A program made the translations under genes and the position numbers. Source: a virus (Duplodnaviria; Heunggongvirae; Uroviricota; Caudoviricetes). Taken from it: a stretch of DNA of 64,000 nt. Below the pieces are notes generated by a model. It made no database searches. It saw only the letters and a program-made list of their open reading frames with translations, and had not been told where the DNA came from. This document shows, one piece after another, positions 1 to 64,000 of this stretch. The stretch is taken from IMG/VR virus record IMGVR_UViG_3300042940_001739; one strand, written 5' to 3'. How positions within the stretch are numbered: the stretch's first letter is position 1; each line of letters starts with the position of its first letter.

Positions 1-52
1 AATGATGATTGCGTTACGAATTCCGGCCGGAATTCGTAACGCAATCATCATT
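1..52. repeat. Perfect 52-bp palindrome (aatgatgattgcgttacgaattccgg|ccggaattcgtaacgcaatcatcatt) abutting the window edge
   Basis: Positions 1-26 are the exact reverse complement of 27-52. The centre is GAATTCCGGCCGGAATTC. It may extend beyond the window start. Confidence 0.9.
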
Positions 53-856
53 GCCGTAGTAGGCTTGATAGTTGGATTCCTTCAACCTTATTCATTTGAG
101 AAAGTTGACAATGGTTACAAAGGATTAAAAATTAGTTTAGTTGGTTCACAACGAGGAGTAACAAATTACCAATACAAGACAGGTTGGGTAGTTTATAATG
201 CTTGGACAGAACAATTAAAAGAGTTTCCATTATATCAGCAACATATCGAATATGACGACCAACAGGTAATTACTAAAGGCGGATTCCCAGCAACTATTAA
301 ACCAACATTTAACTATTCCTTAAAGGAACAATCAATTGGTGATATGTTTGTGAATCTTCGATTAGATATTAAAGAAGTAGAACAAGGTTGGTTAAAGAAT
401 GCAATTATAGGTGCCGTTAATGACGTAGCTAATACATGGGAAATTGATAGCATCTTTGAACATAGACAGTCATTTGAAGCATCTATTGTAACTGAATGTA
501 ATAAGCGTTTAACGAAATGGTTCAATGTGTCACAATTAAGAACAAATATTACTCCTCCAGAAGCATTACAAGACGCAATTATTGCTAAAACAAAAGCAAT
601 TCAACAAGCAGAAGCATCAGAGCAACAAGCATTGACAGCAATTGCTGAAGGGAAGCGTAAGGTAGCGGTTGCTAGAGCAGACTCTGCTGAGTTAATTATT
701 AATGCGGCAGCAGCTGCGCAAGCTATTAGAATCAAGCAAAATCAAATCACTCCAATGTATATTGAGTATTTGAAAGCACAAGCGTGGGATGGTAAATTAC
801 CAACCACAATTGCAGGCAACTCAGGAATGTTTTTGAATGTAGGCGGAAAAAAATAA
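2..856 (+). CDS. SPFH/band-7 (prohibitin/HflC-like) membrane protein; N-terminus unreliable because it runs through the palindrome and is possibly 5'-truncated
   Basis: TM helix IIIAVVGLIVGFL followed by an Ala/Glu/Gln-rich coiled region (AIQQAEASEQQALTAIAEGKRKVAVARADSAE) typical of the band-7 family. Confidence 0.55.
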   Translation: MMIALRIPAGIRNAIIIAVVGLIVGFLQPYSFEKVDNGYKGLKISLVGSQRGVTNYQYKTGWVVYNAWTEQLKEFPLYQQHIEYDDQQVITKGGFPATIKPTFNYSLKEQSIGDMFVNLRLDIKEVEQGWLKNAIIGAVNDVANTWEIDSIFEHRQSFEASIVTECNKRLTKWFNVSQLRTNITPPEALQDAIIAKTKAIQQAEASEQQALTAIAEGKRKVAVARADSAELIINAAAAAQAIRIKQNQITPMYIEYLKAQAWDGKLPTTIAGNSGMFLNVGGKK

Positions 857-875
857 CCCTATCATATAAGTTGAA

Positions 876-904
876 AGCCGTAGCAGAAATGTTGCGGCTT
901 TTTT
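876..904 (+). terminator. Rho-independent terminator (agccgtagc-agaaat-gttgcggct + T6)
   Basis: 9-bp stem, AGAAAT loop, T-run. Same hairpin family as 39441 and 55603. Confidence 0.6.
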
Positions 905-908
905 ACTG

Positions 909-947
909 TTCGGTTGGTTTTTAGTGATAAATTCATTATATTATAAT
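909..947 (+). promoter_or_regulatory. Class II upstream motif (GGTTGG..TTCATTATATTATAAT) directly abutting the ATG
   Basis: Shares the TTTCaTTATATTATA core with 12 other sites. Preceded by TTTTTTACTGTTCGGTTGG, which also occurs at 43027. Confidence 0.4.
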
Positions 948-1907
948 ATGAAAGAAAATGTAAATTACATTGCACCAATATACAAGTTAGCTCTTCGCGA
1001 TGCTACAACGGTACCTAGAAAGATATCATATTCACAATGGTCAATGTATGAGAAATGTCCGCAACAATGGAAACTAGCATACATTGATGGTTTAGCACCA
1101 TTCCAATCTAGCATTGATACTTGCTTCGGAACAGCGTTCCATGAAACATTACAAACATACTTAACTGTAATGTATACAGACTCAATTAAACGAGCTGATG
1201 CAATTGATTTACGTGAATTGTTAACTACCAATCTTCGCAATGAATATGCAAGAACAGTTACCGAATTAGGAGGCGAACATTATTCAAACCCATTACAGTT
1301 AGCAGAATATCTAGAAGACGGAGCTGCAATATTGCAATGGTTTAAGAATCGTCGTGCTACATACTTCTCAACTAAAGATTGGGAATTAGTTGCAATCGAA
1401 ATGGAACTATGTACACAAGCATCTCCAGCCAATCCATCAGTATTTTGGTATGGTTTTATTGATGTTGTTTTGAGAAACACAAAGACTAATGAAATCTTGA
1501 TCATTGATATTAAAACGAGTCGTCAAGGTTGGAATAAATATCAAAAAGCAGATTCAGTGAAAATGGCTCAGCTTATTGCATATAAAAATTATTTCTCACA
1601 ACAATTTGGAACACCTAAAGAAAAGATCAATGTTGAGTTCTTTATTGTGAAAAGAAAGTTGATTGAAGAGTCAATGTTCCCACAAAAGCGTATTCAACAA
1701 GTAATTCCAGCATCAGGAACAGTTACACAAAAGAAAGTTCAAAAAGCAATTGACAAATTTGTTGAAGATTGTTTTGATTTAGAAGGAAACAAGAATGCTG
1801 ATAGGAACTATATGGCATTAGCAGGTAAAGGTGCAAAGAATTGTAAGTATTGTCCGTTCAAAGAAGATTATGCAAATTGTTCTAAAGAAAATAGGATTCG
1901 AGAATAA
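948..1907 (+). CDS. PD-(D/E)XK nuclease with Cas4/RecB-like Fe-S Cys cluster (phage exonuclease-like)
   Basis: N-terminal Cys (EKCPQQW), IDVV...IIDIKTS ((D/E)xK) and C-terminal CKYCPFKEDYANC. The ORF track starts at GTG 924; ATG 948 is more likely. Confidence 0.55.
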   Translation: MKENVNYIAPIYKLALRDATTVPRKISYSQWSMYEKCPQQWKLAYIDGLAPFQSSIDTCFGTAFHETLQTYLTVMYTDSIKRADAIDLRELLTTNLRNEYARTVTELGGEHYSNPLQLAEYLEDGAAILQWFKNRRATYFSTKDWELVAIEMELCTQASPANPSVFWYGFIDVVLRNTKTNEILIIDIKTSRQGWNKYQKADSVKMAQLIAYKNYFSQQFGTPKEKINVEFFIVKRKLIEESMFPQKRIQQVIPASGTVTQKKVQKAIDKFVEDCFDLEGNKNADRNYMALAGKGAKNCKYCPFKEDYANCSKENRIRE

Positions 1908-1925
1908 AATTCATTATATTATAGT

Positions 1926-2135
1926 ATGAAAAGATACACTCACAAACATGTTTATGTATATCAGTTCGAGTTATCAGGTCGAGACAGTTCTAGAGTAGAA
2001 CATGAATATACATTGTGTACTAATGTTGACAATCCTAATTGTAAAGAAAATAGAACTTTATTAGAATCAATGTTGCGATTAGTTTACGGGCATATGCCAA
2101 AAGGTGTTAAATTTTTATATGAAAAAGCATCATGA
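1926..2135 (+). CDS. Hypothetical small protein
   Basis: ORF directly preceded by the class II motif ttcattatattatagt. Confidence 0.3.
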   Translation: MKRYTHKHVYVYQFELSGRDSSRVEHEYTLCTNVDNPNCKENRTLLESMLRLVYGHMPKGVKFLYEKAS

Positions 2136-2536
2136 CAAAAGTAGCAGTTATAGGAAGCACGGGTTGGCAGAATAAAAGAAAAGTCCAACAAACATTGCAA
2201 GAACTAAAAAAGAAATTTCAAGATGATTTAGTAGTTATTGGCGCCGGTGGCAATGAAGGAGCTAATCATATGGTTAGAAAGTACTCAATTGAATTCGGAA
2301 TTGAGTATAAAGAATTTAATCCATCTTTTTCAGGATTTAATTTATATTCAGCAATGCCAGAATCATATTATGGTAAAGCATATCATTTTAGTCAATTACA
2401 TCATCGAATGAAACTTATCGCACAACAATGTGATTATATGATGATATTAACTACAGAGACAGCGTTAGATCCTGTATTAAAGACAGCATTCACAAATGTC
2501 AAAAAATTAGAAAAACCGGTGGTTATCTTAGGATAA
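2132..2536 (+). CDS. Hypothetical protein, Rossmann-like (possible SLOG/DprA-like fold)
   Basis: VAVIGSTGW...VVIGAGGNEGA glycine-rich loops. ATGA overlap with the upstream ORF. Confidence 0.3.
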   Translation: MTKVAVIGSTGWQNKRKVQQTLQELKKKFQDDLVVIGAGGNEGANHMVRKYSIEFGIEYKEFNPSFSGFNLYSAMPESYYGKAYHFSQLHHRMKLIAQQCDYMMILTTETALDPVLKTAFTNVKKLEKPVVILG

Positions 2537-2566
2537 TCATATTTATATTAAAGTTATAAGGAAAAA

Positions 2567-4057
2567 ATGGAGTTACCAAAGTTACAAAAGATTGACCCTA
2601 ACAAGCCGCAAAAAAAGAAAATTTTGTTGTTAGGCGATGATTTTCGATTACCTTCTGGAATTGGAACAGTTAGTAAAGAGATTATTTTAAATACAGTTAA
2701 AGAGTTTGATTGGATTCAATTAGGAGCTGCAATTAATCACCCAGATGCTGGCCAAGCATTTGACTTATCTCAAGAAATTGCAAAAGAAACTGGAGTTGAA
2801 GATGCCTCAGTTAAATTGATTCCTTGGAACGGTTATGGAGATAGAAATATTCTATTTGCAATTATTAATCAAGAACAGCCAGATGCAATTCTTCATTTTA
2901 CTGACCCTCGTTATTGGACATGGCTATATGCAATTGAGCATGAGATAAAAACAACATTCAATATTCCAATTACATATTATTCAATTTGGGATGATTTACC
3001 ATATCCTATGTGGAACGCGCCATTTTATGCTAGTTGTGATATGATTATGGGAATTAGTAAGCAATCAGATAATATACATAGAGAAGTTCTTAAACAGAAC
3101 GGTATTCCAGTAATTAATTATGATGAAGGCGATTCATTACCGATGGATAAGAAATGGAATCAGGTTTTAACTGGTTATGTGCCACACGGATTGAATCATA
3201 ACATATTTAAGCCATTATCTGCATCAGACGATCTTTTGATTTCAATGAAGAAACAAATCAAAGAAACGCATAAAGTTGATTTCGTTGTAATGTGGAATAA
3301 TCGTAATATTCGTAGAAAACAACCAGGAGATGTAATTTTAGCATTTAAAACGTTTGTAGATAAATTACCAGAAGAACAACGTAGCAAAGTAGCATTGTTA
3401 ATGCATACACAGCCAGTAGATGAAAATGGAACAGACCTAAGAGCTGTTTGGAAGACATTAGCACCTGATTGTAAAGTTATCTTTTCAGAACAAAAAATGT
3501 CTGCACAAGATCTTAATGCAATGTATAATGTAGCAGATGTTGTAGTTAATATCGGATCAAATGAAGGATGGGGACTTAGCTCAACTGAAGCAATCTTATC
3601 AGGAACACCGATTATTAACAATGTAACGGGTGGATTACAAGACCAATGTGGTTTTGAAGATGAACATGGTAATTGGCTTAGATTTGATGGTGAATTTTCA
3701 ACTAATCACACCGGGAAATTTAAAAAACATGGATTATGGGTTCAACCAGTATTCCCTAGCAATAGATCATTGCAAGGATCACCACAAACACCTTATATTT
3801 TTGATGATCGAGTAAAATTTGAAGATGTAGCAGAAGCAATAGCATATTGGTACAATATGACAGAAGAAAATCGTACTGCTGCTGGATTTGAAGGTAGAAC
3901 ATGGGCGTTAGCTAATGGGTTGACAGCAGAACAAATGGGTAACAAAATGATATCAATGTTCCGCGACTTATTTTCAATGCATAGAGAATTAAGACCGTTA
4001 TTTACGGTAACAAAAGTTGAACCAACAAGATATCAATTAACAGGAATTGTAGAATAA
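2567..4057 (+). CDS. Glycosyltransferase, GT-B fold (GT1/GT4-like)
   Basis: EGWGLSSTEAILSGTPII matches the EX7E-type donor-binding motif of group-1 glycosyltransferases. Confidence 0.55.
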   Translation: MELPKLQKIDPNKPQKKKILLLGDDFRLPSGIGTVSKEIILNTVKEFDWIQLGAAINHPDAGQAFDLSQEIAKETGVEDASVKLIPWNGYGDRNILFAIINQEQPDAILHFTDPRYWTWLYAIEHEIKTTFNIPITYYSIWDDLPYPMWNAPFYASCDMIMGISKQSDNIHREVLKQNGIPVINYDEGDSLPMDKKWNQVLTGYVPHGLNHNIFKPLSASDDLLISMKKQIKETHKVDFVVMWNNRNIRRKQPGDVILAFKTFVDKLPEEQRSKVALLMHTQPVDENGTDLRAVWKTLAPDCKVIFSEQKMSAQDLNAMYNVADVVVNIGSNEGWGLSSTEAILSGTPIINNVTGGLQDQCGFEDEHGNWLRFDGEFSTNHTGKFKKHGLWVQPVFPSNRSLQGSPQTPYIFDDRVKFEDVAEAIAYWYNMTEENRTAAGFEGRTWALANGLTAEQMGNKMISMFRDLFSMHRELRPLFTVTKVEPTRYQLTGIVE

Positions 4058-5289
4058 TGAGAAAAGTAGTTATAGCGTCGCCAGTAGCGACACAGTCAGG
4101 ATATGGTCATCATGCACGTGAAATTATCACAAACATTATTGAACAACGCGGCAAAGAATGGGATGTTAAATTAGTTTCATTACCGTGGGGACATACCCCA
4201 ATGACATATCCAATATCAGTAGATTTACAACTTCGTATTATTCCATTGCCATTACAAGAACAACCTGATATTTGGATTCAAGTTTCAGTTCCAAATGAGC
4301 TTCAAGCAGTAGGTAAATATAACATAGGAGTCACTGCGGGAACTGAAGGAAGTATTTGTCCTGCAGAATGGATTGACAAACTAAATGCAATGAATTTAGT
4401 AATTGTCCCGAGCGAATTTACAAAGTCAGTATTTGAAGAAACTGCAAAACAATCTAATAAAGTAATAACTACTAAAATTGAAGTAGTACCAGAATATTTT
4501 GATGAAACAGTTTATACAAACAAACAAGTTAAAAACTTAGATGAGTTAAATTCAATTGAAGAGGATTTTGCATTTTTATCAGTTGGACATTGGCTTCAGG
4601 GTCAACCCGGAGAAGATCGTAAAAACGTTAGTGGATTAGTTCATACATTTTTAAATACATACCAAGGAAAAAAAGATGCACCTGCATTAATATTAAAAAC
4701 GAGTGGTGCTACTTATAGTATCATGGATCGAATGGATATTGAGGATCGTATCAATCAAATTAGAAGCATGTTTGCTACAACGAAACTACCTAATATATAT
4801 TTAGTGCACGGCGAGTTAACTGATGATGAAATGAATTCATTATACAATCACTCTAAAGTTAAAGCAATGGTATCATTTACTAAAGCTGAAGGATTCGGCC
4901 GACCATTATTAGAATTTGCATCAACAGGTAAACCAATTATCGCTCCACACTATTCAGGACAAGCAGACTTCCTTAAGAAAGATTTTATTTGTGCATTACC
5001 TGGAGCACAAACTCCAATACACCAATCAGCTCAAAATGAGTTTTTAATTGAAGGTGCAACATGGTTTACTCCAGATTATGGATATGCTGGTAAAATGATG
5101 CAGGAGATACAAAAGAATTACAAGAAATGGTTAGAGCTAGGAAAAAGACAACGCTATTTTGTGACTTCATCATTTACTAAAACTGCAGTAGCAGAAGTAT
5201 ATGAACGTATATTATCTGATATTGATTCAGGAATAGAATCTATTCCAATGGCGATGCAATTAAAACTTCCTAATTTAGAAACACTATGA
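4057..5289 (+). CDS. Glycosyltransferase, GT-B fold (group 1)
   Basis: AEGFGRPLLEFASTGKPII motif. Start overlaps the stop of the previous gene. Confidence 0.55.
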   Translation: MRKVVIASPVATQSGYGHHAREIITNIIEQRGKEWDVKLVSLPWGHTPMTYPISVDLQLRIIPLPLQEQPDIWIQVSVPNELQAVGKYNIGVTAGTEGSICPAEWIDKLNAMNLVIVPSEFTKSVFEETAKQSNKVITTKIEVVPEYFDETVYTNKQVKNLDELNSIEEDFAFLSVGHWLQGQPGEDRKNVSGLVHTFLNTYQGKKDAPALILKTSGATYSIMDRMDIEDRINQIRSMFATTKLPNIYLVHGELTDDEMNSLYNHSKVKAMVSFTKAEGFGRPLLEFASTGKPIIAPHYSGQADFLKKDFICALPGAQTPIHQSAQNEFLIEGATWFTPDYGYAGKMMQEIQKNYKKWLELGKRQRYFVTSSFTKTAVAEVYERILSDIDSGIESIPMAMQLKLPNLETL

Positions 5290-5933
5290 AAATAACATAT
5301 GCATTAACAGTTTGTAATGAGTTTATTGAAATACAAACACTCATTACATTCTTGTTGAAAAATAAAAGATTATATGATGAAATTGTAGTGCAAATGGATC
5401 TTAACGTGGATGACATGAAAAATCAACCAGAAGATAAGAAACAAGTGTTTGCTTATATCATGAAGCTTCAAGAACATGGTCAATTAAGAGTAATATTTCA
5501 TCAATTGAATAATGACTTTGCAGCATTTAAAAATCATTTAACAGATCAATGCAACGGAGATTATATCTTCCAGATTGATGCTGATGAATTACCACACAAA
5601 AAACTTATAGAAGTTTTACCATTTGTATTAGAAGAAAATGATGATTGTGAAGTATTTTTAGTACCAAGAGTTAATACAGTAGAAGGTTTGACTTTAGGAC
5701 ATATCAACAAATGGCGTTGGAATGTAAATGATGCGGGATGGATTAACTGGCCAGATAACCAATGGCGCATTTGGAAAAAGAAACCAGAAATCAAATGGAT
5801 TAATAAAGTTCATGAAAAATTAGATGGGTTTAAAACGTGGACAATATTACCAGAAATGGAAGAGTTTGCATTATATCATCCAAAAGAAATTGAAAGACAG
5901 GAAAAACAAAACGAATATTACAACACATTATGA
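5286..5933 (+). CDS. Putative GT-A (family-2-like) glycosyltransferase
   Basis: N-terminal ITYALTVCNE resembles the GT2 N-terminus, plus a DADE (DxD-like) motif. Weak. Confidence 0.35.
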   Translation: MKITYALTVCNEFIEIQTLITFLLKNKRLYDEIVVQMDLNVDDMKNQPEDKKQVFAYIMKLQEHGQLRVIFHQLNNDFAAFKNHLTDQCNGDYIFQIDADELPHKKLIEVLPFVLEENDDCEVFLVPRVNTVEGLTLGHINKWRWNVNDAGWINWPDNQWRIWKKKPEIKWINKVHEKLDGFKTWTILPEMEEFALYHPKEIERQEKQNEYYNTL

Positions 5934-6421
5934 TAAATACAATACAACATTTAGAAAATCATTACCCAGCATTTCAAGCACAAGGCAATGCAGCACAATT
6001 TGCAATACCGTTTGCTAAACATGTATGTTCTGGAACTGGCGTAGATGTCGGATGCAATCGAGAAGAATGGAAATTCCCAGGAGCATATGCGGTAGACCCA
6101 GCAATTAATGATTATGATGCATTAAACTTTCCGTATGATAATTTAGATTATATTTTTAGTTCACATTGTTTAGAACATTTAACTAGTTGGGTAGATGTTT
6201 TAGATTACTGGACATCTAAATTAAAAAGTGGAGGAGTATTATTTTTATATTTACCTGATTATTCACAATCATATTGGAGACCATGGCATAATAGAAAACA
6301 TTTGAATATATTTACGCCAACTATCATTAAAGACTATATGCATGACAATGGTTATACAAATATATTTTCAAGCGGCGTTGATTTGAATAATGCATTTATG
6401 ATTATGGGCGAGAAAAAGTAA
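5930..6421 (+). CDS. Class I SAM-dependent methyltransferase
   Basis: VDVGCNREEW (motif I-like) and LEHL...GGVLFLYLPD (type-11 methyltransferase pattern). Confidence 0.5.
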   Translation: MINTIQHLENHYPAFQAQGNAAQFAIPFAKHVCSGTGVDVGCNREEWKFPGAYAVDPAINDYDALNFPYDNLDYIFSSHCLEHLTSWVDVLDYWTSKLKSGGVLFLYLPDYSQSYWRPWHNRKHLNIFTPTIIKDYMHDNGYTNIFSSGVDLNNAFMIMGEKK

Positions 6422-7056
6422 TGAATAATAAATTACATATCATCACAGGATATACTGAAAATATAAAACAGTTATCTGATTTATCATATGACAGTTTGCA
6501 AAAGTATTGCAATTTGCATAATATCAATCATACGCGGTATCTTATAACAGAAACAGAACGACCGCCTAGCTGGTATAAAGTTAAATTGATATTGTCAGAG
6601 TTTGAAAAAGGAGCAGAATATGTAATGTGGGTTGATTCTGACACAACAGTTATTAATTTTGATTTTAATATTTTAGATTTATTAGATGACTCTAAGATTT
6701 ATTTAAGTAAAGATATTAATGGTATTAATTGCGGTATAATGATTTGGAAAAAATCTGATACATCAATTGAGATATTAAACAAAGTCTGGTCGCTCACTGA
6801 ATTTATAAATCATAATTGGTGGGAGCAAGCAGCATTTAGAAGTTTATATGATGTAAATTTTAATGATTTACAAAATATTACAAAAATAATTAACCAGCAT
6901 GACCTAAATTCATATGACTATAATTTATATGGAATGCATTACCCAGAAGGCCAATGGTCAGCAAGTTCATTTTTAATACATTTTCCTGGGCTTTCAAATG
7001 AACGACGAATACAATTAATTAATCAATTTAAAGAACAATATGATATATCAAACTAA
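6421..7056 (+). CDS. Nucleotide-sugar transferase with DXD motif (GT32-like)
   Basis: WYKVKLILSEFEKGAEYVMWVDSDTTVI resembles the sugar-binding DXD region of GT32/capsule-synthesis transferases. Confidence 0.4.
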   Translation: MNNKLHIITGYTENIKQLSDLSYDSLQKYCNLHNINHTRYLITETERPPSWYKVKLILSEFEKGAEYVMWVDSDTTVINFDFNILDLLDDSKIYLSKDINGINCGIMIWKKSDTSIEILNKVWSLTEFINHNWWEQAAFRSLYDVNFNDLQNITKIINQHDLNSYDYNLYGMHYPEGQWSASSFLIHFPGLSNERRIQLINQFKEQYDISN

Positions 7057-7579
7057 CCCAATAGTAGCAATGGATCGTAATCACATACATTTGATCCACG
7101 CATTAATAACATGTAATAAACCAGAATCAGTGTTAGAAATTGGAATTGGCTCTGGGCTTGTAACAAATTCTATTATAGACGCATTTAATTATAATCAACA
7201 ACAAGTAAATTTAACGTGTGTTGATAATTTTTTAGACTGGAATGGCAACGCACCTATAGGATTTGAACGATTCCAGGATTCTATAAAATTTATTCACTCA
7301 AACGAAAAAGATTTTGTATCAACACACAAGTTAACGTATGATTTTATAGTTTCAGATGCTGACCATCATCATACAAATGAATGGGTTGATAAAACATTTA
7401 ATTTACTAAACCCAAATGGTATATTAATTTATCATGATGTAACAAATAAAGATTTTCCAAATCTATTTGAAATAATTCAGTTTGCTAAAAACAACAAAAT
7501 TAGATATTCATTATTCAATAAAAGTAGTTTATCTGATGAACGATGTGAACGAGGTTTATTGGTAATTTATAAAGATTAA
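7040..7579 (+). CDS. Class I SAM-dependent (O-)methyltransferase
   Basis: VLEIGIGSGLVTN (motif I) and FIVSDADHHH...NGILIYHDV. Confidence 0.5.
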   Translation: MIYQTNPIVAMDRNHIHLIHALITCNKPESVLEIGIGSGLVTNSIIDAFNYNQQQVNLTCVDNFLDWNGNAPIGFERFQDSIKFIHSNEKDFVSTHKLTYDFIVSDADHHHTNEWVDKTFNLLNPNGILIYHDVTNKDFPNLFEIIQFAKNNKIRYSLFNKSSLSDERCERGLLVIYKD

Positions 7580-7580
7580 T

Positions 7581-8300
7581 ATGATTACAGTTAAACATTC
7601 CGGAAATGTTGGTGATATTATATATTCATTGCCAGTAGTTATGCATTTAAGTAAACTCGAAAATAAGAAAATTAGATTTTATTTGAATCCAATTGACAAC
7701 CGAATGTCATTAGAATTAGCTAATGTTTTAAAACCATTATTAGATCATCAGGATTATATAGAATCAGTTGAAATATATAATAATGAACATGTTGATTATG
7801 ATTTAGATTTATTTAGAACAATGCATACGCCTGCAGGTAATTTAGGCGAATTACATGCTAAAGTTTTTGATTATGATTTTTCAATATTAAACGAACAATC
7901 TATTTTTATCGATGATTCATATAATGCAAATTTGCCAATATATGATATTATTATTAATCGTACGGAACGATATAATAATCCAAAGTTTCCATGGCAAGAT
8001 ATTTTAAATACACAATATGCAAATCACACTAAATGTTTTGTAGGAACTAGATTAGAATATGAATTGTTTATCGAAACTTATAATTTTTCTGATATAGATT
8101 ATATACCAACAACAGACTTTTTACAAGTTGCTTGGTTGATAAAAAATTCAAAAATATTCATAGGCAACTGTAGTTCGCCATATGCTATTGCAGAAACAAT
8201 GAAACATACATCTATACAAGAATCTTGTCAATGGTGTTTAACATGTTTATATAAACGACCGAATGCATATTACTTTATCAATGAGATTATACAATTATGA
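7581..8300 (+). CDS. Hypothetical; possible GT9 (heptosyltransferase-like) glycosyltransferase
   Basis: N-terminus ITVKHSGNVGDIIYSLPVVMHL resembles the GT9 RxxxxGDxxxxxP motif. Weak. Confidence 0.3.
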   Translation: MITVKHSGNVGDIIYSLPVVMHLSKLENKKIRFYLNPIDNRMSLELANVLKPLLDHQDYIESVEIYNNEHVDYDLDLFRTMHTPAGNLGELHAKVFDYDFSILNEQSIFIDDSYNANLPIYDIIINRTERYNNPKFPWQDILNTQYANHTKCFVGTRLEYELFIETYNFSDIDYIPTTDFLQVAWLIKNSKIFIGNCSSPYAIAETMKHTSIQESCQWCLTCLYKRPNAYYFINEIIQL

Positions 8301-9439
8301 CAAATAACATTTCATTACTAGTAGGCTTAAAAAATAATTTAGACTACAATAAACATTTTTACGAAACAACGAGAACATTGTATCCAGATGTAGAAATATG
8401 TTTTGTAAGTTATGGATCGACTGACGGAACTCACGAATGGTTAGAAACATTATCAGATAACAATTTGAATTATTTTTATTCAACTGAAAATAAAACATTT
8501 TCTGATACATTTAATAAAGCAGCAGAGTTAGCAACAAATGATTATGTAGCATATCTTCATAATGATATTGTGTTAGCACCAGGATTTATTGAAAATTTAG
8601 AAAAACACGTATCTGAAAATAATGTAGTTGCATATACCACAATAGAGCCGCCTATATTCGCAGATCATGAGCGTCCTGGTAAAATTATATATGATTTAGG
8701 TGACTCGTTAGAGACGTTCGATAAAGATGCTTTATATGAATTTGTTAAACAAGAACAATTAAAGTATTTAGACAAAACAGAGCCAGGCATTACGTTTTTT
8801 ATGTGTATGCCTAGAGCTAAATTGTTAGATATTGGAGGTATGGATAATTTATTCAATCCAATGTTCTGTGAAGATGATGATTTAATTCGTCGTTGGAAAA
8901 TGTTAGGGATGAATTGTTTTACTGCATTAGATTCCATATGTTATCACTTTGTTAGCAAGACATCTAGATTTTCTGAAGAATACCAAAATAGAACTCAGCA
9001 GATTGAACTAGCTTCTAATAGAAATTATATTAGAAAATGGGGAACTAAATCAAATGCCCCTAAATATGATATTGCAATTCAAGTTAAAGGATGTAATATG
9101 CAATTATTAGAATTGTTAGAACCATATTGCAATAGAATTTTTATTGATGATGAAATGGAAGTTTTATTTTCATATTATTATGAAACTGAACAACCTAAAA
9201 CTAAGTTTGATTTAAAAACTAGAATCAACACTCAAGGATATGATGTTCCGAGTGATTATCATGATATAGTTGTTGAATGTAATAAAAATTCATTTGGACA
9301 ACAAGAATTTGTTTATATAGTTCAACTTCCAGAAATTATAGAACAAAGCGGAGAGTTAGGAACATTTAAACTAGGAAACCTAACAATTACAATCAATCAT
9401 TTAAACACATACGAAAAAAATCTCGTTAATATCGAATAA
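8297..9439 (+). CDS. Putative family-2 glycosyltransferase
   Basis: Beta-strand-rich N-terminal domain with YLHNDIVL and an EDDD acidic motif. ATGA overlap with the upstream gene. Confidence 0.4.
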   Translation: MTNNISLLVGLKNNLDYNKHFYETTRTLYPDVEICFVSYGSTDGTHEWLETLSDNNLNYFYSTENKTFSDTFNKAAELATNDYVAYLHNDIVLAPGFIENLEKHVSENNVVAYTTIEPPIFADHERPGKIIYDLGDSLETFDKDALYEFVKQEQLKYLDKTEPGITFFMCMPRAKLLDIGGMDNLFNPMFCEDDDLIRRWKMLGMNCFTALDSICYHFVSKTSRFSEEYQNRTQQIELASNRNYIRKWGTKSNAPKYDIAIQVKGCNMQLLELLEPYCNRIFIDDEMEVLFSYYYETEQPKTKFDLKTRINTQGYDVPSDYHDIVVECNKNSFGQQEFVYIVQLPEIIEQSGELGTFKLGNLTITINHLNTYEKNLVNIE

Positions 9440-9509
9440 AACCATATTTATAATAAAGTTACTCTTAATAACTAGTTACGCCATTAATAATTTATAAAAA
9501 AGGAAAAAA

Positions 9510-9776
9510 ATGGCAGGAAAAGGATTTAAGCAGATCTTTAAAAACTCGAACGATTACAATGAAAAAACTATCATTGGATTTATGTCTTTCGCAGTAATGA
9601 CATTAGCAATGATTGTTGATCTAGTTACTGGATACTTCGGTAATGAATTGAAACTTAATGAGTACATTTACAATTCATTTGTAGTGGTAACATTAGGTAG
9701 TCTGGGTATTGCAGGTTTAGAAAAATTTGCAGGAAAGAAATCAGCTAGTTCAGACGAAAATTCAGAGGAACTTTAA
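9510..9776 (+). CDS. Small membrane protein, holin candidate
   Basis: 88 aa with a hydrophobic helix (IIGFMSFAVMTLAMIVDLVTGYF), immediately upstream of the endolysin. Class III motif upstream. Confidence 0.3.
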   Translation: MAGKGFKQIFKNSNDYNEKTIIGFMSFAVMTLAMIVDLVTGYFGNELKLNEYIYNSFVVVTLGSLGIAGLEKFAGKKSASSDENSEEL

Positions 9777-9794
9777 TTATAATTTAGGAGTTTT

Positions 9795-10406
9795 ATGAGT
9801 TTAAAAAGTTTACAAGAACGAGCAGGCGTTGCCGCAGATGGAGCATTTGGCCCAGGCACGCTAAAAGCAGCAATGAGTTTGTTAAAGCTAACGCCAGTTA
9901 GAGCAGCACACTTCTTTGCACAAACAGCACACGAAACGGGTGGTTTCAAAGCATTTTCAGAAAATCTTAATTATTCAGCGCAAGGTCTTCAAGGGATCTT
10001 CGGGAAATACTTCCCAGGAACTTTAGAAGAGTCTTATGCTCGTAATCCAGAAAAGATTGCTAACAGAGTTTATGCGGATCGAATGGGTAATGGTAATGAA
10101 GCTTCAGGAGATGGGTGGAAGTATCGTGGTCGTGGTGCATTACAATTGACAGGTAAAGCTAATTATGAAGCATTTGCTAAATATTTAAACAAACCAGAAA
10201 TTGTAACTAATCCAGATTTAGTAGCAACAACTTATGCATTTGAATCAGCAATGTTTTTCTTTGACAAAAACAAATTGTGGGACATTTGCGATAAAGGAGT
10301 TAGCAAAGAAACAATCTTAGCACTTACAAAAAGAATCAACGGCGGCACGCACGGATTAGCTGACCGCGAAGAAAAAACATTCAAATATTTCGGATACGTA
10401 AAATAA
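9795..10406 (+). CDS. GH19-family endolysin (chitinase-like lysozyme)
   Basis: FFAQTAHETGGF is the GH19 catalytic signature. Confidence 0.8.
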   Translation: MSLKSLQERAGVAADGAFGPGTLKAAMSLLKLTPVRAAHFFAQTAHETGGFKAFSENLNYSAQGLQGIFGKYFPGTLEESYARNPEKIANRVYADRMGNGNEASGDGWKYRGRGALQLTGKANYEAFAKYLNKPEIVTNPDLVATTYAFESAMFFFDKNKLWDICDKGVSKETILALTKRINGGTHGLADREEKTFKYFGYVK

Positions 10407-10996
10407 TGGCATATACAAGAGAACAAATAGAAGCCGCTGTTAAAGCTAAAGGATATGTTTGGTTTGAAGGCGCAAAAGACTTCGATGTTAATATCATAGG
10501 AGTAAGAAATTCAAGTACAGCAAACAAAGTAACAAATGTATTTGATGATATAATGACTGTGTCGTACAAAGAAGGTGGAGAGTGGAAATTCGCTCAATGG
10601 CCTTGTACAACTGACCCAGGAACAAAAGGTGTTAAAGAATATCATAATGCTGCAGGTGTAGCTCGTTTAGTAGAAGGACAATATAGAGGTTCTCATACTT
10701 TAGGCTTGCACCAAGGTAAATATGAGGCTCTTAAACAAGCAAAACCAGTAAAAGTTTATCGTGATGCAAATCGTGATATGACTTATGACGAGAGCAAGAT
10801 TGCTGAAGGAGTATTTGGAATTAATATTCACAAAGCAGGGGCAGATTCAACATATGTTGAGAATTGGAGCGAAGGATGTCAAGTATTCAAGAAGTCAGCT
10901 GACTTTGAAGCATTTATGGTATTATGCCGTAAAGCTGCGGCAATCCATGGTAAATCATTTACTTATACATTAATCGAATCAGCGGATATTAAATAA
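10406..10996 (+). CDS. Hypothetical protein in lysis cassette (possible cell-wall hydrolase/peptidase)
   Basis: Position only: between the endolysin and a holin-like membrane protein. No confident motif. Confidence 0.3.
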   Translation: MAYTREQIEAAVKAKGYVWFEGAKDFDVNIIGVRNSSTANKVTNVFDDIMTVSYKEGGEWKFAQWPCTTDPGTKGVKEYHNAAGVARLVEGQYRGSHTLGLHQGKYEALKQAKPVKVYRDANRDMTYDESKIAEGVFGINIHKAGADSTYVENWSEGCQVFKKSADFEAFMVLCRKAAAIHGKSFTYTLIESADIK

Positions 10997-11418
10997 TGAA
11001 AACAATTCCACTAACAATATCACTTTTAGCAACAACGACCATGACATTCATCGGTACATATTTTTATAATCTTACAATGGATTACTCCGATCAGTACTTG
11101 GGGTTGATCGCTGTGGTGTTGTTTGATGGGTTTTTTGGAATTATAGCAGGAACAAAACGAGAGGGCTTTCAAACATGTAAGGCCCTCAAAGTTTTACGTA
11201 CAGCAGTTACATGGGTCATACTTTTAACGGTATTGTTATTAGTCGAAAAAGGTTTTAAAGGTACGTCGTGGTTGAGTGAAACAATATTAGTACCATTCAT
11301 GGTATTTCAGTTATTAAGCGCCTTGAAGAATGCTTCAATGGCTGGTTTTATTAAAACAGAAGTATTAAACCGCATCATGGATGCATTTGACAAACACAAA
11401 GGAGAAAGAACCGAGTGA
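10996..11418 (+). CDS. Multi-pass membrane protein, holin-like
   Basis: Three or four hydrophobic helices in 140 aa, adjacent to lysis genes. Confidence 0.4.
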   Translation: MKTIPLTISLLATTTMTFIGTYFYNLTMDYSDQYLGLIAVVLFDGFFGIIAGTKREGFQTCKALKVLRTAVTWVILLTVLLLVEKGFKGTSWLSETILVPFMVFQLLSALKNASMAGFIKTEVLNRIMDAFDKHKGERTE

Positions 11419-13337
11419 AACACGTAACAAGATTATTATTATTTTTATTAGCATTTATCCCAATGCTAAGTTTTGGACAATCTGGACCACCAGCTCCAAG
11501 TACTGGTATTTGGGCTATTATCGATACAACTTATACAGTTGGAACAACAACTCAAGGGGTAACAGAAGCTAAATTAACTTTAAAGAATACAACATTAACA
11601 AAATACACTGGTGTCCAGTTTAGAGTATTCTATGATAAAGTAGCATTCGTAAATGCATCAGTCGCACTATTAGGTACCACTACGAACCTAGATATGCAAC
11701 AAGTAGTAAATGCAGCAAATGGATATATCACAGTAACATTGGTATATACTGGTTCAAGCTCTACTTATACATTAGCTGATCAAGAAACATTTAAAATTAC
11801 ATTTACACACGCAGCACAATCGGTATTCAACAACTTGACGTCAATTGATGACTTAACTTGGACTGGAGTTCAAACATTCCCACAAGGAGCGGCAGCACAA
11901 GACGGATCAGACGTAACATTAGGATTACATTCATATGGTGGTGAATTCATATTCCAAAATTTTGATTATCACGGAACATTTACTAACGTTACAGGAACAC
12001 CTGCTAAAAACTTAACATTAGCATTAGAGAAACGTCCTGCAACGGGTGGTAGTTGGACACAAGTAAATACTTATACAACTGATATCAATGGCGACTTTGC
12101 AATTTCAGAACCAATTGATACAACTTATTGGGATGTTCGTTTAGCAATACAAGGCGATACAATGTTAGCAGGAAATGTTATTTCAACTTCGGATGCACAA
12201 CTTGTTAATCAATGGGTATTAGGAACATCAACAATGTCTGGATTTGATTATTATGCAGCAGATGTAAATGGATCTAACAATACTACAATAGCAGATGCAT
12301 ATGGTGTATTTGGTAGAGTATCAGGAAGATTCTCTGTATGGCCTAACAACGTACAAGACGTTAAATTCTTTACAGCAACAGAATATGCAACAATTAACGG
12401 TTCAGCAACCAACTACACTGCAACAATACCAGGCGCAACTAACTTTACATTTGACATTGTACCAGGAGCACCTGATTCAGTTGTATATTATGTAGCAGTA
12501 CCAGGTGATGCAAATGGAACAGGTTACCATATGGCACGTATTACTCCAATTGAAATTTTAATTGATCCAACACCTGGAGTTGAATCTCAAATTTACAATG
12601 TTATTGACAACAAAGTAGAATATGATTTTGCAACTTCACAAATTGAGGTTAATGTACCAAGATTAACAGTTCAAGAAGGAAACGTAGTTAATATACCAGT
12701 AAAAGTGTTTACAAATGGCATTGATTTGAATGCATTGCAATTTGGATTGAAATATGATCCAGAACTATTATCATTTAGTGGTGTTTATGCAACTTCTAAT
12801 GCAACAGAGTGGTTAACTTATATTAATCCTAATGATGGACAAGTTGATTGGGGAGGCTATGACGTCACTGATAATAAAAGTCCATTAAAAGACGGCGACG
12901 AGGTTATTACAATGCAATTTGTAGCATTAAAACCACAAGCACAATGGGATAACAGTCCTTTGTCAACAACTGACAAATTTGCAGGTAGAGCAGGAACATC
13001 TAAAGACTTAACAATTACTCCAACTAATGGAATTATCCAAGTAGTTAAAATGAGTGACAATGTTATTTCAATTGATAACAATAGTATGCAAATTGTACCT
13101 AACCCAGTTAAAGATGTTGTAACAATTGTATTCAATGTATTAGAACCAACAAATGCATCGTTAACAATTAGAGATTTACAAGGAAGATTATTAATGGATA
13201 TTGTCTCAGGTCAAATACCACAAGGACAATTTTCATATCAAGCTAATTTAGGTAAATTAGCAACAGGTTTATATATTGCAACACTTTCAATGGAAAATGG
13301 AGTGTTTATAGCAGAAAAATTAGTAAAACAGGATTAA
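11415..13337 (+). CDS. Secreted protein with T9SS type-A C-terminal sorting domain (Por_Secre_tail)
   Basis: N-terminal signal peptide (LLLFLLAFIPMLSFGQ) and a C-terminal ~80 aa matching the T9SS CTD (NPVKDVVTIVFNV...LTIRDLQGRLL...GLYIATLSMENGVFIAEKLVKQD). Confidence 0.65.
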   Translation: MKHVTRLLLFLLAFIPMLSFGQSGPPAPSTGIWAIIDTTYTVGTTTQGVTEAKLTLKNTTLTKYTGVQFRVFYDKVAFVNASVALLGTTTNLDMQQVVNAANGYITVTLVYTGSSSTYTLADQETFKITFTHAAQSVFNNLTSIDDLTWTGVQTFPQGAAAQDGSDVTLGLHSYGGEFIFQNFDYHGTFTNVTGTPAKNLTLALEKRPATGGSWTQVNTYTTDINGDFAISEPIDTTYWDVRLAIQGDTMLAGNVISTSDAQLVNQWVLGTSTMSGFDYYAADVNGSNNTTIADAYGVFGRVSGRFSVWPNNVQDVKFFTATEYATINGSATNYTATIPGATNFTFDIVPGAPDSVVYYVAVPGDANGTGYHMARITPIEILIDPTPGVESQIYNVIDNKVEYDFATSQIEVNVPRLTVQEGNVVNIPVKVFTNGIDLNALQFGLKYDPELLSFSGVYATSNATEWLTYINPNDGQVDWGGYDVTDNKSPLKDGDEVITMQFVALKPQAQWDNSPLSTTDKFAGRAGTSKDLTITPTNGIIQVVKMSDNVISIDNNSMQIVPNPVKDVVTIVFNVLEPTNASLTIRDLQGRLLMDIVSGQIPQGQFSYQANLGKLATGLYIATLSMENGVFIAEKLVKQD

Positions 13338-13338
13338 T

Positions 13339-13668
13339 ATGTCAGAAGAAACAAACAACGACGGAACATGGTCAGGAATGAAAAAGACCGTTATAGGAAC
13401 ATTAACTACAGTTATCACAGGTGGTGGTGTTTGGTTATCAACAATACTATTTGGCGGGCACGAAGAGCCTAAAGAAGAAACAAAAACAGAACAACCAGCA
13501 GCAGCTGCTCCGGTAATTGTTAACGTTCAACAAAACCAAGAAAACAAACAAAAATCTGAATTCAATGGATCGCACGGCGGAACTGTAATTTATGAGAATA
13601 AGTTACCAAAAAGTGAAGAAATTAAACCAGCTAAACCAGCAGAAAAACCACAAGAAGAATCATGGTAA
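13339..13668 (+). CDS. Small membrane-anchored protein with Pro/Lys/Glu-rich tail
   Basis: TM helix VIGTLTTVITGGGVWLSTILFGG, then a PKEETKTEQPAAAAP-type low-complexity tail. Confidence 0.3.
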   Translation: MSEETNNDGTWSGMKKTVIGTLTTVITGGGVWLSTILFGGHEEPKEETKTEQPAAAAPVIVNVQQNQENKQKSEFNGSHGGTVIYENKLPKSEEIKPAKPAEKPQEESW

Positions 13669-14375
13669 GATTTTTAACTATATTATTTTTATTCCCTTTA
13701 ACACTCCTTGCTCAACCAGTAGGGAGTGTTAAAACTGAACAATACCAAGCAGACTTTGAAAAGAAGCAAAGCATTGAGGTTGTTGCTAATTATACTGATA
13801 CGATTAAAATTCCTATTCAATTATTAAAAATTGGATTCAATGATGAATTGTATGAGATGTACCCAGAACTAAAACAAAAGCGAGTAGGTTTAGGTGTAAC
13901 TAACATTGTTATTGAGTTTTTAGAATATACGGGTAGATTTACATTCACTGAAGAAAAAGAAGAAATTAAACAGCGAATGATTGCCCAGGATAAAGCATCA
14001 GATAAGGGCATCTCGTCAAATAAAATTGAAGTTAAAGGCAATGTGGTGCTAGCAAAGTACTTTGTGTATATCGAAGTATATGACTTCTCAGTTTCAGAAG
14101 ATGATGTAGTTAAGTTGAATGGTGTAAGCACAATTACACAAACAACTCAATTAGGATTGCAAATTAAATTCGTAAATGCAGAGACTGGCGAAGTAATCGT
14201 TGGATCTGGATTAGGAGAAGCAAGTACAGTTAAAACTGAATCAATATTAGGTGATATATCAGATGATGTTAAATTCAATCAATCAACAATTGGAACATCA
14301 ACTAAAAAGGCACTAGAAACAGCAGCTTCACGAATTATAACAAGATTAATTGCTAAAGGCGTATTTAAGTCTTAA
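13662..14375 (+). CDS. Secreted hypothetical protein
   Basis: Signal peptide FLTILFLFPLTLLAQP. Confidence 0.4.
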   Translation: MVRFLTILFLFPLTLLAQPVGSVKTEQYQADFEKKQSIEVVANYTDTIKIPIQLLKIGFNDELYEMYPELKQKRVGLGVTNIVIEFLEYTGRFTFTEEKEEIKQRMIAQDKASDKGISSNKIEVKGNVVLAKYFVYIEVYDFSVSEDDVVKLNGVSTITQTTQLGLQIKFVNAETGEVIVGSGLGEASTVKTESILGDISDDVKFNQSTIGTSTKKALETAASRIITRLIAKGVFKS

Positions 14376-14425
14376 GCGGTTGGATATTAACAAATTAATC
14401 ATTATATTATATAAGGAAATGTATC

Positions 14426-16036
14426 GTGAAATATATCATAGCATTTGTACTAGGGTTAGTAGCATTTAACCTCAACGCACAGAACTATGTTTATTCTTAT
14501 ACAGACCCTTGCACAGGTGTAATAAAAACTATTACAGTTCCCATTAATGGATCGATATCAGTTTCTTATTACGGTGAAGTTGGAACATTTAGTGGACAAG
14601 ACTTTCAGAATGGAGTTTTTGAAACTTGGGCAAATCAAAAGTTGTCTCAATATCAAAACATTTCTCCTTGTTCACAAATTGTCGGAGTTGCAACAACGGT
14701 TGGTGTGACTCAGTCGACTGCTATTAATACTTTGAGTATTTTAAACTCATTGTCAGCATTAGCAGATATGGCAGGCGCAACTAACATGTTAGGGGGTGCA
14801 GTAAACACAGTAAATGGGAGCTCTAGCTCTGAAAGTAATAATAACGAAAACGAAGAACAAAATGGAAATAATTCTAATAGTAGTGGGACTAGCAGTAGTG
14901 GTAATAACGGCACTAGTTCTAGCAACGTGGGAGGATCGACGAACACGCAAGTATCAGGCACAACGCAAAGCACGGGAACAAGTACAACTGCGTCAGGAAC
15001 GCAAACAACGGGAAGCGGATCAAGTAATCCTAGCTCCGAACCCACAAGCAGCTCTTCTAGTAGCACAACTACAGGAACAACTTCACAAGAAGGAAGCACA
15101 GGAAGTGAAACTACAACAGGAAGCACAGGAAGCGAAACTAGTTCAGGAACTACAAGCACTGAACCAACAAGTACAGGAAGTGACCCAGGAAGTCAAAGTG
15201 GTACTGGAGGGAACGGAGAAAATGGCACCAGCGGTGGAAATGGTAGCAGTGGAAGCACTAGTGAAACCCAAACGCAAGAAACGCCAACCACGCAAGAAGA
15301 AACCAGCAAAACAAATATAACCGGAGGTAGTACAAATACCATTCGTGGTTCAACTACAACAACAGGCTCACCTAAAAGCAAAAATGGGAATGGAGCTCCA
15401 GCAGTAATTGCATCTGCAGATTTTGTAGGATTTAATTTTAGAGATTCAGAAGTAACTACCGGTTTAAAAGCTACTGGTGGTTATACTGCTTTACGATGGG
15501 ATGGTAAACGTAGTTGGGGAGGATTATTAGATTATACATCAGCTTTGAAAGGCCCTAATGCAACGGGATTCTATGCGTGGATCAAACCAGGGCGTGTCAC
15601 TTTATTATCCGGCACTTTAACAGTAGGTTTCGAAGGACGGGGAACAATATACGGTACAATCTCTGGAGGTCAAATGATGTCCTTTAAGAAGGTTAAAAAC
15701 TTAAAGGTAGTTTATATGGCTACGGTATCATATGGTGCTGTATATCAAACACCATTCTTAGGTACAGCTGTAATTGCTGGAGGGATGTATGATTTCAAAA
15801 TAGGAAAACGAATTGACATCAAATTAATGGACCTTATGGTTTATTCTCCATATGTAAGTTATTATAATGATGTTGTAATGAAATCTCCTTATGTAATGAT
15901 TCCTAGCATCGGAACAAATATTAGCATAACAAGAAAATTCAAATTTAATATTAATGCAGGTGGAGCTTGGTCATTAGGTCAATCTACTTTAAACTATACA
16001 GTAACATGCGGAACAAGATTATTAGTTGGGCAATAG
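14426..16036 (+). CDS. Secreted protein with ~170-aa Ser/Thr/Gly/Asn-rich low-complexity linker and beta-rich C-terminal domain
   Basis: GTG start after a class II motif. Signal peptide IIAFVLGLVAFNLNAQ. Mucin-like STG tract encoded by 14800-15330. Confidence 0.5.
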   Translation: MKYIIAFVLGLVAFNLNAQNYVYSYTDPCTGVIKTITVPINGSISVSYYGEVGTFSGQDFQNGVFETWANQKLSQYQNISPCSQIVGVATTVGVTQSTAINTLSILNSLSALADMAGATNMLGGAVNTVNGSSSSESNNNENEEQNGNNSNSSGTSSSGNNGTSSSNVGGSTNTQVSGTTQSTGTSTTASGTQTTGSGSSNPSSEPTSSSSSSTTTGTTSQEGSTGSETTTGSTGSETSSGTTSTEPTSTGSDPGSQSGTGGNGENGTSGGNGSSGSTSETQTQETPTTQEETSKTNITGGSTNTIRGSTTTTGSPKSKNGNGAPAVIASADFVGFNFRDSEVTTGLKATGGYTALRWDGKRSWGGLLDYTSALKGPNATGFYAWIKPGRVTLLSGTLTVGFEGRGTIYGTISGGQMMSFKKVKNLKVVYMATVSYGAVYQTPFLGTAVIAGGMYDFKIGKRIDIKLMDLMVYSPYVSYYNDVVMKSPYVMIPSIGTNISITRKFKFNINAGGAWSLGQSTLNYTVTCGTRLLVGQ

Positions 16037-17715
16037 TATTGCTGTCAGCATTTTCACTTAATGCACAAAGTGTTATCGCCCCAGGAGCTACATCATATAA
16101 CCAAAACACATCAAATCAAAGTGCAACAGGATTTTCGGTAACAGGTTTTACCCCGGCAGCTACTTTATTGGTTACTGTTGGACTAGTTAATCCACCAGCT
16201 GGAACAACTCTTAGATTTTCAACTACAGCAGGCGTTTCTGCAAGTACAGGATATACATTAACATCTAATTTTACTAGAATTAGTTTCACAGGAACTCAAG
16301 CAAATGTTAACACAGTATTAGCATCATTACAAGTAAACACCGGATCAACACCAGGAAATCTATATATAGCAGTAACTGCAACTGAAAATCCTACAGGCTA
16401 TTTTTATTTACCATCAAATGGTCACTTTTATAAACCGGTAGCTAGCGGCACAACATATACTAACGCAAAAGCAACAGCATTAAATACAACATTTAAAGGA
16501 CAGCAAGGTTATTTAGTAACTATCACATCACCTGATGAAGATGCCTTTATTTATAATAACGTTCCGCAATCTCAAATATGGTTTGCGTTATCAGATGCAG
16601 CACAAGAAGGATATTGGAGAATAGATGCCGGCCCAGAAAATGGAACTTTAATTAAAACAGCGAATGGACAGTATGCCGGAAACATTGCTAGTCAATATAA
16701 CAACTGGGCCGGAGGAGAACCTAACAACTCAGGCGGCGAACATTATGCGGTAACTAAATGGAACGGCTCTCAATGGAACGACTTACCTAATAGTTTCTCT
16801 TGTCCTTATGTAATTGAATATGGAACGTGGTCAGATCCAGGAAATCAAACATTTACGAATTTCTATACAGGATTCGTTACTCATCAGATTGCATGTAGCC
16901 CGGCAACATCGCCAACAGCACCAACCGGAACAGATGGATCTAGATCATTAGCTGGAACAGTTTCATTGTCAGCAGCTGCACCTGCAGGTAGCACAGTAGA
17001 TTGGTATGCTAATGCAATGGGTGGCAATGTTATATCGGGAGGATTTGGAACATTATCATTTACAACTCCTAGCATTTCAGCAACAACAACTTATTATGTT
17101 CAGGCTAGAAATTCAACAACGGGTTGTGTTAGTTCATCAAGAACTGCAGTAGTAGCAACAGTAAATTACCCAACACCATTTATTCATTCAGGATTCGTTT
17201 ATGGGTCTGAAGGAGTTGGTATATCTAATATACCAGTAAAGTTGTATAGAAAATTAAATGCAGAAACTAATTATACATTACACGGAACATATACAACAAC
17301 AAGCAACGGGCAATTTAATATAACAACTACTTTAGATATTGCATCGTATAATTTTCAAATAGTAATTGATAATTTAACAATTGCAAATCCAACTGTTAGT
17401 GATGCTCAATTTTTCAATCAAAAGATTTTATCACAAGGTTTTAGTTCTAAAGACTATTATAGATTGAATACTAATAACAATGCTATATTAACCATTGCAG
17501 ATGTTTATGAAGTATATCAAAAAACTTATAGTATACCATGGAATAATGGAGTTCCAACATATAGATTATTTAATCAATCAGAATGGAATATAATCAACTC
17601 ATCAACAACTGATTTAAGAACAACTTACCCAGGACTTCAAAGTTTAACAATACAAAGTCCTACTAATAATGGAACATCAAATATTTATTTAATAAGGACA
17701 GGATATGCGAATTAA
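16006..17715 (+). CDS. Secreted C-type-lectin-domain protein (possible receptor-binding/adhesin)
   Basis: Signal peptide MRNKIISWAIVLLSAFSLNAQS. CTLD signature WFALSD..EGYWRIDAG...YNNWAGGEPNNSGGEHYAVTKWNGSQWNDLPNSFSCPYVIEYG. The track start of 15967 is likely too early. Confidence 0.6.
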   Translation: MRNKIISWAIVLLSAFSLNAQSVIAPGATSYNQNTSNQSATGFSVTGFTPAATLLVTVGLVNPPAGTTLRFSTTAGVSASTGYTLTSNFTRISFTGTQANVNTVLASLQVNTGSTPGNLYIAVTATENPTGYFYLPSNGHFYKPVASGTTYTNAKATALNTTFKGQQGYLVTITSPDEDAFIYNNVPQSQIWFALSDAAQEGYWRIDAGPENGTLIKTANGQYAGNIASQYNNWAGGEPNNSGGEHYAVTKWNGSQWNDLPNSFSCPYVIEYGTWSDPGNQTFTNFYTGFVTHQIACSPATSPTAPTGTDGSRSLAGTVSLSAAAPAGSTVDWYANAMGGNVISGGFGTLSFTTPSISATTTYYVQARNSTTGCVSSSRTAVVATVNYPTPFIHSGFVYGSEGVGISNIPVKLYRKLNAETNYTLHGTYTTTSNGQFNITTTLDIASYNFQIVIDNLTIANPTVSDAQFFNQKILSQGFSSKDYYRLNTNNNAILTIADVYEVYQKTYSIPWNNGVPTYRLFNQSEWNIINSSTTDLRTTYPGLQSLTIQSPTNNGTSNIYLIRTGYAN

Positions 17716-18154
17716 ATTATTACTTTTATTATTTTTACCATTATTTTCAATTGCACAAGAATGTGTGTTTGTTGATACAGTATATGTAACAGCAAAACTT
17801 AGAGAATTAGGAACAAAAGATATTCGATTTGGAATCAAACAAATTGTTGAAGAAGAGGTATCACAACGTTATTGTTTAGCAGAACCAGGAGCTGCAATTG
17901 CAGTTGAAGTATTTTATTTTGGAATACCTAAACAAACAATACGTATCATCGGAGTTGAAAATACAAAAACTATAACACAAGTAGGAGTTCGTATTCATTT
18001 TAAAGGAATGAAGTATGAAGGAGTTGGCGAGTCTGAAACTGAAATACAAGCTATACTAATTGAAGTTAAAGAAGGTTCAATTCCTTTTGACAAAATGACG
18101 GTTCGTAACGCACTTAAAAAAGCAATACATGAAGCAGTTACTAAAATGCCTTAG
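17705..18154 (+). CDS. Secreted hypothetical protein
   Basis: Signal peptide LLLLLFLPLFSIAQE. Confidence 0.4.
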   Translation: MRIKLLLLLFLPLFSIAQECVFVDTVYVTAKLRELGTKDIRFGIKQIVEEEVSQRYCLAEPGAAIAVEVFYFGIPKQTIRIIGVENTKTITQVGVRIHFKGMKYEGVGESETEIQAILIEVKEGSIPFDKMTVRNALKKAIHEAVTKMP

Positions 18155-18575
18155 CATTATACTACCACTAACACTTTCAGCTCAACTTAAAATTGATGAT
18201 GTTGGTGATGGTTGGAAAGGATACATTCAACAATCTTTAGAATTGATAAAACAAACAGATTCAACTAAATATAAACAATTGGTTGAAACATGCAATCATA
18301 TTGGTTATTGGAACGGAGCATACTCAACTACAGAAGATTCAACAATACTAATATCAAATCTAGAAATGCGTCGTGGGAACATACACGATCTTGCAGCAGC
18401 TCTAATTCACGAGTCAATGCACTTATATATCATACAACAACGAATCACATTATCTACTAAACAAGAAGAAACAATTTGTTATTTATATGAGTTAGAGTTT
18501 CTTTCAAAAATTCCTAATGTTGAGCCATGGCTTATTCAACATGTGCATCGTCAATTAGATGCATTGCACAAATAA
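18129..18575 (+). CDS. Small secreted protein with HExxH zinc-metallopeptidase motif
   Basis: Signal peptide LKCLSIILPLTLSAQ, then AALIHESMHLYI (HExxH). Confidence 0.4.
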   Translation: MKQLLKCLSIILPLTLSAQLKIDDVGDGWKGYIQQSLELIKQTDSTKYKQLVETCNHIGYWNGAYSTTEDSTILISNLEMRRGNIHDLAAALIHESMHLYIIQQRITLSTKQEETICYLYELEFLSKIPNVEPWLIQHVHRQLDALHK

Positions 18576-18611
18576 TTTGTATTTACGGATTATTTTCATT
18601 ATAATATCAGT

Positions 18612-18962
18612 ATGAACTATAAATACATTATAACTGCCTATATCATGTTTATGGTAGGCCAAGCGGTTGTCTGGGTACAAACAAATGGACCTATCTTATG
18701 GCCATGGGCTAAACAATGGAAATTTCCATTAATGCTTTTAGGGATTCCTATTACATGGCTGTTTATGGAAGCAACTAACTATGTTGTTAAAGGATTCGAT
18801 GGCGCTTTTTGGCCCGGAAGATTTATGTCATTTACTGCAGGAATTCTTATTTTTACTGTTATGACGTACGTTTTTAAATCAGAAGGAATAAATTTAAAGA
18901 CCATGGTATCGTTAGCATTAGCATTTGCATTAATTTTAGTACAGCTCTTTTGGAAGTCTTGA
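18612..18962 (+). CDS. Multi-pass membrane protein
   Basis: Four hydrophobic segments in 116 aa. Class II motif upstream. Confidence 0.4.
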   Translation: MNYKYIITAYIMFMVGQAVVWVQTNGPILWPWAKQWKFPLMLLGIPITWLFMEATNYVVKGFDGAFWPGRFMSFTAGILIFTVMTYVFKSEGINLKTMVSLALAFALILVQLFWKS

Positions 18963-18974
18963 TATTTATAATAG

Positions 18975-20330
18975 ATGATAACGGAATACGAAACACAAAA
19001 AACATTGAATCCTATACTATGGGATAGTGATCAATTACATTCTAATCTTCGTGTTGGGTTCATGAAAATTGCAAAAGCATTTTATGATTTCCTAGAAGTT
19101 GAAGCTGATATATTAGACGTAATAATTATTGGTAGTAGTGCTAATTATAATTGGACTAAACATAGTGATATTGATTTACATGTTGTAATCAATTATTTAG
19201 AAGTTGGCGATAATTTATATCTAGTAAAAAATTATATGCACGCCAAAAAAAGTATTTGGAATATAAATCATCCACTAAAATTAAAAGGCATGAACATTGA
19301 GCTTTATGCACAAGATTTAAACGAAGAGTTACATTCTTCAGTCGGAGTATATTCATTACTTCATAATAAATGGATAACAAAGCCATCTGCGGAACAAATT
19401 TCTATAGATGATTCTACAATTCAAACAAAGTCAGAACCATATGAATATGAAATTGATTCTTTAAGTATTGATGATCCTAGAATCGAACAAAAAATACAAA
19501 ACTTAAAGCAGCGATTGCGTCATCTTCGACAAACAGGACTTGACACAGCTGGGGAATATTCAATTGAAAATATGGCTTACAAACATCTACGTAATAATGG
19601 ATACTTAGAACGTTTACAATGGTTAGAAAAAAAGGTTGCAAATAGTCAACTAGCAATAGAAAATGTTGTAAATGAACTAGATATGAGCTCAGTAGCTAAT
19701 AAAACAAAAGATCAAGTAAAGAAGTTTGCTGATGCAATGAAAACTGAGACTAATGAGACAAAAATGGCTTTGAATATGCTTCTTCAACATCTTAATGGGA
19801 AAAAACTTAATGATGTTGAATGGAAGTGGGTTAGAAGTCAAATGGCTGATGTAGTTAAACTATTAGGGTTAACAACAATGGCGGTTGCCCCCGGAGGCAG
19901 CCTTGTAGCATTATTAGCTAAAGTACTTAAAATAGACAAGCACATGCTTCCTAAATCATTTTTAAAACAAGATGAGCAAGAAATAACAGAAGCATTGGAA
20001 TTACACATAAAAGGCGTAAAGAAACTAGAATCTGCAGATTGGGATAACATTGTTACAAAAACGGGAGCAATCACCGATCCCATGGGACAATGGAAACATC
20101 CAGGTAAATGCACAATGATTCCTACCATTAATGGTGCAATTACAATGCGCAACGTGTCTTATCCGGTATTAGGGATAGATGATACCGGTCATGCACTAAT
20201 GATGCACCCAGAACATGATTATCAGTTCCCAGGCCGCAATGTATTCGAAATACCACATACAGCACAATATCAAACAATGATAATGCAGTTACAAAATTCA
20301 CTTAATCAAGGTAGTATAGATGCAAAGTAA
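18975..20330 (+). CDS. Nucleotidyltransferase-domain protein (Pol-beta superfamily NTase) with large C-terminal extension
   Basis: IIGSSANYNWTKHSDIDLHVV equals the hG[GS]x9-13Dh[DE]h NTase motif. Confidence 0.5.
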   Translation: MITEYETQKTLNPILWDSDQLHSNLRVGFMKIAKAFYDFLEVEADILDVIIIGSSANYNWTKHSDIDLHVVINYLEVGDNLYLVKNYMHAKKSIWNINHPLKLKGMNIELYAQDLNEELHSSVGVYSLLHNKWITKPSAEQISIDDSTIQTKSEPYEYEIDSLSIDDPRIEQKIQNLKQRLRHLRQTGLDTAGEYSIENMAYKHLRNNGYLERLQWLEKKVANSQLAIENVVNELDMSSVANKTKDQVKKFADAMKTETNETKMALNMLLQHLNGKKLNDVEWKWVRSQMADVVKLLGLTTMAVAPGGSLVALLAKVLKIDKHMLPKSFLKQDEQEITEALELHIKGVKKLESADWDNIVTKTGAITDPMGQWKHPGKCTMIPTINGAITMRNVSYPVLGIDDTGHALMMHPEHDYQFPGRNVFEIPHTAQYQTMIMQLQNSLNQGSIDAK

Positions 20331-20494
20331 AGGCTTAGGTGACGACATTAAAAAGATTACTTCAGCAACGGGGTTAGATCAATTAGCAAAAAAGATAGCA
20401 CAACTACTAGATGAAGATTGTGGGTGTGATGACAGACAAACTTGGCTCAATGATAAAACAAAGAATTGGCCTATTTATAAAAAAAGGAATTTAG

Positions 20495-21103
20495 ATGGCA
20501 ATAATCAATAAGACCGGTATTACAAACGGCGGAACAATTCAAGCAGAACATATCACCCGGGTGATAGATGCATTGAGCGGCGTAAGTACTGATACGCTTA
20601 TTTTATCTGGGTCCATGACTGGATCATTGATAGGAACATTAACTGGTACAGCATCATTTGCTACATCAGCGTCTAGAGCAATTTCTTCTTCAATTGCTAC
20701 ATCAGCATCATTTGCAACTACTGCATCATTTGCCGCAAATGCTTCTAGTTTTCCATTTGTTGGAACAGCTCGAATAACTGGATCATTGATAGTTAGTGGA
20801 TCTAGCAACAACGCTACACTGAATACTAATACTACTACGATTACAGCTACGAATGAGATATCAATTTCAGGGTCATCGACAATCGTGCAAGGAACTGCTA
20901 GTACTACGAATTGGGTAGCTGATAAAAATTCAATTTTTAATTGGATGTCAGCAGGTGGAAATGGGTTCAATGGTCAATTAGTATTACCACAAGCACCGCC
21001 AGATAACCCAATAATAGGAACAATATATTTTACTGCTGGCGATCCTAGTTTTATTAATATTTGGGACGGCAGTATGTGGCGACAGTTCCAATCGATTGTA
21101 TAA
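20495..21103 (+). CDS. Ser/Ala/Thr-repeat protein, possibly fibre-like virion protein
   Basis: Reiterated SxATSASFA-type repeats, then a globular C-terminus. Weak. Confidence 0.3.
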   Translation: MAIINKTGITNGGTIQAEHITRVIDALSGVSTDTLILSGSMTGSLIGTLTGTASFATSASRAISSSIATSASFATTASFAANASSFPFVGTARITGSLIVSGSSNNATLNTNTTTITATNEISISGSSTIVQGTASTTNWVADKNSIFNWMSAGGNGFNGQLVLPQAPPDNPIIGTIYFTAGDPSFINIWDGSMWRQFQSIV

Positions 21104-21108
21104 TTAAA

Positions 21109-21741
21109 ATGGCATACTTAAACCATAATATACCAACAATAACATGTTACATTCGTAATGAGTATATGTTCAACCACGAAAAAGGAGAAGGCGAATACAC
21201 ATTAGCTGATGTACATAGTGTAGCTTCACTTGAAAAGCGCGTTCCATTATTTGAAGCGTTTTTAGAAAATGGAGTCAATTGGACAAGAAGACCGATCACA
21301 GCATTTTGTTGGAAAAAGACTGCACCTAAACTTCCTATAGAATATCATATGTATTGGGACTGTTTTAGTCCATATATCGATGTTCAAATACGACAAAGAC
21401 TAGCTGGGCTCCGTGCTGAGTTGATTGATTTTAAAGGCAAGAAACATGAAGGGTCGTATATGTTCACGTTAGATTGGGCGTGGGAGAATAAAGCTGGAGT
21501 TACTAATGTAAACTTTTCAGAAACTCCAGAACATAAGTGTGGTCATTTGTTTAAAATGGATGACGGAAACTTTTTTATTTATCCTAACAATAGAATCATA
21601 TGGAGAGATGATGCTTGGACTTATAAAAGAATAGATGCTAATCCTGGATATAAAATTGATATGAATGAATACAGTGTAGAAAACAAACGCAAAGTAGAAA
21701 CAGATTATTCATACATTACAGAATTTAAAGAAGTAAAATAA
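21109..21741 (+). CDS. Hypothetical protein
   Basis: ORF in the gene array. Start chosen at MAYLNHN. Confidence 0.3.
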   Translation: MAYLNHNIPTITCYIRNEYMFNHEKGEGEYTLADVHSVASLEKRVPLFEAFLENGVNWTRRPITAFCWKKTAPKLPIEYHMYWDCFSPYIDVQIRQRLAGLRAELIDFKGKKHEGSYMFTLDWAWENKAGVTNVNFSETPEHKCGHLFKMDDGNFFIYPNNRIIWRDDAWTYKRIDANPGYKIDMNEYSVENKRKVETDYSYITEFKEVK

Positions 21742-21751
21742 AGGTATTTTT

Positions 21752-22084
21752 ATGAAATTATATAATTTATTATTTGAGTCTAAACAAACTAATGATAAGT
21801 TTGAGGAATTTGCTGAAACACGTGGTAAGGGTGCTGCTAAGATAGCTTCCACTGCTGAAGAAAAAGGCGGGCTAGCATTATTAACATGGCATCATTTCAA
21901 AGTGAAAGCTTCGTATTATCGAAAAGCAACAGCAGGTAAATTTGATGTTGATTCTGCAAAAAAAGAATTTGCTGAGACTCTTAAAAAGATTTCATTAGAT
22001 ATGACGCCAATTGAATTTCAACGTGAAGTTGGACGTTTAGAAGTATTAGGCGAATTGATCATTCGAGATCAAAAGGGCAAATAA
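21752..22084 (+). CDS. Hypothetical protein
   Basis: ORF only. Confidence 0.3.
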   Translation: MKLYNLLFESKQTNDKFEEFAETRGKGAAKIASTAEEKGGLALLTWHHFKVKASYYRKATAGKFDVDSAKKEFAETLKKISLDMTPIEFQREVGRLEVLGELIIRDQKGK

Positions 22085-22121
22085 TATTTGGAATATATCA
22101 AACAATTCCTTATTATAAGTT

Positions 22122-22319
22122 ATGGATGAAAATTTTATAGATAAATTATTGGTTCAATCAATCAACCTAATGAAGGGTGACAAATGGTCATGGCCCGATG
22201 CATGGGATGATGAGCGCAAACTTCGTTTTTTGAATCAATGTTTAGCTTATGCAGAACGCAATGAATTTTATGAACAATGTGCAATAATACGAGATGTCGA
22301 AAAAACAATCAGCAAGTAA
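22122..22319 (+). CDS. Small protein with UVR (UvrB/C-like) motif
   Basis: LNQCLAYAERNEFYEQCAIIRDVEKTI resembles the UVR helical hairpin found in ClpC/McsA adaptors. Confidence 0.3.
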   Translation: MDENFIDKLLVQSINLMKGDKWSWPDAWDDERKLRFLNQCLAYAERNEFYEQCAIIRDVEKTISK

Positions 22320-22563
22320 GCGAGGTCAATGGGAATGTACATTGTTTGATGATGATGCAATACATGTAGACCACGTTATTAATTGTTTAATGGATGTTTG
22401 TGCGCATAACTATATTCAAGCAGTTCAATGTGCACATATAGTACACAATGCTGGCAAATGTAGTATATTTGTTGATGTTTGGGAAGAATGTGATGATGTT
22501 CAAAAAGAACTAGAACATTTAGGATTAAAAGTAACAGTTACGAAATATAATAAACATGTTTAA
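22294..22563 (+). CDS. ClpS-like protease adaptor
   Basis: LFDDD...HVINCLMDV...AVQCAHIVHNAGKCSIFV aligns by eye with the ClpS core (L.NDD, V...L, A...AH..G). Confidence 0.45.
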   Translation: MSKKQSASKRGQWECTLFDDDAIHVDHVINCLMDVCAHNYIQAVQCAHIVHNAGKCSIFVDVWEECDDVQKELEHLGLKVTVTKYNKHV

Positions 22564-22738
22564 TTGGATACATAAATTAAGAATTGGATTGCTACACGCA
22601 TCATATCATCGCAATCTAAAAAAAGCAGAACAAGCTCGAAAACAACATGATGTTTTAGAGTTTAAGAAATACGTTTATAAAGCAGAAGATGCTTGGCGCA
22701 AATTAGTTATATTAACAGAAAAATCAAAAAAATAAGTT

Positions 22739-23125
22739 ATGGGTAGAAAATCCGCACACACAGGAATGTCTCCGAAAGATCGTTCAATCAATTTAATGGA
22801 TAAGTTCATTACAAAGAATGCTAACCGTTTGAAAGATCAACCTGTCTTATCGGGACGTAGAAAAGATCCGAATATTCCAATTCATATGTGGCCTTTAAAA
22901 GATCAAATTGAATATTGGGATTCTAGAACCGAAGACGATGCATTTGATGACATGTACAGATCATATTCAACATGGTATTCTGAGTTAAAAAAGATATCAG
23001 GAGTGTATCCAGCTACATTCATAGACTTTACTACTAAATTAAAACCATTAATGGTTGAGATGTGGGAAAAGAAAATGATGCCTAAACAAGCAATCTTAGA
23101 ACTAAGAAAACACGGAGTATATTAA
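22739..23125 (+). CDS. Hypothetical protein
   Basis: ORF only. Confidence 0.3.
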   Translation: MGRKSAHTGMSPKDRSINLMDKFITKNANRLKDQPVLSGRRKDPNIPIHMWPLKDQIEYWDSRTEDDAFDDMYRSYSTWYSELKKISGVYPATFIDFTTKLKPLMVEMWEKKMMPKQAILELRKHGVY

Positions 23126-23682
23126 TGAGCAATCAGCCGCAATATAAGTATGTATATGGCCGAGGAAGAAGCTCGTTTGATCTTCCAGAGTCTGATATTC
23201 GATACGCAATGTCGAATACTAAATCAAATGCAGAAGCGGCTCGGTTTTTAAAAGTATCATTTACTACTTATAAAAAATATGCTAAGATGTATGTTGATAG
23301 AGATACTGAAAAGACTCTATATGATATGCATACAAATCAGGCAGGGGTTGGTATCACAAAAGATAGTCCTCGAGCAAGTTCAGGTCCATATGCAATTGAT
23401 GCAATATTGGAAGGCAAACATCCTGCGTATCCAACTTGGAAACTTCGCAATCGTTTGTTAGCATTAGGCATAATGCAGGAAGAATGTTGCTCGTGCGGAT
23501 ATCAGGAACGCAGGGTAACTGATGATACAGTACCATTGTTGTTAGACCACATAGATGGTGATGATACCAACCACTGCATTGATAATTTGCAAATGCTTTG
23601 TTTGAATTGTTATTATCAACAAACAGGCAATCCTTTCAAACAAGATAAAGAACAATATTGGAACTATAATTTAATGGAGTGA
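23125..23682 (+). CDS. HNH endonuclease
   Basis: DHIDGDDTNHCIDNLQMLCLNCY is an HNH motif with flanking Cys pairs. Confidence 0.65.
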   Translation: MSNQPQYKYVYGRGRSSFDLPESDIRYAMSNTKSNAEAARFLKVSFTTYKKYAKMYVDRDTEKTLYDMHTNQAGVGITKDSPRASSGPYAIDAILEGKHPAYPTWKLRNRLLALGIMQEECCSCGYQERRVTDDTVPLLLDHIDGDDTNHCIDNLQMLCLNCYYQQTGNPFKQDKEQYWNYNLME

Positions 23683-23693
23683 TATTTATTAAT

Positions 23694-24443
23694 ATGATAT
23701 CATTAAAAACATTGATTATAGAAGGACGTTATGATAGCATCGTAACCGAACTGTCTAGAAAACTTTTAAAGGTTGTAAAAGATAGTTATGCGTCTGTTCA
23801 AGATCCAAAAGGGATGTTTGCAGGACAGAAGACATACTTTGCTAGCAATGAACGTGCTCCTGATATCACTGATGATCAACAATATAAAGAATGTTATTTT
23901 GAAGAAATTAGCAATGACACGATCCCATTGGAGTTCTATGTAACACTTAAAGTTCAATGGCGCCAAGGAATGGGTGATATGATATCAGATGGCGGAGCTT
24001 ATAATGATACATCAAAGTCAGCTGAACAGCCTCCATTAATTGAAGTTATATTTGAATTAGATCCAGATCAGTATCCAAACATATTATCTGAGGTGTCAAT
24101 GCAATTGCGTGACATTCTTCGTCATGAAATTGAACATTTAACTCAATCGGGTTGGAACATCAAGATGAGTAAATGGCATCGTAATGATCAAGCACAACGA
24201 GATAAAATAACATTAGGCAAGATACCACAAGCAAAATACTATACACTACCTAAAGAAATACCAGCAATGATCCAAGGATTGTATATGCGAGCTAAAAAGA
24301 CTCGATTACCATTCAAAGATGTTGTAGATGCTAATTTACAAAAAGGTGTTGAGAATGGTGTAATAACTGCTGAGGAAAAAGAACAAATCAAAGCAGTATG
24401 GAGAAAGTACTTGCCAAGTTTAGGAATAACACAGGAATTATAA
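23694..24443 (+). CDS. Hypothetical protein with capsid-targeting-like N-terminal peptide (MISLKTLIIE) and HExxH motif
   Basis: N-terminus matches the MIxLKxL(L/I)xE family at 57.8-62 kb. HEIEH at ~aa 150. Class III motif gatatttattaat abuts the ATG. The track start (GTG 23679) is probably an artefact. Confidence 0.4.
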   Translation: MISLKTLIIEGRYDSIVTELSRKLLKVVKDSYASVQDPKGMFAGQKTYFASNERAPDITDDQQYKECYFEEISNDTIPLEFYVTLKVQWRQGMGDMISDGGAYNDTSKSAEQPPLIEVIFELDPDQYPNILSEVSMQLRDILRHEIEHLTQSGWNIKMSKWHRNDQAQRDKITLGKIPQAKYYTLPKEIPAMIQGLYMRAKKTRLPFKDVVDANLQKGVENGVITAEEKEQIKAVWRKYLPSLGITQEL

Positions 24444-24874
24444 TGGAATACATTGACGAAGCATGTTGGGATGGATACCAAAAGCGTGGAATGAAAAACA
24501 AAGGCGGCAAACAAGTACCTAATTGTGTAAAAGTTGAAACTGCTGATAACTATTGTTCAAGCTGTTTGATTGAAGCAATCAAATCGTGCGACGAAACCCC
24601 AGAATACATTAACTTGGTTGAACCAGGATTGAATGAAGCTGAATATCAAGGACGCAAAGTTCAATTAGGTAAACCAATGCGAGGCGATGTTAAGAAGTTC
24701 AAAGTATATGTTAAGAATGGCAAAGGCAACGTTATTAAAGTTAACTTTGGCGATCCTAATATGAGAATACGCAAAAGCAATCCTGCACGTAGACGTTCTT
24801 TTAGAGCTAGACATAAATGCGCAACAGCGAAAGATAGAACTTCAGCACGTTATTGGTCTTGCCGCAAATGGTAA
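24443..24874 (+). CDS. Cys-rich hypothetical protein with very basic C-terminus
   Basis: CxxC pairs and an RKSNPARRRSFRARHK tail. Confidence 0.3.
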   Translation: MEYIDEACWDGYQKRGMKNKGGKQVPNCVKVETADNYCSSCLIEAIKSCDETPEYINLVEPGLNEAEYQGRKVQLGKPMRGDVKKFKVYVKNGKGNVIKVNFGDPNMRIRKSNPARRRSFRARHKCATAKDRTSARYWSCRKW

Positions 24875-24920
24875 TTTGGAATTACGATAAATTTTTCTTA
24901 TTTTAAACAAAAAGGTTGGT

Positions 24921-25121
24921 ATGCAACATGTTTACACATCTTCATATAATATTGAAGAAATTTTGTACGAAGCTCACGCATATGGTTTGCGTGATCAAGT
25001 TTTAGAAACAGCTGGGCACTTAATGAACAACAACAAGTTTCATAATCTCGGCGAAGCATATCAAATGGCATTTGAACTAGTAATCAATGAATACGAAACC
25101 AAACATAGTACATCAAATTAG
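24921..25121 (+). CDS. Hypothetical small protein
   Basis: ORF only. Confidence 0.25.
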   Translation: MQHVYTSSYNIEEILYEAHAYGLRDQVLETAGHLMNNNKFHNLGEAYQMAFELVINEYETKHSTSN

Positions 25122-25298
25122 ATTGGGCGCATCTCGCGAATCTCAAAAGCAACAAGGGTTCTTCGATGGACGATTTGTTGCTAGGGTACAGGAATCTAAG
25201 AAAACATACACTCGCAAACAAAAACATAAAAATATACCAGAATAGGTTGGATTCTAGCTTTTTATTTCATATTATAATAATATAAAAATAAAAGAGCT

Positions 25299-26447
25299 AT
25301 GAATAACAAAAGATTTGGTACCATCACCGTAGATGGAAAAGTAATTGAAGTTGGAACAGGTAAGGACATTACCGGATTGTTCCGCAAAATTATGATTGAT
25401 AATGCAATCAGAGATGGGCAAGCATTATCATTCGACTTAGACAGTCAAATGGCCCGTAGAATTCCATTATCAGATATTCCTGATACGAACACAGCTCCGA
25501 AAGTTGAAGCTCCAAAGAATGTTGATCCAATATTTGCATTGATCAATAGTGCAAAAGATATTAAGCCAGCAGATCTGGAAATGTCTGACATTAAATGGAA
25601 GTATCTAGTTCGTTCAGCATTGCGTGGTAAAAATATCATGATGGTAGGACCTGCAGGATGTGGTAAGACACAAGCAGCAAAGGCATTGCCTGAGGCAACT
25701 AAAAGACCATTCTTCTATTTCAATTTAGGTGCAACTCAAGATCCAAGATCAACCCTTATTGGTAACACTCACTTTAAAGACGGACAAACCACATTTGATG
25801 AGTCAGCTTTTGTAAAAGCAATCCAAACAGAAAACGCAGTTGTGTTGCTAGATGAGTTATCACGAGCACACCCGGAAGCATGGAACATCTTAATGACTGT
25901 GCTAGATGAGGGACAACGTTACTTGCGCTTAGATGAGGATGTTAATGCACCTACAATCAAAGTAGCATCAGGAGTATCATTTATTGCAACAGCAAACATT
26001 GGTACCGAGTATACATCGACACGTGTATTAGACCGTGCATTAATGGATCGATTCGAAATCATTGAGGTTGATATCCTTAGCAAAGACCGTGAACAGGCAT
26101 TGTTAACTCTCCGTTATGGTAAAACGATCCCGGCAGATTTAATTCACGCAGTAGCAGACATTGCAGACTCGACTCGTAAAGAATGGAGATCAGAAGAAGG
26201 CAAACTTACCACAATGATATCAACTCGTATGACAGTTAGAGTATGTGAGTTGTTAGCAGATGGGTTCACATTGAATGAAGCTGCGGAAGTAGCAATTGTT
26301 CCTTTCTTTGATGCATCAGGAGGATCTGACTCAGAAAGAACCTTTGTGAAACAAATTATTCAAAAACATATGGCTACGGCCGAAAAAGATATTTTCAATA
26401 CCGGTGAGGTAGAAACGGATACAACTCCTGAATCCTTCCCATTTTAA
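25299..26447 (+). CDS. AAA+ ATPase, MoxR/CobS-like (AAA_5)
   Basis: Walker A MMVGPAGCGKT and Walker B VVLLDELSRA. Paired with a downstream vWA protein, as in phage CobS/CobT pairs. Confidence 0.6.
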   Translation: MNNKRFGTITVDGKVIEVGTGKDITGLFRKIMIDNAIRDGQALSFDLDSQMARRIPLSDIPDTNTAPKVEAPKNVDPIFALINSAKDIKPADLEMSDIKWKYLVRSALRGKNIMMVGPAGCGKTQAAKALPEATKRPFFYFNLGATQDPRSTLIGNTHFKDGQTTFDESAFVKAIQTENAVVLLDELSRAHPEAWNILMTVLDEGQRYLRLDEDVNAPTIKVASGVSFIATANIGTEYTSTRVLDRALMDRFEIIEVDILSKDREQALLTLRYGKTIPADLIHAVADIADSTRKEWRSEEGKLTTMISTRMTVRVCELLADGFTLNEAAEVAIVPFFDASGGSDSERTFVKQIIQKHMATAEKDIFNTGEVETDTTPESFPF

Positions 26448-26584
26448 TTTTCATAGCTCGAAAAGGAAAAGGAGTGAGCCGTTTAACCTGATAGGCATAA
26501 CGGTTAGTGTGTAAACAGCTCCATTTTTTTATATTTTGGTTGGATATTACTGAATAATTTCATATTATATAGAAAATAAGAGAT

Positions 26585-28696
26585 ATGGCAAAGAAAATAA
26601 GTTATAATGCATCGAGCTTTTGGTTAGATAAAGACTTTGATGTTTCATTCAAACGAGGTGCGAGTTTAGATTATACTAAATTAGCTGCAGCTCAACGAGC
26701 AATTGGCAATTTTGTTAATATTGTAACAGGCAAACAAATTCCAGTACAATTTCAAAGCAATGATGCTAGCTTCACAGACGGAGAGCGTGTTACCATCGGA
26801 ACTAACTTAGAAGAAGGAAACTTCGACCCAGCAGTTGGTTTAGCACTACACGAAGGGTCGCACATTGCGTATACAGACTTTTCATTGTTCAAAGGAGCAA
26901 GAAGCTTATCTAGTTCAGACTTTGCAAGACACGTTCGTTTAAGAGGCTTAGATCCGGATATGACAATGACTGACAGTCATTTTAGTATCATCAAAGATTT
27001 ATTGAATTGGATCGAGGATCGTCGCATCGACTTTAAAGTATATACACAAGCCCCAGGATACCGTATGTATTATGAAGCAATGTATAACAAATACTTTAAT
27101 GATAAAGCAATTGATAAAGCATTAGTTGCTGGTACTAAGAATAAAGAGAATTTAGATTGTTACCTTTTCCACATCATTAACTTTACTAATGTTAATAGAG
27201 ACTTAGATGCATTGACTAAATTGCGTGACATTTGGAACTTGATTGATCTTAAGAATATTGATCGTCTAGACACAACTATTGACGCCTTAGATTTAGCGTG
27301 TGATGTATATAAAATTATTAAACCTGTTATCAAACAAGAATCACAAGACGAAGTAAGTGATGTTTTCAAACAAAATGGTATGTTTGATGATGTTACAGGC
27401 AGCAGCACTGGTGCAGGCGAGAGTAATGAATCTACGGAAAGTAATGATGATGAAAATCAATCCGGTAGCGGAAGCGGCAGTGGCATTGGTAATGATTCTA
27501 ATGAAGACGATCAAGCTGAAGAAGGTATTGGCGATGGATTAGGTGATGACACAGAAGACGATATTGACCCTAAAGGATCTAATAAACACCGAAGTGATCT
27601 TAAGAAGTTAGAAAAAGCAATTCAATCTCAAAAAGACTTCTTACGAGGTAATGCTAAAAAGACAGGTCGATTATCAAAAAGCCAATCTAGATTAGTTAAT
27701 GCAATGCGTGAATCGGGTACTGAGTCTAGAGGTGTTGCTACCGACGGAAGTGGTACAATGAATGAAGTTCAGACAGTTGTGATTAAGAAATTAACACCTG
27801 CTGTGATTTGTGCAATGCCTGATTTGTTTGCAAGTGATGCAAAATATTATGCAGGAGAAGGACGACCGTTATCAGAAACTAGTTATAGTAGTCGCAAGAT
27901 TATTAATATGCAAGAAGCTGTCAATCGTGGATTGATTCTAGGGAAACAATTAGGAAATAAGTTGCAATTAAGAAATGCTGATAAGACATTGAAATCAACA
28001 CGTTTACAAGCAGGTAAGATTGATAGAAGATTGATTTCTCAGTTAGGATATGATAATGCGAATGTATTTCATAGAATCGTAACGGATCGATTCAAAAATT
28101 ATTTTATTCATATTTCAATTGATGCATCAGGATCAATGTCTGGAGATAAAATGCATGATGCAATGACAAGTGCAGTAGCAATTGCTCAAGCAGCGTCTAT
28201 GACAACAGGCATTAGAGTTCAGATATCATTCCGAGGAACTAGTAGTAGTTTGTCTAATAAAGAACAATGTGTAACCATTTATGCATATGATTCAGCTCAT
28301 GACAAAATTACAAAGATTCGTTCATTGTTTAAGTATATTAGTGACTTTGGTTGTACGCCAGAAGGATTGTCATTTAAAAGTATTATCAATGACATCAAAA
28401 AAGATGCACGAGGAGATGAATTGATTTTTATTAATTATTCAGATGGTGCACCAACGAGTGTATCTGGAGTAGCTCATTCATATAACGGAGTAGAATTTAC
28501 TAGAAAGGTTATTACAGAAATGAGACAGTTAGGTATCAACATCATTAGTTATTTCATTTACAGTGGCAACATATATAGTGAAGACAAACGAGCATTTAAC
28601 ACAATGTATGGACCGGATGCTAAATTTATTCGTCCCGATTCAATGACTGATATTAGTAAAACAATCAACGCTAAATTTTTAGAACTAGCAAAATAA
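26585..28696 (+). CDS. CobT-like protein with C-terminal von Willebrand factor A domain
   Basis: MIDAS motif DASGSMSGDK in the C-terminal third, plus an acidic low-complexity segment (DDENQSGSGSGSGIGNDSNEDD). Confidence 0.55.
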   Translation: MAKKISYNASSFWLDKDFDVSFKRGASLDYTKLAAAQRAIGNFVNIVTGKQIPVQFQSNDASFTDGERVTIGTNLEEGNFDPAVGLALHEGSHIAYTDFSLFKGARSLSSSDFARHVRLRGLDPDMTMTDSHFSIIKDLLNWIEDRRIDFKVYTQAPGYRMYYEAMYNKYFNDKAIDKALVAGTKNKENLDCYLFHIINFTNVNRDLDALTKLRDIWNLIDLKNIDRLDTTIDALDLACDVYKIIKPVIKQESQDEVSDVFKQNGMFDDVTGSSTGAGESNESTESNDDENQSGSGSGSGIGNDSNEDDQAEEGIGDGLGDDTEDDIDPKGSNKHRSDLKKLEKAIQSQKDFLRGNAKKTGRLSKSQSRLVNAMRESGTESRGVATDGSGTMNEVQTVVIKKLTPAVICAMPDLFASDAKYYAGEGRPLSETSYSSRKIINMQEAVNRGLILGKQLGNKLQLRNADKTLKSTRLQAGKIDRRLISQLGYDNANVFHRIVTDRFKNYFIHISIDASGSMSGDKMHDAMTSAVAIAQAASMTTGIRVQISFRGTSSSLSNKEQCVTIYAYDSAHDKITKIRSLFKYISDFGCTPEGLSFKSIINDIKKDARGDELIFINYSDGAPTSVSGVAHSYNGVEFTRKVITEMRQLGINIISYFIYSGNIYSEDKRAFNTMYGPDAKFIRPDSMTDISKTINAKFLELAK

Positions 28697-28697
28697 T

Positions 28698-29231
28698 ATG
28701 ACGACACACAGACAACAAAAGAACGGCCGGGTCATTATGATGCCGGTCTTTGTTTCCAATCACATCACGGATGAAATGATTGAGTTATTCCTGCAATCAG
28801 GAGAAGCAATGACTATTAATGCAGGAAAGCTATCAGAGCAAGTAGTTCTTCCATATCTAGAAAATTATTTTAATTGCCCGGGACAAGTAGTTGATGCTGA
28901 TGGCTATGATCATTTGTTTGGTACGCATCGCAATGAACACAAAAAGTTAGCAGTAAGAAAGACATCAGCAAGTGCAAAGAATATTGGAGAAAACAAACGA
29001 GGAAAGTGTGATTCAATATCATTTCATCATCCAGGTGCTAATGCAATCTTTGTTATTAATTCAGAAACATTCTATGAACATGTAATTTTGAATTATGATA
29101 AAACAGGTAACTGTTGGGATGTAAACTTTTATCAGGATATGGCACTAGAAGGCAAAGGTAAAAGAATCGGCTGTAATGCTTGGAAAAACACGGAAATGTT
29201 ATTAAAATATGCTAATAAAATTGCATTGTAA
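28698..29231 (+). CDS. Hypothetical protein
   Basis: ORF only. Start may be at internal Met 28737. Confidence 0.3.
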   Translation: MTTHRQQKNGRVIMMPVFVSNHITDEMIELFLQSGEAMTINAGKLSEQVVLPYLENYFNCPGQVVDADGYDHLFGTHRNEHKKLAVRKTSASAKNIGENKRGKCDSISFHHPGANAIFVINSETFYEHVILNYDKTGNCWDVNFYQDMALEGKGKRIGCNAWKNTEMLLKYANKIAL

Positions 29232-29264
29232 TATTTATATAAAACAGTTATAAAAGGAAAATAA

Positions 29265-30892
<1,628 letters not shown>

Positions 30893-30893
<1 letters not shown>

Positions 30894-31156
30894 TGAAAAT
30901 TTTTCCTATCTATATAAGTAAGCATGAAAGAAAGTTGGTTGACAAGATCAAGCGGCTTTCTTTGAAAAAGACAACTAAGGCACCGGTGGAGGAGATTCAT
31001 CGGTCCTTGGATGTTGTAGAACACATTATTCGAGAAGCAAATGATTTCGGCTTAACTACGCGCGTAGTAACATGGGCTTTGAAGTCAATGAAAGAAAATC
31101 CTAAACAAGATATATCCGATGCAATTATTGCAGGATATGAAACATGGATCAAATGA
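30893..31156 (+). CDS. Hypothetical protein
   Basis: ATGA overlap with the groEL stop. Confidence 0.3.
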
Positions 31157-31368
31157 GACCAGTATATAAACATGGCGACTCGGCATATATAGTTATACAG
31201 CAGAAGCTCATACACTATTTTGCAAAAACAATGGATGACCAGTATCCTAACATGGAACATGTACAAATGTATATGAAATGGTTAGGTGCTGATCATGTAT
31301 TGCGAACACAAACCCATTTCCTTTTTTGTGAAACAATTCCTGACGTAGACTTTGAAATAGTAGAATAA
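31144..31368 (+). CDS. Hypothetical small protein
   Basis: ORF only. Confidence 0.25.
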   Translation: MDQMRPVYKHGDSAYIVIQQKLIHYFAKTMDDQYPNMEHVQMYMKWLGADHVLRTQTHFLFCETIPDVDFEIVE

Positions 31369-31393
31369 TTTCTTATATTATAAAAAAGAAGTT

Positions 31394-31840
31394 ATGAAAA
31401 ACAAAGTTATATTCGATCTAGACGGCACATTAGCTTTGATCGACGAAAGAAGAGCGTTAGCCGCAAAACCAGACGGCAAAATCAATTGGAAAACATTCTT
31501 TGCGCCAGAAAATATTGCATTAGACAAACCCAATGAACCAGTTATTGAAATGTTTAAATGCTTAGCTGATCGTGGATTTGAAATGATTATTTTGTCAGGA
31601 CGTGATGCAATTAGTCGTACAGAGACTAGAGCATGGTTGAAAGAACAAGGCATCTTCCCAGACATATTATGGATGCGCCCACAAGGATCATTTACACCGG
31701 ATAATGAATTAAAGCAAACTTGGTTAGGTGAGATTGGTGTAGACAATGTATTCTGTGTATTCGATGACCGAGATAAAGTAGTACAAATGTGGAGAGACAA
31801 CGGATTAACTTGTTTCCAAGTAGCTCCGGGTAATTTCTAA
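31394..31840 (+). CDS. HAD-family phosphatase (polynucleotide 3'-phosphatase-like)
   Basis: VIFDLDGTL (HAD motif I), ILSGR (motif II) and VFDDRD (motif IV), similar to the T4 Pnkp phosphatase domain. Confidence 0.55.
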   Translation: MKNKVIFDLDGTLALIDERRALAAKPDGKINWKTFFAPENIALDKPNEPVIEMFKCLADRGFEMIILSGRDAISRTETRAWLKEQGIFPDILWMRPQGSFTPDNELKQTWLGEIGVDNVFCVFDDRDKVVQMWRDNGLTCFQVAPGNF

Positions 31841-31843
31841 ACA

Positions 31844-32257
31844 ATGAAACAGTTAATTTTATTACGAGGTTTACCAGGTAGTGGTAAGAGTACTTCAGCT
31901 AAATTGTTAGGTGCCGGTGGCGCAGGTTATGCTCATTTCGAATCTGATATGTTTTTCATGGAAGATGGCAAGTATAAGTTTGATGCAACCAAATTGCGTG
32001 AAGCTCATCAGTGGTGCCAAAATGAAGTTGAACATGCAATGTTGTTGAACCATACATCTGGACACAATAGCACAATCATTGTATCAAATACATTTACTCA
32101 GGAATGGGAAATGCAGGCATACTTTGATATGGCAGATCGTTGGGACTATCGAGTAACAACGTTGATTGTAGAGAACCGCCATGGCGGCGAGAATGTACAC
32201 GGAGTACCAGCTGACAAGTTAGAACAAATGAAAAATAGATTCGAAATTAAATTATAG
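31844..32257 (+). CDS. P-loop polynucleotide 5'-kinase-like protein
   Basis: Walker A LLRGLPGSGKST. Placed between the HAD phosphatase and the RNA ligase. Confidence 0.5.
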   Translation: MKQLILLRGLPGSGKSTSAKLLGAGGAGYAHFESDMFFMEDGKYKFDATKLREAHQWCQNEVEHAMLLNHTSGHNSTIIVSNTFTQEWEMQAYFDMADRWDYRVTTLIVENRHGGENVHGVPADKLEQMKNRFEIKL

Positions 32258-32259
32258 AT

Positions 32260-33408
32260 ATGGAAAATAACAACAGCGTATGTTACGTAGGAGTCGTAAC
32301 AGAAGTAAAAGCAATTGAAGGTGCTGACAACATTGAATTAGGTGTTGTAGGCGGATGGAATGCTATCATCAAGAAAGGTGAATACTCAGTAGGCGATTAT
32401 GTTGTAGTTGCAACTACCGATGCAGTTATCCCAAAAGAAATTTCCGATTCAATTGGAGTAACCAATTATTTGCGAAAAGGACAACGTGTAAGAACAGTTA
32501 AGCTTCGCGGTGTATATAGTGAATGCTTGATCATTCCATTTGACAGCTTGCCTCAAATGAAAACAATGTATGCTACGGGTATTGGGTATTATTGGAAAGA
32601 GGGTGAAGATTTAATGAACCTTTTAGGTATTCATAAGTATGAGCCGCCAGTAGTTCAAATTCAATTAGCATCAGGTCGTAAATTCAAATATCATCAGAAT
32701 CCAAACTTCGGAGTGTATTATAAATTCCCTAACTTGAAAAATGTATCAGGGATGTTTACAGAGGAAGATCATGTTGAAATTACTCGTAAATTGCATGGTA
32801 CGAATGCTCGTTATGGAATTGTTCGTAAGAATAAATTATCATTGTTTGACAAAGTAAAACGATTCTTTGGTAATAAGTGGGTTGGATACGAATATGTATA
32901 TGGTTCACATAATGTTGAAAAAGGATCTGACTCGCAAGGTTTCTATGATACAGATGTTTGGAGAACGGTAGCTGAGAAAGAGAATATCAAAAATGTACTT
33001 TGGGAATATGCTCGCGAGTTAACTCCTGAGGAAATTGGATCTGGTGTAGTTCTATACGGAGAAATTTATGGTGCTGGTATTCAAAAGAATTATGATTATG
33101 GTTTAACGGATATTAGATTTGCTGGTTTTGATTTAGTTATAAACGGTAGATATCAGCCTGTTATTTCAAGTCGATTGACAATCAAACATGTACTTCAATT
33201 ACCATATGTAGAAGTATTACATAAAGGTTTGTGGTCACAAGAAATCCAAGATAGCTTTGTATTCAACAACTTCATTGAAGGAACTAAAGTACCACACGAA
33301 GGAATCGTAATCAAACATATCAGTGGAGAACGAAACAAAGTAGCTAAGGTAATCAATCCAGATTATTTAATCTACGGAGAAAAACATAACGTAGGAGATT
33401 CACACTAA
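32260..33408 (+). CDS. Putative ATP-dependent RNA ligase (nucleotidyltransferase superfamily) with N-terminal OB-like domain
   Basis: K-x-(D/H)-G-type motif TRKLHGTNARYG. N-terminal tRNA-binding-like OB segment VVTEVKAIEGADNIELGVVGG. Context: after phosphatase and kinase. Confidence 0.45.
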   Translation: MENNNSVCYVGVVTEVKAIEGADNIELGVVGGWNAIIKKGEYSVGDYVVVATTDAVIPKEISDSIGVTNYLRKGQRVRTVKLRGVYSECLIIPFDSLPQMKTMYATGIGYYWKEGEDLMNLLGIHKYEPPVVQIQLASGRKFKYHQNPNFGVYYKFPNLKNVSGMFTEEDHVEITRKLHGTNARYGIVRKNKLSLFDKVKRFFGNKWVGYEYVYGSHNVEKGSDSQGFYDTDVWRTVAEKENIKNVLWEYARELTPEEIGSGVVLYGEIYGAGIQKNYDYGLTDIRFAGFDLVINGRYQPVISSRLTIKHVLQLPYVEVLHKGLWSQEIQDSFVFNNFIEGTKVPHEGIVIKHISGERNKVAKVINPDYLIYGEKHNVGDSH

Positions 33409-33713
33409 TGCTAGCACGAACTAAAATAGGAAGCTTTAGAGCAACTTGGGTGTTGAGACACCGATGGGAACTAAACTCTGATTCTATGATATCAAACTAT
33501 GAAGCTAATAACATTAAAACGAATTGGCAATTAGGAGTTTGGGTAAAGAAATATCAGGTAGTTGGTAGAGTTAGACGAGGTAGTGATCGCGATACAACGA
33601 TAAAGAAAACCTTTAACAGTAGCAATCATGTTAACTGCTACATGATAGGATTAAATTTAATTGTTGCTAAAGTTTGGGTTGAGTTTAAATTCAACCCAAC
33701 CTTTGGATTTTAA
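33408..33713 (+). CDS. Doubtful ORF (odd composition), contains strong hairpin
   Basis: ORF-track only. The 3' end is a 14-bp hairpin. Confidence 0.15.
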   Translation: MLARTKIGSFRATWVLRHRWELNSDSMISNYEANNIKTNWQLGVWVKKYQVVGRVRRGSDRDTTIKKTFNSSNHVNCYMIGLNLIVAKVWVEFKFNPTFGF

Positions 33714-33716
33714 TAA
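33670..33716 (+). terminator. Strong hairpin (aaagtttgggttga-gtttaaat-tcaacccaaccttt) followed by a T-run
   Basis: ~14-bp stem with one mismatch, then ggatttt. Confidence 0.4.
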
Positions 33717-33856
33717 GGAACTGATGAACAAAGAACAAGCAAAAGACCAATTGATTGAATTATTAATGAATCAAGTAGTAGACTTAACATTGATGTCTAA
33801 GATAGAATTAGGCGATGATGTAATTGAAGAAATACGAAGACTGAAAGGTATTATCA

Positions 33857-34834
33857 ATGAGTAACATAGAACATGATTATCTTAGACTCCTTAAGGATAT
33901 CCTAGACAACGGAGTCAAGAAAGAAGATCGAACAGGTACTGGAACAATCTCAGTATTTGGAAGACAAATTAGACACAAGATGTCTGAAGGTTTCCCTTTA
34001 CTGACTACTAAGAAGATGCCTTTCAATTTAATTGCAACGGAATTGATTTGGTTTTTGATGGGGGACACGAACATCAAGTTCCTTGTTGATAACAATTGTC
34101 ACATTTGGGATGGTGATGCATATAAGAACTATTGTGTATCTTACAAAGACGGTCACGAGTTTTATGAAGATGAAGAAGTAAAACGTTCATACACACAAGA
34201 AGAATTTATCAACAAAATCAAAACAGATGATGAGTTTGCTAAGAAGTGGGGTGATTTAGGTCCTGTGTATGGGAAACAATGGAGAGAATGGAATTGCTAT
34301 AAATGGGATAAGATTGATTTCGATACTCGAATAGAATACACTGACCAAATCGCAAACCTAATCGATGATCTTAAAACAAACCCTGATAGTAGAAGACTAA
34401 TGGTTACTGCCTGGAATCCTGCAGAATTAGACCAAATGACACTTCCTCCTTGTCATTATGGGTTTCAATGCTATGTCAGAGATGGTAAGTACCTCTCTTT
34501 AATGTGGAATCAAAGATCAGTTGATACATTCTTAGGTTTACCATTCAATATAGCATCTTACGGTTTGTTATTAGAAATGATTGCTCGAGAAGTTAATATG
34601 ATCCCTGATGAATTAATTGGAAATTTAGGCGATGTACATTTATATTCAAATCATATTGAACAAGCTCGGGAACAGATTACAAGAGAGCCATTGAGATTAC
34701 CTACATTAAAAATGAGTTCAGGTCACAATTTTAGAGCAGCATTGAAAGCTAACAAAGATGAGATTGATTTGAATGATTTTATTCTGTTAAATTATAATGC
34801 TCACTCACATATTAAAGCACCTTTAAGTAATTGA
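33857..34834 (+). CDS. thyA: Thymidylate synthase (ThyA)
   Basis: EDRTGTGTISVFG, GDLGPVYGKQWR and LPPCHYGFQCYV (catalytic Cys) motifs. Confidence 0.85.
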   Translation: MSNIEHDYLRLLKDILDNGVKKEDRTGTGTISVFGRQIRHKMSEGFPLLTTKKMPFNLIATELIWFLMGDTNIKFLVDNNCHIWDGDAYKNYCVSYKDGHEFYEDEEVKRSYTQEEFINKIKTDDEFAKKWGDLGPVYGKQWREWNCYKWDKIDFDTRIEYTDQIANLIDDLKTNPDSRRLMVTAWNPAELDQMTLPPCHYGFQCYVRDGKYLSLMWNQRSVDTFLGLPFNIASYGLLLEMIAREVNMIPDELIGNLGDVHLYSNHIEQAREQITREPLRLPTLKMSSGHNFRAALKANKDEIDLNDFILLNYNAHSHIKAPLSN

Positions 34835-34845
34835 TATTTATTAAT

Positions 34846-36897
34846 ATGAAACATATACTATTAGCATTAACATTAATGCAATCCATCTTCAGCTACACGC
34901 AGTGTGTAGGAGTACAGTCAGCAACAATTACACCGCCAGCTCCTGCAGGAGGCTATCTACCAAACACTCAAGTAACTGTGTGTTACACGATGGTAGGTTG
35001 GCCTGGATTAAGTGTTGGTGCCAATTGGTTGGAAGGATTTTCTATTACTGCAGGCCCAGGCTGGAATGCACCACAACCAGTTACCGCACCAGCAGATTGT
35101 AATGGGGGAACAACCACAGGATGGTTATGGATGAACTCAGTTACTTCAACAGCAACGGGACAGACTGCAGGGCCAGGATATTTTTATGAAGGACCTACCG
35201 GGCCACAAGACAACAACCCAGGCAATGATTGGGGAGATCAAGGCAATTGTACTTGGACTATGTGTTTCTCAGTTACAACGAAGCAATCATGTTTACCACT
35301 TAACCTCAACCTAGCAGTAACAGCAGGAGCAGATGGAACGTGGGGTTCGTGGTCTAATTCAAGTTGCCCAACAACACCTTACTCAGTATACACAGGAACA
35401 CTCAATGTACCAATCGTAACGGTTGCTAGCACAGTAAAGAAAGACACATGTGGTTTAGGATTAGGATCAATACTAGTAGTACCTAGTTCAACAACATATA
35501 CTGGACCATATACCTATACATGGACTCCTAATGTAGGAAACACAGCATTCATAGGAGGTTTAACGGCAGGAACATACTCAGTTCAAATTGGATATAACAA
35601 CGGATGCATTAAGTCAGCAACATATGTAGTAGGCAATGTTCAACCAACGTATGCAGCAACATCAACCGTTGTATCATGTTATGGAGATGCAACAGGCACA
35701 GCTACCGCAACAATGACACCACCAATTGGAAACATATCTTATAATTGGTCAAACACACAAACAACGCAAACTGCAACGGGACTAGCAGCAGGACCATATA
35801 CATGTACTATTAGCAATACATTGGGATGTACTAGCACAGTACCAGTAACTATAACACAGAACCCTCAACTGCTAATACAGAACTTGTCATTGACTAATGC
35901 AACCTGCGCAGATTCAGATGCTATAATTACATATAACGCAGTAGGAGGCGTCTCTCCTTATCAATATGCACTTAACGGTGTAGGTTCAACAAATAATGAA
36001 GATTCATTAGCAGGAGGCAACTATATTATATATGTACAAGACAATCTAGGATGCAACACTGATAGCACAGTAACATTGTTATCACCAACCGTTATTACTC
36101 CTAGCATTTCTCCTAATGTAACATTGCAATGTACTCCAGGGACATTTATATTTACAAACACATCGACTCCAGCAGTTAACATAGACAGTACTATAGTAAA
36201 TTGGGGTGATGGCAACATAGACACAACCACAACGTACGCACCTATACAGCACGTATACAACACGCCGGGACTTTGGGATATCATTGTATCAACGATTTCT
36301 GATTATGGTTGTGTGTATAGCGATACATTGTATACGTTGGTTGAAACAACTCAGCCGCCAACGGCTCAATTTACTATACAACCTAACCCAACTACTGTAT
36401 ATAATACACACGTGACTTGCGATGATTGGTCGTCAGGAGTGCCTGTGCAATGGTATTGGTCAGCTCCAGGTGCTATACCGATGTCAAGCACACAACTTGA
36501 GCCATGGTTCATGTTCCCAGAAGTAGCCGGCGAACATTACATTACTTTGACAGTAACAGATGCTTATGGTTGTTGGGACACAATAACACACAAGTTCATT
36601 ATAGAAGATGCCATGTTGATATTCGTCCCTAATACATTTACTCCGGGTGGAGCAGATGAATGGAACAATGTATTTCGATGGTCGATACTAGGAATCAATG
36701 AATCAGAATTCTATATGGAAATTTGGAATCGTTGGGGACAAATAATCTGGGAGTCACGAGACCCACACTCATATTGGGATGGAACATGTAATGGGCAACT
36801 AGTACCTGATGGTTCATACAGCTGGGTTATACGAGCAACTAATAAATTAGATGCAGGTAAAAGATCTTTTATAGGAACAATTAACGTTATAAAATAA
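34846..36897 (+). CDS. Secreted repeat-rich protein with T9SS type-B (gliding-motility-associated) C-terminal domain
   Basis: Signal peptide MKHILLALTLMQSIFSYTQ. C-terminus FVPNTFTPGGADEWNNVF...MEIWNRWGQIIWESRD...WDGTCNGQLVPDGSYSWVIRA matches the CHU_C / type-B CTD. Class III motif abuts the ATG. Confidence 0.65.
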   Translation: MKHILLALTLMQSIFSYTQCVGVQSATITPPAPAGGYLPNTQVTVCYTMVGWPGLSVGANWLEGFSITAGPGWNAPQPVTAPADCNGGTTTGWLWMNSVTSTATGQTAGPGYFYEGPTGPQDNNPGNDWGDQGNCTWTMCFSVTTKQSCLPLNLNLAVTAGADGTWGSWSNSSCPTTPYSVYTGTLNVPIVTVASTVKKDTCGLGLGSILVVPSSTTYTGPYTYTWTPNVGNTAFIGGLTAGTYSVQIGYNNGCIKSATYVVGNVQPTYAATSTVVSCYGDATGTATATMTPPIGNISYNWSNTQTTQTATGLAAGPYTCTISNTLGCTSTVPVTITQNPQLLIQNLSLTNATCADSDAIITYNAVGGVSPYQYALNGVGSTNNEDSLAGGNYIIYVQDNLGCNTDSTVTLLSPTVITPSISPNVTLQCTPGTFIFTNTSTPAVNIDSTIVNWGDGNIDTTTTYAPIQHVYNTPGLWDIIVSTISDYGCVYSDTLYTLVETTQPPTAQFTIQPNPTTVYNTHVTCDDWSSGVPVQWYWSAPGAIPMSSTQLEPWFMFPEVAGEHYITLTVTDAYGCWDTITHKFIIEDAMLIFVPNTFTPGGADEWNNVFRWSILGINESEFYMEIWNRWGQIIWESRDPHSYWDGTCNGQLVPDGSYSWVIRATNKLDAGKRSFIGTINVIK

Positions 36898-36901
36898 AAA
36901 T

Positions 36902-37324
36902 ATGGAAGCATTAAATACACACCCAATCAAAAAAAGTGACCTAGGTTTTCACGGCAATCTATTCGGAGGTAAACTCTTATCATGGATAGATGCTTCCGCC
37001 GCAGGATACGCTATGCAATTGTGTGATACGCCCCGTATGGTGACAGTATCAATTGATCAATGCAACTTCGAACGTCCAGCAAAAGAATCTCAATTGCTAA
37101 AGATATATGGAGAGCCTGTTAGGGTAGGTAACACATCAGTAACATTATATATGGAAGCACGTGCGCATAATGTATATACCGGCAAACAAGATCTTGTATT
37201 AAAAACTAATACTACATTTGTTCAGATTGATGAAGGAGGCAATGCAATACCTTTAGGTGAAAAGGCAAAAGAGCGTATACGCAATCTTTTATTAGAAAAA
37301 TCTAAGGGAGAACTTGGAAAGTAA
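36902..37324 (+). CDS. Acyl-CoA thioesterase, hot-dog fold (YciA-like)
   Basis: HGNLFGGKLLSWIDASAAGYA...VTVSIDQCNFERPAK pattern. Confidence 0.6.
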   Translation: MEALNTHPIKKSDLGFHGNLFGGKLLSWIDASAAGYAMQLCDTPRMVTVSIDQCNFERPAKESQLLKIYGEPVRVGNTSVTLYMEARAHNVYTGKQDLVLKTNTTFVQIDEGGNAIPLGEKAKERIRNLLLEKSKGELGK

Positions 37325-37358
37325 TTGATTTTTCTTTATAATATATAAAAATAAAGAG

Positions 37359-37511
37359 ATGGAAATTATTAAATTGATTAACGACACATGGCAATTGATT
37401 GACGAACAAGGATCAGTATTAAAACAAGGTACTTGGGATGACTGTTCAGATCGATTATGTGAAATTGAAAATGAACAATACCGAGACTTTTTATTGATGA
37501 CTGGTATTTAA
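37359..37511 (+). CDS. Small hypothetical protein (50 aa) immediately upstream of the tRNA cluster
   Basis: ATG preceded by the class II motif tttctttataatatataaaaataaagag. Stop 3 nt before the first tRNA. Confidence 0.3.
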   Translation: MEIIKLINDTWQLIDEQGSVLKQGTWDDCSDRLCEIENEQYRDFLLMTGI

Positions 37512-37514
37512 TAT

Positions 37515-37596
37515 GCCTAGGTGTTGGAATTGGTAGACATAACGGTCTTAGAAACCGTGGCTGAAAAGCGTGAGAGTTCGAGTCTCTCCCAAGGTA
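37515..37596 (+). tRNA. tRNA-Leu (anticodon TAG), type II with long variable arm
   Basis: GGAATTGGTAGAC D-loop; anticodon stem ACGGT/ACCGT with loop CTTAGAA; T-arm GAGAG-TTCGAGT-CTCTC. One acceptor mismatch (5:68). Confidence 0.55.
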
Positions 37597-37648
37597 CACA
37601 GACAGTAACGGTAGCGCGTACGCAAGGTTTAAACGCCGTTACTAGCAT

Positions 37649-37720
37649 GTTCCGTTAGTGAAGCGGTCAACACGCTGCACTTTCACGGCAGAGGCACGGG
37701 TTCGATTCCCGTACGGAATA
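37649..37720 (+). tRNA. tRNA-Glu (anticodon TTC), tentative
   Basis: Cloverleaf by hand: acceptor GTTCCGT/ACGGAAT, T-arm ACGGG-TTCGATT-CCCGT, anticodon loop CTTTCAC. 31:39 mismatch. Confidence 0.4.
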
Positions 37721-37725
37721 CATAT

Positions 37726-37798
37726 TGCGGGGTGGAGAAGATGGTATTCTCGGCGGGCTCATAACCCGAGGACGCAGGTTCGAATCCTGTCCCCGCTA
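37726..37798 (+). tRNA. tRNA-Met, initiator type (anticodon CAT)
   Basis: Close to the E. coli tRNA-fMet pattern: GCGGGGTGGAG..., anticodon stem with three G:C pairs (CGGGCTCATAACCCG), unpaired 1:72, T-arm GCAGG-TTCGAAT-CCTGT. Confidence 0.6.
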
Positions 37799-37862
37799 CT
37801 AGAGCGATCCACCGTGCGCTATATAAAAAAGGTTGCGTTGGCAATGTTACACGGTGGACGAT

Positions 37863-37946
37863 GCCCGGGTGGTGGAATAGGTAGACACGCCGGACTTAAA
37901 ATCCTGTGCCTGTATGGGCGTGCGGGTTCAAGTCCCGCCCCGGGTA
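37863..37946 (+). tRNA. tRNA-Leu (anticodon TAA), type II
   Basis: GCCCGGGTGGTGGAATAGGTAGACAC...CTTAAAA...GCGGGTTCAAGTCCCGCCCCGGGTA, near-identical architecture to E. coli leuZ. Confidence 0.65.
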
Positions 37947-38071
37947 CAAAGAGAAGTGGCAAGCTGTAGTAATAATTAGGAGCCTAAACCGCGAAAAAGG
38001 GTTAATAGTAGCGAATCCGGAGGCATTGTTATTACCAGTAACCCCGAAAGACCCGAAGCTTCTCTTTATTT

Positions 38072-38145
38072 GGTCTTTTAACTCAGTTGGTTAGAGTAGC
38101 TCGCTCATAACGAGAAAGTCCCAGGTTCGAGTCCTGGATGGACCA
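38072..38145 (+). tRNA. tRNA-Met (elongator) or tRNA-Ile2 (anticodon CAT)
   Basis: TAACTCAGTTGGTTAGAGTA D-arm, loop CTCATAA, T-arm CCAGG-TTCGAGT-CCTGG. Acceptor has one mismatch. Confidence 0.5.
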
Positions 38146-38182
38146 CAAAATATATAATTAATTAAATAAAAAGTTAAATAGT

Positions 38183-39094
38183 ATGAAACACGCATTATCA
38201 TCTAAAGGATTGTCATTATCTCAAGCACAATCAATTTCAAATCTTTGTAACCAAAGAAGCCGAGACATTCAATCAAATATTTCAGTAATCAACAATGCTG
38301 AAAAGATACTTAAGTTCGAAGGAGCAGATTTAGTATCGCAAACTGGTAACCCAATGCCAGCAAACATTGTTGAATTGTTACAAGAAAAGTCTCGTTTGCA
38401 TGCAACTCAAGCATTCTTAATGGAAAACATCAAAGCTAAGGAGGAGTTGCTAGCAAATGAACGAAGAGCGTCATTACGATTTGAAAAAGAGTCTCCAAAC
38501 TCTCCGGATTTTGAATATGCAGAAGAATTAGATCATGTATCTGAGTCTTGGGGTTGGGATCAATTGACAACGTCTCAGTGGGAAGAATACTTAGAAGCTG
38601 AAGCTTACGCATCTCATATTGGTCAATTTATTCATAAAGGTGGCAAATTAGATGAGTTGCGTAAGGAATTACCAACTATGGAATTGTTAGAGTGGGCAGA
38701 AATTGAAACTGGAAAGAAAACTCCAGTGCAAGTTGAGAAACATCACACGTTATCAGGGTTGTCAGCAATTCACGAAGAATTATCCATGTTGCACCGAGGA
38801 TATGAACAACGAGTTAACTATTTCAAGGCTATGGTTAAGAATGCAGTAACCGTTGAAAATGCTAGACGAGAGCGTGTAAATGCAGACGAGGCCGCGCGCG
38901 TTAATCAAATCAATGACGTATTGAAGTCTGATTATGACACGCTTCGAAGAGAATGGATTGAAGCTAGAAAACAAGCAGAGTTTGCTTTCAATGAAGCTAA
39001 GCAAAAAGAAATTGCAAGAATTGCAGCATTGAGAATTGAAGTTCCAGCTCGATTCCAACCAGTAGTTGATGAGTTCCTTAAAGGATTAGAATAA
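38183..39094 (+). CDS. Hypothetical protein (coiled-coil rich)
   Basis: ORF only. Confidence 0.3.
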   Translation: MKHALSSKGLSLSQAQSISNLCNQRSRDIQSNISVINNAEKILKFEGADLVSQTGNPMPANIVELLQEKSRLHATQAFLMENIKAKEELLANERRASLRFEKESPNSPDFEYAEELDHVSESWGWDQLTTSQWEEYLEAEAYASHIGQFIHKGGKLDELRKELPTMELLEWAEIETGKKTPVQVEKHHTLSGLSAIHEELSMLHRGYEQRVNYFKAMVKNAVTVENARRERVNADEAARVNQINDVLKSDYDTLRREWIEARKQAEFAFNEAKQKEIARIAALRIEVPARFQPVVDEFLKGLE

Positions 39095-39101
39095 TTGGGT
39101 T

Positions 39102-39141
39102 AGCATACGGGATAAGCACAAGCCGTGTCTCGTATGCTTTT
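39102..39141 (+). terminator. Rho-independent terminator (agcatacg...cgtatgct + TTTT)
   Basis: 8-bp stem, 21-nt loop, T-run. Confidence 0.5.
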
Positions 39142-39149
39142 ATGTTGGA

Positions 39150-39440
39150 TGATGAAGTTTTTTATGATATATAAAGATACATATAAACTACATTTAGGAA
39201 ACCTGCTCTGGTGGGTTTCATGACTCTGCGCTAATGCGCTCACATCCGCTTCCTTTACAAACTACCAAAACTGAGATAGAACTCAATTGATAGACAGGTT
39301 AAGTACCTAGCGGCGTACAATTGGCTATCGAACGGACTTAGTTTTTGATTTTGTCTTTGCAGTAAGGGAAGGTCTTTGATTTGGCATTTGACTATGATTT
39401 AGTCTATATGCTTTATCATCCAGCAACTCGATATTATTAT
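39150..39440 (+). ncRNA. Candidate non-coding transcript between two terminators
   Basis: ~290 nt with no ORF longer than 24 aa, bounded by the terminators at 39102-39141 and 39441-39467. Internal hairpin gaaacc-tgctctggtg-ggtttc. Confidence 0.25.
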
Positions 39441-39467
39441 GCCCTAGCAGAAATGTTAGGGCTTTTT
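39441..39467 (+). terminator. Rho-independent terminator (gccctagc-agaaat-gttagggc + T5)
   Basis: Conserved hairpin family with the AGAAAT loop. Confidence 0.55.
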
Positions 39468-39503
39468 ATTTGGATATATAAACATTATTCTATATAATAT
39501 AGT

Positions 39504-40244
39504 ATGAAGATTACATTGATAAGCGATACACATACAAAGCATCGTAATATTGGTACTGCAAAAGATTATCGCAAAAATAATCAGCCGTTGGATTTGCCTG
39601 GTGGCGACATATTGATTCATGCCGGCGACTTTATGAACTCAGGTTATAATCCGATGGAAGCGATGGAGTTCTTTAAGTGGTTTGATGAAATAGACAATTA
39701 TGATACAAAAATATTCATTGCCGGCAATCATGATCGTTGGATGCAAGATGCGTCGGAAGAAGCACGAGGCATCTTAACGGGATATAAGACCATTGAATAT
39801 TTGCAAGATGAAGATCTTGTTTTGTACTTTGATGGACCAAATGGAGATCATCCAGAAGATAATGTTCGCATCTATGGTTCACCTTGGCAACCGGAATTCT
39901 TCAATTGGGCATTTAATTTGCCTCGCAATGGAGAAGAATTGAAAGCACGTTGGGATGAAATTCCAGAACGCACAGACATTTTAGTAACACATGGACCTCC
40001 CTTTGGTTACCAAGATATTCCAGGTGGACAAAGTATACGAGTTGGATGTGAAATGTTGCGTTATCGAATAGATGAAATTAAACCAAAAATCCACGTGTTT
40101 GGACATGTTCATGGTGGTTATGGTCACTATTACAACGGTCATACACATTTCTTCAATGCTTCAGTATTAGACGAAAGATATAGTTATACAAACCTTCCAT
40201 TCACATTCGAATGGAACCAAACAACAAATGAAATAACATGGTAG
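39504..40244 (+). CDS. Calcineurin-like metallophosphoesterase
   Basis: ISDTH, GDFMN and GNHD motifs. Class II motif upstream. Confidence 0.65.
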   Translation: MKITLISDTHTKHRNIGTAKDYRKNNQPLDLPGGDILIHAGDFMNSGYNPMEAMEFFKWFDEIDNYDTKIFIAGNHDRWMQDASEEARGILTGYKTIEYLQDEDLVLYFDGPNGDHPEDNVRIYGSPWQPEFFNWAFNLPRNGEELKARWDEIPERTDILVTHGPPFGYQDIPGGQSIRVGCEMLRYRIDEIKPKIHVFGHVHGGYGHYYNGHTHFFNASVLDERYSYTNLPFTFEWNQTTNEITW

Positions 40245-40588
40245 GCGGAGTAAACCCTAAAATATTAGTAACAATGGATGAAAACGGAAATTTAAAGTTA
40301 GATGAATCAATGGAATCATTATTTAATCCAAAGCCCAAATGGAAACTAGTTCGAGAGCGTGATGGAATAACTAAACAATCAGATTCTATCAAATGGTTAG
40401 AATGGAATGAAGAAGGCCGATTTAAAGCATCTCACGATGAACCTGCAATTGGTTTTTCATTGCTAATGAGTCCATTCAATGATGCGTTTACTTGGCAGAC
40501 AACGGATATAACTGAAATTGTTGAACAGCGTGATGGATACATTAAATTCCATACAAAGAATAGTACATACGAATTATTTAAGCTATGA
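40238..40588 (+). CDS. Hypothetical protein
   Basis: ORF only. Confidence 0.3.
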   Translation: MVGGVNPKILVTMDENGNLKLDESMESLFNPKPKWKLVRERDGITKQSDSIKWLEWNEEGRFKASHDEPAIGFSLLMSPFNDAFTWQTTDITEIVEQRDGYIKFHTKNSTYELFKL

Positions 40589-41154
40589 TAGAGAAAATAA
40601 GACTTTGGTGGAAGTTCGATGGACGATACATGCACAAACAGTTTGCTCGTGGAGTAAAGAACTTATGGAGATGGTTTCCGACTATTTGGAAAGATCGAGA
40701 TTGGGATGGACACTACATCTATGAATTGATCCGTAAGAAGTTAGAATTTCAAGCTGAATTTATTGGCGGTAGAGATATTCATACTGATGCAAAGCGTGAT
40801 GCTGAGAGAATGAGACTTGTAGCTCGACTGATAAAACTACAGCAAGAAGAAACCTACGGAATGGAGTATATGGATTATCATGATCAAGACGTCAATTGGA
40901 TTGATATTGATGATCGCCCAGGATATGTTGAAGCAGTGTTCGATGAAAAGTCAGAAAGGTTTGATGAGTTCTTTGCAAAGTACCCTAGACAGTATAAGCG
41001 AGTAGCTAATGGTGAAATCAATCGATACCGTCGCGAGTTTGCTGATAAAGATAAACAATTGATTGCTATGGAGATTGCTCATGAGAATCAAGCACGTTGT
41101 CAGAAGTTATTGTTCAGCATCATGCATGATCATATTGAAAGATGGTGGGATTAA
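40585..41154 (+). CDS. Hypothetical protein
   Basis: ORF only. ATGA overlap. Confidence 0.3.
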   Translation: MIEKIRLWWKFDGRYMHKQFARGVKNLWRWFPTIWKDRDWDGHYIYELIRKKLEFQAEFIGGRDIHTDAKRDAERMRLVARLIKLQQEETYGMEYMDYHDQDVNWIDIDDRPGYVEAVFDEKSERFDEFFAKYPRQYKRVANGEINRYRREFADKDKQLIAMEIAHENQARCQKLLFSIMHDHIERWWD

Positions 41155-41165
41155 ATAAATAAATT

Positions 41166-41426
41166 ATGATGAATTTTATTAGAAGTACATGGGCTCCGGC
41201 AATTGTTTGTATCGTTGTTGTTATTGCAATATCAATTAGCGTGATTTTTGTAATAGAAAAAGAAGAACATAGTTGCAATCGAGTTGTCTTTCTCGAAGGA
41301 GAATTAAGTAGAGATGTTAATTCGATTGAATACTTAGGTCAAGGCAACGTTGCTAGGATACATTATTGTGATGGCAAAACAGAAGAGATGCCTACATCAC
41401 GCATTGTTAAAGTTATTATAAAATAA
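41166..41426 (+). CDS. Small membrane-anchored protein
   Basis: N-terminal TM APAIVCIVVVIAISISVIFVI. Confidence 0.3.
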   Translation: MMNFIRSTWAPAIVCIVVVIAISISVIFVIEKEEHSCNRVVFLEGELSRDVNSIEYLGQGNVARIHYCDGKTEEMPTSRIVKVIIK

Positions 41427-41428
41427 GT

Positions 41429-41662
41429 ATGAAAGGTATTATTGTTAAAACAAAGGACAAGTGTGTTATTGAATATGAAACAGGCACAGTGCCTTTAAAG
41501 GTATCGCTACCTATTCATCCAGATGACATCAAGCAAGTTGAATCAGGTCAACTAGTAGAATTCATGATAGTTGATGAGTTTACTCATCCGCAACTATTCT
41601 ATAATGTAGGTTGGGGCGATGGAATAACTTGTGGAAAAATAATTAGCCAATTGGTTGGATAA
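41429..41662 (+). CDS. Hypothetical small protein
   Basis: ORF only. Confidence 0.3.
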   Translation: MKGIIVKTKDKCVIEYETGTVPLKVSLPIHPDDIKQVESGQLVEFMIVDEFTHPQLFYNVGWGDGITCGKIISQLVG

Positions 41663-41699
41663 TTCAAATTGTTTTCTTATTATATAGAAAATAAGAGTT

Positions 41700-41882
41700 A
41701 TGGAACAATTAGCAATCATTGCATCATTATGTAGCCTCCCGGCAGTATTATTCATGATGATGGCAAACGTAACCGGGTCTGGCGCTAGCAAGACAATCGG
41801 ATTTATCTTTTTGAAAATACCATCATTTATTACATTGATTGTACTAGTTGTGATGGCATTGAAAGCACTTAAATTAATCTAG
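41700..41882 (+). CDS. Small two-helix membrane protein
   Basis: Hydrophobic throughout. Class II motif upstream. Confidence 0.3.
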   Translation: MEQLAIIASLCSLPAVLFMMMANVTGSGASKTIGFIFLKIPSFITLIVLVVMALKALKLI

Positions 41883-41883
41883 A

Positions 41884-42159
41884 ATGACACATAAAAGAAA
41901 CTTAAGAACAACATTGTTACTCCAACTTCGAAGGATAGGTTGGCTTTGCAAGAAACCAACGGAACCTTCAAAACGTTTGCGTGTAGCACGTACGATTTGG
42001 CCTGAGGATCGTACTTCGTCAATTGAAGCTGAGCGTCATGTTTGGGTTGAAACAAAGAAGTCAGGTAGAAAGAATTGTCAATTCGACAGCAATACAATGT
42101 CTTGCCCATGCGGAGTTAAGTCAGTAGAGCAGTTCATGAATGGATGTGTTAAAAAGTAA
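41884..42159 (+). CDS. Basic hypothetical protein
   Basis: ORF only. Confidence 0.25.
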   Translation: MTHKRNLRTTLLLQLRRIGWLCKKPTEPSKRLRVARTIWPEDRTSSIEAERHVWVETKKSGRKNCQFDSNTMSCPCGVKSVEQFMNGCVKK

Positions 42160-42176
42160 TCCCTTAAAACAAGTAT

Positions 42177-42494
42177 ATGAAGATCACAAAAGAAATGGTA
42201 ATGAAGAATGCTAAGAATGTGTTAACAGTAACAGCATTTGCAGCAGTCGCAACAGCAGCTTTTCAATTAGGAGCTAAGTATCAATCGGGTAAAAAAGAGC
42301 AAGTAGCAGTAGAAAATCCATACGCTCATGCATTCTCTCCAGAGGAAATATCAATTGCAGTTAATGAATCATCCGAATTGATTATGATTGAGCGCAAGAC
42401 AGGAAAGTATATTGTATACTCAGATGCAATTGGTCAAACAATCTTCGGAATGTACGCTAACCGTTTACACCAAGAGGCAAATGGTATTAAATAG
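42177..42494 (+). CDS. Small membrane-anchored hypothetical protein
   Basis: TM VLTVTAFAAVATAAF. Confidence 0.3.
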   Translation: MKITKEMVMKNAKNVLTVTAFAAVATAAFQLGAKYQSGKKEQVAVENPYAHAFSPEEISIAVNESSELIMIERKTGKYIVYSDAIGQTIFGMYANRLHQEANGIK

Positions 42495-43005
42495 TATCAA
42501 AGTAGGCGTTGTGGTAGGTGCATTGGCAGTTACCACATTTGCCGTTACGGATACAACGAGTCCTCCACAACAAGATTCAGTAGTCCGTAATCCGGAAAGA
42601 ATAGATGTTGCAAGTCCACCTTGTTTGCAAATGTATAAATACATCAAAGCCTATGCAGACACATTTGACATTCCATTAAGGTTTGCATTTGGTATTGCTA
42701 GAGTTGAAACAGGATACACAGGACCAATGCAATGGAGATATCAGCCAGCACAAACATCTTGCGCAGGAGCGGTAGGTCCGATGCAGGTTATGGTTGCAAC
42801 AGCAAGGTATATCAATAAAGATGATGTAACCAAAGAAAGGTTAAGAACTGATATCAAATACAATATTAGAACTTCAATGAAGCTATTGCGTAGGTTGTAT
42901 AATTTGCGAGGTGATTGGAAGCTAGTATTTGGAGAGTACAACACCGGTAGGCCATGTGTTAATGGCTATGCACATAAAGTTTATAACCATCAGATAGCAT
43001 GGTAA
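42484..43005 (+). CDS. Lytic transglycosylase, SLT domain, with N-terminal membrane anchor
   Basis: FGIARVETGYTG (catalytic Glu) and GPMQVM motifs. The track ORF 42388 overlaps the upstream gene; ATG 42484 is preferred. Confidence 0.55.
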   Translation, partial: VLNSIKVGVVVGALAVTTFAVTDTTSPPQQDSVVRNPERIDVASPPCLQMYKYIKAYADTFDIPLRFAFGIARVETGYTGPMQWRYQPAQTSCAGAVGPMQVMVATARYINKDDVTKERLRTDIKYNIRTSMKLLRRLYNLRGDWKLVFGEYNTGRPCVNGYAHKVYNHQIAW

Positions 43006-43010
43006 CAGAA

Positions 43011-43033
43011 AGGCTCCTTCGGGAGTCTTTTTT
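43011..43033 (+). terminator. Rho-independent terminator (aggctcc-ttcg-ggagtct + T6)
   Basis: TTCG tetraloop hairpin followed by TTTTTTACTGTTCGGTTGG, the same 3' context as at 899. Confidence 0.6.
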
Positions 43034-43088
43034 ACTGTTCGGTTGGATTGTTAATATATTTTTCTTATTATATAGAAAATAAAAAGCT

Positions 43089-43718
43089 ATGATTAACAAT
43101 ATAAAACAAATAAAACCGTTACTGAACTTTTCGAAGCCAGGCGACTTTTATATGCTTTATGTTTTTAAGCGTAAGAAAGATCAACCCGAAGGCGAGCGAG
43201 ACAATCATCAATCAGTAAGAACTATTAAAACTTATTGTATTGAAAGTATTGACCATCTAGAACGTCGTTATGATGAGGTAATGGAACTATGTGAGATGTT
43301 TAAGGCTCGTGCTTATATCCATGTACAGAAACAAAATCATTTTGATGTTAGTTTGAATATGATGGTTGCACTTGCTCAACGCATTCAAGATGGCAACATG
43401 AAGCAACAAGGTTTATTTGATTCTGTTGTAGGTCAAATTAAGACACAAGAGAAACGTTGGGTAATTGATATTGACAATGTTTCGATAGATGCCTTTGCTC
43501 ACGCTCCATACTATATTCAGATGAGATTATATATTGATGAACTACAAGAGGAAGCTGGCGTAGATCAAACTAAGACATTCATAAAAACTAATTCTGGTTT
43601 TCATATCATTACGCAACCTTTCAATACAAAGAAGTTTGCCGAAAGATATCCAGATGTTGATATACAAAAGAAGAACCCGACACTATTATATTACCCAAAT
43701 AGTTTAACAAACAAATAA
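43089..43718 (+). CDS. Hypothetical protein
   Basis: Class II motif upstream. Confidence 0.3.
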   Translation: MINNIKQIKPLLNFSKPGDFYMLYVFKRKKDQPEGERDNHQSVRTIKTYCIESIDHLERRYDEVMELCEMFKARAYIHVQKQNHFDVSLNMMVALAQRIQDGNMKQQGLFDSVVGQIKTQEKRWVIDIDNVSIDAFAHAPYYIQMRLYIDELQEEAGVDQTKTFIKTNSGFHIITQPFNTKKFAERYPDVDIQKKNPTLLYYPNSLTNK

Positions 43719-43728
43719 AATAAATAAT

Positions 43729-43986
43729 ATGAATCCATTAGACTTAAGTCCGGAACAGCAAGAAGCTTACAATGAGTTTCTAAAAACAATTCAAGATCAA
43801 ATTGATCCGCGTGATTACTTAGCTCCATCAATGCGAGAGATTGCTAAGATGCCATTGGACCAATTGGAAGAAGAAAACAAATTAGTTGAATCAAAACAAT
43901 CAACACGTAGTCGTTCACAACGAGACTTGATTCAAAGTCGTTGGGAGTATGAACAAACAAAAGCAACCGTAGAACAACCAGAATAA
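43729..43986 (+). CDS. Hypothetical small protein
   Basis: ORF only. Confidence 0.3.
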   Translation: MNPLDLSPEQQEAYNEFLKTIQDQIDPRDYLAPSMREIAKMPLDQLEEENKLVESKQSTRSRSQRDLIQSRWEYEQTKATVEQPE

Positions 43987-43987
43987 A

Positions 43988-44509
43988 ATGAGTATAGTAC
44001 GATTCATAGCAGACCTTCACTTGGGTCACAAGTTTATGGCAACACATCGAGGTTTCGCAAGTGTGGAAGAACATGATGAACACATCATCACACAATGGAA
44101 CTCAGTTGTACACAAACGTGATACTACATACATATTAGGAGATGTCACTATGGAAAAGGCTGAACAATATGCATTGTTAGATCGACTCAATGGCGCCAAA
44201 CGAGTAGTGTTAGGCAACCACGACTTACCAAAACATGTTCCTAAACTATTAGAGCACGTTCAATCTGTATCCGGTATGGAGAAGTATAAAGGTATATTCC
44301 TGACACACTGCCCTATCCACACAATGGAATTGGAACACAGAGTAAGTCGCAACATACACGGACACATTCACTCAGCACTTGTTATGTACCCGGTAAGATT
44401 ATTTGGTATTAAACTATTTGATCGAGTAGATCGTCGTTACCATTGTGTTTCTTGTGAGCATGTAGACTTCATTCCAAGAACTTTAAAAGAATTAGGAATT
44501 GAACGGTAA
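43988..44509 (+). CDS. Calcineurin-like metallophosphoesterase (Ser/Thr phosphatase-like)
   Basis: ADLHLGH, GDV and GNHD motifs. Confidence 0.6.
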   Translation: MSIVRFIADLHLGHKFMATHRGFASVEEHDEHIITQWNSVVHKRDTTYILGDVTMEKAEQYALLDRLNGAKRVVLGNHDLPKHVPKLLEHVQSVSGMEKYKGIFLTHCPIHTMELEHRVSRNIHGHIHSALVMYPVRLFGIKLFDRVDRRYHCVSCEHVDFIPRTLKELGIER

Positions 44510-44735
44510 ACACAGAACTCAAAAAGAAATCTGGTCAGGCTATATGAGAACGCTTGGCCAGGTTTTAGCAATCGGACCTATCTTATGGATATGGCGAGTT
44601 GTAACCAAATTGTTTAAACCTAAGGAACCGGTTGTGATTAAGAGGCAAGCTCCGCCGCCGCCTAGGCATTTTGATCAATTCACAGCTAATATGGCAGAAA
44701 TACGTAACATTTTAAACCAAATGCAAAATGAATGA
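44499..44735 (+). CDS. Small membrane protein
   Basis: TM VLAIGPILWIW. Confidence 0.25.
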   Translation: MNGKHRTQKEIWSGYMRTLGQVLAIGPILWIWRVVTKLFKPKEPVVIKRQAPPPPRHFDQFTANMAEIRNILNQMQNE

Positions 44736-45471
44736 TAAATATTTAGAAATGATGCGACAATATATGGGTATGAATAACATGATTACTGATTCAGACTTAA
44801 ATGGTATGGGGCCTATGTTGCGACCTAAAGAGTTTTATCAAAACGAAATTACTAAAACAGCATTTGATTCAGAAACTTTAGCTCGTATGATCGAGCGATC
44901 TATGTGGCCGGTGCACCGGCCGTCGCAATATATTACTGATACTAAAGCACTCGAGCGAGTATTAACAAGCAATCAGTATATTGATTTTAATACTGAGTTG
45001 CGTAACTGCGTGCCTTCTTCTTTCTTTCAACCATATGAAATCGTTACAGGTTCAAAAAGTTTTGAAGTTACTTGGGAACGTTTCCGAGAGTATTGTGAGC
45101 AACATACATTGTTCGCAGTAGCAACAATTGTTGATACTATTAACCCAAATCATCATACTTTCGATATTATATTCATTGAGTCTGGTAAGAATACGAATGC
45201 TATGACTCCGTTTATTTACACTGATTCATTTCGAAGATCTACCATGGGCTTAAATGGGCCTATGCATGATGAGATAGTTCATATATTTAAAAATGAAAAT
45301 ACCGGATGGTCTTTTTGTATTGTTAGAACAGTAACCATTAACGCTGTACAAAGAGTAACTAGTTTGCCGAATCATAGACAGTTCGGTGTCGATCAAAATG
45401 AAATTACTCGTATAATCAAACAGTTTACTGACAATTTAGATGATCTAGATAATCCATATACAATTTATTAA
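44728..45471 (+). CDS. Hypothetical protein
   Basis: ORF only. Contains the 16-bp palindrome GGCCGGTGCACCGGCC. Confidence 0.3.
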   Translation: MNDKYLEMMRQYMGMNNMITDSDLNGMGPMLRPKEFYQNEITKTAFDSETLARMIERSMWPVHRPSQYITDTKALERVLTSNQYIDFNTELRNCVPSSFFQPYEIVTGSKSFEVTWERFREYCEQHTLFAVATIVDTINPNHHTFDIIFIESGKNTNAMTPFIYTDSFRRSTMGLNGPMHDEIVHIFKNENTGWSFCIVRTVTINAVQRVTSLPNHRQFGVDQNEITRIIKQFTDNLDDLDNPYTIY

Positions 45472-45520
45472 AGGTTGGAATTAAATGTATTATTTCTTAT
45501 AATATAGAAAAGAAAGATAT

Positions 45521-46909
45521 ATGACAATCAAACAAATTTTTGACGAAATAGCAGCAGAGCCAGGTACAAACCAAAAGATGGTTATCTTGGGTAAATACCG
45601 AGACAACAAACTCTTAGAACAAGTGTTGTACCTGGCTAATTCGAAGCGTGTCAAATTTTATATCAAGCAACTCCCGGAGTATCTATTTTTTCCTAGTGGT
45701 GAAATGGGATTAGATTCAGCATTAGACGCATTGACTGAATTATCTTCAAGAAAGGTAACGGGTCATTCAGCTATTGGTCATTTGGTTCATATATTATCAT
45801 CATGCACGCCAGATGACTCTTATATCATTGAGCGTATCATTGAGAAAGATTGTCGCTTAGGAATGGGTACAACAAACATCAACAAAATATTTAAGGATCT
45901 TATTGAAGATACTCCTTACATGGGAGCAATTTCATTTGATGAAAAGAAGGCACGTGCAGTGTTTAACAACGACAAACGTGCTTATTCACAGATCAAAATG
46001 GATGGACGTTATTGCAATGCAATTATTCGTAACGGCGAAGTTGAATTAGAATCTCGTCAAGGTGAGCCAACCATAGTAACTGGTGCAACCTTTTTGCAAG
46101 AGTTAGCAGACTTTCCTGATTGTGTATTGAATGGAGAGTTGACTATCGATGGAGTATCTCGCTATGAGTCTAACGGAATCATTGCATCTATCATCAGCAT
46201 CTTAAGTAAAAAGGAATCGCGAGGTCCTGCAGAGACATTGAAACATATTGCTAAGTTCCAACAAAAACATGGAGACTTCTCTGTGGCATTAGAGTCAATA
46301 CGCTTTACGGTTTGGGATACAATCACAGTAGATGAATACTTTGATCAACGTTCGACAACACCTTATTCAGAACGCATTGTTAACTATTCAACGGCACTAT
46401 ATGATTTGAAACCTACAATGATATCTGCAGTTGAAATGCACGATGTAGCAACATATGAAGAAGCAATCCGATACTTCCAAGAAGCATTAGCAGATGGCCA
46501 AGAAGGAACAATACTTAAGGCAATTGATGGCGGATGGAAAGATGGTAAACCAAATTGGCAAATCAAAATGAAACTTGAAATGGATGTGGATCTTCGCATC
46601 ACAGGTTTCAATTATGGTACCGGAAAGAATATCAACGTCATATCTTCGGTTAATGCTGAATCAAGTGATGGTAAGGTTGTTACTCGTCCGACAGGCATTA
46701 ACGAAGCTATGATGCAATACATTACCGACAATCAAGAAACATTGTTAGGTAGCGTTGTGGAATGTAAGTGTTCCGGATTGTCTCAAGACTCTGATGGTAA
46801 CTATTCATTGTTGCATCCAGTATTCAAATCGTTGCGTGATGATAAAGACACTTGTGATGACTTGCAATCAATCATTGCAATTGAAAATATGGTTAAAGGA
46901 TTAGCGTAA
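45521..46909 (+). CDS. ATP-dependent DNA ligase
   Basis: Motif I KMDGRY (KxDG). Motif IV/V region EGTILKAIDGGWKDGKPNWQIKMK. Class II motif upstream. Confidence 0.7.
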   Translation: MTIKQIFDEIAAEPGTNQKMVILGKYRDNKLLEQVLYLANSKRVKFYIKQLPEYLFFPSGEMGLDSALDALTELSSRKVTGHSAIGHLVHILSSCTPDDSYIIERIIEKDCRLGMGTTNINKIFKDLIEDTPYMGAISFDEKKARAVFNNDKRAYSQIKMDGRYCNAIIRNGEVELESRQGEPTIVTGATFLQELADFPDCVLNGELTIDGVSRYESNGIIASIISILSKKESRGPAETLKHIAKFQQKHGDFSVALESIRFTVWDTITVDEYFDQRSTTPYSERIVNYSTALYDLKPTMISAVEMHDVATYEEAIRYFQEALADGQEGTILKAIDGGWKDGKPNWQIKMKLEMDVDLRITGFNYGTGKNINVISSVNAESSDGKVVTRPTGINEAMMQYITDNQETLLGSVVECKCSGLSQDSDGNYSLLHPVFKSLRDDKDTCDDLQSIIAIENMVKGLA

Positions 46910-47094
46910 TGAGTGCAGTGAATCGTCCCAACATGAACTTTGATAACGAACGCAAAGAACATATACCTTACTCAGCTACACAGCAACCTAAGGATATGAA
47001 GGCATTGTATGATAAACTTATGAATTCTCCGGACATTAAGCCTCATACGGTAAGAGATAGACAAGTATATAACAAATGGTTTAAAGCAAAATAA
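46909..47094 (+). CDS. Hypothetical small protein
   Basis: ORF only. Confidence 0.25.
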   Translation: MSAVNRPNMNFDNERKEHIPYSATQQPKDMKALYDKLMNSPDIKPHTVRDRQVYNKWFKAK

Positions 47095-47095
47095 T

Positions 47096-47317
47096 ATGAT
47101 GTTAATAGTAGTAATAGACGCATTGATCTTAGTTGGATTGATATTAGCTCTAAGAGATAACAACAAGCTTGTTAATGAAATGCTAAAGTTCCAGTTAGTA
47201 ACTAGTTCTCATATTGAAGAGCTTTGCAAAGAAGTAGCTGATTTAGTACAACGGGTTGATGAATTAGAAGCACAAGCAAAAAAACAAGGATGGCCTTATG
47301 ATCCTACAAAAAAATAA
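47096..47317 (+). CDS. Small membrane-anchored protein
   Basis: TM MLIVVIDALILVGLILAL. Confidence 0.3.
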   Translation: MMLIVVIDALILVGLILALRDNNKLVNEMLKFQLVTSSHIEELCKEVADLVQRVDELEAQAKKQGWPYDPTKK

Positions 47318-47320
47318 ATT

Positions 47321-47563
47321 ATGAAAAAGTTATTGGTATTAGTTGCAGTAGCAACCATTATGACTTCATGTGGTAAGTCAGATTACAAATACACAATCGT
47401 AGACAGCAACGGCGCCCGTTACGGAGCAGACTTCTACAACGAAACCGGTGAAGGTTGCATCTTATTCAATGATAAGAATTGTGGATGCAGCGACACAGAA
47501 GGACCAGGAACACCAACCAGATTGTGTGGATCATATACAATTGTAGAGAATCAAACAAAATAA
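47321..47563 (+). CDS. Putative lipoprotein
   Basis: Signal peptide plus lipobox-like IMTSCG. Confidence 0.35.
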   Translation: MKKLLVLVAVATIMTSCGKSDYKYTIVDSNGARYGADFYNETGEGCILFNDKNCGCSDTEGPGTPTRLCGSYTIVENQTK

Positions 47564-47564
47564 T

Positions 47565-47762
47565 ATGTTTACAGGATTTTACGATTTTATGGATGAGGCG
47601 TATGCTAACGAACTTAAGGTATCGGTTGAAACGTGGATCACAGTTATTGAAGACCAATGCACAATGGAAGAAGCTAAGTTCATTACGGATGCTATATGGG
47701 ACGAGACTGAAGACATTGAAAAAGCCAAACAATTATTTTACAGCAAACTTAAAGAACAATGA
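47565..47762 (+). CDS. Hypothetical small protein
   Basis: ORF only. Confidence 0.25.
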   Translation: MFTGFYDFMDEAYANELKVSVETWITVIEDQCTMEEAKFITDAIWDETEDIEKAKQLFYSKLKEQ

Positions 47763-48007
47763 CACAACGAGAAATTGATAACGCAGTCTCAATTATTAAT
47801 GAAGCTAACACACAGCTTCGCGTAGCAAAAGATAAACTAGATACGCAAGAATCGATCATCAATGCACAAACTGAGATGATTGAAATACTGAAATCTAATC
47901 TGCAAGCCCGAGACAAACTGATCACAATATTAGAGTCACAGTTACGGATTCAAGATGCAGCATTGGATCGCAATTCAGACAACTCAAAACAATTGCTTAC
48001 AGATTAA
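47759..48007 (+). CDS. Hypothetical coiled-coil protein
   Basis: ORF only. Confidence 0.25.
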   Translation: MTQREIDNAVSIINEANTQLRVAKDKLDTQESIINAQTEMIEILKSNLQARDKLITILESQLRIQDAALDRNSDNSKQLLTD

Positions 48008-48140
48008 ACACAATGAAACGAGTAATGAGTCAAGATGAGATTAAACTTTGGATAGATAGATGGTCAAAATTAAAACCTTCACCTAAAAGAGATATGGTGA
48101 TAAAAATTTGGTCTAATTTAATTACTAAATAACAAACACA

Positions 48141-48335
48141 ATGGAAAAAACAGCAGTAGAATGGTTGATTGAAAATTCTCATATAATTCCTAAAAATGAA
48201 CTAAATAAAAGAGAGTTAATTAAACAAGCCAACGAAATGTTTGAGCAACAGATTGAAGATGCTTGGAAAGATGGTTTTTTTGAGAAAAGCGATTCATCTA
48301 AAATATACTACCATAAAACCTTTAAAATAGAATAA
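48141..48335 (+). CDS. Small paralog family member (MEKTAVEWLIE...)
   Basis: N-terminus and KMFE(Q/K)QI(E/I)DA shared with the next ORF. Confidence 0.3.
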   Translation: MEKTAVEWLIENSHIIPKNELNKRELIKQANEMFEQQIEDAWKDGFFEKSDSSKIYYHKTFKIE

Positions 48336-48584
48336 ATGGAAAAGACAGCAGTAGAATTTTTAGTAGAAACTTTTGTAAGACATTTTGGTACTGGATGGCT
48401 TGCTGATGAAACTATAAAAAAAGAAATCGAGCATGCCAACAAAATGTTTGAGAAACAGATTATTGATGCTTCAAATGAAAGTTACTTAAATAGTGAATTA
48501 ATAAAGAGAAGTGTTAAAAATAAAAATGTATTTTCTGTTGGAGAACAATACTACAACGAAACCTTTAAAAAACAAAAACAATGA
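48336..48584 (+). CDS. Small paralog family member (MEKTAVEFLVE...)
   Basis: Tandem duplicate of 48141..48335. C-terminal YYNETFKKQKQ is repeated again at 48583-48717. Confidence 0.3.
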   Translation: MEKTAVEFLVETFVRHFGTGWLADETIKKEIEHANKMFEKQIIDASNESYLNSELIKRSVKNKNVFSVGEQYYNETFKKQKQ

Positions 48585-48714
48585 AAAAACCAAAACATAT
48601 TAGAACTGAACCTATAAAAAGTTCAATAACGGGAAAACGAATAGGTACAAAATACATTTATGATGAAAAAGAATTAATGCAATATTACAACCCAACCTTT
48701 AAACAACAAAAACA

Positions 48715-49056
48715 ATGAAAAAATTAAAATTATATCTTGGTGCAGTAATTGTGATAGTTATTATGATTATTTTACAACTTAATCATAAAGATACTGAGGC
48801 TGTCGACATTAGTGGTAACTCTCGAGAAGTTTCTCTAGGAGAAGAGTTCACAGGTCGTGTTATAGAGATAATACCAAATTCAAGTCCTAAACAGCAATAC
48901 AGAAACATCCTTATGGAATGTGAAGATGGTACTAAAGTTTATTTTACCGTAACATTATCTGATGCTGATAAATGTAGTGTAGGCAGTGAAATAAAGATAA
49001 AAGTAATATCTGACACTTGGTTCTATAGAAATGATGTTGATGTGGATACTATTTAA
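48715..49056 (+). CDS. Membrane-anchored hypothetical protein
   Basis: TM LYLGAVIVIVIMIIL. Confidence 0.3.
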   Translation: MKKLKLYLGAVIVIVIMIILQLNHKDTEAVDISGNSREVSLGEEFTGRVIEIIPNSSPKQQYRNILMECEDGTKVYFTVTLSDADKCSVGSEIKIKVISDTWFYRNDVDVDTI

Positions 49057-49194
49057 AAACAGAACAATGAAACAAGATAAAACATGGCTATTGCTACCAA
49101 TGTTTGCATATAGCAAATATAGTGATGGAACTCAGGAGATTTCTTTTGGGTGGATAATAAAAACATTTTTTATTAAATTTTAAATCAGAATAAG

Positions 49195-49392
49195 ATGAGC
49201 TATATAAAATGTGTTTCGTGTGGTAAACAAGAATTTAAAGATTATTCAACTCCGAATATTCATTATTCAGCAGAAGAAAATGACACACGTAATTTTAAAT
49301 GTAAGTGGTGTTTAAGTTTTGAATCATTAAAAGTTGGTGAATGGTATCAAACCGCTGATGGAGAATATCACCAAAAACAAGAAGAACAATGA
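49195..49392 (+). CDS. Zn-ribbon small protein
   Basis: CVSCGK...CKWC cysteine pairs. Confidence 0.3.
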   Translation: MSYIKCVSCGKQEFKDYSTPNIHYSAEENDTRNFKCKWCLSFESLKVGEWYQTADGEYHQKQEEQ

Positions 49393-49561
49393 AAGATAAA
49401 AATTCGTTAATACCAAGTGATGCACATTCATTAGAGGTATTTGCTATAAAAGATTGTGATGAATCTCCAACAGGTAAACAAGCATTTATTGGTTTTAAAA
49501 TTAGTAATGGTGATTTTCATTTTATACAAGTTCCATACACAGAACCTAAACAACAAGCCCA

Positions 49562-49795
49562 ATGACACTTAAAGAATACATAGAAGGATTACAATTGTTC
49601 GCTAAGGAGAATCCAGATGCATTAGAGTTACAAGTTATTACCGCCGCAGATGATGAAGGCAATGGATACAAGCAAGTTCATTACAGTCCAACGAAAGGAA
49701 ATTATGATAACGATGATGATAGTTTTATTTCAGACGTCTGCTTTGAAGAATGGGACATGGAAGATGCTGAAGTCAACGCAGTCTGTGTAAATTAA
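49562..49795 (+). CDS. Acidic hypothetical small protein
   Basis: ORF only. Confidence 0.25.
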   Translation: MTLKEYIEGLQLFAKENPDALELQVITAADDEGNGYKQVHYSPTKGNYDNDDDSFISDVCFEEWDMEDAEVNAVCVN

Positions 49796-49807
49796 AATAA
49801 CCTCAAA

Positions 49808-49832
49808 GTGTCTGCTTCGGTAGGCACTTTTT
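49808..49832 (+). terminator. Rho-independent terminator (gtgtctgc-ttcg-gtaggcac + T5)
   Basis: 8-bp stem with two G:U pairs, TTCG loop, TTTTTACTG tail. Confidence 0.55.
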
Positions 49833-50272
49833 ACTGGGCGTCCAAACTAAGTAGAAGATTAGCAGTTTACGGATAAGCTTCTAAATAATAATATTGCAAC
49901 GAAGAGTAACGTAACGAATACAACAAGTATTATAAGTATATGTGTTAATAAGAGAACGTAGAGTAAGACTCGAACAAGTAAGTATTTAATTTTACCCTGG
50001 CCCAGCAAGACTCTGGTGTCTAATAGAAAGATGACCTTCATAGATATTGTCAATGTTTCCCAGTATAATATTGATACATTCTATGTATGGTAGTAGAGAA
50101 ACGGTGTCTAGTAAAGGAATGTAAGGATGGTAATGCCCCTTTCAGCCGTTCCTATTTATTTACGCGGGGCATAGACTCTATATTGCCGGCCTCTGAATAT
50201 CAGTAATCCATACAGGCCTAAATGTTCTTAAACGCGAACTAAGAGGCTGGAGATGGAGGAGAGGGTATAGGC

Positions 50273-50550
50273 TATTTTTAGTCCAATACCAACGTATTTT
50301 TAGACGTAAGCACTGATTCTATTTTTAGAAGGATATCCTATTTTTAGATCACGATTCATTTTTAGATGCGTTGTGTCATTATATATAGTATCCTGAATGC
50401 TTCTATTTTTAGACGGATTAGTTCTATTTTTAGAAGCTTATGTGTTATGGGTTCTATTTTTAGACGATTTTTAGAGCAATATGCCGTTATTTTTAGAATC
50501 TATTTTTAGATGCATGCCGCACTTTTAGAACGTATATGCGGTTTTAGTTC
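50273..50550. repeat. Iteron-like array of ~13 direct repeats, core (C)TATTTTTAGA(N)G
   Basis: Copies start at about 50273, 50296, 50319, 50338, 50357, 50403, 50424, 50454, 50466, 50488, 50500, 50520 and 50541. Spacing is mostly 19-23 bp. No ORF. Confidence 0.7.
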
Positions 50551-50600
50551 GGTTTGCTAGCTATTGAGAGACGAAACTTTCCGGAATATTTGCGCGCGTA

Positions 50601-50650
50601 TGGTTGGATTCTAGACATAGATTTCATATTATATAAATGTAAATAAGAAG
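50601..50650 (+). promoter_or_regulatory. Class II promoter-like motif (tGGTTGGATt...TTTCATATTATATAAatgtaaataag) with no protein gene downstream
   Basis: Same bipartite motif as upstream of 26585, 41700, 43089 and 45521. Confidence 0.4.
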
Positions 50651-50940
50651 GAAGGGTTATTATCCAACCAAATGCTGAAAGGCGGCCACAAGGATATTAA
50701 ATATAGATACGTATTGGGAAAGGTCTATCCTATAAACAGAACATGGATCAAACCGGTATGGCAACCACAAGCTACATGTAGCTAACACCGTCATACCATA
50801 AATGTCGGCAGGGTCCGGGAATAACGCGCTCGAAAGACGCACCCGGCGGTCCGACGTTAGGTAAGCTGATCGGGTTTCTCTCTCTTTACCTTGATCGGGT
50901 AGTAGTCCGGGCATCGTTTAGGCGGTGCCTATACTGCTGA
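50650..50940 (+). ncRNA. Candidate structured non-coding RNA (GC-rich island in AT-rich DNA)
   Basis: ~290 nt at roughly 50% GC with imperfect long-range complementarity (gtcggcagggtccggg...cccggcggtccgac). Largest + ORF is 41 aa (50672-50797). Sits downstream of a class II promoter motif and upstream of the first class I promoter. Confidence 0.3.
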
Positions 50941-50967
50941 AAACATTTTCGAAACTTTTTTCCGAAA

Positions 50968-51002
50968 AGATTAGGATCGCATTGATATTATACTTATCTT
51001 TA
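50968..51002 (+). promoter_or_regulatory. Class I bipartite promoter AGATTAGGAT-N15-CTTATCTTTA (copy 1)
   Basis: Exact boxes with 15-bp spacer. ATG of a 51-aa ORF 26 nt downstream. Confidence 0.55.
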
Positions 51003-51027
51003 TATTATTAATTAAAAAGAGAGATAT

Positions 51028-51183
51028 ATGTATAGTTTGAATTGTAGTTATTATGAGAAAGAGTTTACCAGCATCGACGAGTTGTTGGATGATGTAATGT
51101 ATTCGGGCATGGATCCGAATTATGAAATTACCCGTAACGGTGTTAGCACGGGAGAAACGTTAGCAGATTTAATTAGTTATTAA
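51028..51183 (+). CDS. Small acidic hypothetical protein (51 aa)
   Basis: ORF directly behind class I promoter copy 1; below the track's 60-aa cut-off. Confidence 0.3.
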   Translation: MYSLNCSYYEKEFTSIDELLDDVMYSGMDPNYEITRNGVSTGETLADLISY

Positions 51184-51198
51184 TATAAAAAAGAGACT

Positions 51199-51432
51199 AT
51201 GAGTTTAAGAGAAAGATTGATTGCAGTAGGATTTGTACCAGTTGACCTTAAGGCCGGCAATGTTAAGATAGGAGACAACATTGCGAATAATAATATGATA
51301 TTCGGCGAGTTGATTAAAATTACCAAGAAAGGTAATTATGTAGTTCGCTTTGATATGGACTATGCAGATGAAAAGCCGTCAAAGTTTCCACCGGAAGTGT
51401 TTGAAAGATTCTTCCTTGTAGATAAAAGATAA
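51199..51432 (+). CDS. Hypothetical small protein
   Basis: ORF only. Confidence 0.3.
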   Translation: MSLRERLIAVGFVPVDLKAGNVKIGDNIANNNMIFGELIKITKKGNYVVRFDMDYADEKPSKFPPEVFERFFLVDKR

Positions 51433-51457
51433 ACTTTTCTGAAACTTTTCTTGGAAA

Positions 51458-51492
51458 AGATTAGGATCGCATTCTAAAAATGCTTATCTTTA
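51458..51492 (+). promoter_or_regulatory. Class I bipartite promoter (copy 2) plus leader element aagcaattagggaatggtcc
   Basis: Exact boxes with 15-bp spacer. Confidence 0.55.
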
Positions 51493-51535
51493 TTATAAGC
51501 AATTAGGGAATGGTCCTTAATATAAAAAAAGAGAT

Positions 51536-51910
51536 ATGAAAAAAGAAGCAAAAGTAGAATTTGGAATTGTAATTACAAAGCCATGGAGTTCAGAGATGTA
51601 TGCTCACAATGAGCAAGTAGCAGATGTGGTTCGCGAGACGGTATTAGGAATGTGGAATGATGCAATAAATGAATTCCAAGAGGATAAGGGAGAAGAGTTT
51701 ATGTCCGATGTTGAATGGATTTTAGCTCCAGAAAAATTAGAAAACGTCCAAAGAGCTATTACATGTTACGGGTTTGGATATGGATATGATGTAGCAGCAG
51801 TATCTGAAAGAGTAATACAAGAATTAGAAGATGCTCCTTTATTCCGTTTAAAAGAGATAGCAGAAGATTTAGAGATTGAATTAGAAAAAGGGTTTGTTGG
51901 CTTTAGTTAG
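51536..51910 (+). CDS. Hypothetical acidic protein
   Basis: ORF behind class I promoter copy 2. Confidence 0.35.
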   Translation: MKKEAKVEFGIVITKPWSSEMYAHNEQVADVVRETVLGMWNDAINEFQEDKGEEFMSDVEWILAPEKLENVQRAITCYGFGYGYDVAAVSERVIQELEDAPLFRLKEIAEDLEIELEKGFVGFS

Positions 51911-51931
51911 CCAGCAAACTTTTCTGGAAAA

Positions 51932-51966
51932 AGATTAGGATCTGAACATTAAAATGCTTATCTTTA
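51932..51966 (+). promoter_or_regulatory. Class I bipartite promoter (copy 3)
   Basis: Exact boxes with 15-bp spacer. Confidence 0.55.
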
Positions 51967-51978
51967 TAAAAAAAGGCT

Positions 51979-52128
51979 ATGAAAAGATTAAAAGTAAGAA
52001 CCGTAGAGCAACAAATCAAAGAAGGTAAAATTGAGTGCATCACTGACATTAAATTGGGTTATGTTGAAATCCGCAGATGTGCAACCGGTGTGAGAGAAAC
52101 CATTAAAGTTATTCGAAACAAATATTAG
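51979..52128 (+). CDS. Small basic hypothetical protein (49 aa)
   Basis: ORF behind copy 3; below the track cut-off. Confidence 0.3.
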   Translation: MKRLKVRTVEQQIKEGKIECITDIKLGYVEIRRCATGVRETIKVIRNKY

Positions 52129-52156
52129 AAAAAGGTTGTTTCCGAACATTATAATG

Positions 52157-52166
52157 CTTATCTTTA
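52157..52166 (+). promoter_or_regulatory. Degenerate class I promoter (-7 box CTTATCTTTA retained, upstream box diverged)
   Basis: aaaaaggttgtttccgaacattataatgcttatcttta. Confidence 0.35.
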
Positions 52167-52182
52167 TAAAAAAGAAAGAGAT

Positions 52183-52362
52183 ATGAAAAGGAAATTAGAA
52201 TTGCAATTAAGAGCTGAATATAATGTATATCAGGCTAAAGCTCATCCCGAGGATCAAATGTCGTTTATGGATTATGTACAGCAATTAGGCAGATTCCATG
52301 GATTTAAGGTTAATGTAAAAACATCATGGGATTTAGATTATGTAATAACCTTTACAAAATAA
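52183..52362 (+). CDS. Small hypothetical protein (59 aa)
   Basis: ORF behind the degenerate promoter. Confidence 0.3.
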   Translation: MKRKLELQLRAEYNVYQAKAHPEDQMSFMDYVQQLGRFHGFKVNVKTSWDLDYVITFTK

Positions 52363-52439
52363 TTTAAACAAAGTTTGCAAAAAGGTTGGATCGCATTGAT
52401 ATTATCGGTATATTTAAGTATTAATTTAAAAAGAGAGAT

Positions 52440-52700
52440 ATGGAAAGAGAATTTAAGATTGATTTAGTGTTAGCAACGGAGATAGCACAGTTTTTGGAAA
52501 CATTGCTTGAGGCAGAGTTGAATGAGGAATTTGATTCAAGCCGAGCATGTACAGACACTTACCTGGACCAATTTGATCCGAATGGCTTTGTCCCGTTTAA
52601 TCAGCTAATGCAAGCGCTTATTAAAGCCGGCGTGGTAATTCCGCAAATAGCTCCGGAACAAGGCATTGGATTGGATAATTTGCAAAGACGATTCCAGTAA
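52440..52700 (+). CDS. Acidic hypothetical small protein
   Basis: Preceded by the variant promoter aaaaggttggatcgcattgatattatcgg. Confidence 0.3.
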   Translation: MEREFKIDLVLATEIAQFLETLLEAELNEEFDSSRACTDTYLDQFDPNGFVPFNQLMQALIKAGVVIPQIAPEQGIGLDNLQRRFQ

Positions 52701-52724
52701 AAAAGTTTAAAAAAAGTTGCAAAA

Positions 52725-52759
52725 AGATTAGGATTCGAAAGATAAAATGCTTATCTTTA
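52725..52759 (+). promoter_or_regulatory. Class I bipartite promoter (copy 6)
   Basis: Exact boxes with 15-bp spacer. Confidence 0.55.
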
Positions 52760-52778
52760 ATAAAATAAAAAGAGAGAT

Positions 52779-53174
52779 ATGAAAAAAGTAAATTTAGCAG
52801 AACAATTGAATGCGTTTGCATCAGGCAGAATCATTGACAGTGAAGGATCAGAAAATGATTGTTTTAACTTTTATGATTGGTTCTGCAAAGATTCATCATT
52901 AGAGCGCAAAGCAAATGCATTGTTCCCAAAGGTAAAAAAGTTTGTTGCAGCAACTCAAGTTGACATCTTGGATACATATGTGTTCTTTAAAAATAATTGT
53001 CCGATGAATGGACCATTATATGATGATTTCCGTATATGTGATGAGAACGGAGTTTTATTCACAGTAATTCCTAAATGCGGTCATACCGGCAAAGCTGAAA
53101 TATGGGGAAAGAATGATTCCGGCGTATTTGAATGCTTAAAACAAGCAGAAACATTTTCGAAACTTTTCTCCTAA
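52779..53174 (+). CDS. Hypothetical Cys-containing protein
   Basis: ORF behind copy 6. Confidence 0.35.
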   Translation: MKKVNLAEQLNAFASGRIIDSEGSENDCFNFYDWFCKDSSLERKANALFPKVKKFVAATQVDILDTYVFFKNNCPMNGPLYDDFRICDENGVLFTVIPKCGHTGKAEIWGKNDSGVFECLKQAETFSKLFS

Positions 53175-53175
53175 A

Positions 53176-53210
53176 AGATTAGGATTCGAAAGATAAAATG
53201 CTTATCTTTA
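53176..53210 (+). promoter_or_regulatory. Class I bipartite promoter (copy 7) plus leader element aagcagaaagggaaatggttcc
   Basis: Exact boxes with 15-bp spacer. Confidence 0.55.
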
Positions 53211-53255
53211 TATAAGCAGAAAGGGAAATGGTTCCCAATCATAAAAAAGAGAGAA

Positions 53256-53447
53256 ATGGCAATAGGCAAAAAAAATTCAGGAAAGTTTCAGCAAGATGCA
53301 GTAATTGGTCAATTTGCAAGAGATGCACGTAGAGCAAGAGAAATTAGTCCAATCGTTAAAGCAGCTTTAGCAGCAGGAGAGCGCAACCGAATCTACCGCG
53401 CAGAGCAAGAAGCTAAGGCTAAATTGAATCCGCGCTTCGTAAGATGA
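53256..53447 (+). CDS. Small basic hypothetical protein
   Basis: ORF behind copy 7. Confidence 0.3.
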   Translation: MAIGKKNSGKFQQDAVIGQFARDARRAREISPIVKAALAAGERNRIYRAEQEAKAKLNPRFVR

Positions 53448-53542
53448 TAATGGCGGCGATAGGTATCACGATGGCGGCGATAGTCGTAACGGGATTAGTA
53501 GCATCAATAGTATCAATAATAGATTCACGTAAATAAAGAGAG

Positions 53543-54283
53543 ATGGCAAAAAGAATTCATGTAAGCACCGGAGCTATAGTAGCAACAGCAGAGAGCACAA
53601 CGCAGTATATGCGTGAGATTAAAAAGTTAGCAACCTTGACACGAGAGCAAGAGATTGAGTTAGCAAACCAAATCCAAGCGGGAGACACACGCGCTATGAA
53701 TAAATTGGTTGAGTCTAATTTGCGATTTGCGATCCAGGTAGCTAAGCAATATCAAGGTATGGGATTGCAGTTAGAAGACCTTATTGGGTTCGCTAATGTA
53801 GGATTGTTTGAAGCCGCTGAGCGTTTCGACCCAACTAAAGGCGTCAAGTTTATTACCTTTGCAGTATGGTATATCAGAGCCGAGCTTCAGAAGGCACTCA
53901 ATGATTTGTCCCGTGTTGTAAGGATCCCATCACACCGTACGGCAACTGAGGAGTATTCAACCAAGAGTATTTCAACTCCGGTAGGCGATGATGATAACAA
54001 AGAGACTTATGCGGATCGCTTCTTAGAAGCTGAGGCAACACGATCAGGCAGAGACCGCGCGGACATGACATTTGATATCAATCGAGCATTGAGTCAATTG
54101 AAGCCTAAGCAAGAAGAAGCCATTCGTCGCAATTATGGGATCGGTATGGAGTATGCTCAGAGCATGGAGCAGATTGGTGAAGAGATGGGCATCACAAATG
54201 AGCGCGCTCGTCAATTGGTCCGTCAAGCTGAGATTGCATTAGCAGGCTTACCAGGCATCAAGCTATTGGAACAATACCTGTAA
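53543..54283 (+). CDS. Sigma-70-family RNA polymerase sigma factor (phage-encoded)
   Basis: Region 2 (LRFAIQVAKQYQGMGLQLEDLIGFANVGLFEAAERFDPTKGVKFITFAVWYIRAEL) and region 4 HTH (SMEQIGEEMGITNERARQLVRQAE). Confidence 0.7.
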   Translation: MAKRIHVSTGAIVATAESTTQYMREIKKLATLTREQEIELANQIQAGDTRAMNKLVESNLRFAIQVAKQYQGMGLQLEDLIGFANVGLFEAAERFDPTKGVKFITFAVWYIRAELQKALNDLSRVVRIPSHRTATEEYSTKSISTPVGDDDNKETYADRFLEAEATRSGRDRADMTFDINRALSQLKPKQEEAIRRNYGIGMEYAQSMEQIGEEMGITNERARQLVRQAEIALAGLPGIKLLEQYL

Positions 54284-54307
54284 CATTTCTGAAAAAAAGT
54301 TTCAAAA

Positions 54308-54342
54308 AGATTAGGATTCGAACATTATTATACTTATCTTTA
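54308..54342 (+). promoter_or_regulatory. Class I bipartite promoter (copy 8) plus leader element aagcaattagggaaaggtcc
   Basis: Exact boxes with 15-bp spacer. Confidence 0.55.
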
Positions 54343-54387
54343 TTATAAGCAATTAGGGAAAGGTCCTTAATTTAAAACCAAAGAGAG

Positions 54388-54510
54388 ATGAGAGATTTTT
54401 TAACATTAGCATCAGTAGCAGTAGGAGGAATCCTTTTAGCAGGAGGTAACGACTTAGGAATATTGTTTGTATTCCCGGGAATTATTTACACAATCAGAAC
54501 CGCAGAATGA
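54388..54510 (+). CDS. Tiny membrane protein (40 aa)
   Basis: Hydrophobic LASVAVGGILLAGG...ILFVFPGIIY; behind copy 8. Confidence 0.25.
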   Translation: MRDFLTLASVAVGGILLAGGNDLGILFVFPGIIYTIRTAE

Positions 54511-54611
54511 TACCAGAAGGATTCACACCGGAGGAGTTTAAGCGCGTAGTGACTCAAGCAACCTTAGCTGTAAGCGCATTGATATATGTTGAACTTTATA
54601 ATTAAGAGACG

Positions 54612-54758
54612 ATGAAAAGAGAGATGAAGCCGTTAGAAGAAAAGATCAAAGCATTGAGATCAATCATGGAGTATTGGGAGTGTTTCTTCCAAGATGATGA
54701 AGTAGGCCAAGCATTAGCTGAGGTTGAAGCAGAATTAGACAAGTTCCGATTCAAGTAA
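54612..54758 (+). CDS. Small hypothetical protein (48 aa)
   Basis: ORF only. Confidence 0.2.
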   Translation: MKREMKPLEEKIKALRSIMEYWECFFQDDEVGQALAEVEAELDKFRFK

Positions 54759-54782
54759 AAAAGTTTCAAAAAAGTTCCAAAA

Positions 54783-54817
54783 AGATTAGGATCCTATCAT
54801 TATTAACCTTATCTTTA
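54783..54817 (+). promoter_or_regulatory. Class I bipartite promoter (copy 9)
   Basis: Exact boxes with 15-bp spacer. Confidence 0.55.
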
Positions 54818-54838
54818 ATAAAATAAAAAGAGAAAGAT

Positions 54839-55051
54839 ATGTTAAAAGACGCAATCGCATTATTAAGTCAGTTCGGATTAGTTGATGGTAACACATTACC
54901 AGACTCGACGCCAGGCACACAGTATCAATTTAGAAGTTGTTCTCCGAACCTAATAGTACCAGCACCAGGTATGAAAACAGTTATATCAGGCCTTTTAAAG
55001 GATCATGGGTACACGGTTAAAGCAATCGGAACAATGTTAAAATTAGTTTAA
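54839..55051 (+). CDS. Hypothetical small protein
   Basis: ORF behind copy 9. Confidence 0.3.
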   Translation: MLKDAIALLSQFGLVDGNTLPDSTPGTQYQFRSCSPNLIVPAPGMKTVISGLLKDHGYTVKAIGTMLKLV

Positions 55052-55076
55052 AAAAAGTTTAAAAAAAGTTACCAAA

Positions 55077-55111
55077 AGATTAGGATCGCATCATTATTAT
55101 CCTTATCTTTA
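55077..55111 (+). promoter_or_regulatory. Class I bipartite promoter (copy 10) plus leader element aaggaagttagggaatagtccc
   Basis: Exact boxes with 15-bp spacer. Confidence 0.55.
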
Positions 55112-55165
55112 TTATAAGGAAGTTAGGGAATAGTCCCACAGTTTAAAAACCAAAAAAGAGAGATT

Positions 55166-55582
55166 ATGAAAAAAATTGAATTGATTGCAAAGTTAGAAGG
55201 CGCTAAAGAATTGACGTCAGTAGTATCGATCGACTTAGTATTGACAGCATTAAGTATGTTGGAAGACGAAGCTCCAAAAGGCTTCAGCCTCAAAGGCGCG
55301 CAGTTTGACTTGTTAATGGACAAGATCCAAAGTGCCGTAGACCAAATGGACCGACGCGAGTTGATAGATAAAGACTCCGCGGAGTTTGAGTTAGATTGGA
55401 ATAATGTAGTTAGCTTAAGTGATGTATCAGTCGACTTTGATTATGTATACAATAGCATCCGCGACGAGTTGGAGGAGCTTGTTGAAGACGAAGAAGAAGA
55501 TGAGGAAGCTGAAGCAGACGAAGAAGGTCCTGTTTATCCTGAGGAGTTAGATGAGTTAGCTGAATTAGACATAGAAGAATAA
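55166..55582 (+). CDS. Hypothetical protein with poly-acidic C-terminus
   Basis: EELVEDEEEDEEAEADEEG tail. Confidence 0.35.
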   Translation: MKKIELIAKLEGAKELTSVVSIDLVLTALSMLEDEAPKGFSLKGAQFDLLMDKIQSAVDQMDRRELIDKDSAEFELDWNNVVSLSDVSVDFDYVYNSIRDELEELVEDEEEDEEAEADEEGPVYPEELDELAELDIEE

Positions 55583-55602
55583 GATATATCTCTCAGTCCA
55601 AA

Positions 55603-55624
55603 GCCCTAGCAGAAATGTTAGGGC
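55603..55624 (+). other. Conserved hairpin gccctagc-agaaat-gttagggc (third copy, no T-run)
   Basis: Identical to the terminator hairpin at 39441. Confidence 0.5.
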
Positions 55625-55647
55625 ATTAGGACGTAAAAAAAGAGATA

Positions 55648-55797
55648 TGATAAGAAGCAAAAAAGAAATCCAGGACGCAAATGCATTATTAATAGCAATG
55701 CACGTATTCATTGTAGCCAATAACATGAAGCATCTATTCGGCGATGCACTCAATACAATTGGAGCCGCAATTGCTGAAATCCACCAGGAAAAATAAT
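55648..55797 (+). CDS. Small hypothetical protein (49 aa)
   Basis: ORF only. Confidence 0.2.
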
Positions 55798-55815
55798 TGA
55801 AACTTTTCTTGAAAA

Positions 55816-55850
55816 AGATTAGGTTAATTGAAATAAAATGCTTATCTTTA
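55816..55850 (+). promoter_or_regulatory. Class I bipartite promoter (copy 11, upstream box AGATTAGGTT) plus leader element aagcagaaagggaaaggccc
   Basis: 15-bp spacer conserved. Confidence 0.5.
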
Positions 55851-55895
55851 TATAAGCAGAAAGGGAAAGGCCCAAGACGCATTTATAATTAAATC

Positions 55896-56852
55896 ATGAG
55901 AGAGATGATGAACGTATTTGAACCAGTAAGAGTAAAAGGTAAATTAGTAGCAAAAAATGTTAAGTCAGGAGAGATTGCAGGAAAAGATTTGATCCGACAC
56001 ATTCAATTGCTTAATGCAGAAAAGAATCGTCAGTTGTTAATGGTTGCTCCAAACGGCAGAGTAACAAGACTTGATAGTACCACAACAAGCTCAACACCAT
56101 CAGCACCTAGCAAGATGTCATTCATGTCAGTAGTTGAGACTAGAGATCCTGAGACAATGTTTGGCAACTTGGAGCGTCTGACTAAAATGGTAGGGCGAGG
56201 CATTCAACCATCATTGGTCATCACAGGTATGGCAGGTGTCGGCAAGACGCACCTTGTTAAAGAGACACTAAAGCAAATGGGCTTGAAGGAGTCATATGAC
56301 TTTGAGCATTTCAAAGGTAAAGCAACCGCGGCAGGTTTGTATATGACATTGTATGCTAACTCAGACAAGATTGTAGTATTAGATGATTGTGATTCAGTAT
56401 TCAAAGATGATGATGCAGTCAATATCCTTAAGGCGGCACTTGACTCATATGACACTCGTCAGATCTCATATATCTCAACGAAGCCTTTGAAAGATGAGTT
56501 TGGCGAACCGATCCCATCACGCTTTGAGTTCACAGGTAAGATCATTTTTATCTCAAACATCAACCAAAGCAAATTAGATGAGGCGATCCGTAGCCGTAGC
56601 TTTGTAGCAGACATTAGCATGAACACTGAGCAAATGTTTACAAGAATGGAGCAGTTGTTACCTACCATGGAGTCACGTATTCCATTAGCGGCAAAGCAAC
56701 AAGCATTAGATGTTATGAAGGCGCTCCACGCTAAGTATGACGGAGTAGACATCAACCTAAGAAGTTTTATCAAAGCATCACGAATTGCGGCGATGGGCTT
56801 CCCGGCAGATGAAGTAGAGAATTTAATTGCAGAGCAGATCATCGCGGCATAA
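55896..56852 (+). CDS. P-loop NTPase (AAA-like ATPase)
   Basis: Walker A VITGMAGVGKTHL and Walker B KIVVLDDCD. Confidence 0.5.
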   Translation: MREMMNVFEPVRVKGKLVAKNVKSGEIAGKDLIRHIQLLNAEKNRQLLMVAPNGRVTRLDSTTTSSTPSAPSKMSFMSVVETRDPETMFGNLERLTKMVGRGIQPSLVITGMAGVGKTHLVKETLKQMGLKESYDFEHFKGKATAAGLYMTLYANSDKIVVLDDCDSVFKDDDAVNILKAALDSYDTRQISYISTKPLKDEFGEPIPSRFEFTGKIIFISNINQSKLDEAIRSRSFVADISMNTEQMFTRMEQLLPTMESRIPLAAKQQALDVMKALHAKYDGVDINLRSFIKASRIAAMGFPADEVENLIAEQIIAA

Positions 56853-56928
56853 GACATATCATATCTCTCAATATGAAAGAGGCCGGCATCGAAAGGTGTC
56901 GGTTTCTACTGTAAAATAAATCAAACAA

Positions 56929-56963
56929 ATCGGCAAAAAGATTAGGATCCTATCCCGATAAAC
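56929..56963 (+). promoter_or_regulatory. Class I bipartite promoter (copy 12) plus leader element tagcaattagggaaaggccc
   Basis: Exact boxes with 15-bp spacer. Confidence 0.55.
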
Positions 56964-57025
56964 CTTATCTTTATATATAGCAATTAGGGAAAGGCCCTAA
57001 GCTTAATTAACTAATAAGAGAGAGT

Positions 57026-57226
57026 ATGACAAAAGTAAAAGAGTTTGTAGCAGCAGAGTTAAAAGGATTAGAGAGAAGCTTCATTGCAACTCCAGACCGC
57101 AGAGAGTACCTAGAGTCATTTGCAAAAGCAAATCAAGGAAGCATGGACTTAGTGCTAATGCAAATGGCAATTCAATTCGGAGCCAAGCTAGCATTAGAGA
57201 ATGTACAAGAGTTATTAGGTAAGTAG
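57026..57226 (+). CDS. Hypothetical small protein
   Basis: ORF behind copy 12. Confidence 0.3.
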   Translation: MTKVKEFVAAELKGLERSFIATPDRREYLESFAKANQGSMDLVLMQMAIQFGAKLALENVQELLGK

Positions 57227-57249
57227 TATTAATATATAACAAGAGAGAC

Positions 57250-57486
57250 ATGACAAAGAAAGAGATGATCCAAAACATTCAGAAGCTAGAAGCAATATTC
57301 TTTTTGAATGCAAAGCAATTAGAATTAGACTATGGCAAAGACGAGCCAATGTATCGTTCAGCAATTAACAAATGGTTAGGAGTCAACATGTTGATGCAAG
57401 ACTTAGACATTGATGGAGATTGGTCATTGCCAGAAGCTAGGGAAGCAGCAGACTTGATATGCCTTATATCCAAGAAGCGAGCCTAA
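57250..57486 (+). CDS. Hypothetical small protein
   Basis: ORF only. Confidence 0.3.
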   Translation: MTKKEMIQNIQKLEAIFFLNAKQLELDYGKDEPMYRSAINKWLGVNMLMQDLDIDGDWSLPEAREAADLICLISKKRA

Positions 57487-57506
57487 GCCAAATATAGCCA
57501 GAACAT

Positions 57507-57533
57507 GGGGGGAGTAATAGCCCCCCTTTTTTT
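57507..57533 (+). terminator. Rho-independent terminator GGGGGG-agtaatag-CCCCCC + T7
   Basis: Perfect 6-bp G:C stem plus T7. Confidence 0.65.
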
Positions 57534-57580
57534 GTGGGGTAGCCCCCCTAGTATAGACCCCTTTGACCCCCCATGATTTA

Positions 57581-57609
57581 GGGGGGTGGGGGAGGGTTTC
57601 GTTAAGGGG
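57581..57609 (+). other. G-quadruplex-type motif GGGGGGTGGGGGAGGGTTTCGTTAAGGGG
   Basis: Four G-runs of at least 3, with loops of 1, 1 and 9 nt. Embedded in a region of G and C homopolymer tracts (57507-57625). Confidence 0.4.
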
Positions 57610-57815
57610 TAGAACACCCCCATCTAGATAGTGGTGCTAATATATGTTTTTCTAGCGCGGGAAGATTTTTTGCTGAGGGAGAAGACTCTTTATTGTATAT
57701 GGCGGTGCCATAGAGCTATTATTAATATATAGTACGTTTCGGAGCCTCCCTACGCTAACGCTTCAGTCAGCACCTCACGTAGCCACCAAATTAACGATCT
57801 CCGATATTTATTAAT

Positions 57816-58310
57816 ATGATAAAGATGAAACACATCCTGCAGGAAATTGGAGAAGCTACGTTAGAGCCATATGCATATCGCATCAACTTCACAATAAACC
57901 AAGCACACTTTCGCACAGATGCAGCAACCCAATACGAAGTTGACTTTCGTACGGACGTCCAGGGTGTAATGGAAATACACTTTGCGGTAATAGATGATTC
58001 CGGAAGACCAGATCAATACACAGAAACAAATGAAGGGGTAACTTTGCGTGTTATGTCAACCATCACATCTATCATAAAAAAAGCAGTAGCGCGGTTATCC
58101 CCTCGCGAGATTGTAATATCAGCTGCTAAATCAGATCAACGTCGTATGCGTTTATATCGTCAATATATTGCTAAGCATTTAACGGGCTATGACGAAGTGG
58201 CATCTGATGCGGCTTGGTCTACATATAAAAAGACTCCTAAATTTGATTTAATGGGAATATGGAAGCGAAGCACACAATATGATGCTACGGGAATCAAGGA
58301 TGCACAATGA
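57816..58310 (+). CDS. CTS-family protein 1 (MIKMKHILQE...), hypothetical
   Basis: N-terminal MIxxKxILxE. C-terminal QYDATGIKDAQ shared with the next gene. Class III motif abuts the ATG. Confidence 0.45.
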   Translation: MIKMKHILQEIGEATLEPYAYRINFTINQAHFRTDAATQYEVDFRTDVQGVMEIHFAVIDDSGRPDQYTETNEGVTLRVMSTITSIIKKAVARLSPREIVISAAKSDQRRMRLYRQYIAKHLTGYDEVASDAAWSTYKKTPKFDLMGIWKRSTQYDATGIKDAQ

Positions 58311-58747
58311 TACGATTAGCATCTTTATTAGCGGAATCGGTCAGCATGCTCACAGCAACACAACGCATTGAGTCATTGCCACGTGGCACCATATTTTCAG
58401 ATGCTAAAAATATAACAAGCATTTTTGCGACTAGTAGATATGCATGGAATCAAGTAGCGGCTGCTGTCGACACCAACGCTGCGGATGGTCGAATGCGATC
58501 GGTAAGTATTCAAGACATACACATAACACAACCAAACATTCAAAGCAGCAAAGTCGTACAGATTCTGCGCAGATTACCCGAGTTGCCCGCTATACGCGTC
58601 GCGCAATTTGCAGATGGTTCGTTAGCTATCGCGGATGGCCATCATCGTCTTGTAGCCAATTGGGCATTAGGAAACCAACGCGTCCAAGTAATAATCGTGC
58701 CAGCATCATCACAATATGATTGGACGGGTATAAAGGATAAACCATGA
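58307..58747 (+). CDS. CTS-family protein 2 (MIRLASLLAE...) with ParB/Srx-like nuclease motif
   Basis: LAIADGHHRLVANWA (DGHHR motif of the ParB-like nuclease domain). C-terminal QYDWTGIKDKP. Confidence 0.45.
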   Translation: MIRLASLLAESVSMLTATQRIESLPRGTIFSDAKNITSIFATSRYAWNQVAAAVDTNAADGRMRSVSIQDIHITQPNIQSSKVVQILRRLPELPAIRVAQFADGSLAIADGHHRLVANWALGNQRVQVIIVPASSQYDWTGIKDKP

Positions 58748-59358
58748 TTAGATTAAAGGATTTATTAGCGGAAATCTCTCTGGGGAGCGTGACACCGTAC
58801 GCGACCCAATTTGTATGGCAGGACAATTGGGGCGACGCAGAATCATTCGAAGCAAAGTTTGAGGCCGATTCCCAGCCCATCACCATGACCATGACCAAAT
58901 GGAAACACAGTCAGCACGGAGACACCGGAGAATGGCAATTTGCTTATTTTGTTCGTAGCAAAGACGGTGAAGGTTGGACAACCACTACTCGCCAATCAGC
59001 GGCTCAAGGCGAATTAAACACATTTCGTCTTTTCAAGACAATAGGTGAAGCAATTCGCGATTTTGCCAATACGCAGCCCGGAGTGGATGTGATTGATGTT
59101 AGCGGAAGCGACACATATGACGCCAAGGGCGCACAAAAAACTAGAATATACACGGAATTGTTGCAAAGCAACTCTGACTTAGCAGCATTCAAAGTAGTGC
59201 AAGGGGCAACTCGTTTATTCCTGGTTCGCAAGACAGCAGGAGCGCAGCCTGATGCTACTGGTATTGAAGATGCTGATGATTATTGGACACCCGATGGAAG
59301 TGAGGATGCCACTCAATGGCGTGCTAATCGCGATGGCTCACAAACTGCATCATTTTAA
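58744..59358 (+). CDS. CTS-family protein 3 (MIRLKDLLAE...), hypothetical
   Basis: Shared N-terminus. C-terminal region contains DATGIEDAD. Confidence 0.45.
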   Translation: MIRLKDLLAEISLGSVTPYATQFVWQDNWGDAESFEAKFEADSQPITMTMTKWKHSQHGDTGEWQFAYFVRSKDGEGWTTTTRQSAAQGELNTFRLFKTIGEAIRDFANTQPGVDVIDVSGSDTYDAKGAQKTRIYTELLQSNSDLAAFKVVQGATRLFLVRKTAGAQPDATGIEDADDYWTPDGSEDATQWRANRDGSQTASF

Positions 59359-59370
59359 AACAAGGAAATT

Positions 59371-59901
59371 ATGATACGTTTAAAACGATTGCTTCATGAA
59401 TGGACGGGAGAATCATGGACATCTTGTCGACAATGGGCTTCACAACGCGGCAAGTACTTGGGCAGTGAAGAGGGCGTGTATGTAGGCGTCGAACTAACTA
59501 CTACACAATTTCAACTTACCTATGTAGGACCTGGGGTTGGAATTAGTCTTGCCCATGCAAAGGGTGGCACGGGCGATACATTGCATCAACTTTTCAATGT
59601 ATTGATTTGTGAAATTAATCCATGGTTAGCTGACAACAAGATTCGTCCTAACATTGCTGACATCACAACTAGATGCTCTGCACGCGATGCGGACTTTGAA
59701 TTGGTTATACAAGTACCACTTGAGCCGTCGGATCGCCCATGGCAAATGAATCATCGAGGTGGATGGGGACATGATCCTGGTGTAGGAGCAGTTAAATCTG
59801 CTTCGCCTGATACACCTGATCGTGAAATTGCTACTGAAATCACCATGATACCGAATGGTGGCGGGAAAATCACAACGCACTTTGCTGTATTCCCAATGTA
59901 A
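59371..59901 (+). CDS. CTS-family protein 4 (MIRLKRLLHE...), hypothetical
   Basis: Shared N-terminus. Confidence 0.45.
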   Translation: MIRLKRLLHEWTGESWTSCRQWASQRGKYLGSEEGVYVGVELTTTQFQLTYVGPGVGISLAHAKGGTGDTLHQLFNVLICEINPWLADNKIRPNIADITTRCSARDADFELVIQVPLEPSDRPWQMNHRGGWGHDPGVGAVKSASPDTPDREIATEITMIPNGGGKITTHFAVFPM

Positions 59902-59981
59902 ACGGATGTAGCCCTGAAAGGGGTTACGAACGTACTATGTTTTACAACGTACTATATTTATTTTTAAATTGCAAGGAAACA

Positions 59982-60506
59982 ATGATCAAACTAAAATCAA
60001 TACTTAAAGAAGGTTTTGCGTGGGAACGTGAACCTGGTAAGCCTTTACCTACCTTAGAACAAACAACTGCGGCATACGCTGCCAAAATGGGTGAACAAAG
60101 CGCTGAGCAACCTCTCTCTAATCCAATGGAAACGCCACTAAAAGAATCTGATGATATCTTTGATGAAATTGCTGATGAATTAGGAATCTCTTCAGAAGAA
60201 TTTGATTCAGCTTTAAATAAATCAATGGCTGAGCTAGATATCATTGAAAAAATATATATGAGTGATCATTATACAAAAGCAGAAGCAATGAGTATGATTG
60301 CTGATATGCTTGATGTTGATATCAATGAAGCTGCTGATGGTGTTAAACCTGATTACATTGATGCTGATGGCGATGGTGATGAAGAAGAGTCAATGAAACA
60401 AGCATTTGTTGACAAAGAAGATATGAACGAGTCATTTGCACGTCGTTTAATGGGTAACCTTAAAGGGTCTGAACATATTTTAACGGAAACGTTTAAACGT
60501 AAATAA
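59982..60506 (+). CDS. CTS-family protein 5 (MIKLKSILKE...), acidic
   Basis: Shared N-terminus. The track start of 59937 is probably too early (aaggaaacaATG favoured). Confidence 0.45.
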   Translation: MIKLKSILKEGFAWEREPGKPLPTLEQTTAAYAAKMGEQSAEQPLSNPMETPLKESDDIFDEIADELGISSEEFDSALNKSMAELDIIEKIYMSDHYTKAEAMSMIADMLDVDINEAADGVKPDYIDADGDGDEEESMKQAFVDKEDMNESFARRLMGNLKGSEHILTETFKRK

Positions 60507-60536
60507 AGAGCGTCTGCTACCTTAGACGGTATAGTT

Positions 60537-60569
60537 AAGAGCTTGGGGTTTCGACCTCGAGCTTTTTTT
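60537..60569 (+). terminator. Rho-independent terminator (gagcttggggt-ttcg-acctcgagc + T7)
   Basis: Hairpin plus T7. Confidence 0.5.
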
Positions 60570-60661
60570 GTGTCCCATATTTATTAATATAATAAGTTAT
60601 TTCTTTTAAGTTGGGAGGCCAACAATGTTATTAGTTTAGTTTTAATTTAAAGGAAATAGCT

Positions 60662-60811
60662 ATGGCAGCAAAAAAAGTAAACAGCAATAGTGCAAAGATG
60701 CATATCTCGAAACCGAAGGTTAAAAGACCTGGAGTTCATGCTAAAACTAAAACAAGTAGAAGCAAGAATGCAACTAATTATACTAAGGCATATGTAAGTC
60801 AAGGAAAATGA
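60662..60811 (+). CDS. Small very basic protein (49 aa, Lys/Arg/Ser/Thr-rich)
   Basis: MAAKKVNSNSAKMHISKPKVKRPGVHAKTKTSRSKNATNYTKAYVSQGK. ATGA overlap with the next gene. Below the track cut-off. Confidence 0.35.
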   Translation: MAAKKVNSNSAKMHISKPKVKRPGVHAKTKTSRSKNATNYTKAYVSQGK

Positions 60812-62187
60812 TAAAATTAAGATCTATATTAAACGAAATTATTACTGAGAAAACATCAGATAAGAAACTTCGAGTATTGTTTGTTGGTGATTCACAAACT
60901 GCAGCAGATTGGAGTTATGCTCGTATATTAGTACGATCTAAACAAATTGATGGAACGATTGTTGCTAAAAATGGAGCTTCAACATCTGCTATTTTAACAA
61001 TGCTTCAAAATAGCTTATCTGATAAGTATGATATTGTATCAATAATGGGTGGTGGTAATGATGGCGCTTCAAAATCGCCAGTAAATGCTATTAGAAATTT
61101 TGAAACAATGTTTGATATGGTACGTAACGTTGGAGCAAAATTAGTTGTTATAACTAATCCAACAAAAGATTTTGTTACTCCTGGAGATGCTTATTATAGA
61201 AAAGGCGGATACCCAGCTAACGATAAAATATCAGATTGGCTTCAAACTCAAACGTCTGCAGATGTTATAATTGATACTGGAGATTTCACGGAAATTGATT
61301 TTACAAAAGATCACGTTCATTTAGATTCGGACGCTCACAAAAAAATTGCAAGTCAATGGAAACGTCAAGTATTAGATTTAATTGATGTGGATTCAACCAA
61401 AGAAATTAAACCAGAAGACACTGCATTATTGCAAGTAGGCGATAAAGGTCCTGATGTTTTTAAAATGCAATCTGCTTTAATTAAATTAGGATATTCAGTT
61501 GGCCGCGAAGGTGTTGATGGTATTTTCGGCCCTCATACAAAAAGTGGATTAATTAAATTCCAACATGACATTACACAAGACCCAACCGGGAAATTAGATA
61601 CAATAACAAAAAATATTTTATTTAAAAAAGCTGGAGAAATTGGAACTGACACATCTGCGGGCGAAGAAGACACTGATATGTCATTAGCTTCATTGATTGG
61701 AATAGGATCAATATCAGGTGCAAATTATTCAGATCCAATATTAAAGCAAGCCGCAGCTTTGTTGGCTGGTTTTGAAGGATTCCGTTCTGAAGCTTATTGG
61801 GATGTTAATAATTGGAGAATTGGATACGGAAGTAGCACGGTAACTGATGCATCTGGTAACATTGAACATTTATCTGCAGATAGATCAGAAAAACCTGATA
61901 TAACTGTTACTAAGGAAGATGGAATTCGAGATTTATCACGTAGGCTGTCTGACGAGTTTATTCCGAAAGTATTACAACATGCAGACGGATTAAATAAAGG
62001 TACTGTTTCAGCATTAGTATCAATTGCATATAATTATGGTAGTTTACCTAGCAATGTTATCAGTGCAATGAAAACAAAAAATATAAATGATATTGCACAA
62101 GCAGTATTACAATTAAAATCACATAACGGCGGCATCAATGCAAAACGAAGACAAAAAGAAGCTGCTTACATATTAAATAGTAAATAA
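60808..62187 (+). CDS. CTS-family protein 6: multidomain SGNH/GDSL hydrolase + peptidoglycan-binding domain + GH24 (T4-lysozyme-like) muramidase
   Basis: MIKLRSILNE N-terminus. GDSL block I VLFVGDSQT and block V DHVHLDSDAH. PG_binding_1 repeat (LQVGDKGPDVFKMQSALIKLGYSVGREGVDGIFGPHTKSGLIKFQ). Lysozyme motif GFEGFRSEAYWDVNNWRIGYGS. Confidence 0.55.
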   Translation: MIKLRSILNEIITEKTSDKKLRVLFVGDSQTAADWSYARILVRSKQIDGTIVAKNGASTSAILTMLQNSLSDKYDIVSIMGGGNDGASKSPVNAIRNFETMFDMVRNVGAKLVVITNPTKDFVTPGDAYYRKGGYPANDKISDWLQTQTSADVIIDTGDFTEIDFTKDHVHLDSDAHKKIASQWKRQVLDLIDVDSTKEIKPEDTALLQVGDKGPDVFKMQSALIKLGYSVGREGVDGIFGPHTKSGLIKFQHDITQDPTGKLDTITKNILFKKAGEIGTDTSAGEEDTDMSLASLIGIGSISGANYSDPILKQAAALLAGFEGFRSEAYWDVNNWRIGYGSSTVTDASGNIEHLSADRSEKPDITVTKEDGIRDLSRRLSDEFIPKVLQHADGLNKGTVSALVSIAYNYGSLPSNVISAMKTKNINDIAQAVLQLKSHNGGINAKRRQKEAAYILNSK

Positions 62188-62196
62188 AGGTAGAAA

Positions 62197-62571
62197 ATGT
62201 TTGAAAAATTAATATCAACACTAATGGCATCACGTGATCAAGCACATGTTTTTCATTGGCAAACAACTGGTGCAGGATCTTTTGCTGCACATAAAGCATT
62301 AGGTAAATATTATGATGCAATACCTGATATGATTGATGCATTAGTAGAAGCATATCAAGGTAAATATGGTATCCTTAAAGGATTTGCGCCGGCGGAAAAA
62401 TTTGATGAATATAGTCAAGCTACAGCGCTTAAGTATTTTAAAGGATTAGCCACATTCATTGATCGTGCTTACGATAAACTAGATCCTAAAGACACAAACA
62501 TTATCAACCAATTAGATACATTCAAAGATTTAATATATACAACAATATATAAATTAGAAAATTTACAGTAA
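62197..62571 (+). CDS. Hypothetical protein
   Basis: ORF only. Confidence 0.3.
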   Translation: MFEKLISTLMASRDQAHVFHWQTTGAGSFAAHKALGKYYDAIPDMIDALVEAYQGKYGILKGFAPAEKFDEYSQATALKYFKGLATFIDRAYDKLDPKDTNIINQLDTFKDLIYTTIYKLENLQ

Positions 62572-63113
62572 TGAATATTTTTGATATCAACAACCCTCGA
62601 CACAAACAAATCCTTAAGGAAGAGATAGCACGTGCTAAGCGTCTTATGGAACAATCTTATAGTGCTGACCGCATTTGGGATTTAATGACACCTGAAGATC
62701 GTAAGGAAGCGTTATACGTAGCCAAAGAACCAAATCCAGACGCATTACTCAATGTTACTTGGGATGAAGTTCCAGCAGACACACAAGATTTAATTGATTT
62801 AGATCCATATCGTTTAGCTCGTACAGATCAAGGCGGTGGCTCAATGTTGCGAGGAACTGCTTATGCTGTTAAACAAAATCCAATTGCTGAGCCGTTTGTG
62901 AAAAAGTTTTTAGAAAAAGTTGGTCGCGCTGAGTTAACTGATTTAACTGTTGATCAAGCATATAAATTGAACATAGCAGTATGGCAATATATAAATTCAA
63001 AAAAGCCAGCAGCAGCTCCTAGACCAGAAACACCTACATCACCAGATTTTGATCCATATGATAGAGAAAATCCATCACGTGGATATATGGGTGCAATTTA
63101 CCGCGGAGATTAA
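62571..63113 (+). CDS. Hypothetical protein
   Basis: ORF only. ATGA overlap. Confidence 0.3.
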   Translation: MNIFDINNPRHKQILKEEIARAKRLMEQSYSADRIWDLMTPEDRKEALYVAKEPNPDALLNVTWDEVPADTQDLIDLDPYRLARTDQGGGSMLRGTAYAVKQNPIAEPFVKKFLEKVGRAELTDLTVDQAYKLNIAVWQYINSKKPAAAPRPETPTSPDFDPYDRENPSRGYMGAIYRGD

Positions 63114-63115
63114 CA

Positions 63116-63310
63116 ATGAAAACAGACTTCATACGTATTATATCAATTAGTTCAGATGCGTCTGAGTCTGTACATTATGTGAATCAATCTCATATACAAC
63201 AAATTTATGAGAAAAAAGGTAAAATTGTTATCGAACTTACTAGTTATGATACAATTGAAACTGCAGGCTACACTTTAGATGCATTTATGGAGCGTTTTAT
63301 TAAAGTGTGA
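63116..63310 (+). CDS. Hypothetical small protein
   Basis: ORF only. Confidence 0.25.
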   Translation: MKTDFIRIISISSDASESVHYVNQSHIQQIYEKKGKIVIELTSYDTIETAGYTLDAFMERFIKV

Positions 63311-63347
63311 TATTTATTAATATATTTATAAACAAATAAAGGTTAAT

Positions 63348-63533
63348 ATGACATCACAAGAAATCTATGAAGCAATGGAAGCACATTGGTTAACATTTAA
63401 AGAAAACCATGATCGCTTTCAAGAAAAACAAGTTAAAGCTGCAGGCGTTAGAGCTCGCAAATCAATTAATGAGATGAAAAAATTAGTTAGCAAATATCGT
63501 TCAACTCAATTAGCAGAAGCAAAAGCAGCATAA
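63348..63533 (+). CDS. Hypothetical small protein
   Basis: Class III motif gatatttattaatat 25 nt upstream. Confidence 0.3.
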   Translation: MTSQEIYEAMEAHWLTFKENHDRFQEKQVKAAGVRARKSINEMKKLVSKYRSTQLAEAKAA

Positions 63534-64000
63534 TGGAAACTAAATATAATATACAACAAACTTTACGCACACTAATTGCTGAACAAGCAACTGGGCCAGC
63601 AAAAGTTACCGACAACGCTCCGAAAGATGCAGTAGACTCACCATTTACGCCAGCAGAAGAAAAGTTTTTAGGTAAATTTGATGCATATGGTTCGCGTCAT
63701 TTAGGTATATTATATTCTCCTAGCGATGCTGGGGTTCGTGAATTCATAACAAGAAGTGGAGCTGATTTGAATATCACTCCAGGAATTCTTTTAAGTTTAA
63801 TACGACATAACATTATTAAAGTAGTTCCATATACCGGATTCGGAAGAAATACTGATTATACATTGGAATTGCAATTATCATTAGATGATGTTGCTGGATT
63901 AGGCGACGCAGATAAAGAAAAAGCTCAGGTAGGAGCCGCAGGTGGTGGCGCTGCTCCTACTCCTGGTGCCGAAGAAACACCTCCAGCTCCACCAGCACCG
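63533..64000 (+). CDS. Hypothetical protein, 3'-partial (runs off window)
   Basis: Open frame from ATG 63533 to the window end. Ala/Pro-rich at the end. Confidence 0.35.
   Translation, partial: METKYNIQQTLRTLIAEQATGPAKVTDNAPKDAVDSPFTPAEEKFLGKFDAYGSRHLGILYSPSDAGVREFITRSGADLNITPGILLSLIRHNIIKVVPYTGFGRNTDYTLELQLSLDDVAGLGDADKEKAQVGAAGGGAAPTPGAEETPPAPPAP

Follow-up and report, generated by a model that had tools for sequence, protein, structure and literature searches.

Redirection of RNA polymerase by a phage sigma factor is a familiar phage strategy, which the virus described here may extend to a new setting, that of an uncultured phage of Bacteroidota. The middle promoters of the Bacillus phage SPO1 follow the consensus AGGAGA-N17-TTTnTTT, the sigma promoters of coliphage phiEco32 and Salmonella phage 7-11 consist mainly of a -10-like element, and T4 middle promoters carry a host-type -10 and are not known to use a phage sigma factor at that stage. 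In phiEco32 and 7-11, early expression depends on the host sigma, and the phage sigma factors then serve the middle and late genes (PMC12276001, PMC4331800). In the Bacteroidota host, the TTGACA-N17-TATAAT consensus is not used, and the -7 element of F. johnsoniae, TAnnTTTG, is near-invariant at T-12, A-11, T-8, T-7, T-6 and G-5 (PMC6847099). The window, by which we mean the whole 64-kb stretch analysed, covers ~40% of a genome of ~150-170 kb, the longest contigs of the family being 173 kb, and the remainder may encode further transcription factors or polymerases. The phage host is a member of Bacteroidota; phage proteins bear the T9SS sorting domains Por_Secre_tail, CHU_C and SprB.

Fifteen sites between 912 and 50638, all on the + strand, share the consensus (G/A)GTTGGA(T/A)-N12-TTyCwTATwwTATAg and almost certainly form a distinct promoter class (class 2) with sigma-70-family geometry. 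Read as hexamers, the consensus is TTGGAw-N17-TATwwT, with a 17-nt gap that is constant across sites and a -10 hexamer extended on both sides (TTyCw-TATwwT-ATAg). Box positions T3, G6, T22, T26-A27-T28 and T31-A32 are invariant. The original prediction had allowed a variable gap of 19-23 nt, but exactly 12 nt separate the 8-mer from the TTyC box at every site. Scores with a position weight matrix (PWM) are bimodal, with 14 sites at 26.8 bits or above and no other site in the window exceeding 14 bits. Motif enumeration over the window gave counts far above expectation that are independent of the fitted matrix: TTGGAW-N17-TATWWTA has 11 matches, every one on the + strand, where shuffles lead one to expect 0.11, GGTTGGAT has 10 against an expected 1.6, and TTYCWTATWWTATA with at most one mismatch has 18 against an expected 2.3. 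At least 13 sites had been proposed to share one motif. Twelve of these are strong members (27-40 bits) and the remaining one, at 18593 (box start 18575), has a low score here and strong orthologs; all 13 belong to the family, to which two missed sites (box starts 22086 and 24874) are now added.

All sites except one (50602) have an ORF start 5-23 nt downstream (14/15). At about a third of them the ATG falls 5-6 nt past the -10 hexamer, so leaderless mRNAs are predicted there. Several are located directly 3' of terminators, and the 19-nt string TTTTTTACTGTTCGGTTGG follows terminators at 899-917 and 43028-43046; it had been reported as a 17-mer, correctly placed at the first position and one nucleotide off (43027-43045) at the second. 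The downstream genes do include replication and nucleotide metabolism, as expected, but that description is too narrow, since they also comprise a 12-kb glycosyltransferase block, T9SS-tagged proteins, GroEL, an RNA-repair set, tRNAs, an SLT transglycosylase and orphan ORFs.

The first site (912-948; GGTTGGTT-N12-TTCATTATATTATAA, 33.1 bits) lies directly 3' of the terminator at 873-902 and precedes a PD-(D/E)XK nuclease gene (948-1907, Pfam PDDEXK_1) whose ATG is 5 nt past the -10 hexamer, with a leaderless mRNA predicted. The same distance separates the hexamer from ATG 1926 at the next site (1890-1926; AATAGGAT-N12-TTCATTATATTATAG, 27.3 bits), whose -35 hexamer, TAGGAT, is the commonest early-class form and which heads a block from 1926 to ~14375 encoding glycosyltransferases and a T9SS-tagged protein. 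Downstream of site 14378-14414 (GGTTGGAT-N12-ATCATTATATTATAT, 34.6 bits) are an ORF at 14426-16036, whose exact start is uncertain, and a gene for an Ig/lectin-domain protein (15967-17715). The weak site (18575-18611; ATTTGTAT-N12-TTCATTATAATATCA, 10.5 bits) has ATTTGTAT as its -35 box and an ATG at 18612, 6 nt past the -10 hexamer; we place it in the family because its orthologous sites in related contigs are strong (24-30 bits; L005 2287, L009 5080 and L044 1998). Both added sites carry ATTTGGAA: one (22086-22122; ATTTGGAA-N12-TTCCTTATTATAAGT, 26.8 bits) has its ATG at 22122, 5 nt past the -10 hexamer, and orthologs in L026, L044 and L047, and the other (24874-24910; ATTTGGAA-N12-TTTCTTATTTTAAAC, 29.5 bits) is upstream of an ORF at 24921-25121. 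Site 25245-25281 (30.8 bits) precedes the gene for a CobS-like AAA_5 ATPase (25299-26447, Pfam), and the top-scoring site (26538-26574; GGTTGGAT-N12-TTTCATATTATATAG, 39.9 bits) precedes a CobT-like gene (26585-28696) and later genes including GroEL (29268-30893).

Further along, a site with a weaker -35 box, ACTTTGAA (31349-31385, 28.4 bits), is upstream of genes for a Pnkp phosphatase (31394), a kinase, an RNA ligase (32260) and thymidylate synthase (33857), and site 37312-37348 (29.5 bits) is upstream of a 50-aa ORF and a cluster of five tRNAs (37515-38146). Site 39468-39504 (29.9 bits) sits directly 3' of the terminator at 39441-39462, with the ATG of a metallophosphoesterase gene (39504-40244) 5 nt past its -10 hexamer, an arrangement that is identical in L032 and L034. 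Next come sites 41653-41689 (36.0 bits), upstream of genes from ORF 41700-41882 through an SLT transglycosylase (42388-43005), and 43041-43077 (37.4 bits), upstream of ORF 43089-43718 (phrog_14949). The latter is preceded by a hairpin of GC-rich sequence, GGCTCCTTCGGGAGTC, with a run of T after it, taken by eye for a terminator and unlisted in the terminator scan. An ATP-dependent DNA ligase gene (45521-46909, Pfam) follows site 45473-45509 (39.1 bits). The last site (50602-50638, 34.8 bits) occupies the same position in relatives and has no ORF downstream; it reads into ~330 nt of GC-rich non-coding DNA that stretches as far as the first early promoter, and its -35 box recurs in inverted form, ATCCAACC, at 50662-50669.

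Immediately beyond lies a block of 12 early (class-1) promoters, AAAAGATTAGGAT-N17-TATCTTTA (50964-56990, + strand), which have the form TAGGAT/TTGACA-N17-TATmTTTA over 50.97-56.9 kb. Their -10 region fits the host TAnnTTTG at five of the six near-invariant positions. Class 2 is, as had been proposed, a second and distinct class. The class-2 sites retain T-12, A-11 and T-7 always and T-8 in 5 of 14, whereas T-6 and G-5 are found in none of the 14 strong sites. The claim that their -10-like part does not fit the host element is borne out, and host SigA should read class 2 poorly because T-6 and G-5 are absent. Among the products of the early block are many small orphan proteins.

The class-2 motif is conserved well beyond this window. 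Its exact 35-nt pattern is present in 47 IMG/VR stretches, and 84 related loci yield 135 unique sites with two high-information boxes and a low-information spacer. In an unbiased alignment of 62 unique regions upstream of CobS orthologs, conservation is confined to TTGGA, TATT..TAT..T and the start-codon context; there are no indels between the boxes and the spacer varies freely. Sites picked by the class-2 -10 region alone carry TTGGAT or TTGGAA exactly 17 nt upstream in 102 of 115 cases, whereas those picked by an early-type -10 region carry TAGGAT, TTGGAT, TTGACA and others. The classes thus differ in both boxes, and across hundreds of sites they are strictly separate.

A phage-encoded sigma factor, the reader suggested by the original prediction, does exist. 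Its sigma-70-family gene (53543-54283, + strand; 246 aa) was identified by Pfam, by PDB sequence matches and by homologs on motif-bearing contigs, and here as in relatives it is enclosed by the early block, with the last class-2 site just upstream of the block. We aligned the protein with Bacteroides, Hymenobacter and E. coli sigmas. Regions 1.2, 2 and 4 are present, and region 3.0-3.1 (~40 residues) is missing. Its identity is 37% with B. finegoldii RpoD/SigA and 31% with E. coli sigma-70; it has the Bacteroidota signature KFI(S/T)xAVW and LQxAL, and is closest to Bacteroidota SigA. Compared with host-type sigmas it carries Y430F, W434Y, Q437A and S438E (region 2.3-2.4) and, within a conserved region 4.2, R584N; in this E. 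coli numbering, Y430F, W434Y, Q437A and R584N fall on known DNA-contact positions. By established sigma-70 genetics, R584 recognises position five of the -35 hexamer, a C in TTGACA but an A in TTGGAw. The exact class-2 motif and a sigma homolog (60-77% identity) occur together on nine contigs, and the motif is unchanged wherever the sigma is at least 60% identical. At the distant sigma loci L085-L092, neither promoter motif was found within the 12 kb retrieved.

Recognition of class 2 by the phage sigma is the best-supported reading, to which we assign a probability of roughly 0.65, because class 2 departs from the host element, the sigma gene sits in the early block and the protein is substituted at DNA contacts. 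The original interpretation is partly supported overall; between a phage sigma and a modified host enzyme, we infer the former from sequence.

It is unlikely that the unmodified SigA holoenzyme reads class 2 as a second early or constitutive flavour, leaving the phage sigma to serve another class. The geometry equals that of host-type promoters, T-12, A-11 and T-7 are retained, the TTG is host-like and spaced as in the host -33 element, and TTGGAT is shared with some early promoters, so the -35 box by itself is no bar to SigA. A third motif, ATATTTATTAATAT(G), present at five sites, could moreover be the phage sigma target. However, that motif is without a conserved -35, whereas the conserved region 4.2 suits a -35-bearing promoter; the loss of T-6 and G-5, near-invariant in F. 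johnsoniae (PMC6847099), and the strict separation from the early class in both boxes also weigh against SigA.

Just as doubtful is a SigA remodelled by phage proteins, in the manner of T4 AsiA and MotA, with GGTTGGAT serving as an activator box rather than a region-4 target. This possibility was raised in the original prediction; the small orphan proteins could include such factors, and the G-G before TTGGA reaches beyond a normal -35 hexamer. Yet the -10 is the part of class 2 that departs most from the host element, where that of T4 stays host-type, and a dedicated sigma with DNA-contact substitutions is present. An insensitive search of the early ORFs detected no AsiA-like or MotA-like family, which also counts against remodelling.

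Still less probable is another phage polymerase or factor encoded outside the window, a notion that draws on the limited part of the genome in view. The bipartite layout, the low-information spacer of 11-12 nt and the T-A-T-x-x-T -10 are typical of sigma-70-family recognition, whereas promoters of single-subunit polymerases are contiguous, and a scan of ~50 window ORFs, comprising 30 large ones compared with Pfam and further ORFs, turned up no polymerase gene. That the sites are operators or mobile or recombination repeats between genes is the least credible reading, since despite a long, highly conserved motif and the inverted -35 copy near site 50602, they share a single orientation with the genes, keep a fixed distance to start codons, lie in several cases directly 3' of terminators, and combine freely varying spacers with boxes fixed at sigma-70 spacing.

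If the phage sigma does read class 2, then upon infection host RNA polymerase with SigA would transcribe the early block through its host-fitting -10 region, TAT(C/A)TTTA, and the phage sigma would be made from it. This shortened SigA relative with altered DNA contacts would bind the host core polymerase and steer it to the class-2 promoters, spread over 0.9-50.6 kb, for which we propose a putative 'middle' timing. Transcription would start ~6-7 nt past the -10 hexamer, so that five sites are predicted to give leaderless mRNAs and the other ten leaders of ~11 nt.

Class 2 shares features with each known system. It resembles the E. coli/B. subtilis consensus in its 17-bp spacer, in matching 4/6 positions of the -35 and 5-6/6 of the -10, and in its invariant T-12, A-11 and T-7, but it has the extra conserved flanks TTyCw and ATAg; a generic TTGACA/TATAAT scan of the window gave no enrichment. 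As in Bacteroidota SigA promoters (-33 TTTG/-7 TAnnTTTG), TTG lies 20 nt upstream of TA, as in textbook examples at locus L086, T-12, A-11 and T-7 are common, and the -10 element runs downstream of the hexamer. Unlike them, class 2 replaces T-6 with A and G-5 with T at the great majority of sites, never having T at -6 or G at -5, has mostly A at -8, a conserved TTyCw box at -17 to -13, and a -35 hexamer that is strictly TTGGAw. T4 middle promoters (MotA box, AsiA-remodelled sigma-70) are likewise a post-early class whose upstream box differs from the host -35, but class 2 has a -10 region that departs from the host type, and this phage encodes a sigma. With phiEco32 gp36 and phage 7-11 the locus shares a phage sigma-70-family protein (PMC12276001, PMC4331800), but class 2 couples a strict -35 box to the -10 at 17 bp. 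SPO1 differs in that its promoter sequences are unrelated and its host belongs to another phylum; the sigma here is clearly of SigA lineage (37% identity) rather than highly diverged. The proposed organisation is nevertheless alike: as is established (PMC13401047), SPO1 too places its sigma gene under early host-type promoters, expresses many small early ORFs each with its own strong promoter, and through gp28 redirects the host core polymerase to bipartite middle promoters of non-host consensus.

The sites of class 2, fifteen two-box promoters on the + strand between 912 and 50638 that we name by the start of their upstream box, follow the consensus (G/A)GTTGGA(T/A), exactly 12 nt, TTyCwTATwwTATAg when aligned on the upstream 8-mer. 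Printing the thirteen positions of the original prediction confirmed that they share a sequence, and the proposed family is real, though its enumeration had overlooked two sites (22086 and 24874). A weight matrix derived from the unambiguous sites, and hence fitted to the sites it scores, places 14 at 26.8–39.9 bits, all on the + strand, with the next best match at 14 bits; shuffled sequence scored with a tighter matrix stays at or below 22 bits. Twelve of the thirteen predicted positions belong to this high-scoring group, and the remaining one, 18593, is weak here (10.5 bits) and has strong orthologs in relatives. The predicted gap of 19–23 nt did not hold; it had been measured to inconsistent start points, and the spacing from the 8-mer to the TTyC box is fixed at exactly 12 nt. 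The fitting of the matrix is offset by an alignment upstream of CobS, by a count of the hexamer pattern and by a selection of sites on the −10 region only. Independently of the matrix, TTGGAW-N17-TATWWTA has 11 matches, all on the + strand, where 0.11 are expected, and GGTTGGAT has 10 where 1.6 are expected. A generic TTGACA/TATAAT scan showed no enrichment anywhere in the window; only the specific class-2 motif stands out.

Read as hexamers, every site consists of TTGGAw (box positions 3–8), 17 bp and TATwwT (positions 26–31). Within the window T26, A27, T28 and T31 are invariant, and T26, A27 and T31 are kept in 14/14 sites and in 100% of 135 related sites, which is the T-12, A-11, T-7 pattern of −10 elements of the sigma-70 family. 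Conservation extends beyond the hexamer to TTyCw at −17 to −13 and to A-T-A-g at −6 to −3. The TATwwT register was chosen because it is the sole one that gives an invariant T-A-T-x-x-T at 17-bp spacing; TATATA (20-nt spacer) and TTTCAT (12-nt spacer) lack this and were rejected as −10 elements.

Class-2 sites are co-oriented with the genes, and at 14 of the 15 an ORF starts 5–23 nt downstream. Start codons lie at two preferred distances from the −10 hexamer: 5–6 nt at five sites (912, 1890, 18575, 22086 and 39468) and 14–23 nt, mostly 16–17, at the others; both peaks recur among the 135 related sites. Transcription is predicted to start at box position 37–38, 6–7 nt past the hexamer, so that the five close sites would give leaderless mRNAs and the others leaders of ~11 nt (AAAATAAGAGnTATG). 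Terminators lie directly 5′ of sites 912 and 39468. Upstream of site 43041 a GC-rich hairpin with a T-run can be read by eye, where the terminator scan has no entry, and most other sites overlap the 3′ end of the preceding gene. The string said to follow the terminator at two sites is indeed present in identical copies, which measure 19 nt and lie at 899–917 and 43028–43046. The terminator hairpins at 873–902 and 39441–39462 are near-identical in stem and loop (GCCGTAGCAGAAATGTTGCGGC and GCCCTAGCAGAAATGTTAGGGC), each with a class-2 promoter directly after it, so a terminator–promoter cassette appears to have been reused.

All substantial ORFs of the window lie on the + strand, and its GC content is ~35%. 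Besides a PD-(D/E)XK nuclease and glycosyltransferases, the window encodes CobS-like and CobT-like proteins together with a full-length GroEL (25299–30893), and an RNA-repair set of Pnkp phosphatase, P-loop kinase and RNA ligase (31394–33408) that adjoins five tRNA genes. Also present are a thymidylate synthase, a metallophosphoesterase, an SLT transglycosylase, an ATP-dependent DNA ligase and a lysozyme/GDSL protein. Rfam returned the five tRNAs and nothing for the non-coding stretches; one of these, ~350 nt without an ORF at 39095–39440, lies 3′ of the tRNA cluster, between the gene at 38183–39094 and the terminator. Sorting domains of type IX secretion (Por_Secre_tail, CHU_C, SprB) occur in three proteins: a Por_Secre_tail protein with cohesin (11415–13337), an Ig_7 protein with a C-type lectin domain (15967–17715), listed among those with the signal, and a CHU_C protein with SprB repeats and PKD (34831–36897). 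These domains point to a Bacteroidota host, and the tagged proteins may be secreted or surface products during infection.

Megablast matched 8 kb of the window to none of 50,697 phage records, and against isolated phages the CobT-like and sigma proteins found only distant matches (≤36% identity), so there is no characterised relative to compare with. The family is very common in environmental viromes, with 249 CobS relatives and >1,200 sigma relatives; a literature search found no description of the motif or of the phage family. The exact 35-nt class-2 pattern specifies 23 bases and was found in 47 IMG/VR stretches, on contigs of up to 173 kb, where by our rough estimate ~0.01 matches are expected by chance. 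Scanning the loci that bear the pattern or a sigma homolog yielded the 135 unique sites, which share one orientation in any given locus and whose information profile shows two blocks separated by a nearly information-free spacer. Since this set was picked by the matrix, we added an unbiased test on the 100 nt 5′ of the CobS ortholog in 80 related loci (69–86% protein identity; 62 unique sequences). Conservation at the 90% level is confined to TTGGA, TATT..TAT..T and the start context G.TATGAA; no indel falls between the boxes, and the sequences are unalignable 5′ of TTGGA. This is the pattern that selection on a promoter would be expected to leave.

The promoter code of Bacteroidota differs from the textbook one. 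The −7 element of Flavobacterium johnsoniae has near-invariant T-12, A-11, T-8, T-7, T-6 and G-5, and transcription starts 4–5 nt downstream of it (PMC6847099). Scored against this consensus, which stands in for that of the phage's own host species, class-2 sites resemble host SigA promoters in T-12, A-11 and T-7 (14/14 each) and differ in T-8 (5/14), T-6 (0/14) and G-5 (0/14), which bears out the predicted misfit to TAnnTTTG. With neither T-6 nor G-5 present, class 2 falls outside the TAnnTTTG class. It shares with host SigA promoters a GTTG or TTTG 20 nt upstream of the TA, in the textbook register displayed by L086 (1–12663), a stretch of an unrelated 356-kb viral contig. In L086, ~18 textbook promoters of Bacteroidota, of the form gTTTGGnn-N17-TAyCTTTGca and aligned in register with class 2, surround the gene for its own sigma (42% identical); they are a useful standard against which to compare host-type promoters. 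The common register and the three shared bases would be natural if unmodified host SigA itself read class 2, but the lack of T-6 and G-5 at all 14 strong sites makes this improbable.

The other promoter class of the window is closer to the host. It comprises 12 sites of the form AAAAGATTAGGAT-N17-TATCTTTA on the + strand at about 50964–56990, mostly serving one or two small orphan ORFs each, and its −10 region matches the host element at 5/6 near-invariant positions. In the window and in all relatives that were examined, this early block encloses the phage sigma gene, and the last class-2 site immediately precedes the block; in two relatives (L069 and L075) a TAT(C/A)TTTA promoter lies ~50–70 nt upstream of the sigma gene. 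In distant relatives the early −10 is a constant TAT(A/C)TTTA, while the −35 varies among TAGGAT, TTGACA, TTGGTA and TAGGTT. We examined the coupling of the boxes by picking sites on the −10 region alone and reading the −35 17 nt upstream. Early-type picks (337 unique sites) gave TAGGAT 145 times, TTGGAT 43, TTGACA 42, and others, whereas class-2-type picks (115 unique sites) gave TTGGAT 77 times and TTGGAA 25, and never TTGACA or TAGGAT. Both boxes thus distinguish the two classes, which is what reading by two different sigma factors would predict. The halves of the early promoter form an imperfect inverted repeat (AAAGATTAGG ... CTTATCTTT), and a conserved small hairpin (ATTAGGGAAAGGTCCTTAAT) follows five or six early sites.

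The phage sigma (53543–54283, +; 246 aa) contains Sigma70_r1_2, r2 and r4. By sequence, the PDB entries closest to it are SigA and RpoS, and in the plasmid collection it matches RpoD/SigA proteins of Bacteroidota best; the Bacteroides comparator was taken from a record of that collection. Identity is 37% to B. finegoldii RpoD/SigA (286 aa), 35% to a Hymenobacter paralog and 31% to E. coli sigma-70. Region 2.3–2.4 has the Bacteroidota-specific KFI(S/T)xAVW and LQxAL, in place of the KFSTYATWW and ITRSI of E. coli, so that the phage protein is a derivative of that lineage. It lacks region 3.0–3.1 (~40 residues) and retains regions 1.2 and 2, a 3.2-like linker and region 4. Among 185,579 genomes the signature KFI[TS]FAV[WF] occurs only in Mucilaginibacter/Pedobacter sigma paralogs and one mis-binned phage contig, and KFITFAVWY, as in the phage sigma region 2.3, is found in GTDB genomes only in ~250-aa chromosomal paralogs from these genera. 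The class-2 motif is absent from the loci of these paralogs, and a genome-contig scan with the sigma alignment did not return host SigA.

Relative to Bacteroides RpoD/SigA (E. coli sigma-70 numbering), the phage sigma carries Y430F, W434Y, Q437A and S438E, and in region 4.2 R584N, with E585, R586, R588 and Q589 retained. Sigma-70 genetics place Q437/T440 in contact with the −12 base and R584 with the fifth base of the −35 hexamer. At this fifth position TTGACA has C and TTGGAw has A. R584 is present in Bacteroides SigA, and TTGACA is among the −35 hexamers accepted in the early class. The match between the substitutions and the base changes in the class-2 boxes is suggestive, not proof. Motif and sigma occur together on nine contigs, all fragments, and both are widespread in the family; no co-variation was seen between them. 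Around distant sigma loci (L085–L092; 26–42% identity) neither motif lies within 12 kb.

The best-supported assignment, to which we give a probability of roughly 0.65, is that the phage sigma reads the class-2 promoters. It is favored by the non-host-type −10 region, by a −35 box that is strictly coupled to it and distinct from that of the early class, by the placement of the sigma gene in, and its predicted expression from, the host-type class, and by the change of contact positions in a protein that retains region 4. The 'middle' timing of class 2 is inferred solely from gene content and the position of the sigma gene. If phage factors remodelled host SigA in the manner of T4, a host-type −10 would be expected, from which class 2 departs; we regard this as no likelier than unmodified SigA. 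An insensitive PHROGs search of ten small early ORFs found nothing, and no AsiA-like or MotA-like factor was identified among them. Another phage polymerase or factor encoded beyond the 64-kb window is given little weight: the motif is bipartite with a variable spacer, and the window ORFs scanned contain no polymerase domain. That the class-2 sites are non-promoter repeats is scarcely credible, as their boxes, spacing, −10 positions and location are those of sigma-70-family bipartite promoters; that they are promoters is close to certain.

The main uncertainty of the sigma assignment comes from a third motif, the exact 14-mer ATATTTATTAATAT, which occurs on the + strand at 23682–23695, 34834–34847, 57804–57817, 60577–60590 and 63310–63323 and is written in short as TATTTATTAATATG or ATATTTATTAATATG. 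Three of its five copies are fused to a start codon, the final AT plus G forming ATG, and in relatives 35 of 38 unique TATTTATTAATAT instances are followed by G in the same way, often right after an upstream TGA stop. There is no conserved −35. One possibility is a late promoter consisting of a −10 element only, with leaderless mRNA as its product; others are a signal for translation at intercistronic junctions and even the true target of the phage sigma.

Combining the three motifs, we tentatively propose, at slightly less than even odds, a three-tier programme for this abundant and uncultured family. Host SigA would read the TAnnTTTA-type early promoters. The phage sigma, derived from SigA and without region 3, would then retarget the host core polymerase to TTGGAw-N17-TATwwTATAg, with about one-third of these promoters so close to the ATG that their mRNAs would have to be leaderless. 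Finally, TATTTATTAATATG, a −10-like element only, fused to start codons, would serve later genes.

Several further features flank the early block. Eleven direct copies of TATTTTTAGA, eight of them exact, fill ~240 bp of non-coding sequence at 50273–50510, 5′ of the last class-2 promoter and the early block, and similar arrays occupy the same place in relatives (L080, ~1834–1900; L077, ~3920–4100). Iteron-like in appearance, the array may serve as a replication origin or bind a regulator. Between class-2 site 50602 and the first early promoter, a GC-rich stretch of ~330 nt without a + strand ORF (50636–50965) is partly conserved with L063, is replaced by small ORFs in some relatives and contains an inverted copy of the class-2 −35 box (50662–50669). 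It may be a non-coding RNA; its minimum free energy z-score is −1.96, the four-sequence alignment is poor and Rfam gave no match. G-run/C-run repeats at 57480–57640 (GGGGGGAGTAATAGCCCCCC then TTTTTTT, GGGGTAGCCCCCC and GGGGGGTGGGGGAGGG) lie where the early block gives way to the genes from 57816 on.

To our knowledge, almost nothing is known about the timing of transcription by Bacteroidota phages. The class-2 motif, the early class and the phage sigma together offer a concrete, testable model of a sigma switch, and the three-tier reading, if true, would be the first defined one in a phage of this phylum. It would also be a natural example of a few substitutions shifting a sigma factor from TAnnTTTG to TATAAT-like specificity. 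As the phage sigma and host SigA differ at few DNA-contact positions, their comparison could reveal the residues that set the TTTG half of the Bacteroidota −7 element, and the sigma/promoter pair could supply orthogonal parts for engineering Flavobacteria or Bacteroides. Leaderless mRNAs, as predicted here, would be unusual for the phylum, given that 87% of predicted F. johnsoniae transcripts have leaders of >10 nt (PMC6847099).

Class 2 does not resemble the T4-type middle (MotA) promoter, in that the −10 region is the very part that departs from the host element. Nor does it resemble the promoters of T7-like single-subunit polymerases, which are contiguous blocks of ~20 bp that span the start site. 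That a phage sigma can have a promoter class of its own is well known as a general principle. The closest analogue in mode of action is the gp28 system of SPO1, with gp36 of phiEco32 and phage 7-11 as further analogues.

What the first reader, a model, noticed from the sequence alone, without database searches (positions are those of the whole stretch)
2567..9439. Seven-gene glycosyltransferase/methyltransferase cluster in a lytic-phage context
In order: two GT-B group-1 glycosyltransferases, a GT-A-like gene, a SAM methyltransferase, a DXD/GT32-like transferase, a second SAM O-methyltransferase, a GT9-like gene and a GT2-like gene, tightly overlapping (ATGA junctions) behind a class III motif. 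That is enough enzymology to assemble and methylate an oligosaccharide. Possible targets are virion proteins (glycosylated capsids or tails), host surface polysaccharide or O-glycoproteins (receptor masking or superinfection exclusion), or a DNA hypermodification pathway. The nearby secreted Ser/Thr-rich protein (14426..16036) would be an obvious O-glycosylation substrate in a Bacteroidota host, which glycosylates at D(S/T)(A/I/L/V/M/T) sites.
Basis: partly seen in the sequence, partly recalled or inferred. Interest (0 to 1): 0.7.

Follow-up and report, generated by a model that had tools for sequence, protein, structure and literature searches.

The report
Late-expressed variable glycosylation island in phage
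A large lytic phage of freshwater Bacteroidota carries eight tightly packed sugar-transferase and methyltransferase genes behind a late-gene promoter. Their outer part is swapped wholesale between close relatives, so they most likely put a strain-specific sugar coat on phage particles, not on DNA.

Summary
2567-9439 holds eight (not seven) co-directional, overlapping genes: two GT-B/GT4 transferases with intact EX7E motifs, a GT2, a SAM methyltransferase, a GT34-like DXD transferase, a second methyltransferase, a compact GT9-fold protein and a GT2 with a C-terminal extension.

The window is part of a roughly 160-kb T4-like phage of Bacteroidota that is abundant in metagenomes.

In 65 related loci, g1-g2-g3 and the left flank are conserved. 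Everything after g3 is hypervariable: 150 protein clusters, mostly nucleotide-sugar enzymes, GT2s and methyltransferases. None is a multi-pass membrane protein.

A conserved motif containing TATTTATA precedes the cluster. In the cultured relative Flavobacterium phage immuto, the same octamer precedes terminase, portal, sheath, tube and tape-measure genes, and also its own GT cluster. I therefore read it as a late promoter.

Published LC-MS of immuto DNA found only dA, dC, dT and fdPreQ1. The window's ThyA is canonical. DNA glycosylation is therefore unlikely.

The nearby Ser/Thr-rich protein has no D(S/T)(A/I/L/V/M/T) sequon, and its position beside the cluster is not conserved.

Best reading (about 0.5): cytoplasmic glycosylation of phage, probably virion, proteins with a cassette-variable, methylated oligosaccharide. 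Remodelling of host surface glycans remains a live rival.

The parts
2538..2556 (+). Late-type promoter-like motif CATATTTATATTAAAGTTA. Its 3' end (2556) lies 10 nt before the g1 start codon (2567), inside the 30-nt gap after the upstream gene.
   Evidence: One of two exact matches in the window. TATTTATA is present upstream of g1 in 85 of 90 related loci. In phage immuto the same octamer sits 9-70 nt upstream of ORF starts in 21 of 30 cases (binomial P 4e-16), including terminase, portal, sheath, tube, hub and tape-measure genes and its own GT cluster.
2567..4057 (+). g1: 496-aa GT-B/GT4 glycosyltransferase, a conserved core gene
   Evidence: Pfam Glycos_transf_1, just below the gathering cut-off, and PHROG 2170 at 7e-20. 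EX7E at 333-341. Best solved relative is chlorovirus NY-2A B736L, 9e-10 by phmmer and 7e-13 by profile. 74-92% identical in 80 IMG/VR loci, 46% in immuto, 41-53% in Mel-JY01, 28% in RM378.
4057..5289 (+). g2: 410-aa GT-B/GT4 glycosyltransferase, a conserved core gene always found next to g1
   Evidence: Pfam Glycos_transf_1 at 6e-7 and PHROG 2170 at 1.5e-19. EX7E at 278-286. Its only PDB hit is B736L. It is adjacent to g1 in immuto, Mel-JY01 and RM378.
5286..5933 (+). g3: 215-aa GT2 (GT-A, DXD) glycosyltransferase, the last conserved core gene
   Evidence: Pfam Glycos_transf_2 at 3e-8. DAD motif at residue 104. Present in 51 of 65 related loci, 54% identical in immuto.
5930..6421 (+). g4: 163-aa SAM methyltransferase, a cassette gene
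   Evidence: Methyltransf_23 at 6e-12. Found in only 6 of 65 related loci, yet 64% identical in Mel-JY01.
6421..7056 (+). g5: 211-aa GT34-like DXD glycosyltransferase, a cassette gene
   Evidence: Glyco_transf_34 at 6e-12, 46 bits against a 23-bit cut-off. DSD motif at residue 78. Not found in any of the 65 related loci. GC 27%.
7040..7579 (+). g6: 179-aa SAM methyltransferase, probably a sugar O-methyltransferase, a cassette gene
   Evidence: Methyltransf_24 at 2e-9 and Methyltransf_3 at 2e-3. Motif I LEIGIGSG. Unique to the window among the 65 loci.
7581..8300 (+). g7: 239-aa compact GT9-fold protein, a putative glycosyltransferase and a cassette gene
   Evidence: No HMM hit. AlphaFold pLDDT 96.1. 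Foldseek top hits are GT9 3tov, WaaC, WaaF and TibC at E 1e-6 to 1e-5. It has 81 homologues, one named a heptosyltransferase. Found in 2 of 65 loci.
8297..9439 (+). g8: 380-aa GT2 with a C-terminal extension of about 130 aa, the right-hand end of the island
   Evidence: Glycos_transf_2 at 1e-15. 36% identical over 395 aa to the last gene of the immuto cluster (gp169). A 390-395-aa orthologue is also the last large island gene before the endolysin in L095, L096 and L099.
9443..9461 (+). Second copy of the motif (CATATTTATAATAAAGTTA). It marks the right boundary and the start of the lysis cassette (88-aa membrane protein, GH19 endolysin, holin).
   Evidence: TATTTATA lies within 120 nt upstream of the 88-aa gene in 30 of 69 related loci.

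Best explanation
The cluster is one allele of a cassette-type glycan locus carried by an abundant lineage of roughly 160-kb T4-like phages of Bacteroidota.

Shown:
- There are eight soluble enzymes: six glycosyltransferases of four fold families and two SAM methyltransferases.
- They are translationally coupled and lie behind a conserved motif which, in a cultured relative, marks virion structural genes.
- The first three genes are conserved. The rest are exchanged wholesale between close relatives for other transferases, methyltransferases and complete nucleotide-sugar pathways.

Inferred:
- The operon is transcribed late, together with the structural genes.
- The conserved retaining GT4 pair g1-g2, plus the GT2 g3, recognises a conserved phage-encoded acceptor in the cytoplasm and lays down the inner sugars.
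- g5, g7 and g8 add outer sugars, and g4 and g6 O-methylate them.
- This allele carries no sugar-nucleotide synthesis genes, so the donors are ordinary host NDP-sugars.
- The acceptor is most likely one or more virion proteins (capsid, decoration, tail or fibre), so that particles leave the cell with a strain-specific methylated oligosaccharide coat.
- Cassette turnover then gives phage 'glycotypes', analogous to O-antigen serotypes. The selective agent is unknown; candidates are adsorption or aggregation properties, proteases, host or grazer lectins, and glycan-targeting defences.
For: (1) Enzyme identities and intact catalytic motifs.

(2) Late-type motif. It occurs at 2538 and again at 9443 before the lysis cassette. 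It lies upstream of g1 in 85 of 90 loci. In immuto, TATTTATA precedes the terminase (119017), portal (120621), sheath (147026), tube (149201), hub (149798), tape-measure (150801) and tail-spike (95200) genes, and the small ORF heading its GT cluster (48955). In total 21 of 30 occurrences lie 9-70 nt upstream of an ORF start, P 4e-16.

(3) No export machinery. None of the 150 cassette protein clusters has more than two hydrophobic segments and only four have any, so there is no Wzx, Wzy, WaaL, GtrA/C or polyprenyl-phosphate transferase. The Pfam census is dominated by epimerase/dehydratase, GDP-mannose dehydratase, RmlC/D, DegT, hexapeptide acyltransferases, GT2 and methyltransferases.

(4) The g1-g2 pair behaves like a phage core gene. 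It is adjacent and in the same order in immuto (Flavobacterium), Mel-JY01 (listed host Microcystis) and RM378 (Rhodothermus), and g1 alone was also found in a 484-kb uncultured phage. At least 8000 homologue clusters were found, and the best 120 all lie on contigs of at most 166 kb. An acceptor shared across hosts of different phyla is more easily a phage component.

(5) DNA is excluded in the nearest cultured relative, and the window's ThyA is canonical.

(6) The nearest solved structure to both g1 and g2 is the chlorovirus GT B736L. Chloroviruses and Megavirinae glycosylate their own capsids and fibrils with virus-encoded, clade-specific GT/MT clusters (PMC9614988).

(7) Precedent: GT plus methyltransferase genes in actinobacteriophages go with glycosylated capsid and tail-tube proteins (Freeman 2023, as summarised). 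The best out-of-lineage phage hit to g2 is a GT placed between the tail terminator and the tail chaperones of Arthrobacter phage Kitkat (weak, E 8e-5).

(8) Cassette turnover and low GC. There are 26 architectures in 46 loci. At 80-90% g1 identity, 119 of 204 locus pairs share no cassette gene. g5-g8 are 26-29% GC against 36% for the window.
Against: - No acceptor has been identified, and no virion gene lies in this window.
- Timing is inferred from a motif, not from transcription data.
- The same motif also precedes the lysis cassette, GroEL and a lectin-domain gene of the exported-protein block, so 'late' does not by itself mean 'virion'.
- Glycosyltransferases that extend undecaprenyl-linked host glycans are also soluble or peripheral, so the absence of membrane proteins only shows that the phage brings no export machinery of its own.
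- The acceptor of B736L is itself unknown.
- The LC-MS evidence is from immuto, which shares only g1, g2, g3 and g8 at 36-54% identity, not from this phage.
- The listed host of Mel-JY01 was not verified.
- Similar GT and sugar islands in cyanomyoviruses are conventionally read as host cell-surface modifiers.
Confidence: 0.5

Rival explanations
1. Remodelling of host envelope glycans. The phage transferases act at the cytoplasmic face on host undecaprenyl-linked O-antigen, capsule or general O-glycan intermediates. The host's own flippase and ligase or oligosaccharyltransferase then export the altered glycan. This would mask receptors, giving superinfection exclusion or protecting progeny from cell debris, or would alter recognition by grazers.
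For: The enzyme families are those of LPS, capsule and O-glycan synthesis. Methylated sugars are typical of Bacteroidota O-glycans (my own knowledge). Hypervariability could track host glycan diversity. This is the standard reading of the comparable cyanomyovirus islands. GTs that act on lipid-linked acceptors need no transmembrane segment. The phage also encodes several exported proteins with T9SS C-terminal domains, so it does engage the host envelope.
Against: No initiating phosphoglycosyltransferase, flippase, polymerase, ligase or Gtr-type component occurs in any of the 150 cassette clusters. The operon has a late-type promoter shared with structural and lysis genes, which leaves little time for export to matter in a lytic cycle. 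The g1-g2 pair is conserved in phages whose listed hosts belong to different phyla with unrelated surface glycans. No lysogeny genes were seen in the window.
Confidence: 0.22
2. Glycosylation of phage-encoded exported or cell-surface proteins rather than of the virion. Candidate substrates are the Ser/Thr-rich signal-peptide protein at 14426-16036 and the proteins with T9SS C-terminal domains. This would resemble the cytoplasmic GtfA/GtfB glycosylation of serine-rich adhesins, or HMW1C/TibC glycosylation of adhesins.
For: The 536-aa protein has a signal peptide and a linker that is 48% Ser/Thr. Two GT4 enzymes side by side recall GtfA/GtfB (my own knowledge). g7 resembles, among other proteins, the protein heptosyltransferase TibC. 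In immuto a late-type motif also precedes the C-type lectin gene that heads the homologous exported-protein block.
Against: The protein has zero D(S/T)(A/I/L/V/M/T) sequons. Its immuto homologue is about 35 kb from that phage's GT cluster. No homologue was found in Mel-JY01 or RM378, which have g1-g2. A bulky cytoplasmic glycan is hard to reconcile with Sec export in a Gram-negative host. Both g1 and g2 keep EX7E, unlike the non-catalytic GtfB (the comparison is from my own knowledge).
Confidence: 0.1
3. DNA hypermodification: an oligosaccharide is built on a hydroxylated or hydroxymethylated pyrimidine, or on another modified base, of the phage genome.
For: Phage GTs related to LPS enzymes, heptosyltransferase-like ones included, can put mono- to trisaccharides on 5hmC. 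5hoC is arabinosylated or hexosylated in several phages. The cluster lies next to the replication module and a PD-(D/E)XK nuclease. g1 gives a weak match to the Pfam family 'GT4 in conflict systems'.
Against: The window's only thymidylate-synthase homologue is 53% identical to E. coli ThyA and keeps L143, C146, D169 and N177, the residues that differ in hmC and hoC synthases. It lies about 25 kb away from the cluster. No C5-methyltransferase or TET-like dioxygenase was found. LC-UV-MS of immuto DNA shows canonical dA, dC and dT plus fdPreQ1 replacing dG, with no glycosylated nucleoside. Six GTs plus sugar O-methylation exceeds anything in the DNA-glycan papers read here, which report at most trisaccharides. 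T4 DNA glucosyltransferases are early genes (my own knowledge), whereas this operon has a late-type promoter.
Confidence: 0.04

Closest known systems
Virion glycosylation in actinobacteriophages (Che8, Corndog, Myrna; Freeman et al. 2023, known here only through citing papers)
   Same: Lytic-cycle, phage-encoded soluble glycosyltransferases plus O-methyltransferases. They are thought or shown to decorate capsid and tail proteins in the cytoplasm without lipid carriers.
   Different: Those clusters have 2-4 genes in roughly 50-150-kb phages of Actinobacteria. Here there are eight genes (up to about 17 kb in relatives), a conserved GT4 pair plus an exchangeable cassette, a T4-like phage of Bacteroidota, and only weak sequence relationship. 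No virion glycan has been demonstrated.
Glycosylation gene clusters of giant viruses (chlorovirus capsid N-glycans; clade-specific fibril glycan clusters of Megavirinae; PMC9614988)
   Same: Virus-encoded, host-independent machinery: GTs, sugar methyltransferases and rare-sugar nucleotide pathways. Cluster content differs between clades. g1 and g2 are closest, among solved structures, to chlorovirus B736L.
   Different: Those are eukaryotic viruses with multidomain GTs. Their variation is between clades, not between near-identical genomes. The acceptor of B736L is unknown.
'LPS / cell-wall synthesis' gene islands of large cyanomyoviruses (P-SSM2, S-SCSM1, S-SCSM2R; PMC12801897)
   Same: Many GTs and NDP-sugar epimerases or dehydratases clustered in a large aquatic T4-like phage, with function untested.
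   Different: They are read there as host-surface or DNA modifiers, with no promoter, cassette or DNA-composition evidence. No sequence orthology to g1 or g2 was seen in the phage collection.
Bacterial O-antigen and capsule loci
   Same: Conserved flanks, low-GC exchangeable cassettes of GTs, methyl- and acyltransferases and NDP-sugar pathways, and many 'serotype' alleles in one lineage.
   Different: No Wzx/Wzy or ABC transporter, no initiating transferase and no ligase. The locus is in a lytic phage under a late promoter.
Phage DNA glycosylation gene clusters (T-even glucosylation; 5hmC glycans of Pyle et al.; arabinosyl- or hexosyl-5hoC of Lee et al.)
   Same: Phage GT-A and GT-B enzymes related to LPS enzymes, sometimes several per cluster with NDP-sugar genes, located near replication genes.
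   Different: Those need a ThyA-type hydroxylase or hydroxymethylase, or a 5mYOX. None is present here, and the DNA of the cultured relative is not glycosylated.
Gtr-type and other seroconversion modules of temperate phages
   Same: Phage-encoded glycosyltransferases that change a surface glycan. g8 gives a weak hit to the GtrB-like PHROG.
   Different: Those modules consist of 1-3 genes with integral membrane GtrA and GtrC, and they act during lysogeny. No membrane components and no lysogeny genes were seen here.

Membership tests
Phage DNA-glycosylation gene cluster | A source of a hydroxyl-bearing base: a ThyA homologue with N177D and L143D/E (hmC) or D169N (hoC), or a 5mYOX/TET dioxygenase, with or without a C5-methyltransferase, usually nearby | tested here: not met
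   The window's ThyA (33857-34834) keeps L143, C146, D169 and N177 and is 53% identical to E. coli ThyA (criteria). No such genes were found among the ORFs scanned. About 100 kb of the genome lies outside the window and was not seen.
Phage DNA-glycosylation gene cluster | Glycosylated nucleosides in virion DNA | tested here: not met
   Not measurable for this phage. For the cultured relative immuto, which carries g1, g2, g3 and g8 homologues, published LC-UV-MS shows dA, dC, dT and fdPreQ1 only.
Lipid-carrier surface-polysaccharide locus (O-antigen, capsule, or seroconversion module) | An initiating polyprenyl-phosphate transferase, a flippase or ABC transporter, and a polymerase or ligase, or GtrA/GtrC membrane proteins | tested here: not met
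   A hydropathy scan of the 150 cassette clusters plus g3-g8 found none with more than two hydrophobic segments. No such family appears among the 25 commonest Pfam families of the census (only the top 25 of 105 families were visible).
Lipid-carrier surface-polysaccharide locus (O-antigen, capsule, or seroconversion module) | A variable, low-GC cassette of GTs and NDP-sugar genes between conserved flanks | tested here: met
Phage virion-protein glycosylation system (actinobacteriophage type) | Phage-encoded soluble GTs, with or without an O-methyltransferase, expressed in lytic growth | tested here: met
   Six GTs and two methyltransferases, all soluble. The late-type promoter motif is shared with the structural genes of immuto. 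Timing is inferred from the motif only.
Phage virion-protein glycosylation system (actinobacteriophage type) | Glycans demonstrated on capsid or tail proteins, dependent on the phage GTs | not testable with these tools
   This needs virion glycoproteomics and GT knock-outs. No acceptor was identified in silico.
CAZy GT4 (retaining GT-B) | A GT-B C-terminal Rossmann domain with the EX7E motif | tested here: met
   g1 has EGWGLSSTE at 333-341 and g2 has EGFGRPLLE at 278-286, both inside the Glycos_transf_1 match. The full-length AlphaFold model of g1 was of low confidence (pLDDT 59), so the N-terminal domain is unverified.
CAZy GT9 (heptosyltransferase-like) for g7 | The GT-B fold of WaaC/WaaF type, plus sequence-family membership and an ADP-heptose donor | tested here: inconclusive
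   Fold match with TM-score 0.6-0.66 normalised to the query, Foldseek probability 1.0. However, g7 has only 239 aa against about 320-350, has no Pfam or NCBIfam hit, and the donor is unknown.
   A signal peptide is present, but there are zero sequons in 536 residues.

The most novel reading that the evidence does not exclude
An abundant lineage of freshwater and brackish T4-like phages of Bacteroidota coats its own virions with a phage-made, O-methylated oligosaccharide. The outer structure is encoded by an exchangeable cassette, so near-identical phages exist as many 'glycotypes'. This would be a viral counterpart of O-antigen serotypes, made entirely in the cytoplasm without lipid carriers, on a conserved inner core laid down by the g1-g2-g3 enzymes.
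Probability: 0.4. Interest if true: 0.78.

Novelty: new variant of a known kind. Interest (0 to 1): 0.6.

Why it matters
Virion glycosylation by phage-encoded enzymes has so far been shown mainly in actinobacteriophages. If it also occurs in an abundant aquatic T4-like lineage, and in cassette-variable form, then particle surface chemistry is a fast-evolving trait under strong diversifying selection. That bears on phage-host specificity, particle stability and aggregation, recognition by lectins, grazers or defence systems, and on how 'auxiliary metabolic' LPS-like genes in environmental phage genomes are interpreted.

The locus also offers a large natural library of soluble glycosyltransferases, sugar methyltransferases and rare-sugar pathways. 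Over 150 protein clusters were seen in 65 loci.

The question is directly testable, because a relative carrying the conserved core, Flavobacterium phage vB_FspM_immuto, is in culture.

Tried and rejected
- Near-identity DNA search of 10-34 kb against GenBank phages found nothing. Only the distant mode found relatives.
- g7 gave nothing by Pfam, PHROGs, NCBIfam, tblastn against phages, or profile search against PDB sequences. Only structure prediction resolved it.
- g5 gave no PDB sequence match.
- The AlphaFold model of g1, built from a shallow alignment of relatives at 75% identity or more, was poor (pLDDT 58.8). I therefore ran no fold search on it and used a profile search against PDB sequences instead.
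- The strict two-part motif TATTTATA-N(2-7)-GTTAYA does not occur in immuto. Only the octamer is shared.
- I looked for co-occurrence of the Ser/Thr-rich protein with g1-g2 in cultured phages. It was found only in immuto, so I rejected it as the general acceptor.
- NCBIfam gave no equivalog-level match for any gene; all scores were far below the cut-offs. No donor or linkage specificity can be assigned.
- Two literature searches were badly framed and returned nothing useful. The Freeman 2023 paper and the journal version of Pyle 2024 are not held. Freeman is cited only through papers that summarise it.
- The Pfam census of cassette genes shows only the 25 commonest of 105 families. The absence of rare families rests on the hydropathy scan.

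Full report
WHAT IS THERE

The interval 2567-9439 contains eight co-directional ORFs, not seven:
- g1: 2567-4057, 496 aa
- g2: 4057-5289, 410 aa
- g3: 5286-5933, 215 aa
- g4: 5930-6421, 163 aa
- g5: 6421-7056, 211 aa
- g6: 7040-7579, 179 aa
- g7: 7581-8300, 239 aa
- g8: 8297-9439, 380 aa

They are packed with three ATGA overlaps, two 1-nt overlaps, one 17-nt overlap and one 1-nt gap.

- g1 and g2 match Glycos_transf_1 and the phage family PHROG 2170 'glycosyltransferase' (7e-20 and 1.5e-19). The Pfam score of g1 (26.1 bits) is just under the 26.4-bit gathering cut-off.
- g3 and g8 are GT2.
- g4 is Methyltransf_23 and g6 is Methyltransf_24.
- g5 is Glyco_transf_34 (46 bits against a cut-off of 23), so it is GT34-like rather than GT32-like.

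g7 has no sequence-family match at all. An AlphaFold model built on 41 homologues is confident (pLDDT 96.1). Its best structural matches are GT9 enzymes: 3tov, WaaC, WaaF, and the protein heptosyltransferase TibC.

Catalytic motifs are intact: EX7E in g1 and g2, DXD in g3, g5 and g8, and SAM motif I in g6. No gene reaches an equivalog-level match in NCBIfam, so donor sugars and linkages cannot be named.

GENOMIC CONTEXT

All substantial ORFs of the window are on one strand. They include a PD-(D/E)XK exonuclease, GH19 endolysin, holin, GroEL, RNA ligase, ThyA, DNA ligase, a sigma-70-family factor and five tRNAs.

The same sequence occurs on an 86.8-kb metagenome contig. Upstream of the window, that contig carries dUTPase and T4-type clamp-loader genes.

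The nearest cultured relatives are Flavobacterium phage vB_FspM_immuto (160 kb, with T4-like gp20 and gp23 structural genes) and the phage listed as Microcystis phage Mel-JY01. Both have a homologous GT cluster directly downstream of the same nuclease.

g1 homologues also occur in a 484-kb uncultured phage and in Rhodothermus phage RM378. In RM378 only the g1-g2 pair is present, in the same order.

The g1 family is very large: at least 8000 clusters at 90% identity. The best 120 hits are all on contigs of at most 166 kb. IMG/VR holds 203 loci encoding close relatives.

THE CLUSTER IS ONE ALLELE OF A CASSETTE LOCUS

I compared 65 related loci that contain g2:
- The left flank (clamp loader, nuclease, two small genes) and g1, g2 and g3 are conserved and syntenic. 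g1 is 74-92% identical.
- The genes after g3 fall into 150 different protein clusters, defined at 30% identity over 60% of the length.
- g4 is present in 6 loci and g7 in 2. g5 and g6 are found only in the window.
- Among 46 loci with at least five cassette ORFs there are 26 architectures.
- At 80-90% g1 identity, locus pairs share on average 11% of cassette clusters, and 119 of 204 pairs share none. At 98% identity or more they share 84%.

In relatives the cassette is often much longer. One contig has 17.4 kb from the start of g1 to the endolysin, against 7.2 kb in the window.

A Pfam census of one representative per cluster gave these counts:
- NAD-dependent epimerase/dehydratase: 14
- GDP-mannose 4,6-dehydratase: 12
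- RmlD: 12
- GT2: 10
- several methyltransferase families, including FkbM, TylF and sugar C-methyltransferases
- Polysacc_synt_2: 7
- hexapeptide acyltransferases: 6
- DegT aminotransferases: 3
- RmlC: 2

The locus therefore encodes glycan assembly plus rare-sugar donor synthesis. The window's allele is a short version: it has no donor-synthesis genes but two methyltransferases.

g5-g8 are 26-29% GC against 36% for the window.

A full-length g8 orthologue closes the island in immuto and in some IMG/VR relatives.

WHAT IS MISSING

A hydropathy scan found no protein with more than two hydrophobic segments in any of the 150 clusters. The scan did flag the window's holin and signal peptides, which serves as a positive control.

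There is therefore no flippase, polymerase, ligase, Gtr membrane component or polyprenyl-phosphate transferase. Whatever is built is built by soluble enzymes in the cytoplasm, and the phage brings no export machinery.

TIMING

A 19-nt motif, CATATTTATAWTAAAGTTA, occurs exactly twice in the window: just before g1, and just after g8 at the head of the lysis cassette. The motif is conserved in the short gap upstream of g1 across relatives whose flanks have diverged. The octamer TATTTATA lies within 260 nt upstream of g1 in 85 of 90 loci.

In the window, 6 of 8 plus-strand TATTTATA copies lie 9-70 nt upstream of an ORF start (P 4e-5). In immuto it is 21 of 30 (P 4e-16).

In immuto the genes behind the octamer include terminase, portal, tail sheath, tail tube, baseplate hub, tape measure, a tail spike and several neighbouring virion-module genes. 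They also include the small ORF that heads its GT cluster.

I therefore read TATTTATA as this lineage's late promoter, and the GT operon as a late transcription unit. This is an inference from motifs, not a measurement.

The same motif also precedes GroEL and lysis genes in the window, and a lectin-domain gene in immuto.

THE DNA HYPOTHESIS

Recent work shows that phage GTs can build mono- to trisaccharides on 5hmC (Pyle et al. preprint) and on 5-hydroxycytosine (Lee et al. 2026). All of these pathways need a hydroxylating or hydroxymethylating ThyA homologue or a 5mYOX dioxygenase.

The window's only ThyA homologue is 53% identical to E. coli ThyA. It keeps L143, C146, D169 and N177, the positions that change in hmC and hoC synthases. 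No C5-methyltransferase or dioxygenase was found among the larger ORFs.

Most directly, published LC-UV-MS of immuto virion DNA shows dA, dC and dT, with fdPreQ1 fully replacing dG and no glycosylated nucleoside (Cui et al. 2023). Immuto carries homologues of g1, g2, g3 and g8. I rate the DNA target at about 4%.

The protein at 14426-16036 has a Bacteroidota-type signal peptide, a linker that is 48% Ser/Thr, and a beta-rich C-terminal domain. However:
- It contains no D(S/T)(A/I/L/V/M/T) sequon.
- Its immuto homologue is about 35 kb from that phage's GT cluster.
- No homologue was found in Mel-JY01 or RM378.

Proximity in this window is therefore incidental, and the proposal is not supported.

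MOST LIKELY MECHANISM (about 0.5)

The operon is expressed late. The conserved retaining GT4 pair g1-g2, with the GT2 g3, recognises a conserved phage-encoded acceptor and lays down the inner sugars. Cassette enzymes (here g5, g7 and g8) add outer sugars, and g4 and g6 O-methylate them. The products are glycosylated phage proteins, most probably virion components.

Support:
- the late motif
- the purely soluble enzyme set
- conservation of g1-g2 as a phage core pair across phages assigned to hosts of different phyla
- exclusion of DNA as the target
- the fact that the nearest solved structure to both g1 and g2 is the chlorovirus GT B736L, from a group of viruses that glycosylate their own capsids with virus-encoded, clade-specific clusters that include sugar methyltransferases
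- the actinobacteriophage precedent, in which GT plus methyltransferase genes go with glycosylated capsid and tail-tube proteins
- a weak lead: the best out-of-lineage phage hit to g2 is a GT embedded between the tail terminator and the tail chaperones of Arthrobacter phage Kitkat

RIVALS

Remodelling of host surface glycans through host lipid carriers and exporters (about 0.22) is not excluded. GTs acting on lipid-linked acceptors are also soluble, and comparable cyanophage islands are conventionally read this way. Late expression, the total lack of initiating and export genes, and conservation of g1-g2 across host phyla all count against it.

Glycosylation of phage-encoded exported proteins (about 0.1) is weakened by the tests described above.

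The remainder covers free oligosaccharides, glycolipids and other small-molecule acceptors. I could not test these.

NOVELTY

GT-rich islands in large aquatic phages, and the immuto GT annotations, are already on record. As far as the held literature shows, the following are not described:
- the cassette architecture, with a conserved late promoter, a GT4-GT4-GT2 core and an exchangeable outer set
- its extreme allelic diversity within one abundant lineage
- the combination of evidence pointing away from DNA and towards a phage-protein acceptor

I class the finding as a new variant of a known kind. The functional claim is untested, but it is directly testable in a cultured relative.

Noticed in passing
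window 11415-13337, 15967-17715, 34831-36897: Three phage proteins look like type IX secretion cargo. They carry Por_Secre_tail plus cohesin; the CHU_C-associated Ig_7 domain plus a C-type lectin domain; and CHU_C plus SprB repeat plus PKD. A lytic phage may be exporting adhesin- or lectin-like proteins through the host T9SS, or these Ig-like domains may be virion decorations. Homologues exist in immuto.
   Followed up: partly
window 14426-16036: A 536-aa protein with a signal peptide, a low-complexity linker of about 210 aa that is 48% Ser/Thr, and a beta-rich C-terminal domain that looks like an outer-membrane barrel. It is conserved in immuto at 29% identity and has no Pfam or PHROG hit.
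   Followed up: partly
window 53543-54283 and the 51-57 kb block: A phage-encoded sigma-70-family factor with regions 1.2, 2 and 4. It lies in a block of small ORFs, each preceded by a repeated element AAGATTAGGAT...GCTTATCTTTATwATAAG. These are probably early promoters, and the sigma factor may direct a later promoter class.
   Followed up: no
window 18576-18611, 22085-22121, 24875-24920, 25246-25298, 26448-26584, 41663-41699, 43006-43088, 45472-45520: A second promoter-like class, GGTTGGA...TTTCTTATTATATAGAAAATAA, lies upstream of many genes.
   Followed up: no
window 33857-34834 versus immuto 26884-28155: The window's ThyA is canonical at 325 aa, with two insertions relative to E. coli. The immuto orthologue is about 100 aa longer: the alignment spans 429 columns. 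This may be an insertion or a fused domain.
   Followed up: no
window 60808-62187 and 42388-43005: Extra cell-wall enzymes lie apart from the lysis cassette: a fusion of GDSL lipase/acylhydrolase, peptidoglycan-binding domain and phage lysozyme, and an SLT transglycosylase.
   Followed up: no
window 25299-26447 and 26585-28696: A pair consisting of an AAA+ ATPase (CobS/MoxR-like, PHROG 'porphyrin biosynthesis') and a 703-aa protein with a weak CobT/VWA match, as seen in many large phages.
   Followed up: no
window 2132-2536: A 134-aa SLOG/YAcAr-like protein (weak PF10686 match) lies immediately upstream of the late motif and g1. It is conserved at 67-93% identity in nearly all window-clade loci but absent from immuto and Mel-JY01.
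   Followed up: partly
L002 (PP395634.1, Microcystis phage Mel-JY01) 8810-15059: A phage deposited with a cyanobacterial host shares g1 (split into two ORFs), g2, g3 and g4 with this Bacteroidota-phage lineage, g4 at 64% identity. It also shares the nuclease and the endolysin, at 54%. Either cassette genes move between very different phages, or the host assignment deserves checking.
   Followed up: no
L087 (immuto) 18607-37015: Immuto carries a complete 7-deazaguanine (fdPreQ1) DNA-modification pathway. No homologue of QueC, QueD, QueE, FolE, DpdA or QueF was found in this 64-kb window. Whether the window's phage modifies its guanines is therefore open.
   Followed up: partly

What the first reader, a model, noticed from the sequence alone, without database searches (positions are those of the whole stretch)
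11415..18575. Phage-encoded secretome block: T9SS-CTD protein, Ser/Thr-rich mucin-like protein, C-type lectin protein and small HExxH protein, all with signal peptides
Six consecutive genes encode proteins with Sec signal peptides. One ends in a type-A T9SS sorting domain (11415..13337). One carries a canonical C-type lectin domain (WND / GEPNN / C motifs, 16006..17715). One has a ~170-aa STGN low-complexity linker. One is a 148-aa HExxH protein. A second CTD protein of type B is at 34846..36897. T9SS C-terminal domains are a hallmark of Bacteroidota cargo. Their presence on phage genes implies either that the phage hijacks the host T9SS to export factors during infection (surface remodelling, exclusion, biofilm or competitor interaction), or that these Ig-like folds have been co-opted as virion fibre or decoration domains. 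C-type lectin folds are also the scaffold of phage receptor-binding proteins diversified by diversity-generating retroelements (DGRs); no reverse transcriptase is in this window.
Basis: partly seen in the sequence, partly recalled or inferred. Interest (0 to 1): 0.7.

Follow-up and report, generated by a model that had tools for sequence, protein, structure and literature searches.

The report
Conserved phage cell-envelope gene module
A large phage of Flavobacterium-type bacteria carries, fused to its lysis genes, a conserved seven-gene kit of exported proteins whose function is untested but which looks built to re-equip the infected cell's envelope and surface.

Summary
Window 11415-18575 encodes seven tightly packed genes. 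Six have signal-peptide-like N-termini and one (13339-13668) is a membrane-anchored protein. Profile hits above curated cut-offs confirm the T9SS type-A sorting domain plus cohesin, the C-type lectin with EPN/WND motifs, and the type-B sorting domain at 34846-36897. The HExxH motif is invariant across homologues.

The block is a conserved, phage-restricted module. The same genes in nearly the same order occur in 80 fetched viral contigs (up to 308 kb). They also occur in the cultured Flavobacterium phage immuto. A GH19 endolysin lies within 8 kb in 55 of 81 loci.

New assignments, all from low-confidence structure models or indirect profile evidence:
- Two unannotated genes appear to be paralogues with a CsgG/LpoB-type fold.
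- The lectin family and the cohesin protein share a dockerin-like module.

I found no DGR repeat and no YxDD-bearing ORF in the window.

Best reading: a phage-built surface-display and envelope kit that uses the host T9SS. Main rival: an outer-membrane lysis accessory. Function is inferred, not shown. Phage-encoded T9SS cargo was already reported in 2020; I found no report of the multi-gene module.

The parts
9510..9776 (+). p88: small two-TM, holin-like membrane protein. It is linked to the module in other phages.
   Evidence: The sequence shows two hydrophobic segments and a charged tail. Homologues lie between the O2 and O3 genes in about 17 loci, or next to the endolysin in others.
9795..10406 (+). 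GH19-type endolysin.
   Evidence: phrog_181 endolysin, E 2.6e-64. Glyco_hydro_19, 36.6 bits. A homologue lies within 8 kb of the module in 55 of 81 loci.
10406..10996 (+). phrog_3000 protein, probably a second cell-wall enzyme.
   Evidence: phrog_3000 E 8.7e-41 and phrog_33083 endolysin E 3.2e-13. Found next to the module in 30 of 81 loci.
10996..11418 (+). Holin. Its stop codon overlaps the O1 start (GTGA).
   Evidence: Phage_holin_4_1, 28.1 bits against a cut-off of 22.2. Overlap seen.
11415..13337 (+). O1: signal peptide, N-terminal cohesin-like region (my reading of the sequence pattern), 'module X' (beta-sandwich plus dockerin-like segment, residues 174-345), cohesin (410-543), T9SS type-A C-terminal sorting domain (561-637).
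   Evidence: Domain hits. Family counts: Por_Secre_tail 27/29, Cohesin 23/29, Dockerin_1 9/29. Module X is shared with O5 at 31% identity, E 4e-13.
13339..13668 (+). O2: bitopic inner-membrane protein. It has an acidic N-terminus, a Gly-rich TM segment, a Pro/Gln/Lys/Glu-rich periplasmic tail, and a near-invariant C-terminal (E/D)(S/P)W.
   Evidence: Comparison of about 55 distinct homologues. Present in 77 of 81 loci. The C-terminal motif is kept even where the gene does not overlap O3.
13662..14375 (+). O3: exported protein with a CsgG/LpoB/PelC-type fold, the most conserved gene of the module. Many homologues have a lipobox-like signal peptide; this copy does not.
14378..14414 (+). Promoter-like motif GGTTGGAT-N19-TATTATATA in the O3-O4 gap.
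   Evidence: Seven matches in the window (six on the + strand) against 0.04 expected. The six + strand copies all lie just upstream of genes.
14426..16036 (+). O4: signal peptide, conserved N-domain (20-125, two conserved Cys), S/T/G/N linker of about 200 aa, conserved TNITGGST motif, and a C-terminal outer-membrane beta-barrel of about 12 strands (about 325-536).
16006..17715 (+). O5: signal peptide, N-terminal domain, C-type lectin domain (EPN and WND motifs), Ig_7 domain, and C-terminal module X with a dockerin-like segment. It has no T9SS sorting domain.
   Evidence: Family counts: Lectin_C 23/30, Laminin_G_3 10/30, GEVED 4/30, Dockerin_1 6/30. Motifs and the conserved C-terminus.
17705..18154 (+). 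O6: small exported paralogue of O3 with an invariant Cys just after the signal peptide.
   Evidence: hhalign of the O3 profile against the O6 profile: probability 94.9%, E 4.5e-8. Alignment A2. Present in 67 of 81 loci.
18129..18575 (+). O7: small exported HExxH protein, probably a zincin-type metallopeptidase.
   Evidence: H94, E95, H98, E113, E114 and E121 are invariant. Weak zincin hits in family members: SprT-like in 9 of 22, best E 5.8e-4. Present in 66 of 81 loci, inverted upstream in one clade.
34846..36897 (+). Separate SprB-repeat/PKD protein with a T9SS type-B (CHU_C) sorting domain. It is not part of the conserved module.
   Evidence: CHU_C 45.5 bits, SprB 32.3 bits. Flanked by thymidylate synthase and a 4HBT thioesterase, with no PorP/SprF gene beside it. 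A homologue was seen near the module in only one locus.

Best explanation
**What it is.** The block is a conserved, phage-specific cell-envelope module, packed head-to-tail with the lysis genes and in the same orientation. It places phage proteins in every layer of a Bacteroidota host's envelope:
- O2 is anchored in the inner membrane with an extended periplasmic tail.
- O3 and its short paralogue O6 are CsgG/LpoB-fold proteins of the periplasm or inner face of the outer membrane.
- O4 is an autotransporter-like outer-membrane barrel carrying a long S/T-rich tether and a small N-terminal domain.
- O1 is exported by the host's type IX secretion system through its type-A sorting domain and displays cohesin domains.
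- O5 proteins carry variable lectin heads (C-type lectin, ConA-like, GEVED) on a constant dockerin-like module that O1 also has.
- O7 is a small zinc protease.

**Most likely mechanism (inferred).** O1 acts as a surface scaffold and O5 lectins dock onto it. The infected cell and its debris are thereby coated with glycan-binding proteins. That coat would mask or alter surface receptors, limiting superinfection and loss of progeny on debris, or would change how the cell sticks to its surroundings. O2, O3, O4 and O6 would be the phage's own envelope anchor or assembly parts.

**Shown versus inferred.** Shown: the domain content, the conservation, the restriction to phages and the linkage to lysis genes. 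Inferred: export, docking and biological purpose.
For: - **Domain identities.** Most hits pass curated cut-offs and recur across the families: Por_Secre_tail 27/29, Cohesin 23/29, Lectin_C 23/30.
- **Variable heads on a constant module.** The O5 family has changing lectin-type heads on a conserved C-terminal module. O1 carries the same module. Dockerin_1 is detected at E<0.01 in 9/29 O1 and 6/30 O5 homologues. This is the logic of cohesin-dockerin assemblies.
- **Conserved gene order.** O1-O2-O3-O4-(O5,O6)-O7 recurs in the 80 fetched viral contigs (112 relatives detected) and in phage immuto.
- **Phage-restricted.** Only 4 hits, all MAG contigs, among genomes of 185,579 species. Only immuto among 50,697 phage records.
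- **Machinery conserved, binding parts variable.** O3 is 69-97% identical and O2 44-84%, whereas O5 is 27-78%.
- **Precedent.** Phage-encoded T9SS type-A cargo proposed to hijack the host system: PMC7468147.
Against: - No experiment shows that any of these proteins is exported or displayed.
- Dockerin similarity in the window copies is below the Pfam cut-off (16-17 bits against 22.9). No cohesin-dockerin pairing was modelled.
- O5 has no sorting domain, so its route across the outer membrane is unexplained.
- The persistent linkage to endolysin and holin genes, and a holin-like gene between O2 and O3 in many contigs, would fit a lysis role as well or better.
- Both structure models have low confidence (mean pLDDT 55 and 44).
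- The S/T linker of O4 contains no D(S/T)(A/I/L/V/M/T) motif, the motif I recall for the general Bacteroidota O-glycosylation system. A 'mucin-like' glycan coat is therefore unsupported.
Confidence: 0.4

Rival explanations
1. **Outer-membrane lysis accessory.** The core genes form a complex spanning the envelope that completes lysis of a Bacteroidota host. That is the step done by spanins or disruptin in other Gram-negative phages. O2 would be the inner-membrane anchor, O3/O6 the outer-membrane-associated lipoprotein-like proteins, O4 the barrel and O7 the protease. Together they would tether the membranes and then destabilise or perforate the outer membrane once the endolysin has cut the wall.
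For: - Holin, O1, O2 and O3 overlap or abut: GTGA, a 1-nt gap, ATGGTAA.
- A GH19 endolysin lies within 8 kb in 55 of 81 loci despite rearrangements and strand flips.
- The holin-like p88 gene sits between O2 and O3 in about 17 loci.
- O2 has the topology of an i-spanin, and many O3 homologues have a lipobox-like signal peptide.
- The O2 and O3 genes overlap as many spanin pairs do.
- Nothing in the block matches a known spanin family in PHROGs. Only some flavobacterial phages have a predicted spanin (PMC8776804).
Against: - The O2 periplasmic tail is rich in Pro and Gly and only about 70 residues long. It is not a coiled coil.
- O3 is a 215-aa globular protein that is 70-80% conserved, unlike small proline-rich o-spanins.
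- The window copy of O3 and the immuto copy lack the lipid-anchor Cys.
- A T9SS-exported cohesin scaffold is part of the widest conserved core, and a lectin is present in most loci. Neither has an obvious role in lysis.
- In immuto the module lies about 6 kb from the endolysin, next to replication genes.
Confidence: 0.25
2. **Phage-encoded export conduit.** An O3 ring (like the CsgG nonamer or PelC dodecamer) together with the O4 barrel (like FapF or PelB) forms a channel. It would export a polymer or unfolded protein, for example O5, an amyloid-like fibre, or a polysaccharide made by the glycosyltransferase cluster at 2567-9439.
For: - O5 lacks any sorting domain yet looks like a surface protein.
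- Eight sugar-modifying genes lie directly upstream in this phage.
Against: - There are no curlin or Fap-like repeat subunits in the module.
- The CsgG Pfam model does not hit O3 itself. Profile comparison with E. coli CsgG gives 2.5% probability.
- CsgG-like domains also occur as non-channel periplasmic domains fused to kinases and caspases.
- The one glycosyltransferase gene tested (8297-9439) has no homologue next to the module in any of the 81 other loci.
- The best O4 matches are autotransporter translocators. Those carry their own passenger rather than serving as general channels.
Confidence: 0.15
3. **Virion components.** The proteins are fibres or decoration proteins whose Ig-like and lectin folds bind the host or mucus.
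For: - Ig-like, PKD and lectin domains are common in phage fibres and decoration proteins.
- The type-B gene has a weak match to a PHROG 'virion structural protein' over 60 residues.
Against: - Six of the seven products have signal-peptide-like N-termini.
- One appears to be an outer-membrane barrel. One carries a T9SS export tag. Others have lipobox-like leaders.
- No module protein matches a structural PHROG.
- The block sits with lysis genes, not with capsid or tail genes.
Confidence: 0.03

Closest known systems
Phage-encoded T9SS cargo of 'Cryophage' (Bellas et al. 2020, Nat Commun, PMC7468147)
   Same: Both are phage genes for secreted proteins ending in a T9SS type-A sorting domain. In both cases hijacking of the Bacteroidota host's secretion system is proposed, and the cargo is variable.
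   Different: In Cryophage they are single enzymes (endoglucanase, GH39, PA14 protein) in variable genomic islands. Here the cargo is a cohesin scaffold embedded in a fixed multi-gene module. That module also holds membrane, periplasmic and outer-membrane parts and is tied to the lysis cassette.
Cohesin-dockerin surface assemblies (cellulosome-type scaffoldins and non-cellulosomal cohesin/dockerin modules)
   Same: A protein with cohesin domains and a cell-surface anchoring signal sits alongside proteins that have variable functional heads on a constant dockerin-like module.
   Different: It is encoded by a virus. It is anchored by a T9SS sorting domain rather than SLH or sortase. The payload is lectins rather than glycoside hydrolases. 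The dockerin match is sub-threshold in this window, and the interaction is untested.
Curli secretion channel CsgG and its fold relatives (LpoB, PelC, FlgT, LptE, GNA1162)
   Same: The O3 model's best structural matches are this fold class. Distant O3 relatives score above the Pfam CsgG cut-off. Many O3 homologues have lipoprotein-like leaders.
   Different: O3 itself gives no Pfam CsgG hit. There are no csgA/B/E/F partners. Membrane hairpins and ring assembly are unknown. The family is phage-only: 255 clusters among 1.84 billion representatives.
Type Va autotransporters (NalP, Hbp, EstA, AIDA-I) and the FapF amyloid channel
   Different: There is no Pfam autotransporter hit. A 200-residue S/T/G/N linker replaces the usual beta-helix passenger. 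The pore helix is not established. It is unknown whether the N-domain faces outward (autotransporter-like) or into the periplasm (FapF-like).
Two-component spanins (Rz/Rz1) and receptor-masking lipoproteins of virulent phages (T5 Llp; from my own knowledge)
   Same: These are periplasm- or outer-membrane-directed phage proteins. Spanin genes lie with the lysis genes, and O2-O3 show an overlapping gene pair of membrane-anchored protein plus lipoprotein-like protein.
   Different: There is no coiled-coil i-spanin domain and no small proline-rich o-spanin. The module is about 7 kb with seven genes, not one or two small genes.

Membership tests
T9SS type-A cargo (O1) | C-terminal sorting domain matching PF18962 / TIGR04183 at the extreme C-terminus | tested here: met
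   PF18962 34.6 bits (cut-off 27) at residues 561-637 of 640. TIGR04183 37.8 bits (cut-off 23). Present in 27 of 29 homologues.
T9SS type-A cargo (O1) | N-terminal Sec signal peptide | tested here: met
   MKHVTRLLLFLLAFIPMLSFGQ has a positive n-region and a hydrophobic core of 2.93 on my heuristic. SignalP was not available.
T9SS type-A cargo (O1) | Host has a T9SS; export and tag removal depend on it | not testable with these tools
   The host is inferred to be Bacteroidota: immuto infects Flavobacterium, and the MAG hits are Flavobacterium, Sediminibacterium and an uncultured Bacteroidetes bacterium. Export is not shown.
T9SS type-B cargo (34846-36897) | CHU_C / TIGR04131 C-terminal domain | tested here: met
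   PF13585 45.5 bits (cut-off 27). TIGR04131 34.8 bits against a cut-off of 35, which is marginal.
T9SS type-B cargo (34846-36897) | Adjacent PorP/SprF-like outer-membrane partner gene (usual for type-B cargo; from my own knowledge) | tested here: not met
   The flanking genes are thymidylate synthase and a 4HBT thioesterase. The rest of the genome was not searched.
C-type lectin domain (O5) | Pfam Lectin_C match plus Ca/sugar-binding EPN and WND motifs | tested here: met
   27.2 bits (cut-off 22.6). GEPNN and WND are present. Both motifs occur in 23 of 30 family members. The canonical four-Cys pattern is incomplete.
Cohesin-dockerin system | Cohesin domain | tested here: met
   PF00963 34.6 bits (cut-off 24.1) at O1 residues 410-543. 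Present in 23 of 29 homologues.
Cohesin-dockerin system | Dockerin module with paired Ca-binding loop-helix repeats | tested here: inconclusive
   Dockerin_1 scores 16-17.4 bits, below the 22.9 cut-off, in O1 and has no reported hit in O5. It reaches E<0.01 in 9/29 O1 and 6/30 O5 homologues. Only the second loop looks canonical (DVNGSNNTTIAD).
Cohesin-dockerin system | Specific cohesin-dockerin binding | not testable with these tools
   No complex prediction or binding assay was available.
Curli channel CsgG | Match to Pfam CsgG (PF03783) | tested here: inconclusive
Curli channel CsgG | Lipoprotein signal with lipobox Cys | tested here: not met
   The window copy (…LTLLAQPVG) and immuto gp017 have no Cys. 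Many other homologues have LFSC or LSSC.
Curli channel CsgG | Operon partners csgA/B (curlin repeats) and csgE/F | tested here: not met
   None of the module proteins hits these families. O6 is an O3 paralogue, not CsgE or CsgF.
Type Va autotransporter (O4) | 12-stranded C-terminal barrel | tested here: met
Type Va autotransporter (O4) | Match to the Pfam autotransporter beta-domain, and a linker helix inside the pore | tested here: not met
   No Pfam hit for whole O4 or for residues 309-536. The only long helix in the model (81-117) is more than 200 residues from the barrel and has pLDDT below 50.
Two-component spanin | i-spanin: N-terminal TM segment plus periplasmic coiled-coil; o-spanin: small lipoprotein | tested here: not met
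   O2 has the TM topology, but its tail is Pro/Gly/Gln-rich and short. O3 is a 215-aa globular protein without a lipobox in this copy. There are no PHROG spanin hits.
Diversity-generating retroelement target | Reverse transcriptase plus template/variable repeat pair at the 3' end of the lectin-fold gene | tested here: not met
   No direct repeat of at least 40 nt involves 16006-17715. No YxDD-bearing ORF of at least 200 aa apart from two FIDD matches at 7581-8300 and 8297-9439. Only this 64-kb window was examined.

The most novel reading that the evidence does not exclude
Large phages of Bacteroidota carry their own trans-envelope apparatus, with no counterpart in cellular genomes. It comprises an inner-membrane tether (O2), CsgG-fold ring proteins (O3, O6) and an autotransporter-like barrel (O4). 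This apparatus works together with the hijacked host T9SS. It would either assemble a virus-designed lectin coat (a cohesin-dockerin 'adhesin-some') on the infected cell or perform the missing outer-membrane step of lysis in this phylum. Either case would be a new class of phage-encoded envelope machine.
Probability: 0.3. Interest if true: 0.85.

Novelty: new variant of a known kind. Interest (0 to 1): 0.66.

Why it matters
- **Abundance.** Flavobacteria and relatives are major degraders of algal and particulate carbon in lakes and seas, and their large phages are abundant. This module has thousands of sequence variants in public metagenomes (4,762 O3 relatives). Yet almost every gene in it is annotated 'hypothetical'.
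- **If it is a surface-display kit.** It would show that virulent phages can reprogramme the adhesive surface of their host by combining their own membrane parts with the host's type IX secretion system. That bears on superinfection, progeny survival, aggregation and particle attachment.
- **If it is a lysis device.** It would fill the unknown outer-membrane step of lysis for Bacteroidota phages.
- **Testability.** A cultured carrier exists (phage immuto on Flavobacterium sp. LMO8), so both ideas can be tested directly.
- **Annotation.** The results give names for seven gene families that recur in more than 100 viral contigs.

Tried and rejected
- **Near-identical DNA search.** Megablast of 11000-19000 against 50,697 phage records found no match.
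- **PHROGs on the block.** Nothing useful for O1-O6.
- **PADLOC defence models.** No hit for any module protein.
- **NCBIfam.** Only the two sorting domains.
- **Sequence-profile searches of PDB.** Nothing for O3. Only insignificant hits for O6 (ribosomal protein S1) and O7.
- **hhalign of the O3 profile against E. coli CsgG.** 2.5% probability. CsgG membership therefore could not be claimed directly.
- **PorP/SprF idea.** I thought the gene before the type-B cargo might be PorP/SprF. It is thymidylate synthase.
- **Sigma-70 promoter and terminator scans of 8000-22500.** Counts equal shuffled expectation and are uninformative for a Bacteroidota phage. The Bacteroidota -7 motif TAnnTTTG is not found upstream of any module gene.
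- **DGR.** No template/variable repeat and no RT-like ORF.
- **Mucin-like O-glycosylation of the O4 linker.** No D(S/T)(A/I/L/V/M/T) sites.
- **Bacterial origin of the module.** Only four MAG contigs among genomes of 185,579 species. Two are large contigs of 254 and 112 kb carrying the module beside an endolysin; I suspect they are phage contigs binned with their hosts.
- **Virion-component reading.** Rejected because of the export signals.

Full report
**1. Setting**

All long ORFs in the window lie on the + strand, and GC is about 35%. Phage markers are plentiful:
- a GH19 endolysin (phrog_181, E 2.6e-64), a second lysis-type protein (phrog_3000) and a holin (PF05105)
- a phage GroEL
- a MoxR/CobS-like ATPase with a CobT-like partner
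- an RNA ligase and glycosyltransferases

The exact O3 protein is found on public contigs up to 164,031 bp. The window is therefore part of a large phage genome of roughly 164 kb. There is no near-identical record among 50,697 GenBank phages.

**2.

The seven ORFs lie at the stated coordinates. Independent gene calls on public assemblies give identical products of 640, 109, 237, 536, 569, 149 and 148 aa. I call them O1 to O7.

| Gene | Coordinates | Main evidence |
|---|---|---|
| O1 | 11415-13337 | Por_Secre_tail 34.6 bits (cut-off 27), TIGR04183 37.8 bits (cut-off 23), Cohesin 34.6 bits (cut-off 24.1) |
| O4 | 14426-16036 | 198-residue stretch that is 79% S/T/G/N |
| O5 | 16006-17715 | Lectin_C 27.2 bits (cut-off 22.6), Ig_7 62 bits, GEPNN and WND motifs |
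| O7 | 18129-18575 | HExxH invariant in 22 homologues, with conserved Glu residues 15-23 positions downstream; weak zincin hits in family members |
| type-B gene | 34846-36897 | CHU_C 45.5 bits (cut-off 27), SprB repeats, PKD |

One correction is needed. O2 (13339-13668) has no cleavable signal peptide. It has an acidic N-terminus followed by a Gly-rich transmembrane segment. A simple signal-peptide heuristic run over the whole window shows that such N-termini cluster in this block.

**3. It is one conserved module, not a loose set of genes**

- A tblastn search of phage records with O1 found only Flavobacterium phage vB_FspM_immuto (160 kb, host Flavobacterium sp. LMO8).
- The immuto region gp013-gp019 holds the same genes: lectin, O1 split into two genes, O2 (71% identity), O3 (68%), O4 (27%) and O6 (28%). 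They are annotated only as 'lectin C-type', 'cohesin' or hypothetical.
- A scan of IMG/VR with O3 found 112 relatives. The 80 loci fetched come from contigs of up to 308 kb.
- tblastn of all window genes against the 81 loci gave these counts: O1 80, O2 77, O3 81, O4 78, O5 77, O6 67, O7 66.
- The order is O1-O2-O3-O4-(O5,O6)-O7. In one clade O7 is flipped upstream.
- Divergent versions on Sediminibacterium and Flavobacterium MAG contigs keep an O1-like gene, O2, O3, a holin-like gene and an endolysin. The Sediminibacterium contig also keeps O4 and the Flavobacterium contig an O6-like gene.

The family is essentially confined to phages:
- An O3 profile found only four loci in genomes of 185,579 species, all MAG contigs.
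- It found only 255 clusters among 1.84 billion representative proteins.
- In GenBank phages only immuto carries O3 or the O4 barrel.
- In metagenomes it is common, with 4,762 O3 relatives and 1,204 O4 relatives.

**4. Linkage to lysis**

- In the window, the endolysin, phrog_3000, holin, O1, O2 and O3 genes overlap or are one base apart.
- O4 to O7 overlap by 11-31 bases. The only real gap is 50 nt between O3 and O4.
- No credible terminator lies inside 9510-18575.
- Across the other loci a GH19 endolysin lies within 8 kb in 55 of 81, on either side and either strand. phrog_3000 does so in 30.
- A small two-TM holin-like gene (window 9510-9776) lies between O2 and O3 in about 17 loci.
- In immuto the endolysin is about 6 kb away.

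**5. What the unannotated genes are**

*O3*
- It is 69-97% identical across loci, the most conserved member of the module.
- Many homologues have a lipobox-like LFSC or LSSC in the leader. The window copy does not.
- Its AlphaFold model is only moderately confident (pLDDT 55, pTM 0.53).
- Pfam CsgG does not hit O3 directly. Profile comparison with E. coli CsgG is not significant.
- However, five of ten distant O3-profile hits score 24.5-45.8 bits on Pfam CsgG against a cut-off of 20.8. Some of these are fused to Ser/Thr kinases; two other tested hits, which carry no CsgG match, are fused to caspase domains.
- JGI independently labels the exact protein CsgG.
- I conclude that O3 belongs to the CsgG/LpoB superfamily. 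Whether it forms a channel is open.

*O6*
- It is a short paralogue of O3 (hhalign probability 94.9%, E 4.5e-8).

*O4*
- It has a conserved N-domain with two conserved Cys, a hypervariable linker, an invariant TNITGGST motif and a strongly conserved C-terminal 210 residues.
- The model is poor overall (pLDDT 44). It nevertheless gives 11-12 consecutive antiparallel strands at 348-533 with pLDDT 55-69.
- O4 is therefore best described as an autotransporter-like outer-membrane barrel. It is not simply a mucin-like protein.
- The linker has none of the D(S/T)(A/I/L/V/M/T) sites that I recall for general Bacteroidota O-glycosylation.

*O2*
- It is a bitopic protein whose Pro/Gln/Lys/Glu-rich tail ends in a near-invariant (E/D)(S/P)W.
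- That ending is kept even where the gene does not overlap O3.

**6. A cohesin-dockerin-like logic**

- O1 residues 174-345 and O5 residues 388-548 are homologous (31% identity, E 4e-13).
- This 'module X' is a beta-sandwich followed by a dockerin-like segment. Examples are SDAQLVNQWVLG…DVNGSNNTTIAD in O1 and DVNNDSRFTVSD in immuto gp013.
- Dockerin_1 is sub-threshold in the window. It reaches E<0.01 in 9/29 O1 and 6/30 O5 homologues.
- The O5 family keeps module X and its C-terminus (…YLIRTGYAN) while swapping heads: Lectin_C in 23/30, ConA-like Laminin_G_3 in 10/30, GEVED in 4/30, Ig_7 in 4/30.
- Variable binding heads on a constant docking module, next to a cohesin protein with a surface-export tag, is the design of scaffoldin systems. 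The interaction itself is an inference.

Other loci add further exported genes to the module. One is a signal-peptide-bearing DNA/RNA non-specific endonuclease (75.8 bits), which is also immuto gp012.

**7. Explanations**

*Best explanation (0.40).* A phage-built envelope and surface-display kit. O1 goes out through the host T9SS. Lectin subunits dock on it. O2, O3, O4 and O6 provide phage-made anchoring or assembly parts. The likely purpose is masking or altering the infected cell's surface.

*Main rival (0.25).* The conserved core is the missing outer-membrane step of lysis. The gene linkage favours this. The non-coiled O2 tail, the large globular O3 and the universal T9SS cargo argue against a spanin-like mechanism.

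*Third reading (0.15).* An O3 ring plus the O4 barrel act as an export conduit, as in CsgG, PelBC or FapF. It lacks a visible substrate.

*Virion components (0.03).* These are effectively excluded by the export signals.

*DGR.* Diversification of the lectin by a DGR is not supported in this window.

**8. Comparison with what is known**

- Phage-encoded T9SS type-A cargo, with the hijack idea, was published for 'Cryophage' in 2020 (PMC7468147).
- I found no paper describing this module, a phage CsgG-like protein or a phage autotransporter-like barrel in Bacteroidota phages. The library searched is incomplete.
- Flavobacterial phage surveys report few recognisable spanins (PMC8776804).

**9. Verdict**

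The feature is real, conserved and abundant. It is a largely unannotated multi-gene module, and its parts are new variants of known folds combined in a way not described before. Function is inferred. The structure-based assignments rest on low-confidence models, though the O4 barrel match is strong. Interest 0.66.

Noticed in passing
window 912, 14378, 26538, 41653, 43041, 50602 (+ strand): Promoter-like motif GGTTGGAT-N(~19)-TATTATATA(G/A). It has seven matches (six on the + strand) against 0.04 expected by chance. The six + strand copies all sit just upstream of gene starts, one of them in the O3-O4 gap. It is probably a phage-specific promoter class.
   Followed up: partly
window 50940-57000: A second repeated intergenic element, AAAAGATTAGGAT-N17-CTTATCTTTAT, has 10 copies spaced 200-1100 nt apart among small ORFs. 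It looks like another promoter class, perhaps for early genes.
   Followed up: no
window 2567-9439: Directly upstream of the lysis genes lies a run of eight sugar-modifying genes: two GT4, two GT2, a GT34-like gene, two methyltransferases and one unknown. The one gene tested (8297-9439) has no homologue next to the module in other phage contigs. The target (host surface glycan, phage DNA or a phage protein) is unknown.
   Followed up: partly
window 57816-62187: A tandem array of at least six paralogous genes shares the N-terminus MI(R/K)LK.LL.E. They start at 57816, 58307, 58744, 59371, 59937 and 60808. The region has raised GC (0.41-0.44 against about 0.35 elsewhere).
   Followed up: no
window 18975-20330: A 451-aa protein has a nucleotidyltransferase-like N-terminal half (phrog_36119, E 3.9e-45). 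Relatives at 32-38% identity occur in Prevotella Lak megaphages, Synechococcus phages and Maribacter phages. It is not conserved next to the module.
   Followed up: partly
window 34846-36897: An SprB-repeat/PKD protein with a type-B T9SS sorting domain sits between thymidylate synthase and a thioesterase, with no PorP/SprF-type partner gene beside it. From my own knowledge, SprB is a gliding adhesin and a receptor for several Flavobacterium phages. A phage copy could therefore interfere with receptors.
   Followed up: partly
L012 11417-12004, L032 11768-12358, L004 11191-11772, L001 7149-7727 (immuto gp012): Many related phages insert a signal-peptide-bearing DNA/RNA non-specific endonuclease (Endonuclease_NS, 75.8 bits in the L012 copy) into or beside the module. 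The window's phage lacks it.
   Followed up: partly
window 25299-30893 and 22294-22563: The phage carries a MoxR/CobS-like AAA ATPase with a CobT-like partner, a full-length GroEL (phrog_5725, E 1e-177) and a ClpS-like gene. These are chaperone or protease-adaptor genes typical of large phages.
   Followed up: no
L082 (CAIWBA010000291.1, 254 kb) and L085 (JBBAJS010000010.1, 112 kb): Contigs filed in Bacteroidetes and Sediminibacterium MAGs carry the module next to an endolysin; the Sediminibacterium contig also carries a holin-like gene. They are probably phage genomes binned with their hosts, which gives a host clue beyond Flavobacterium.
   Followed up: partly
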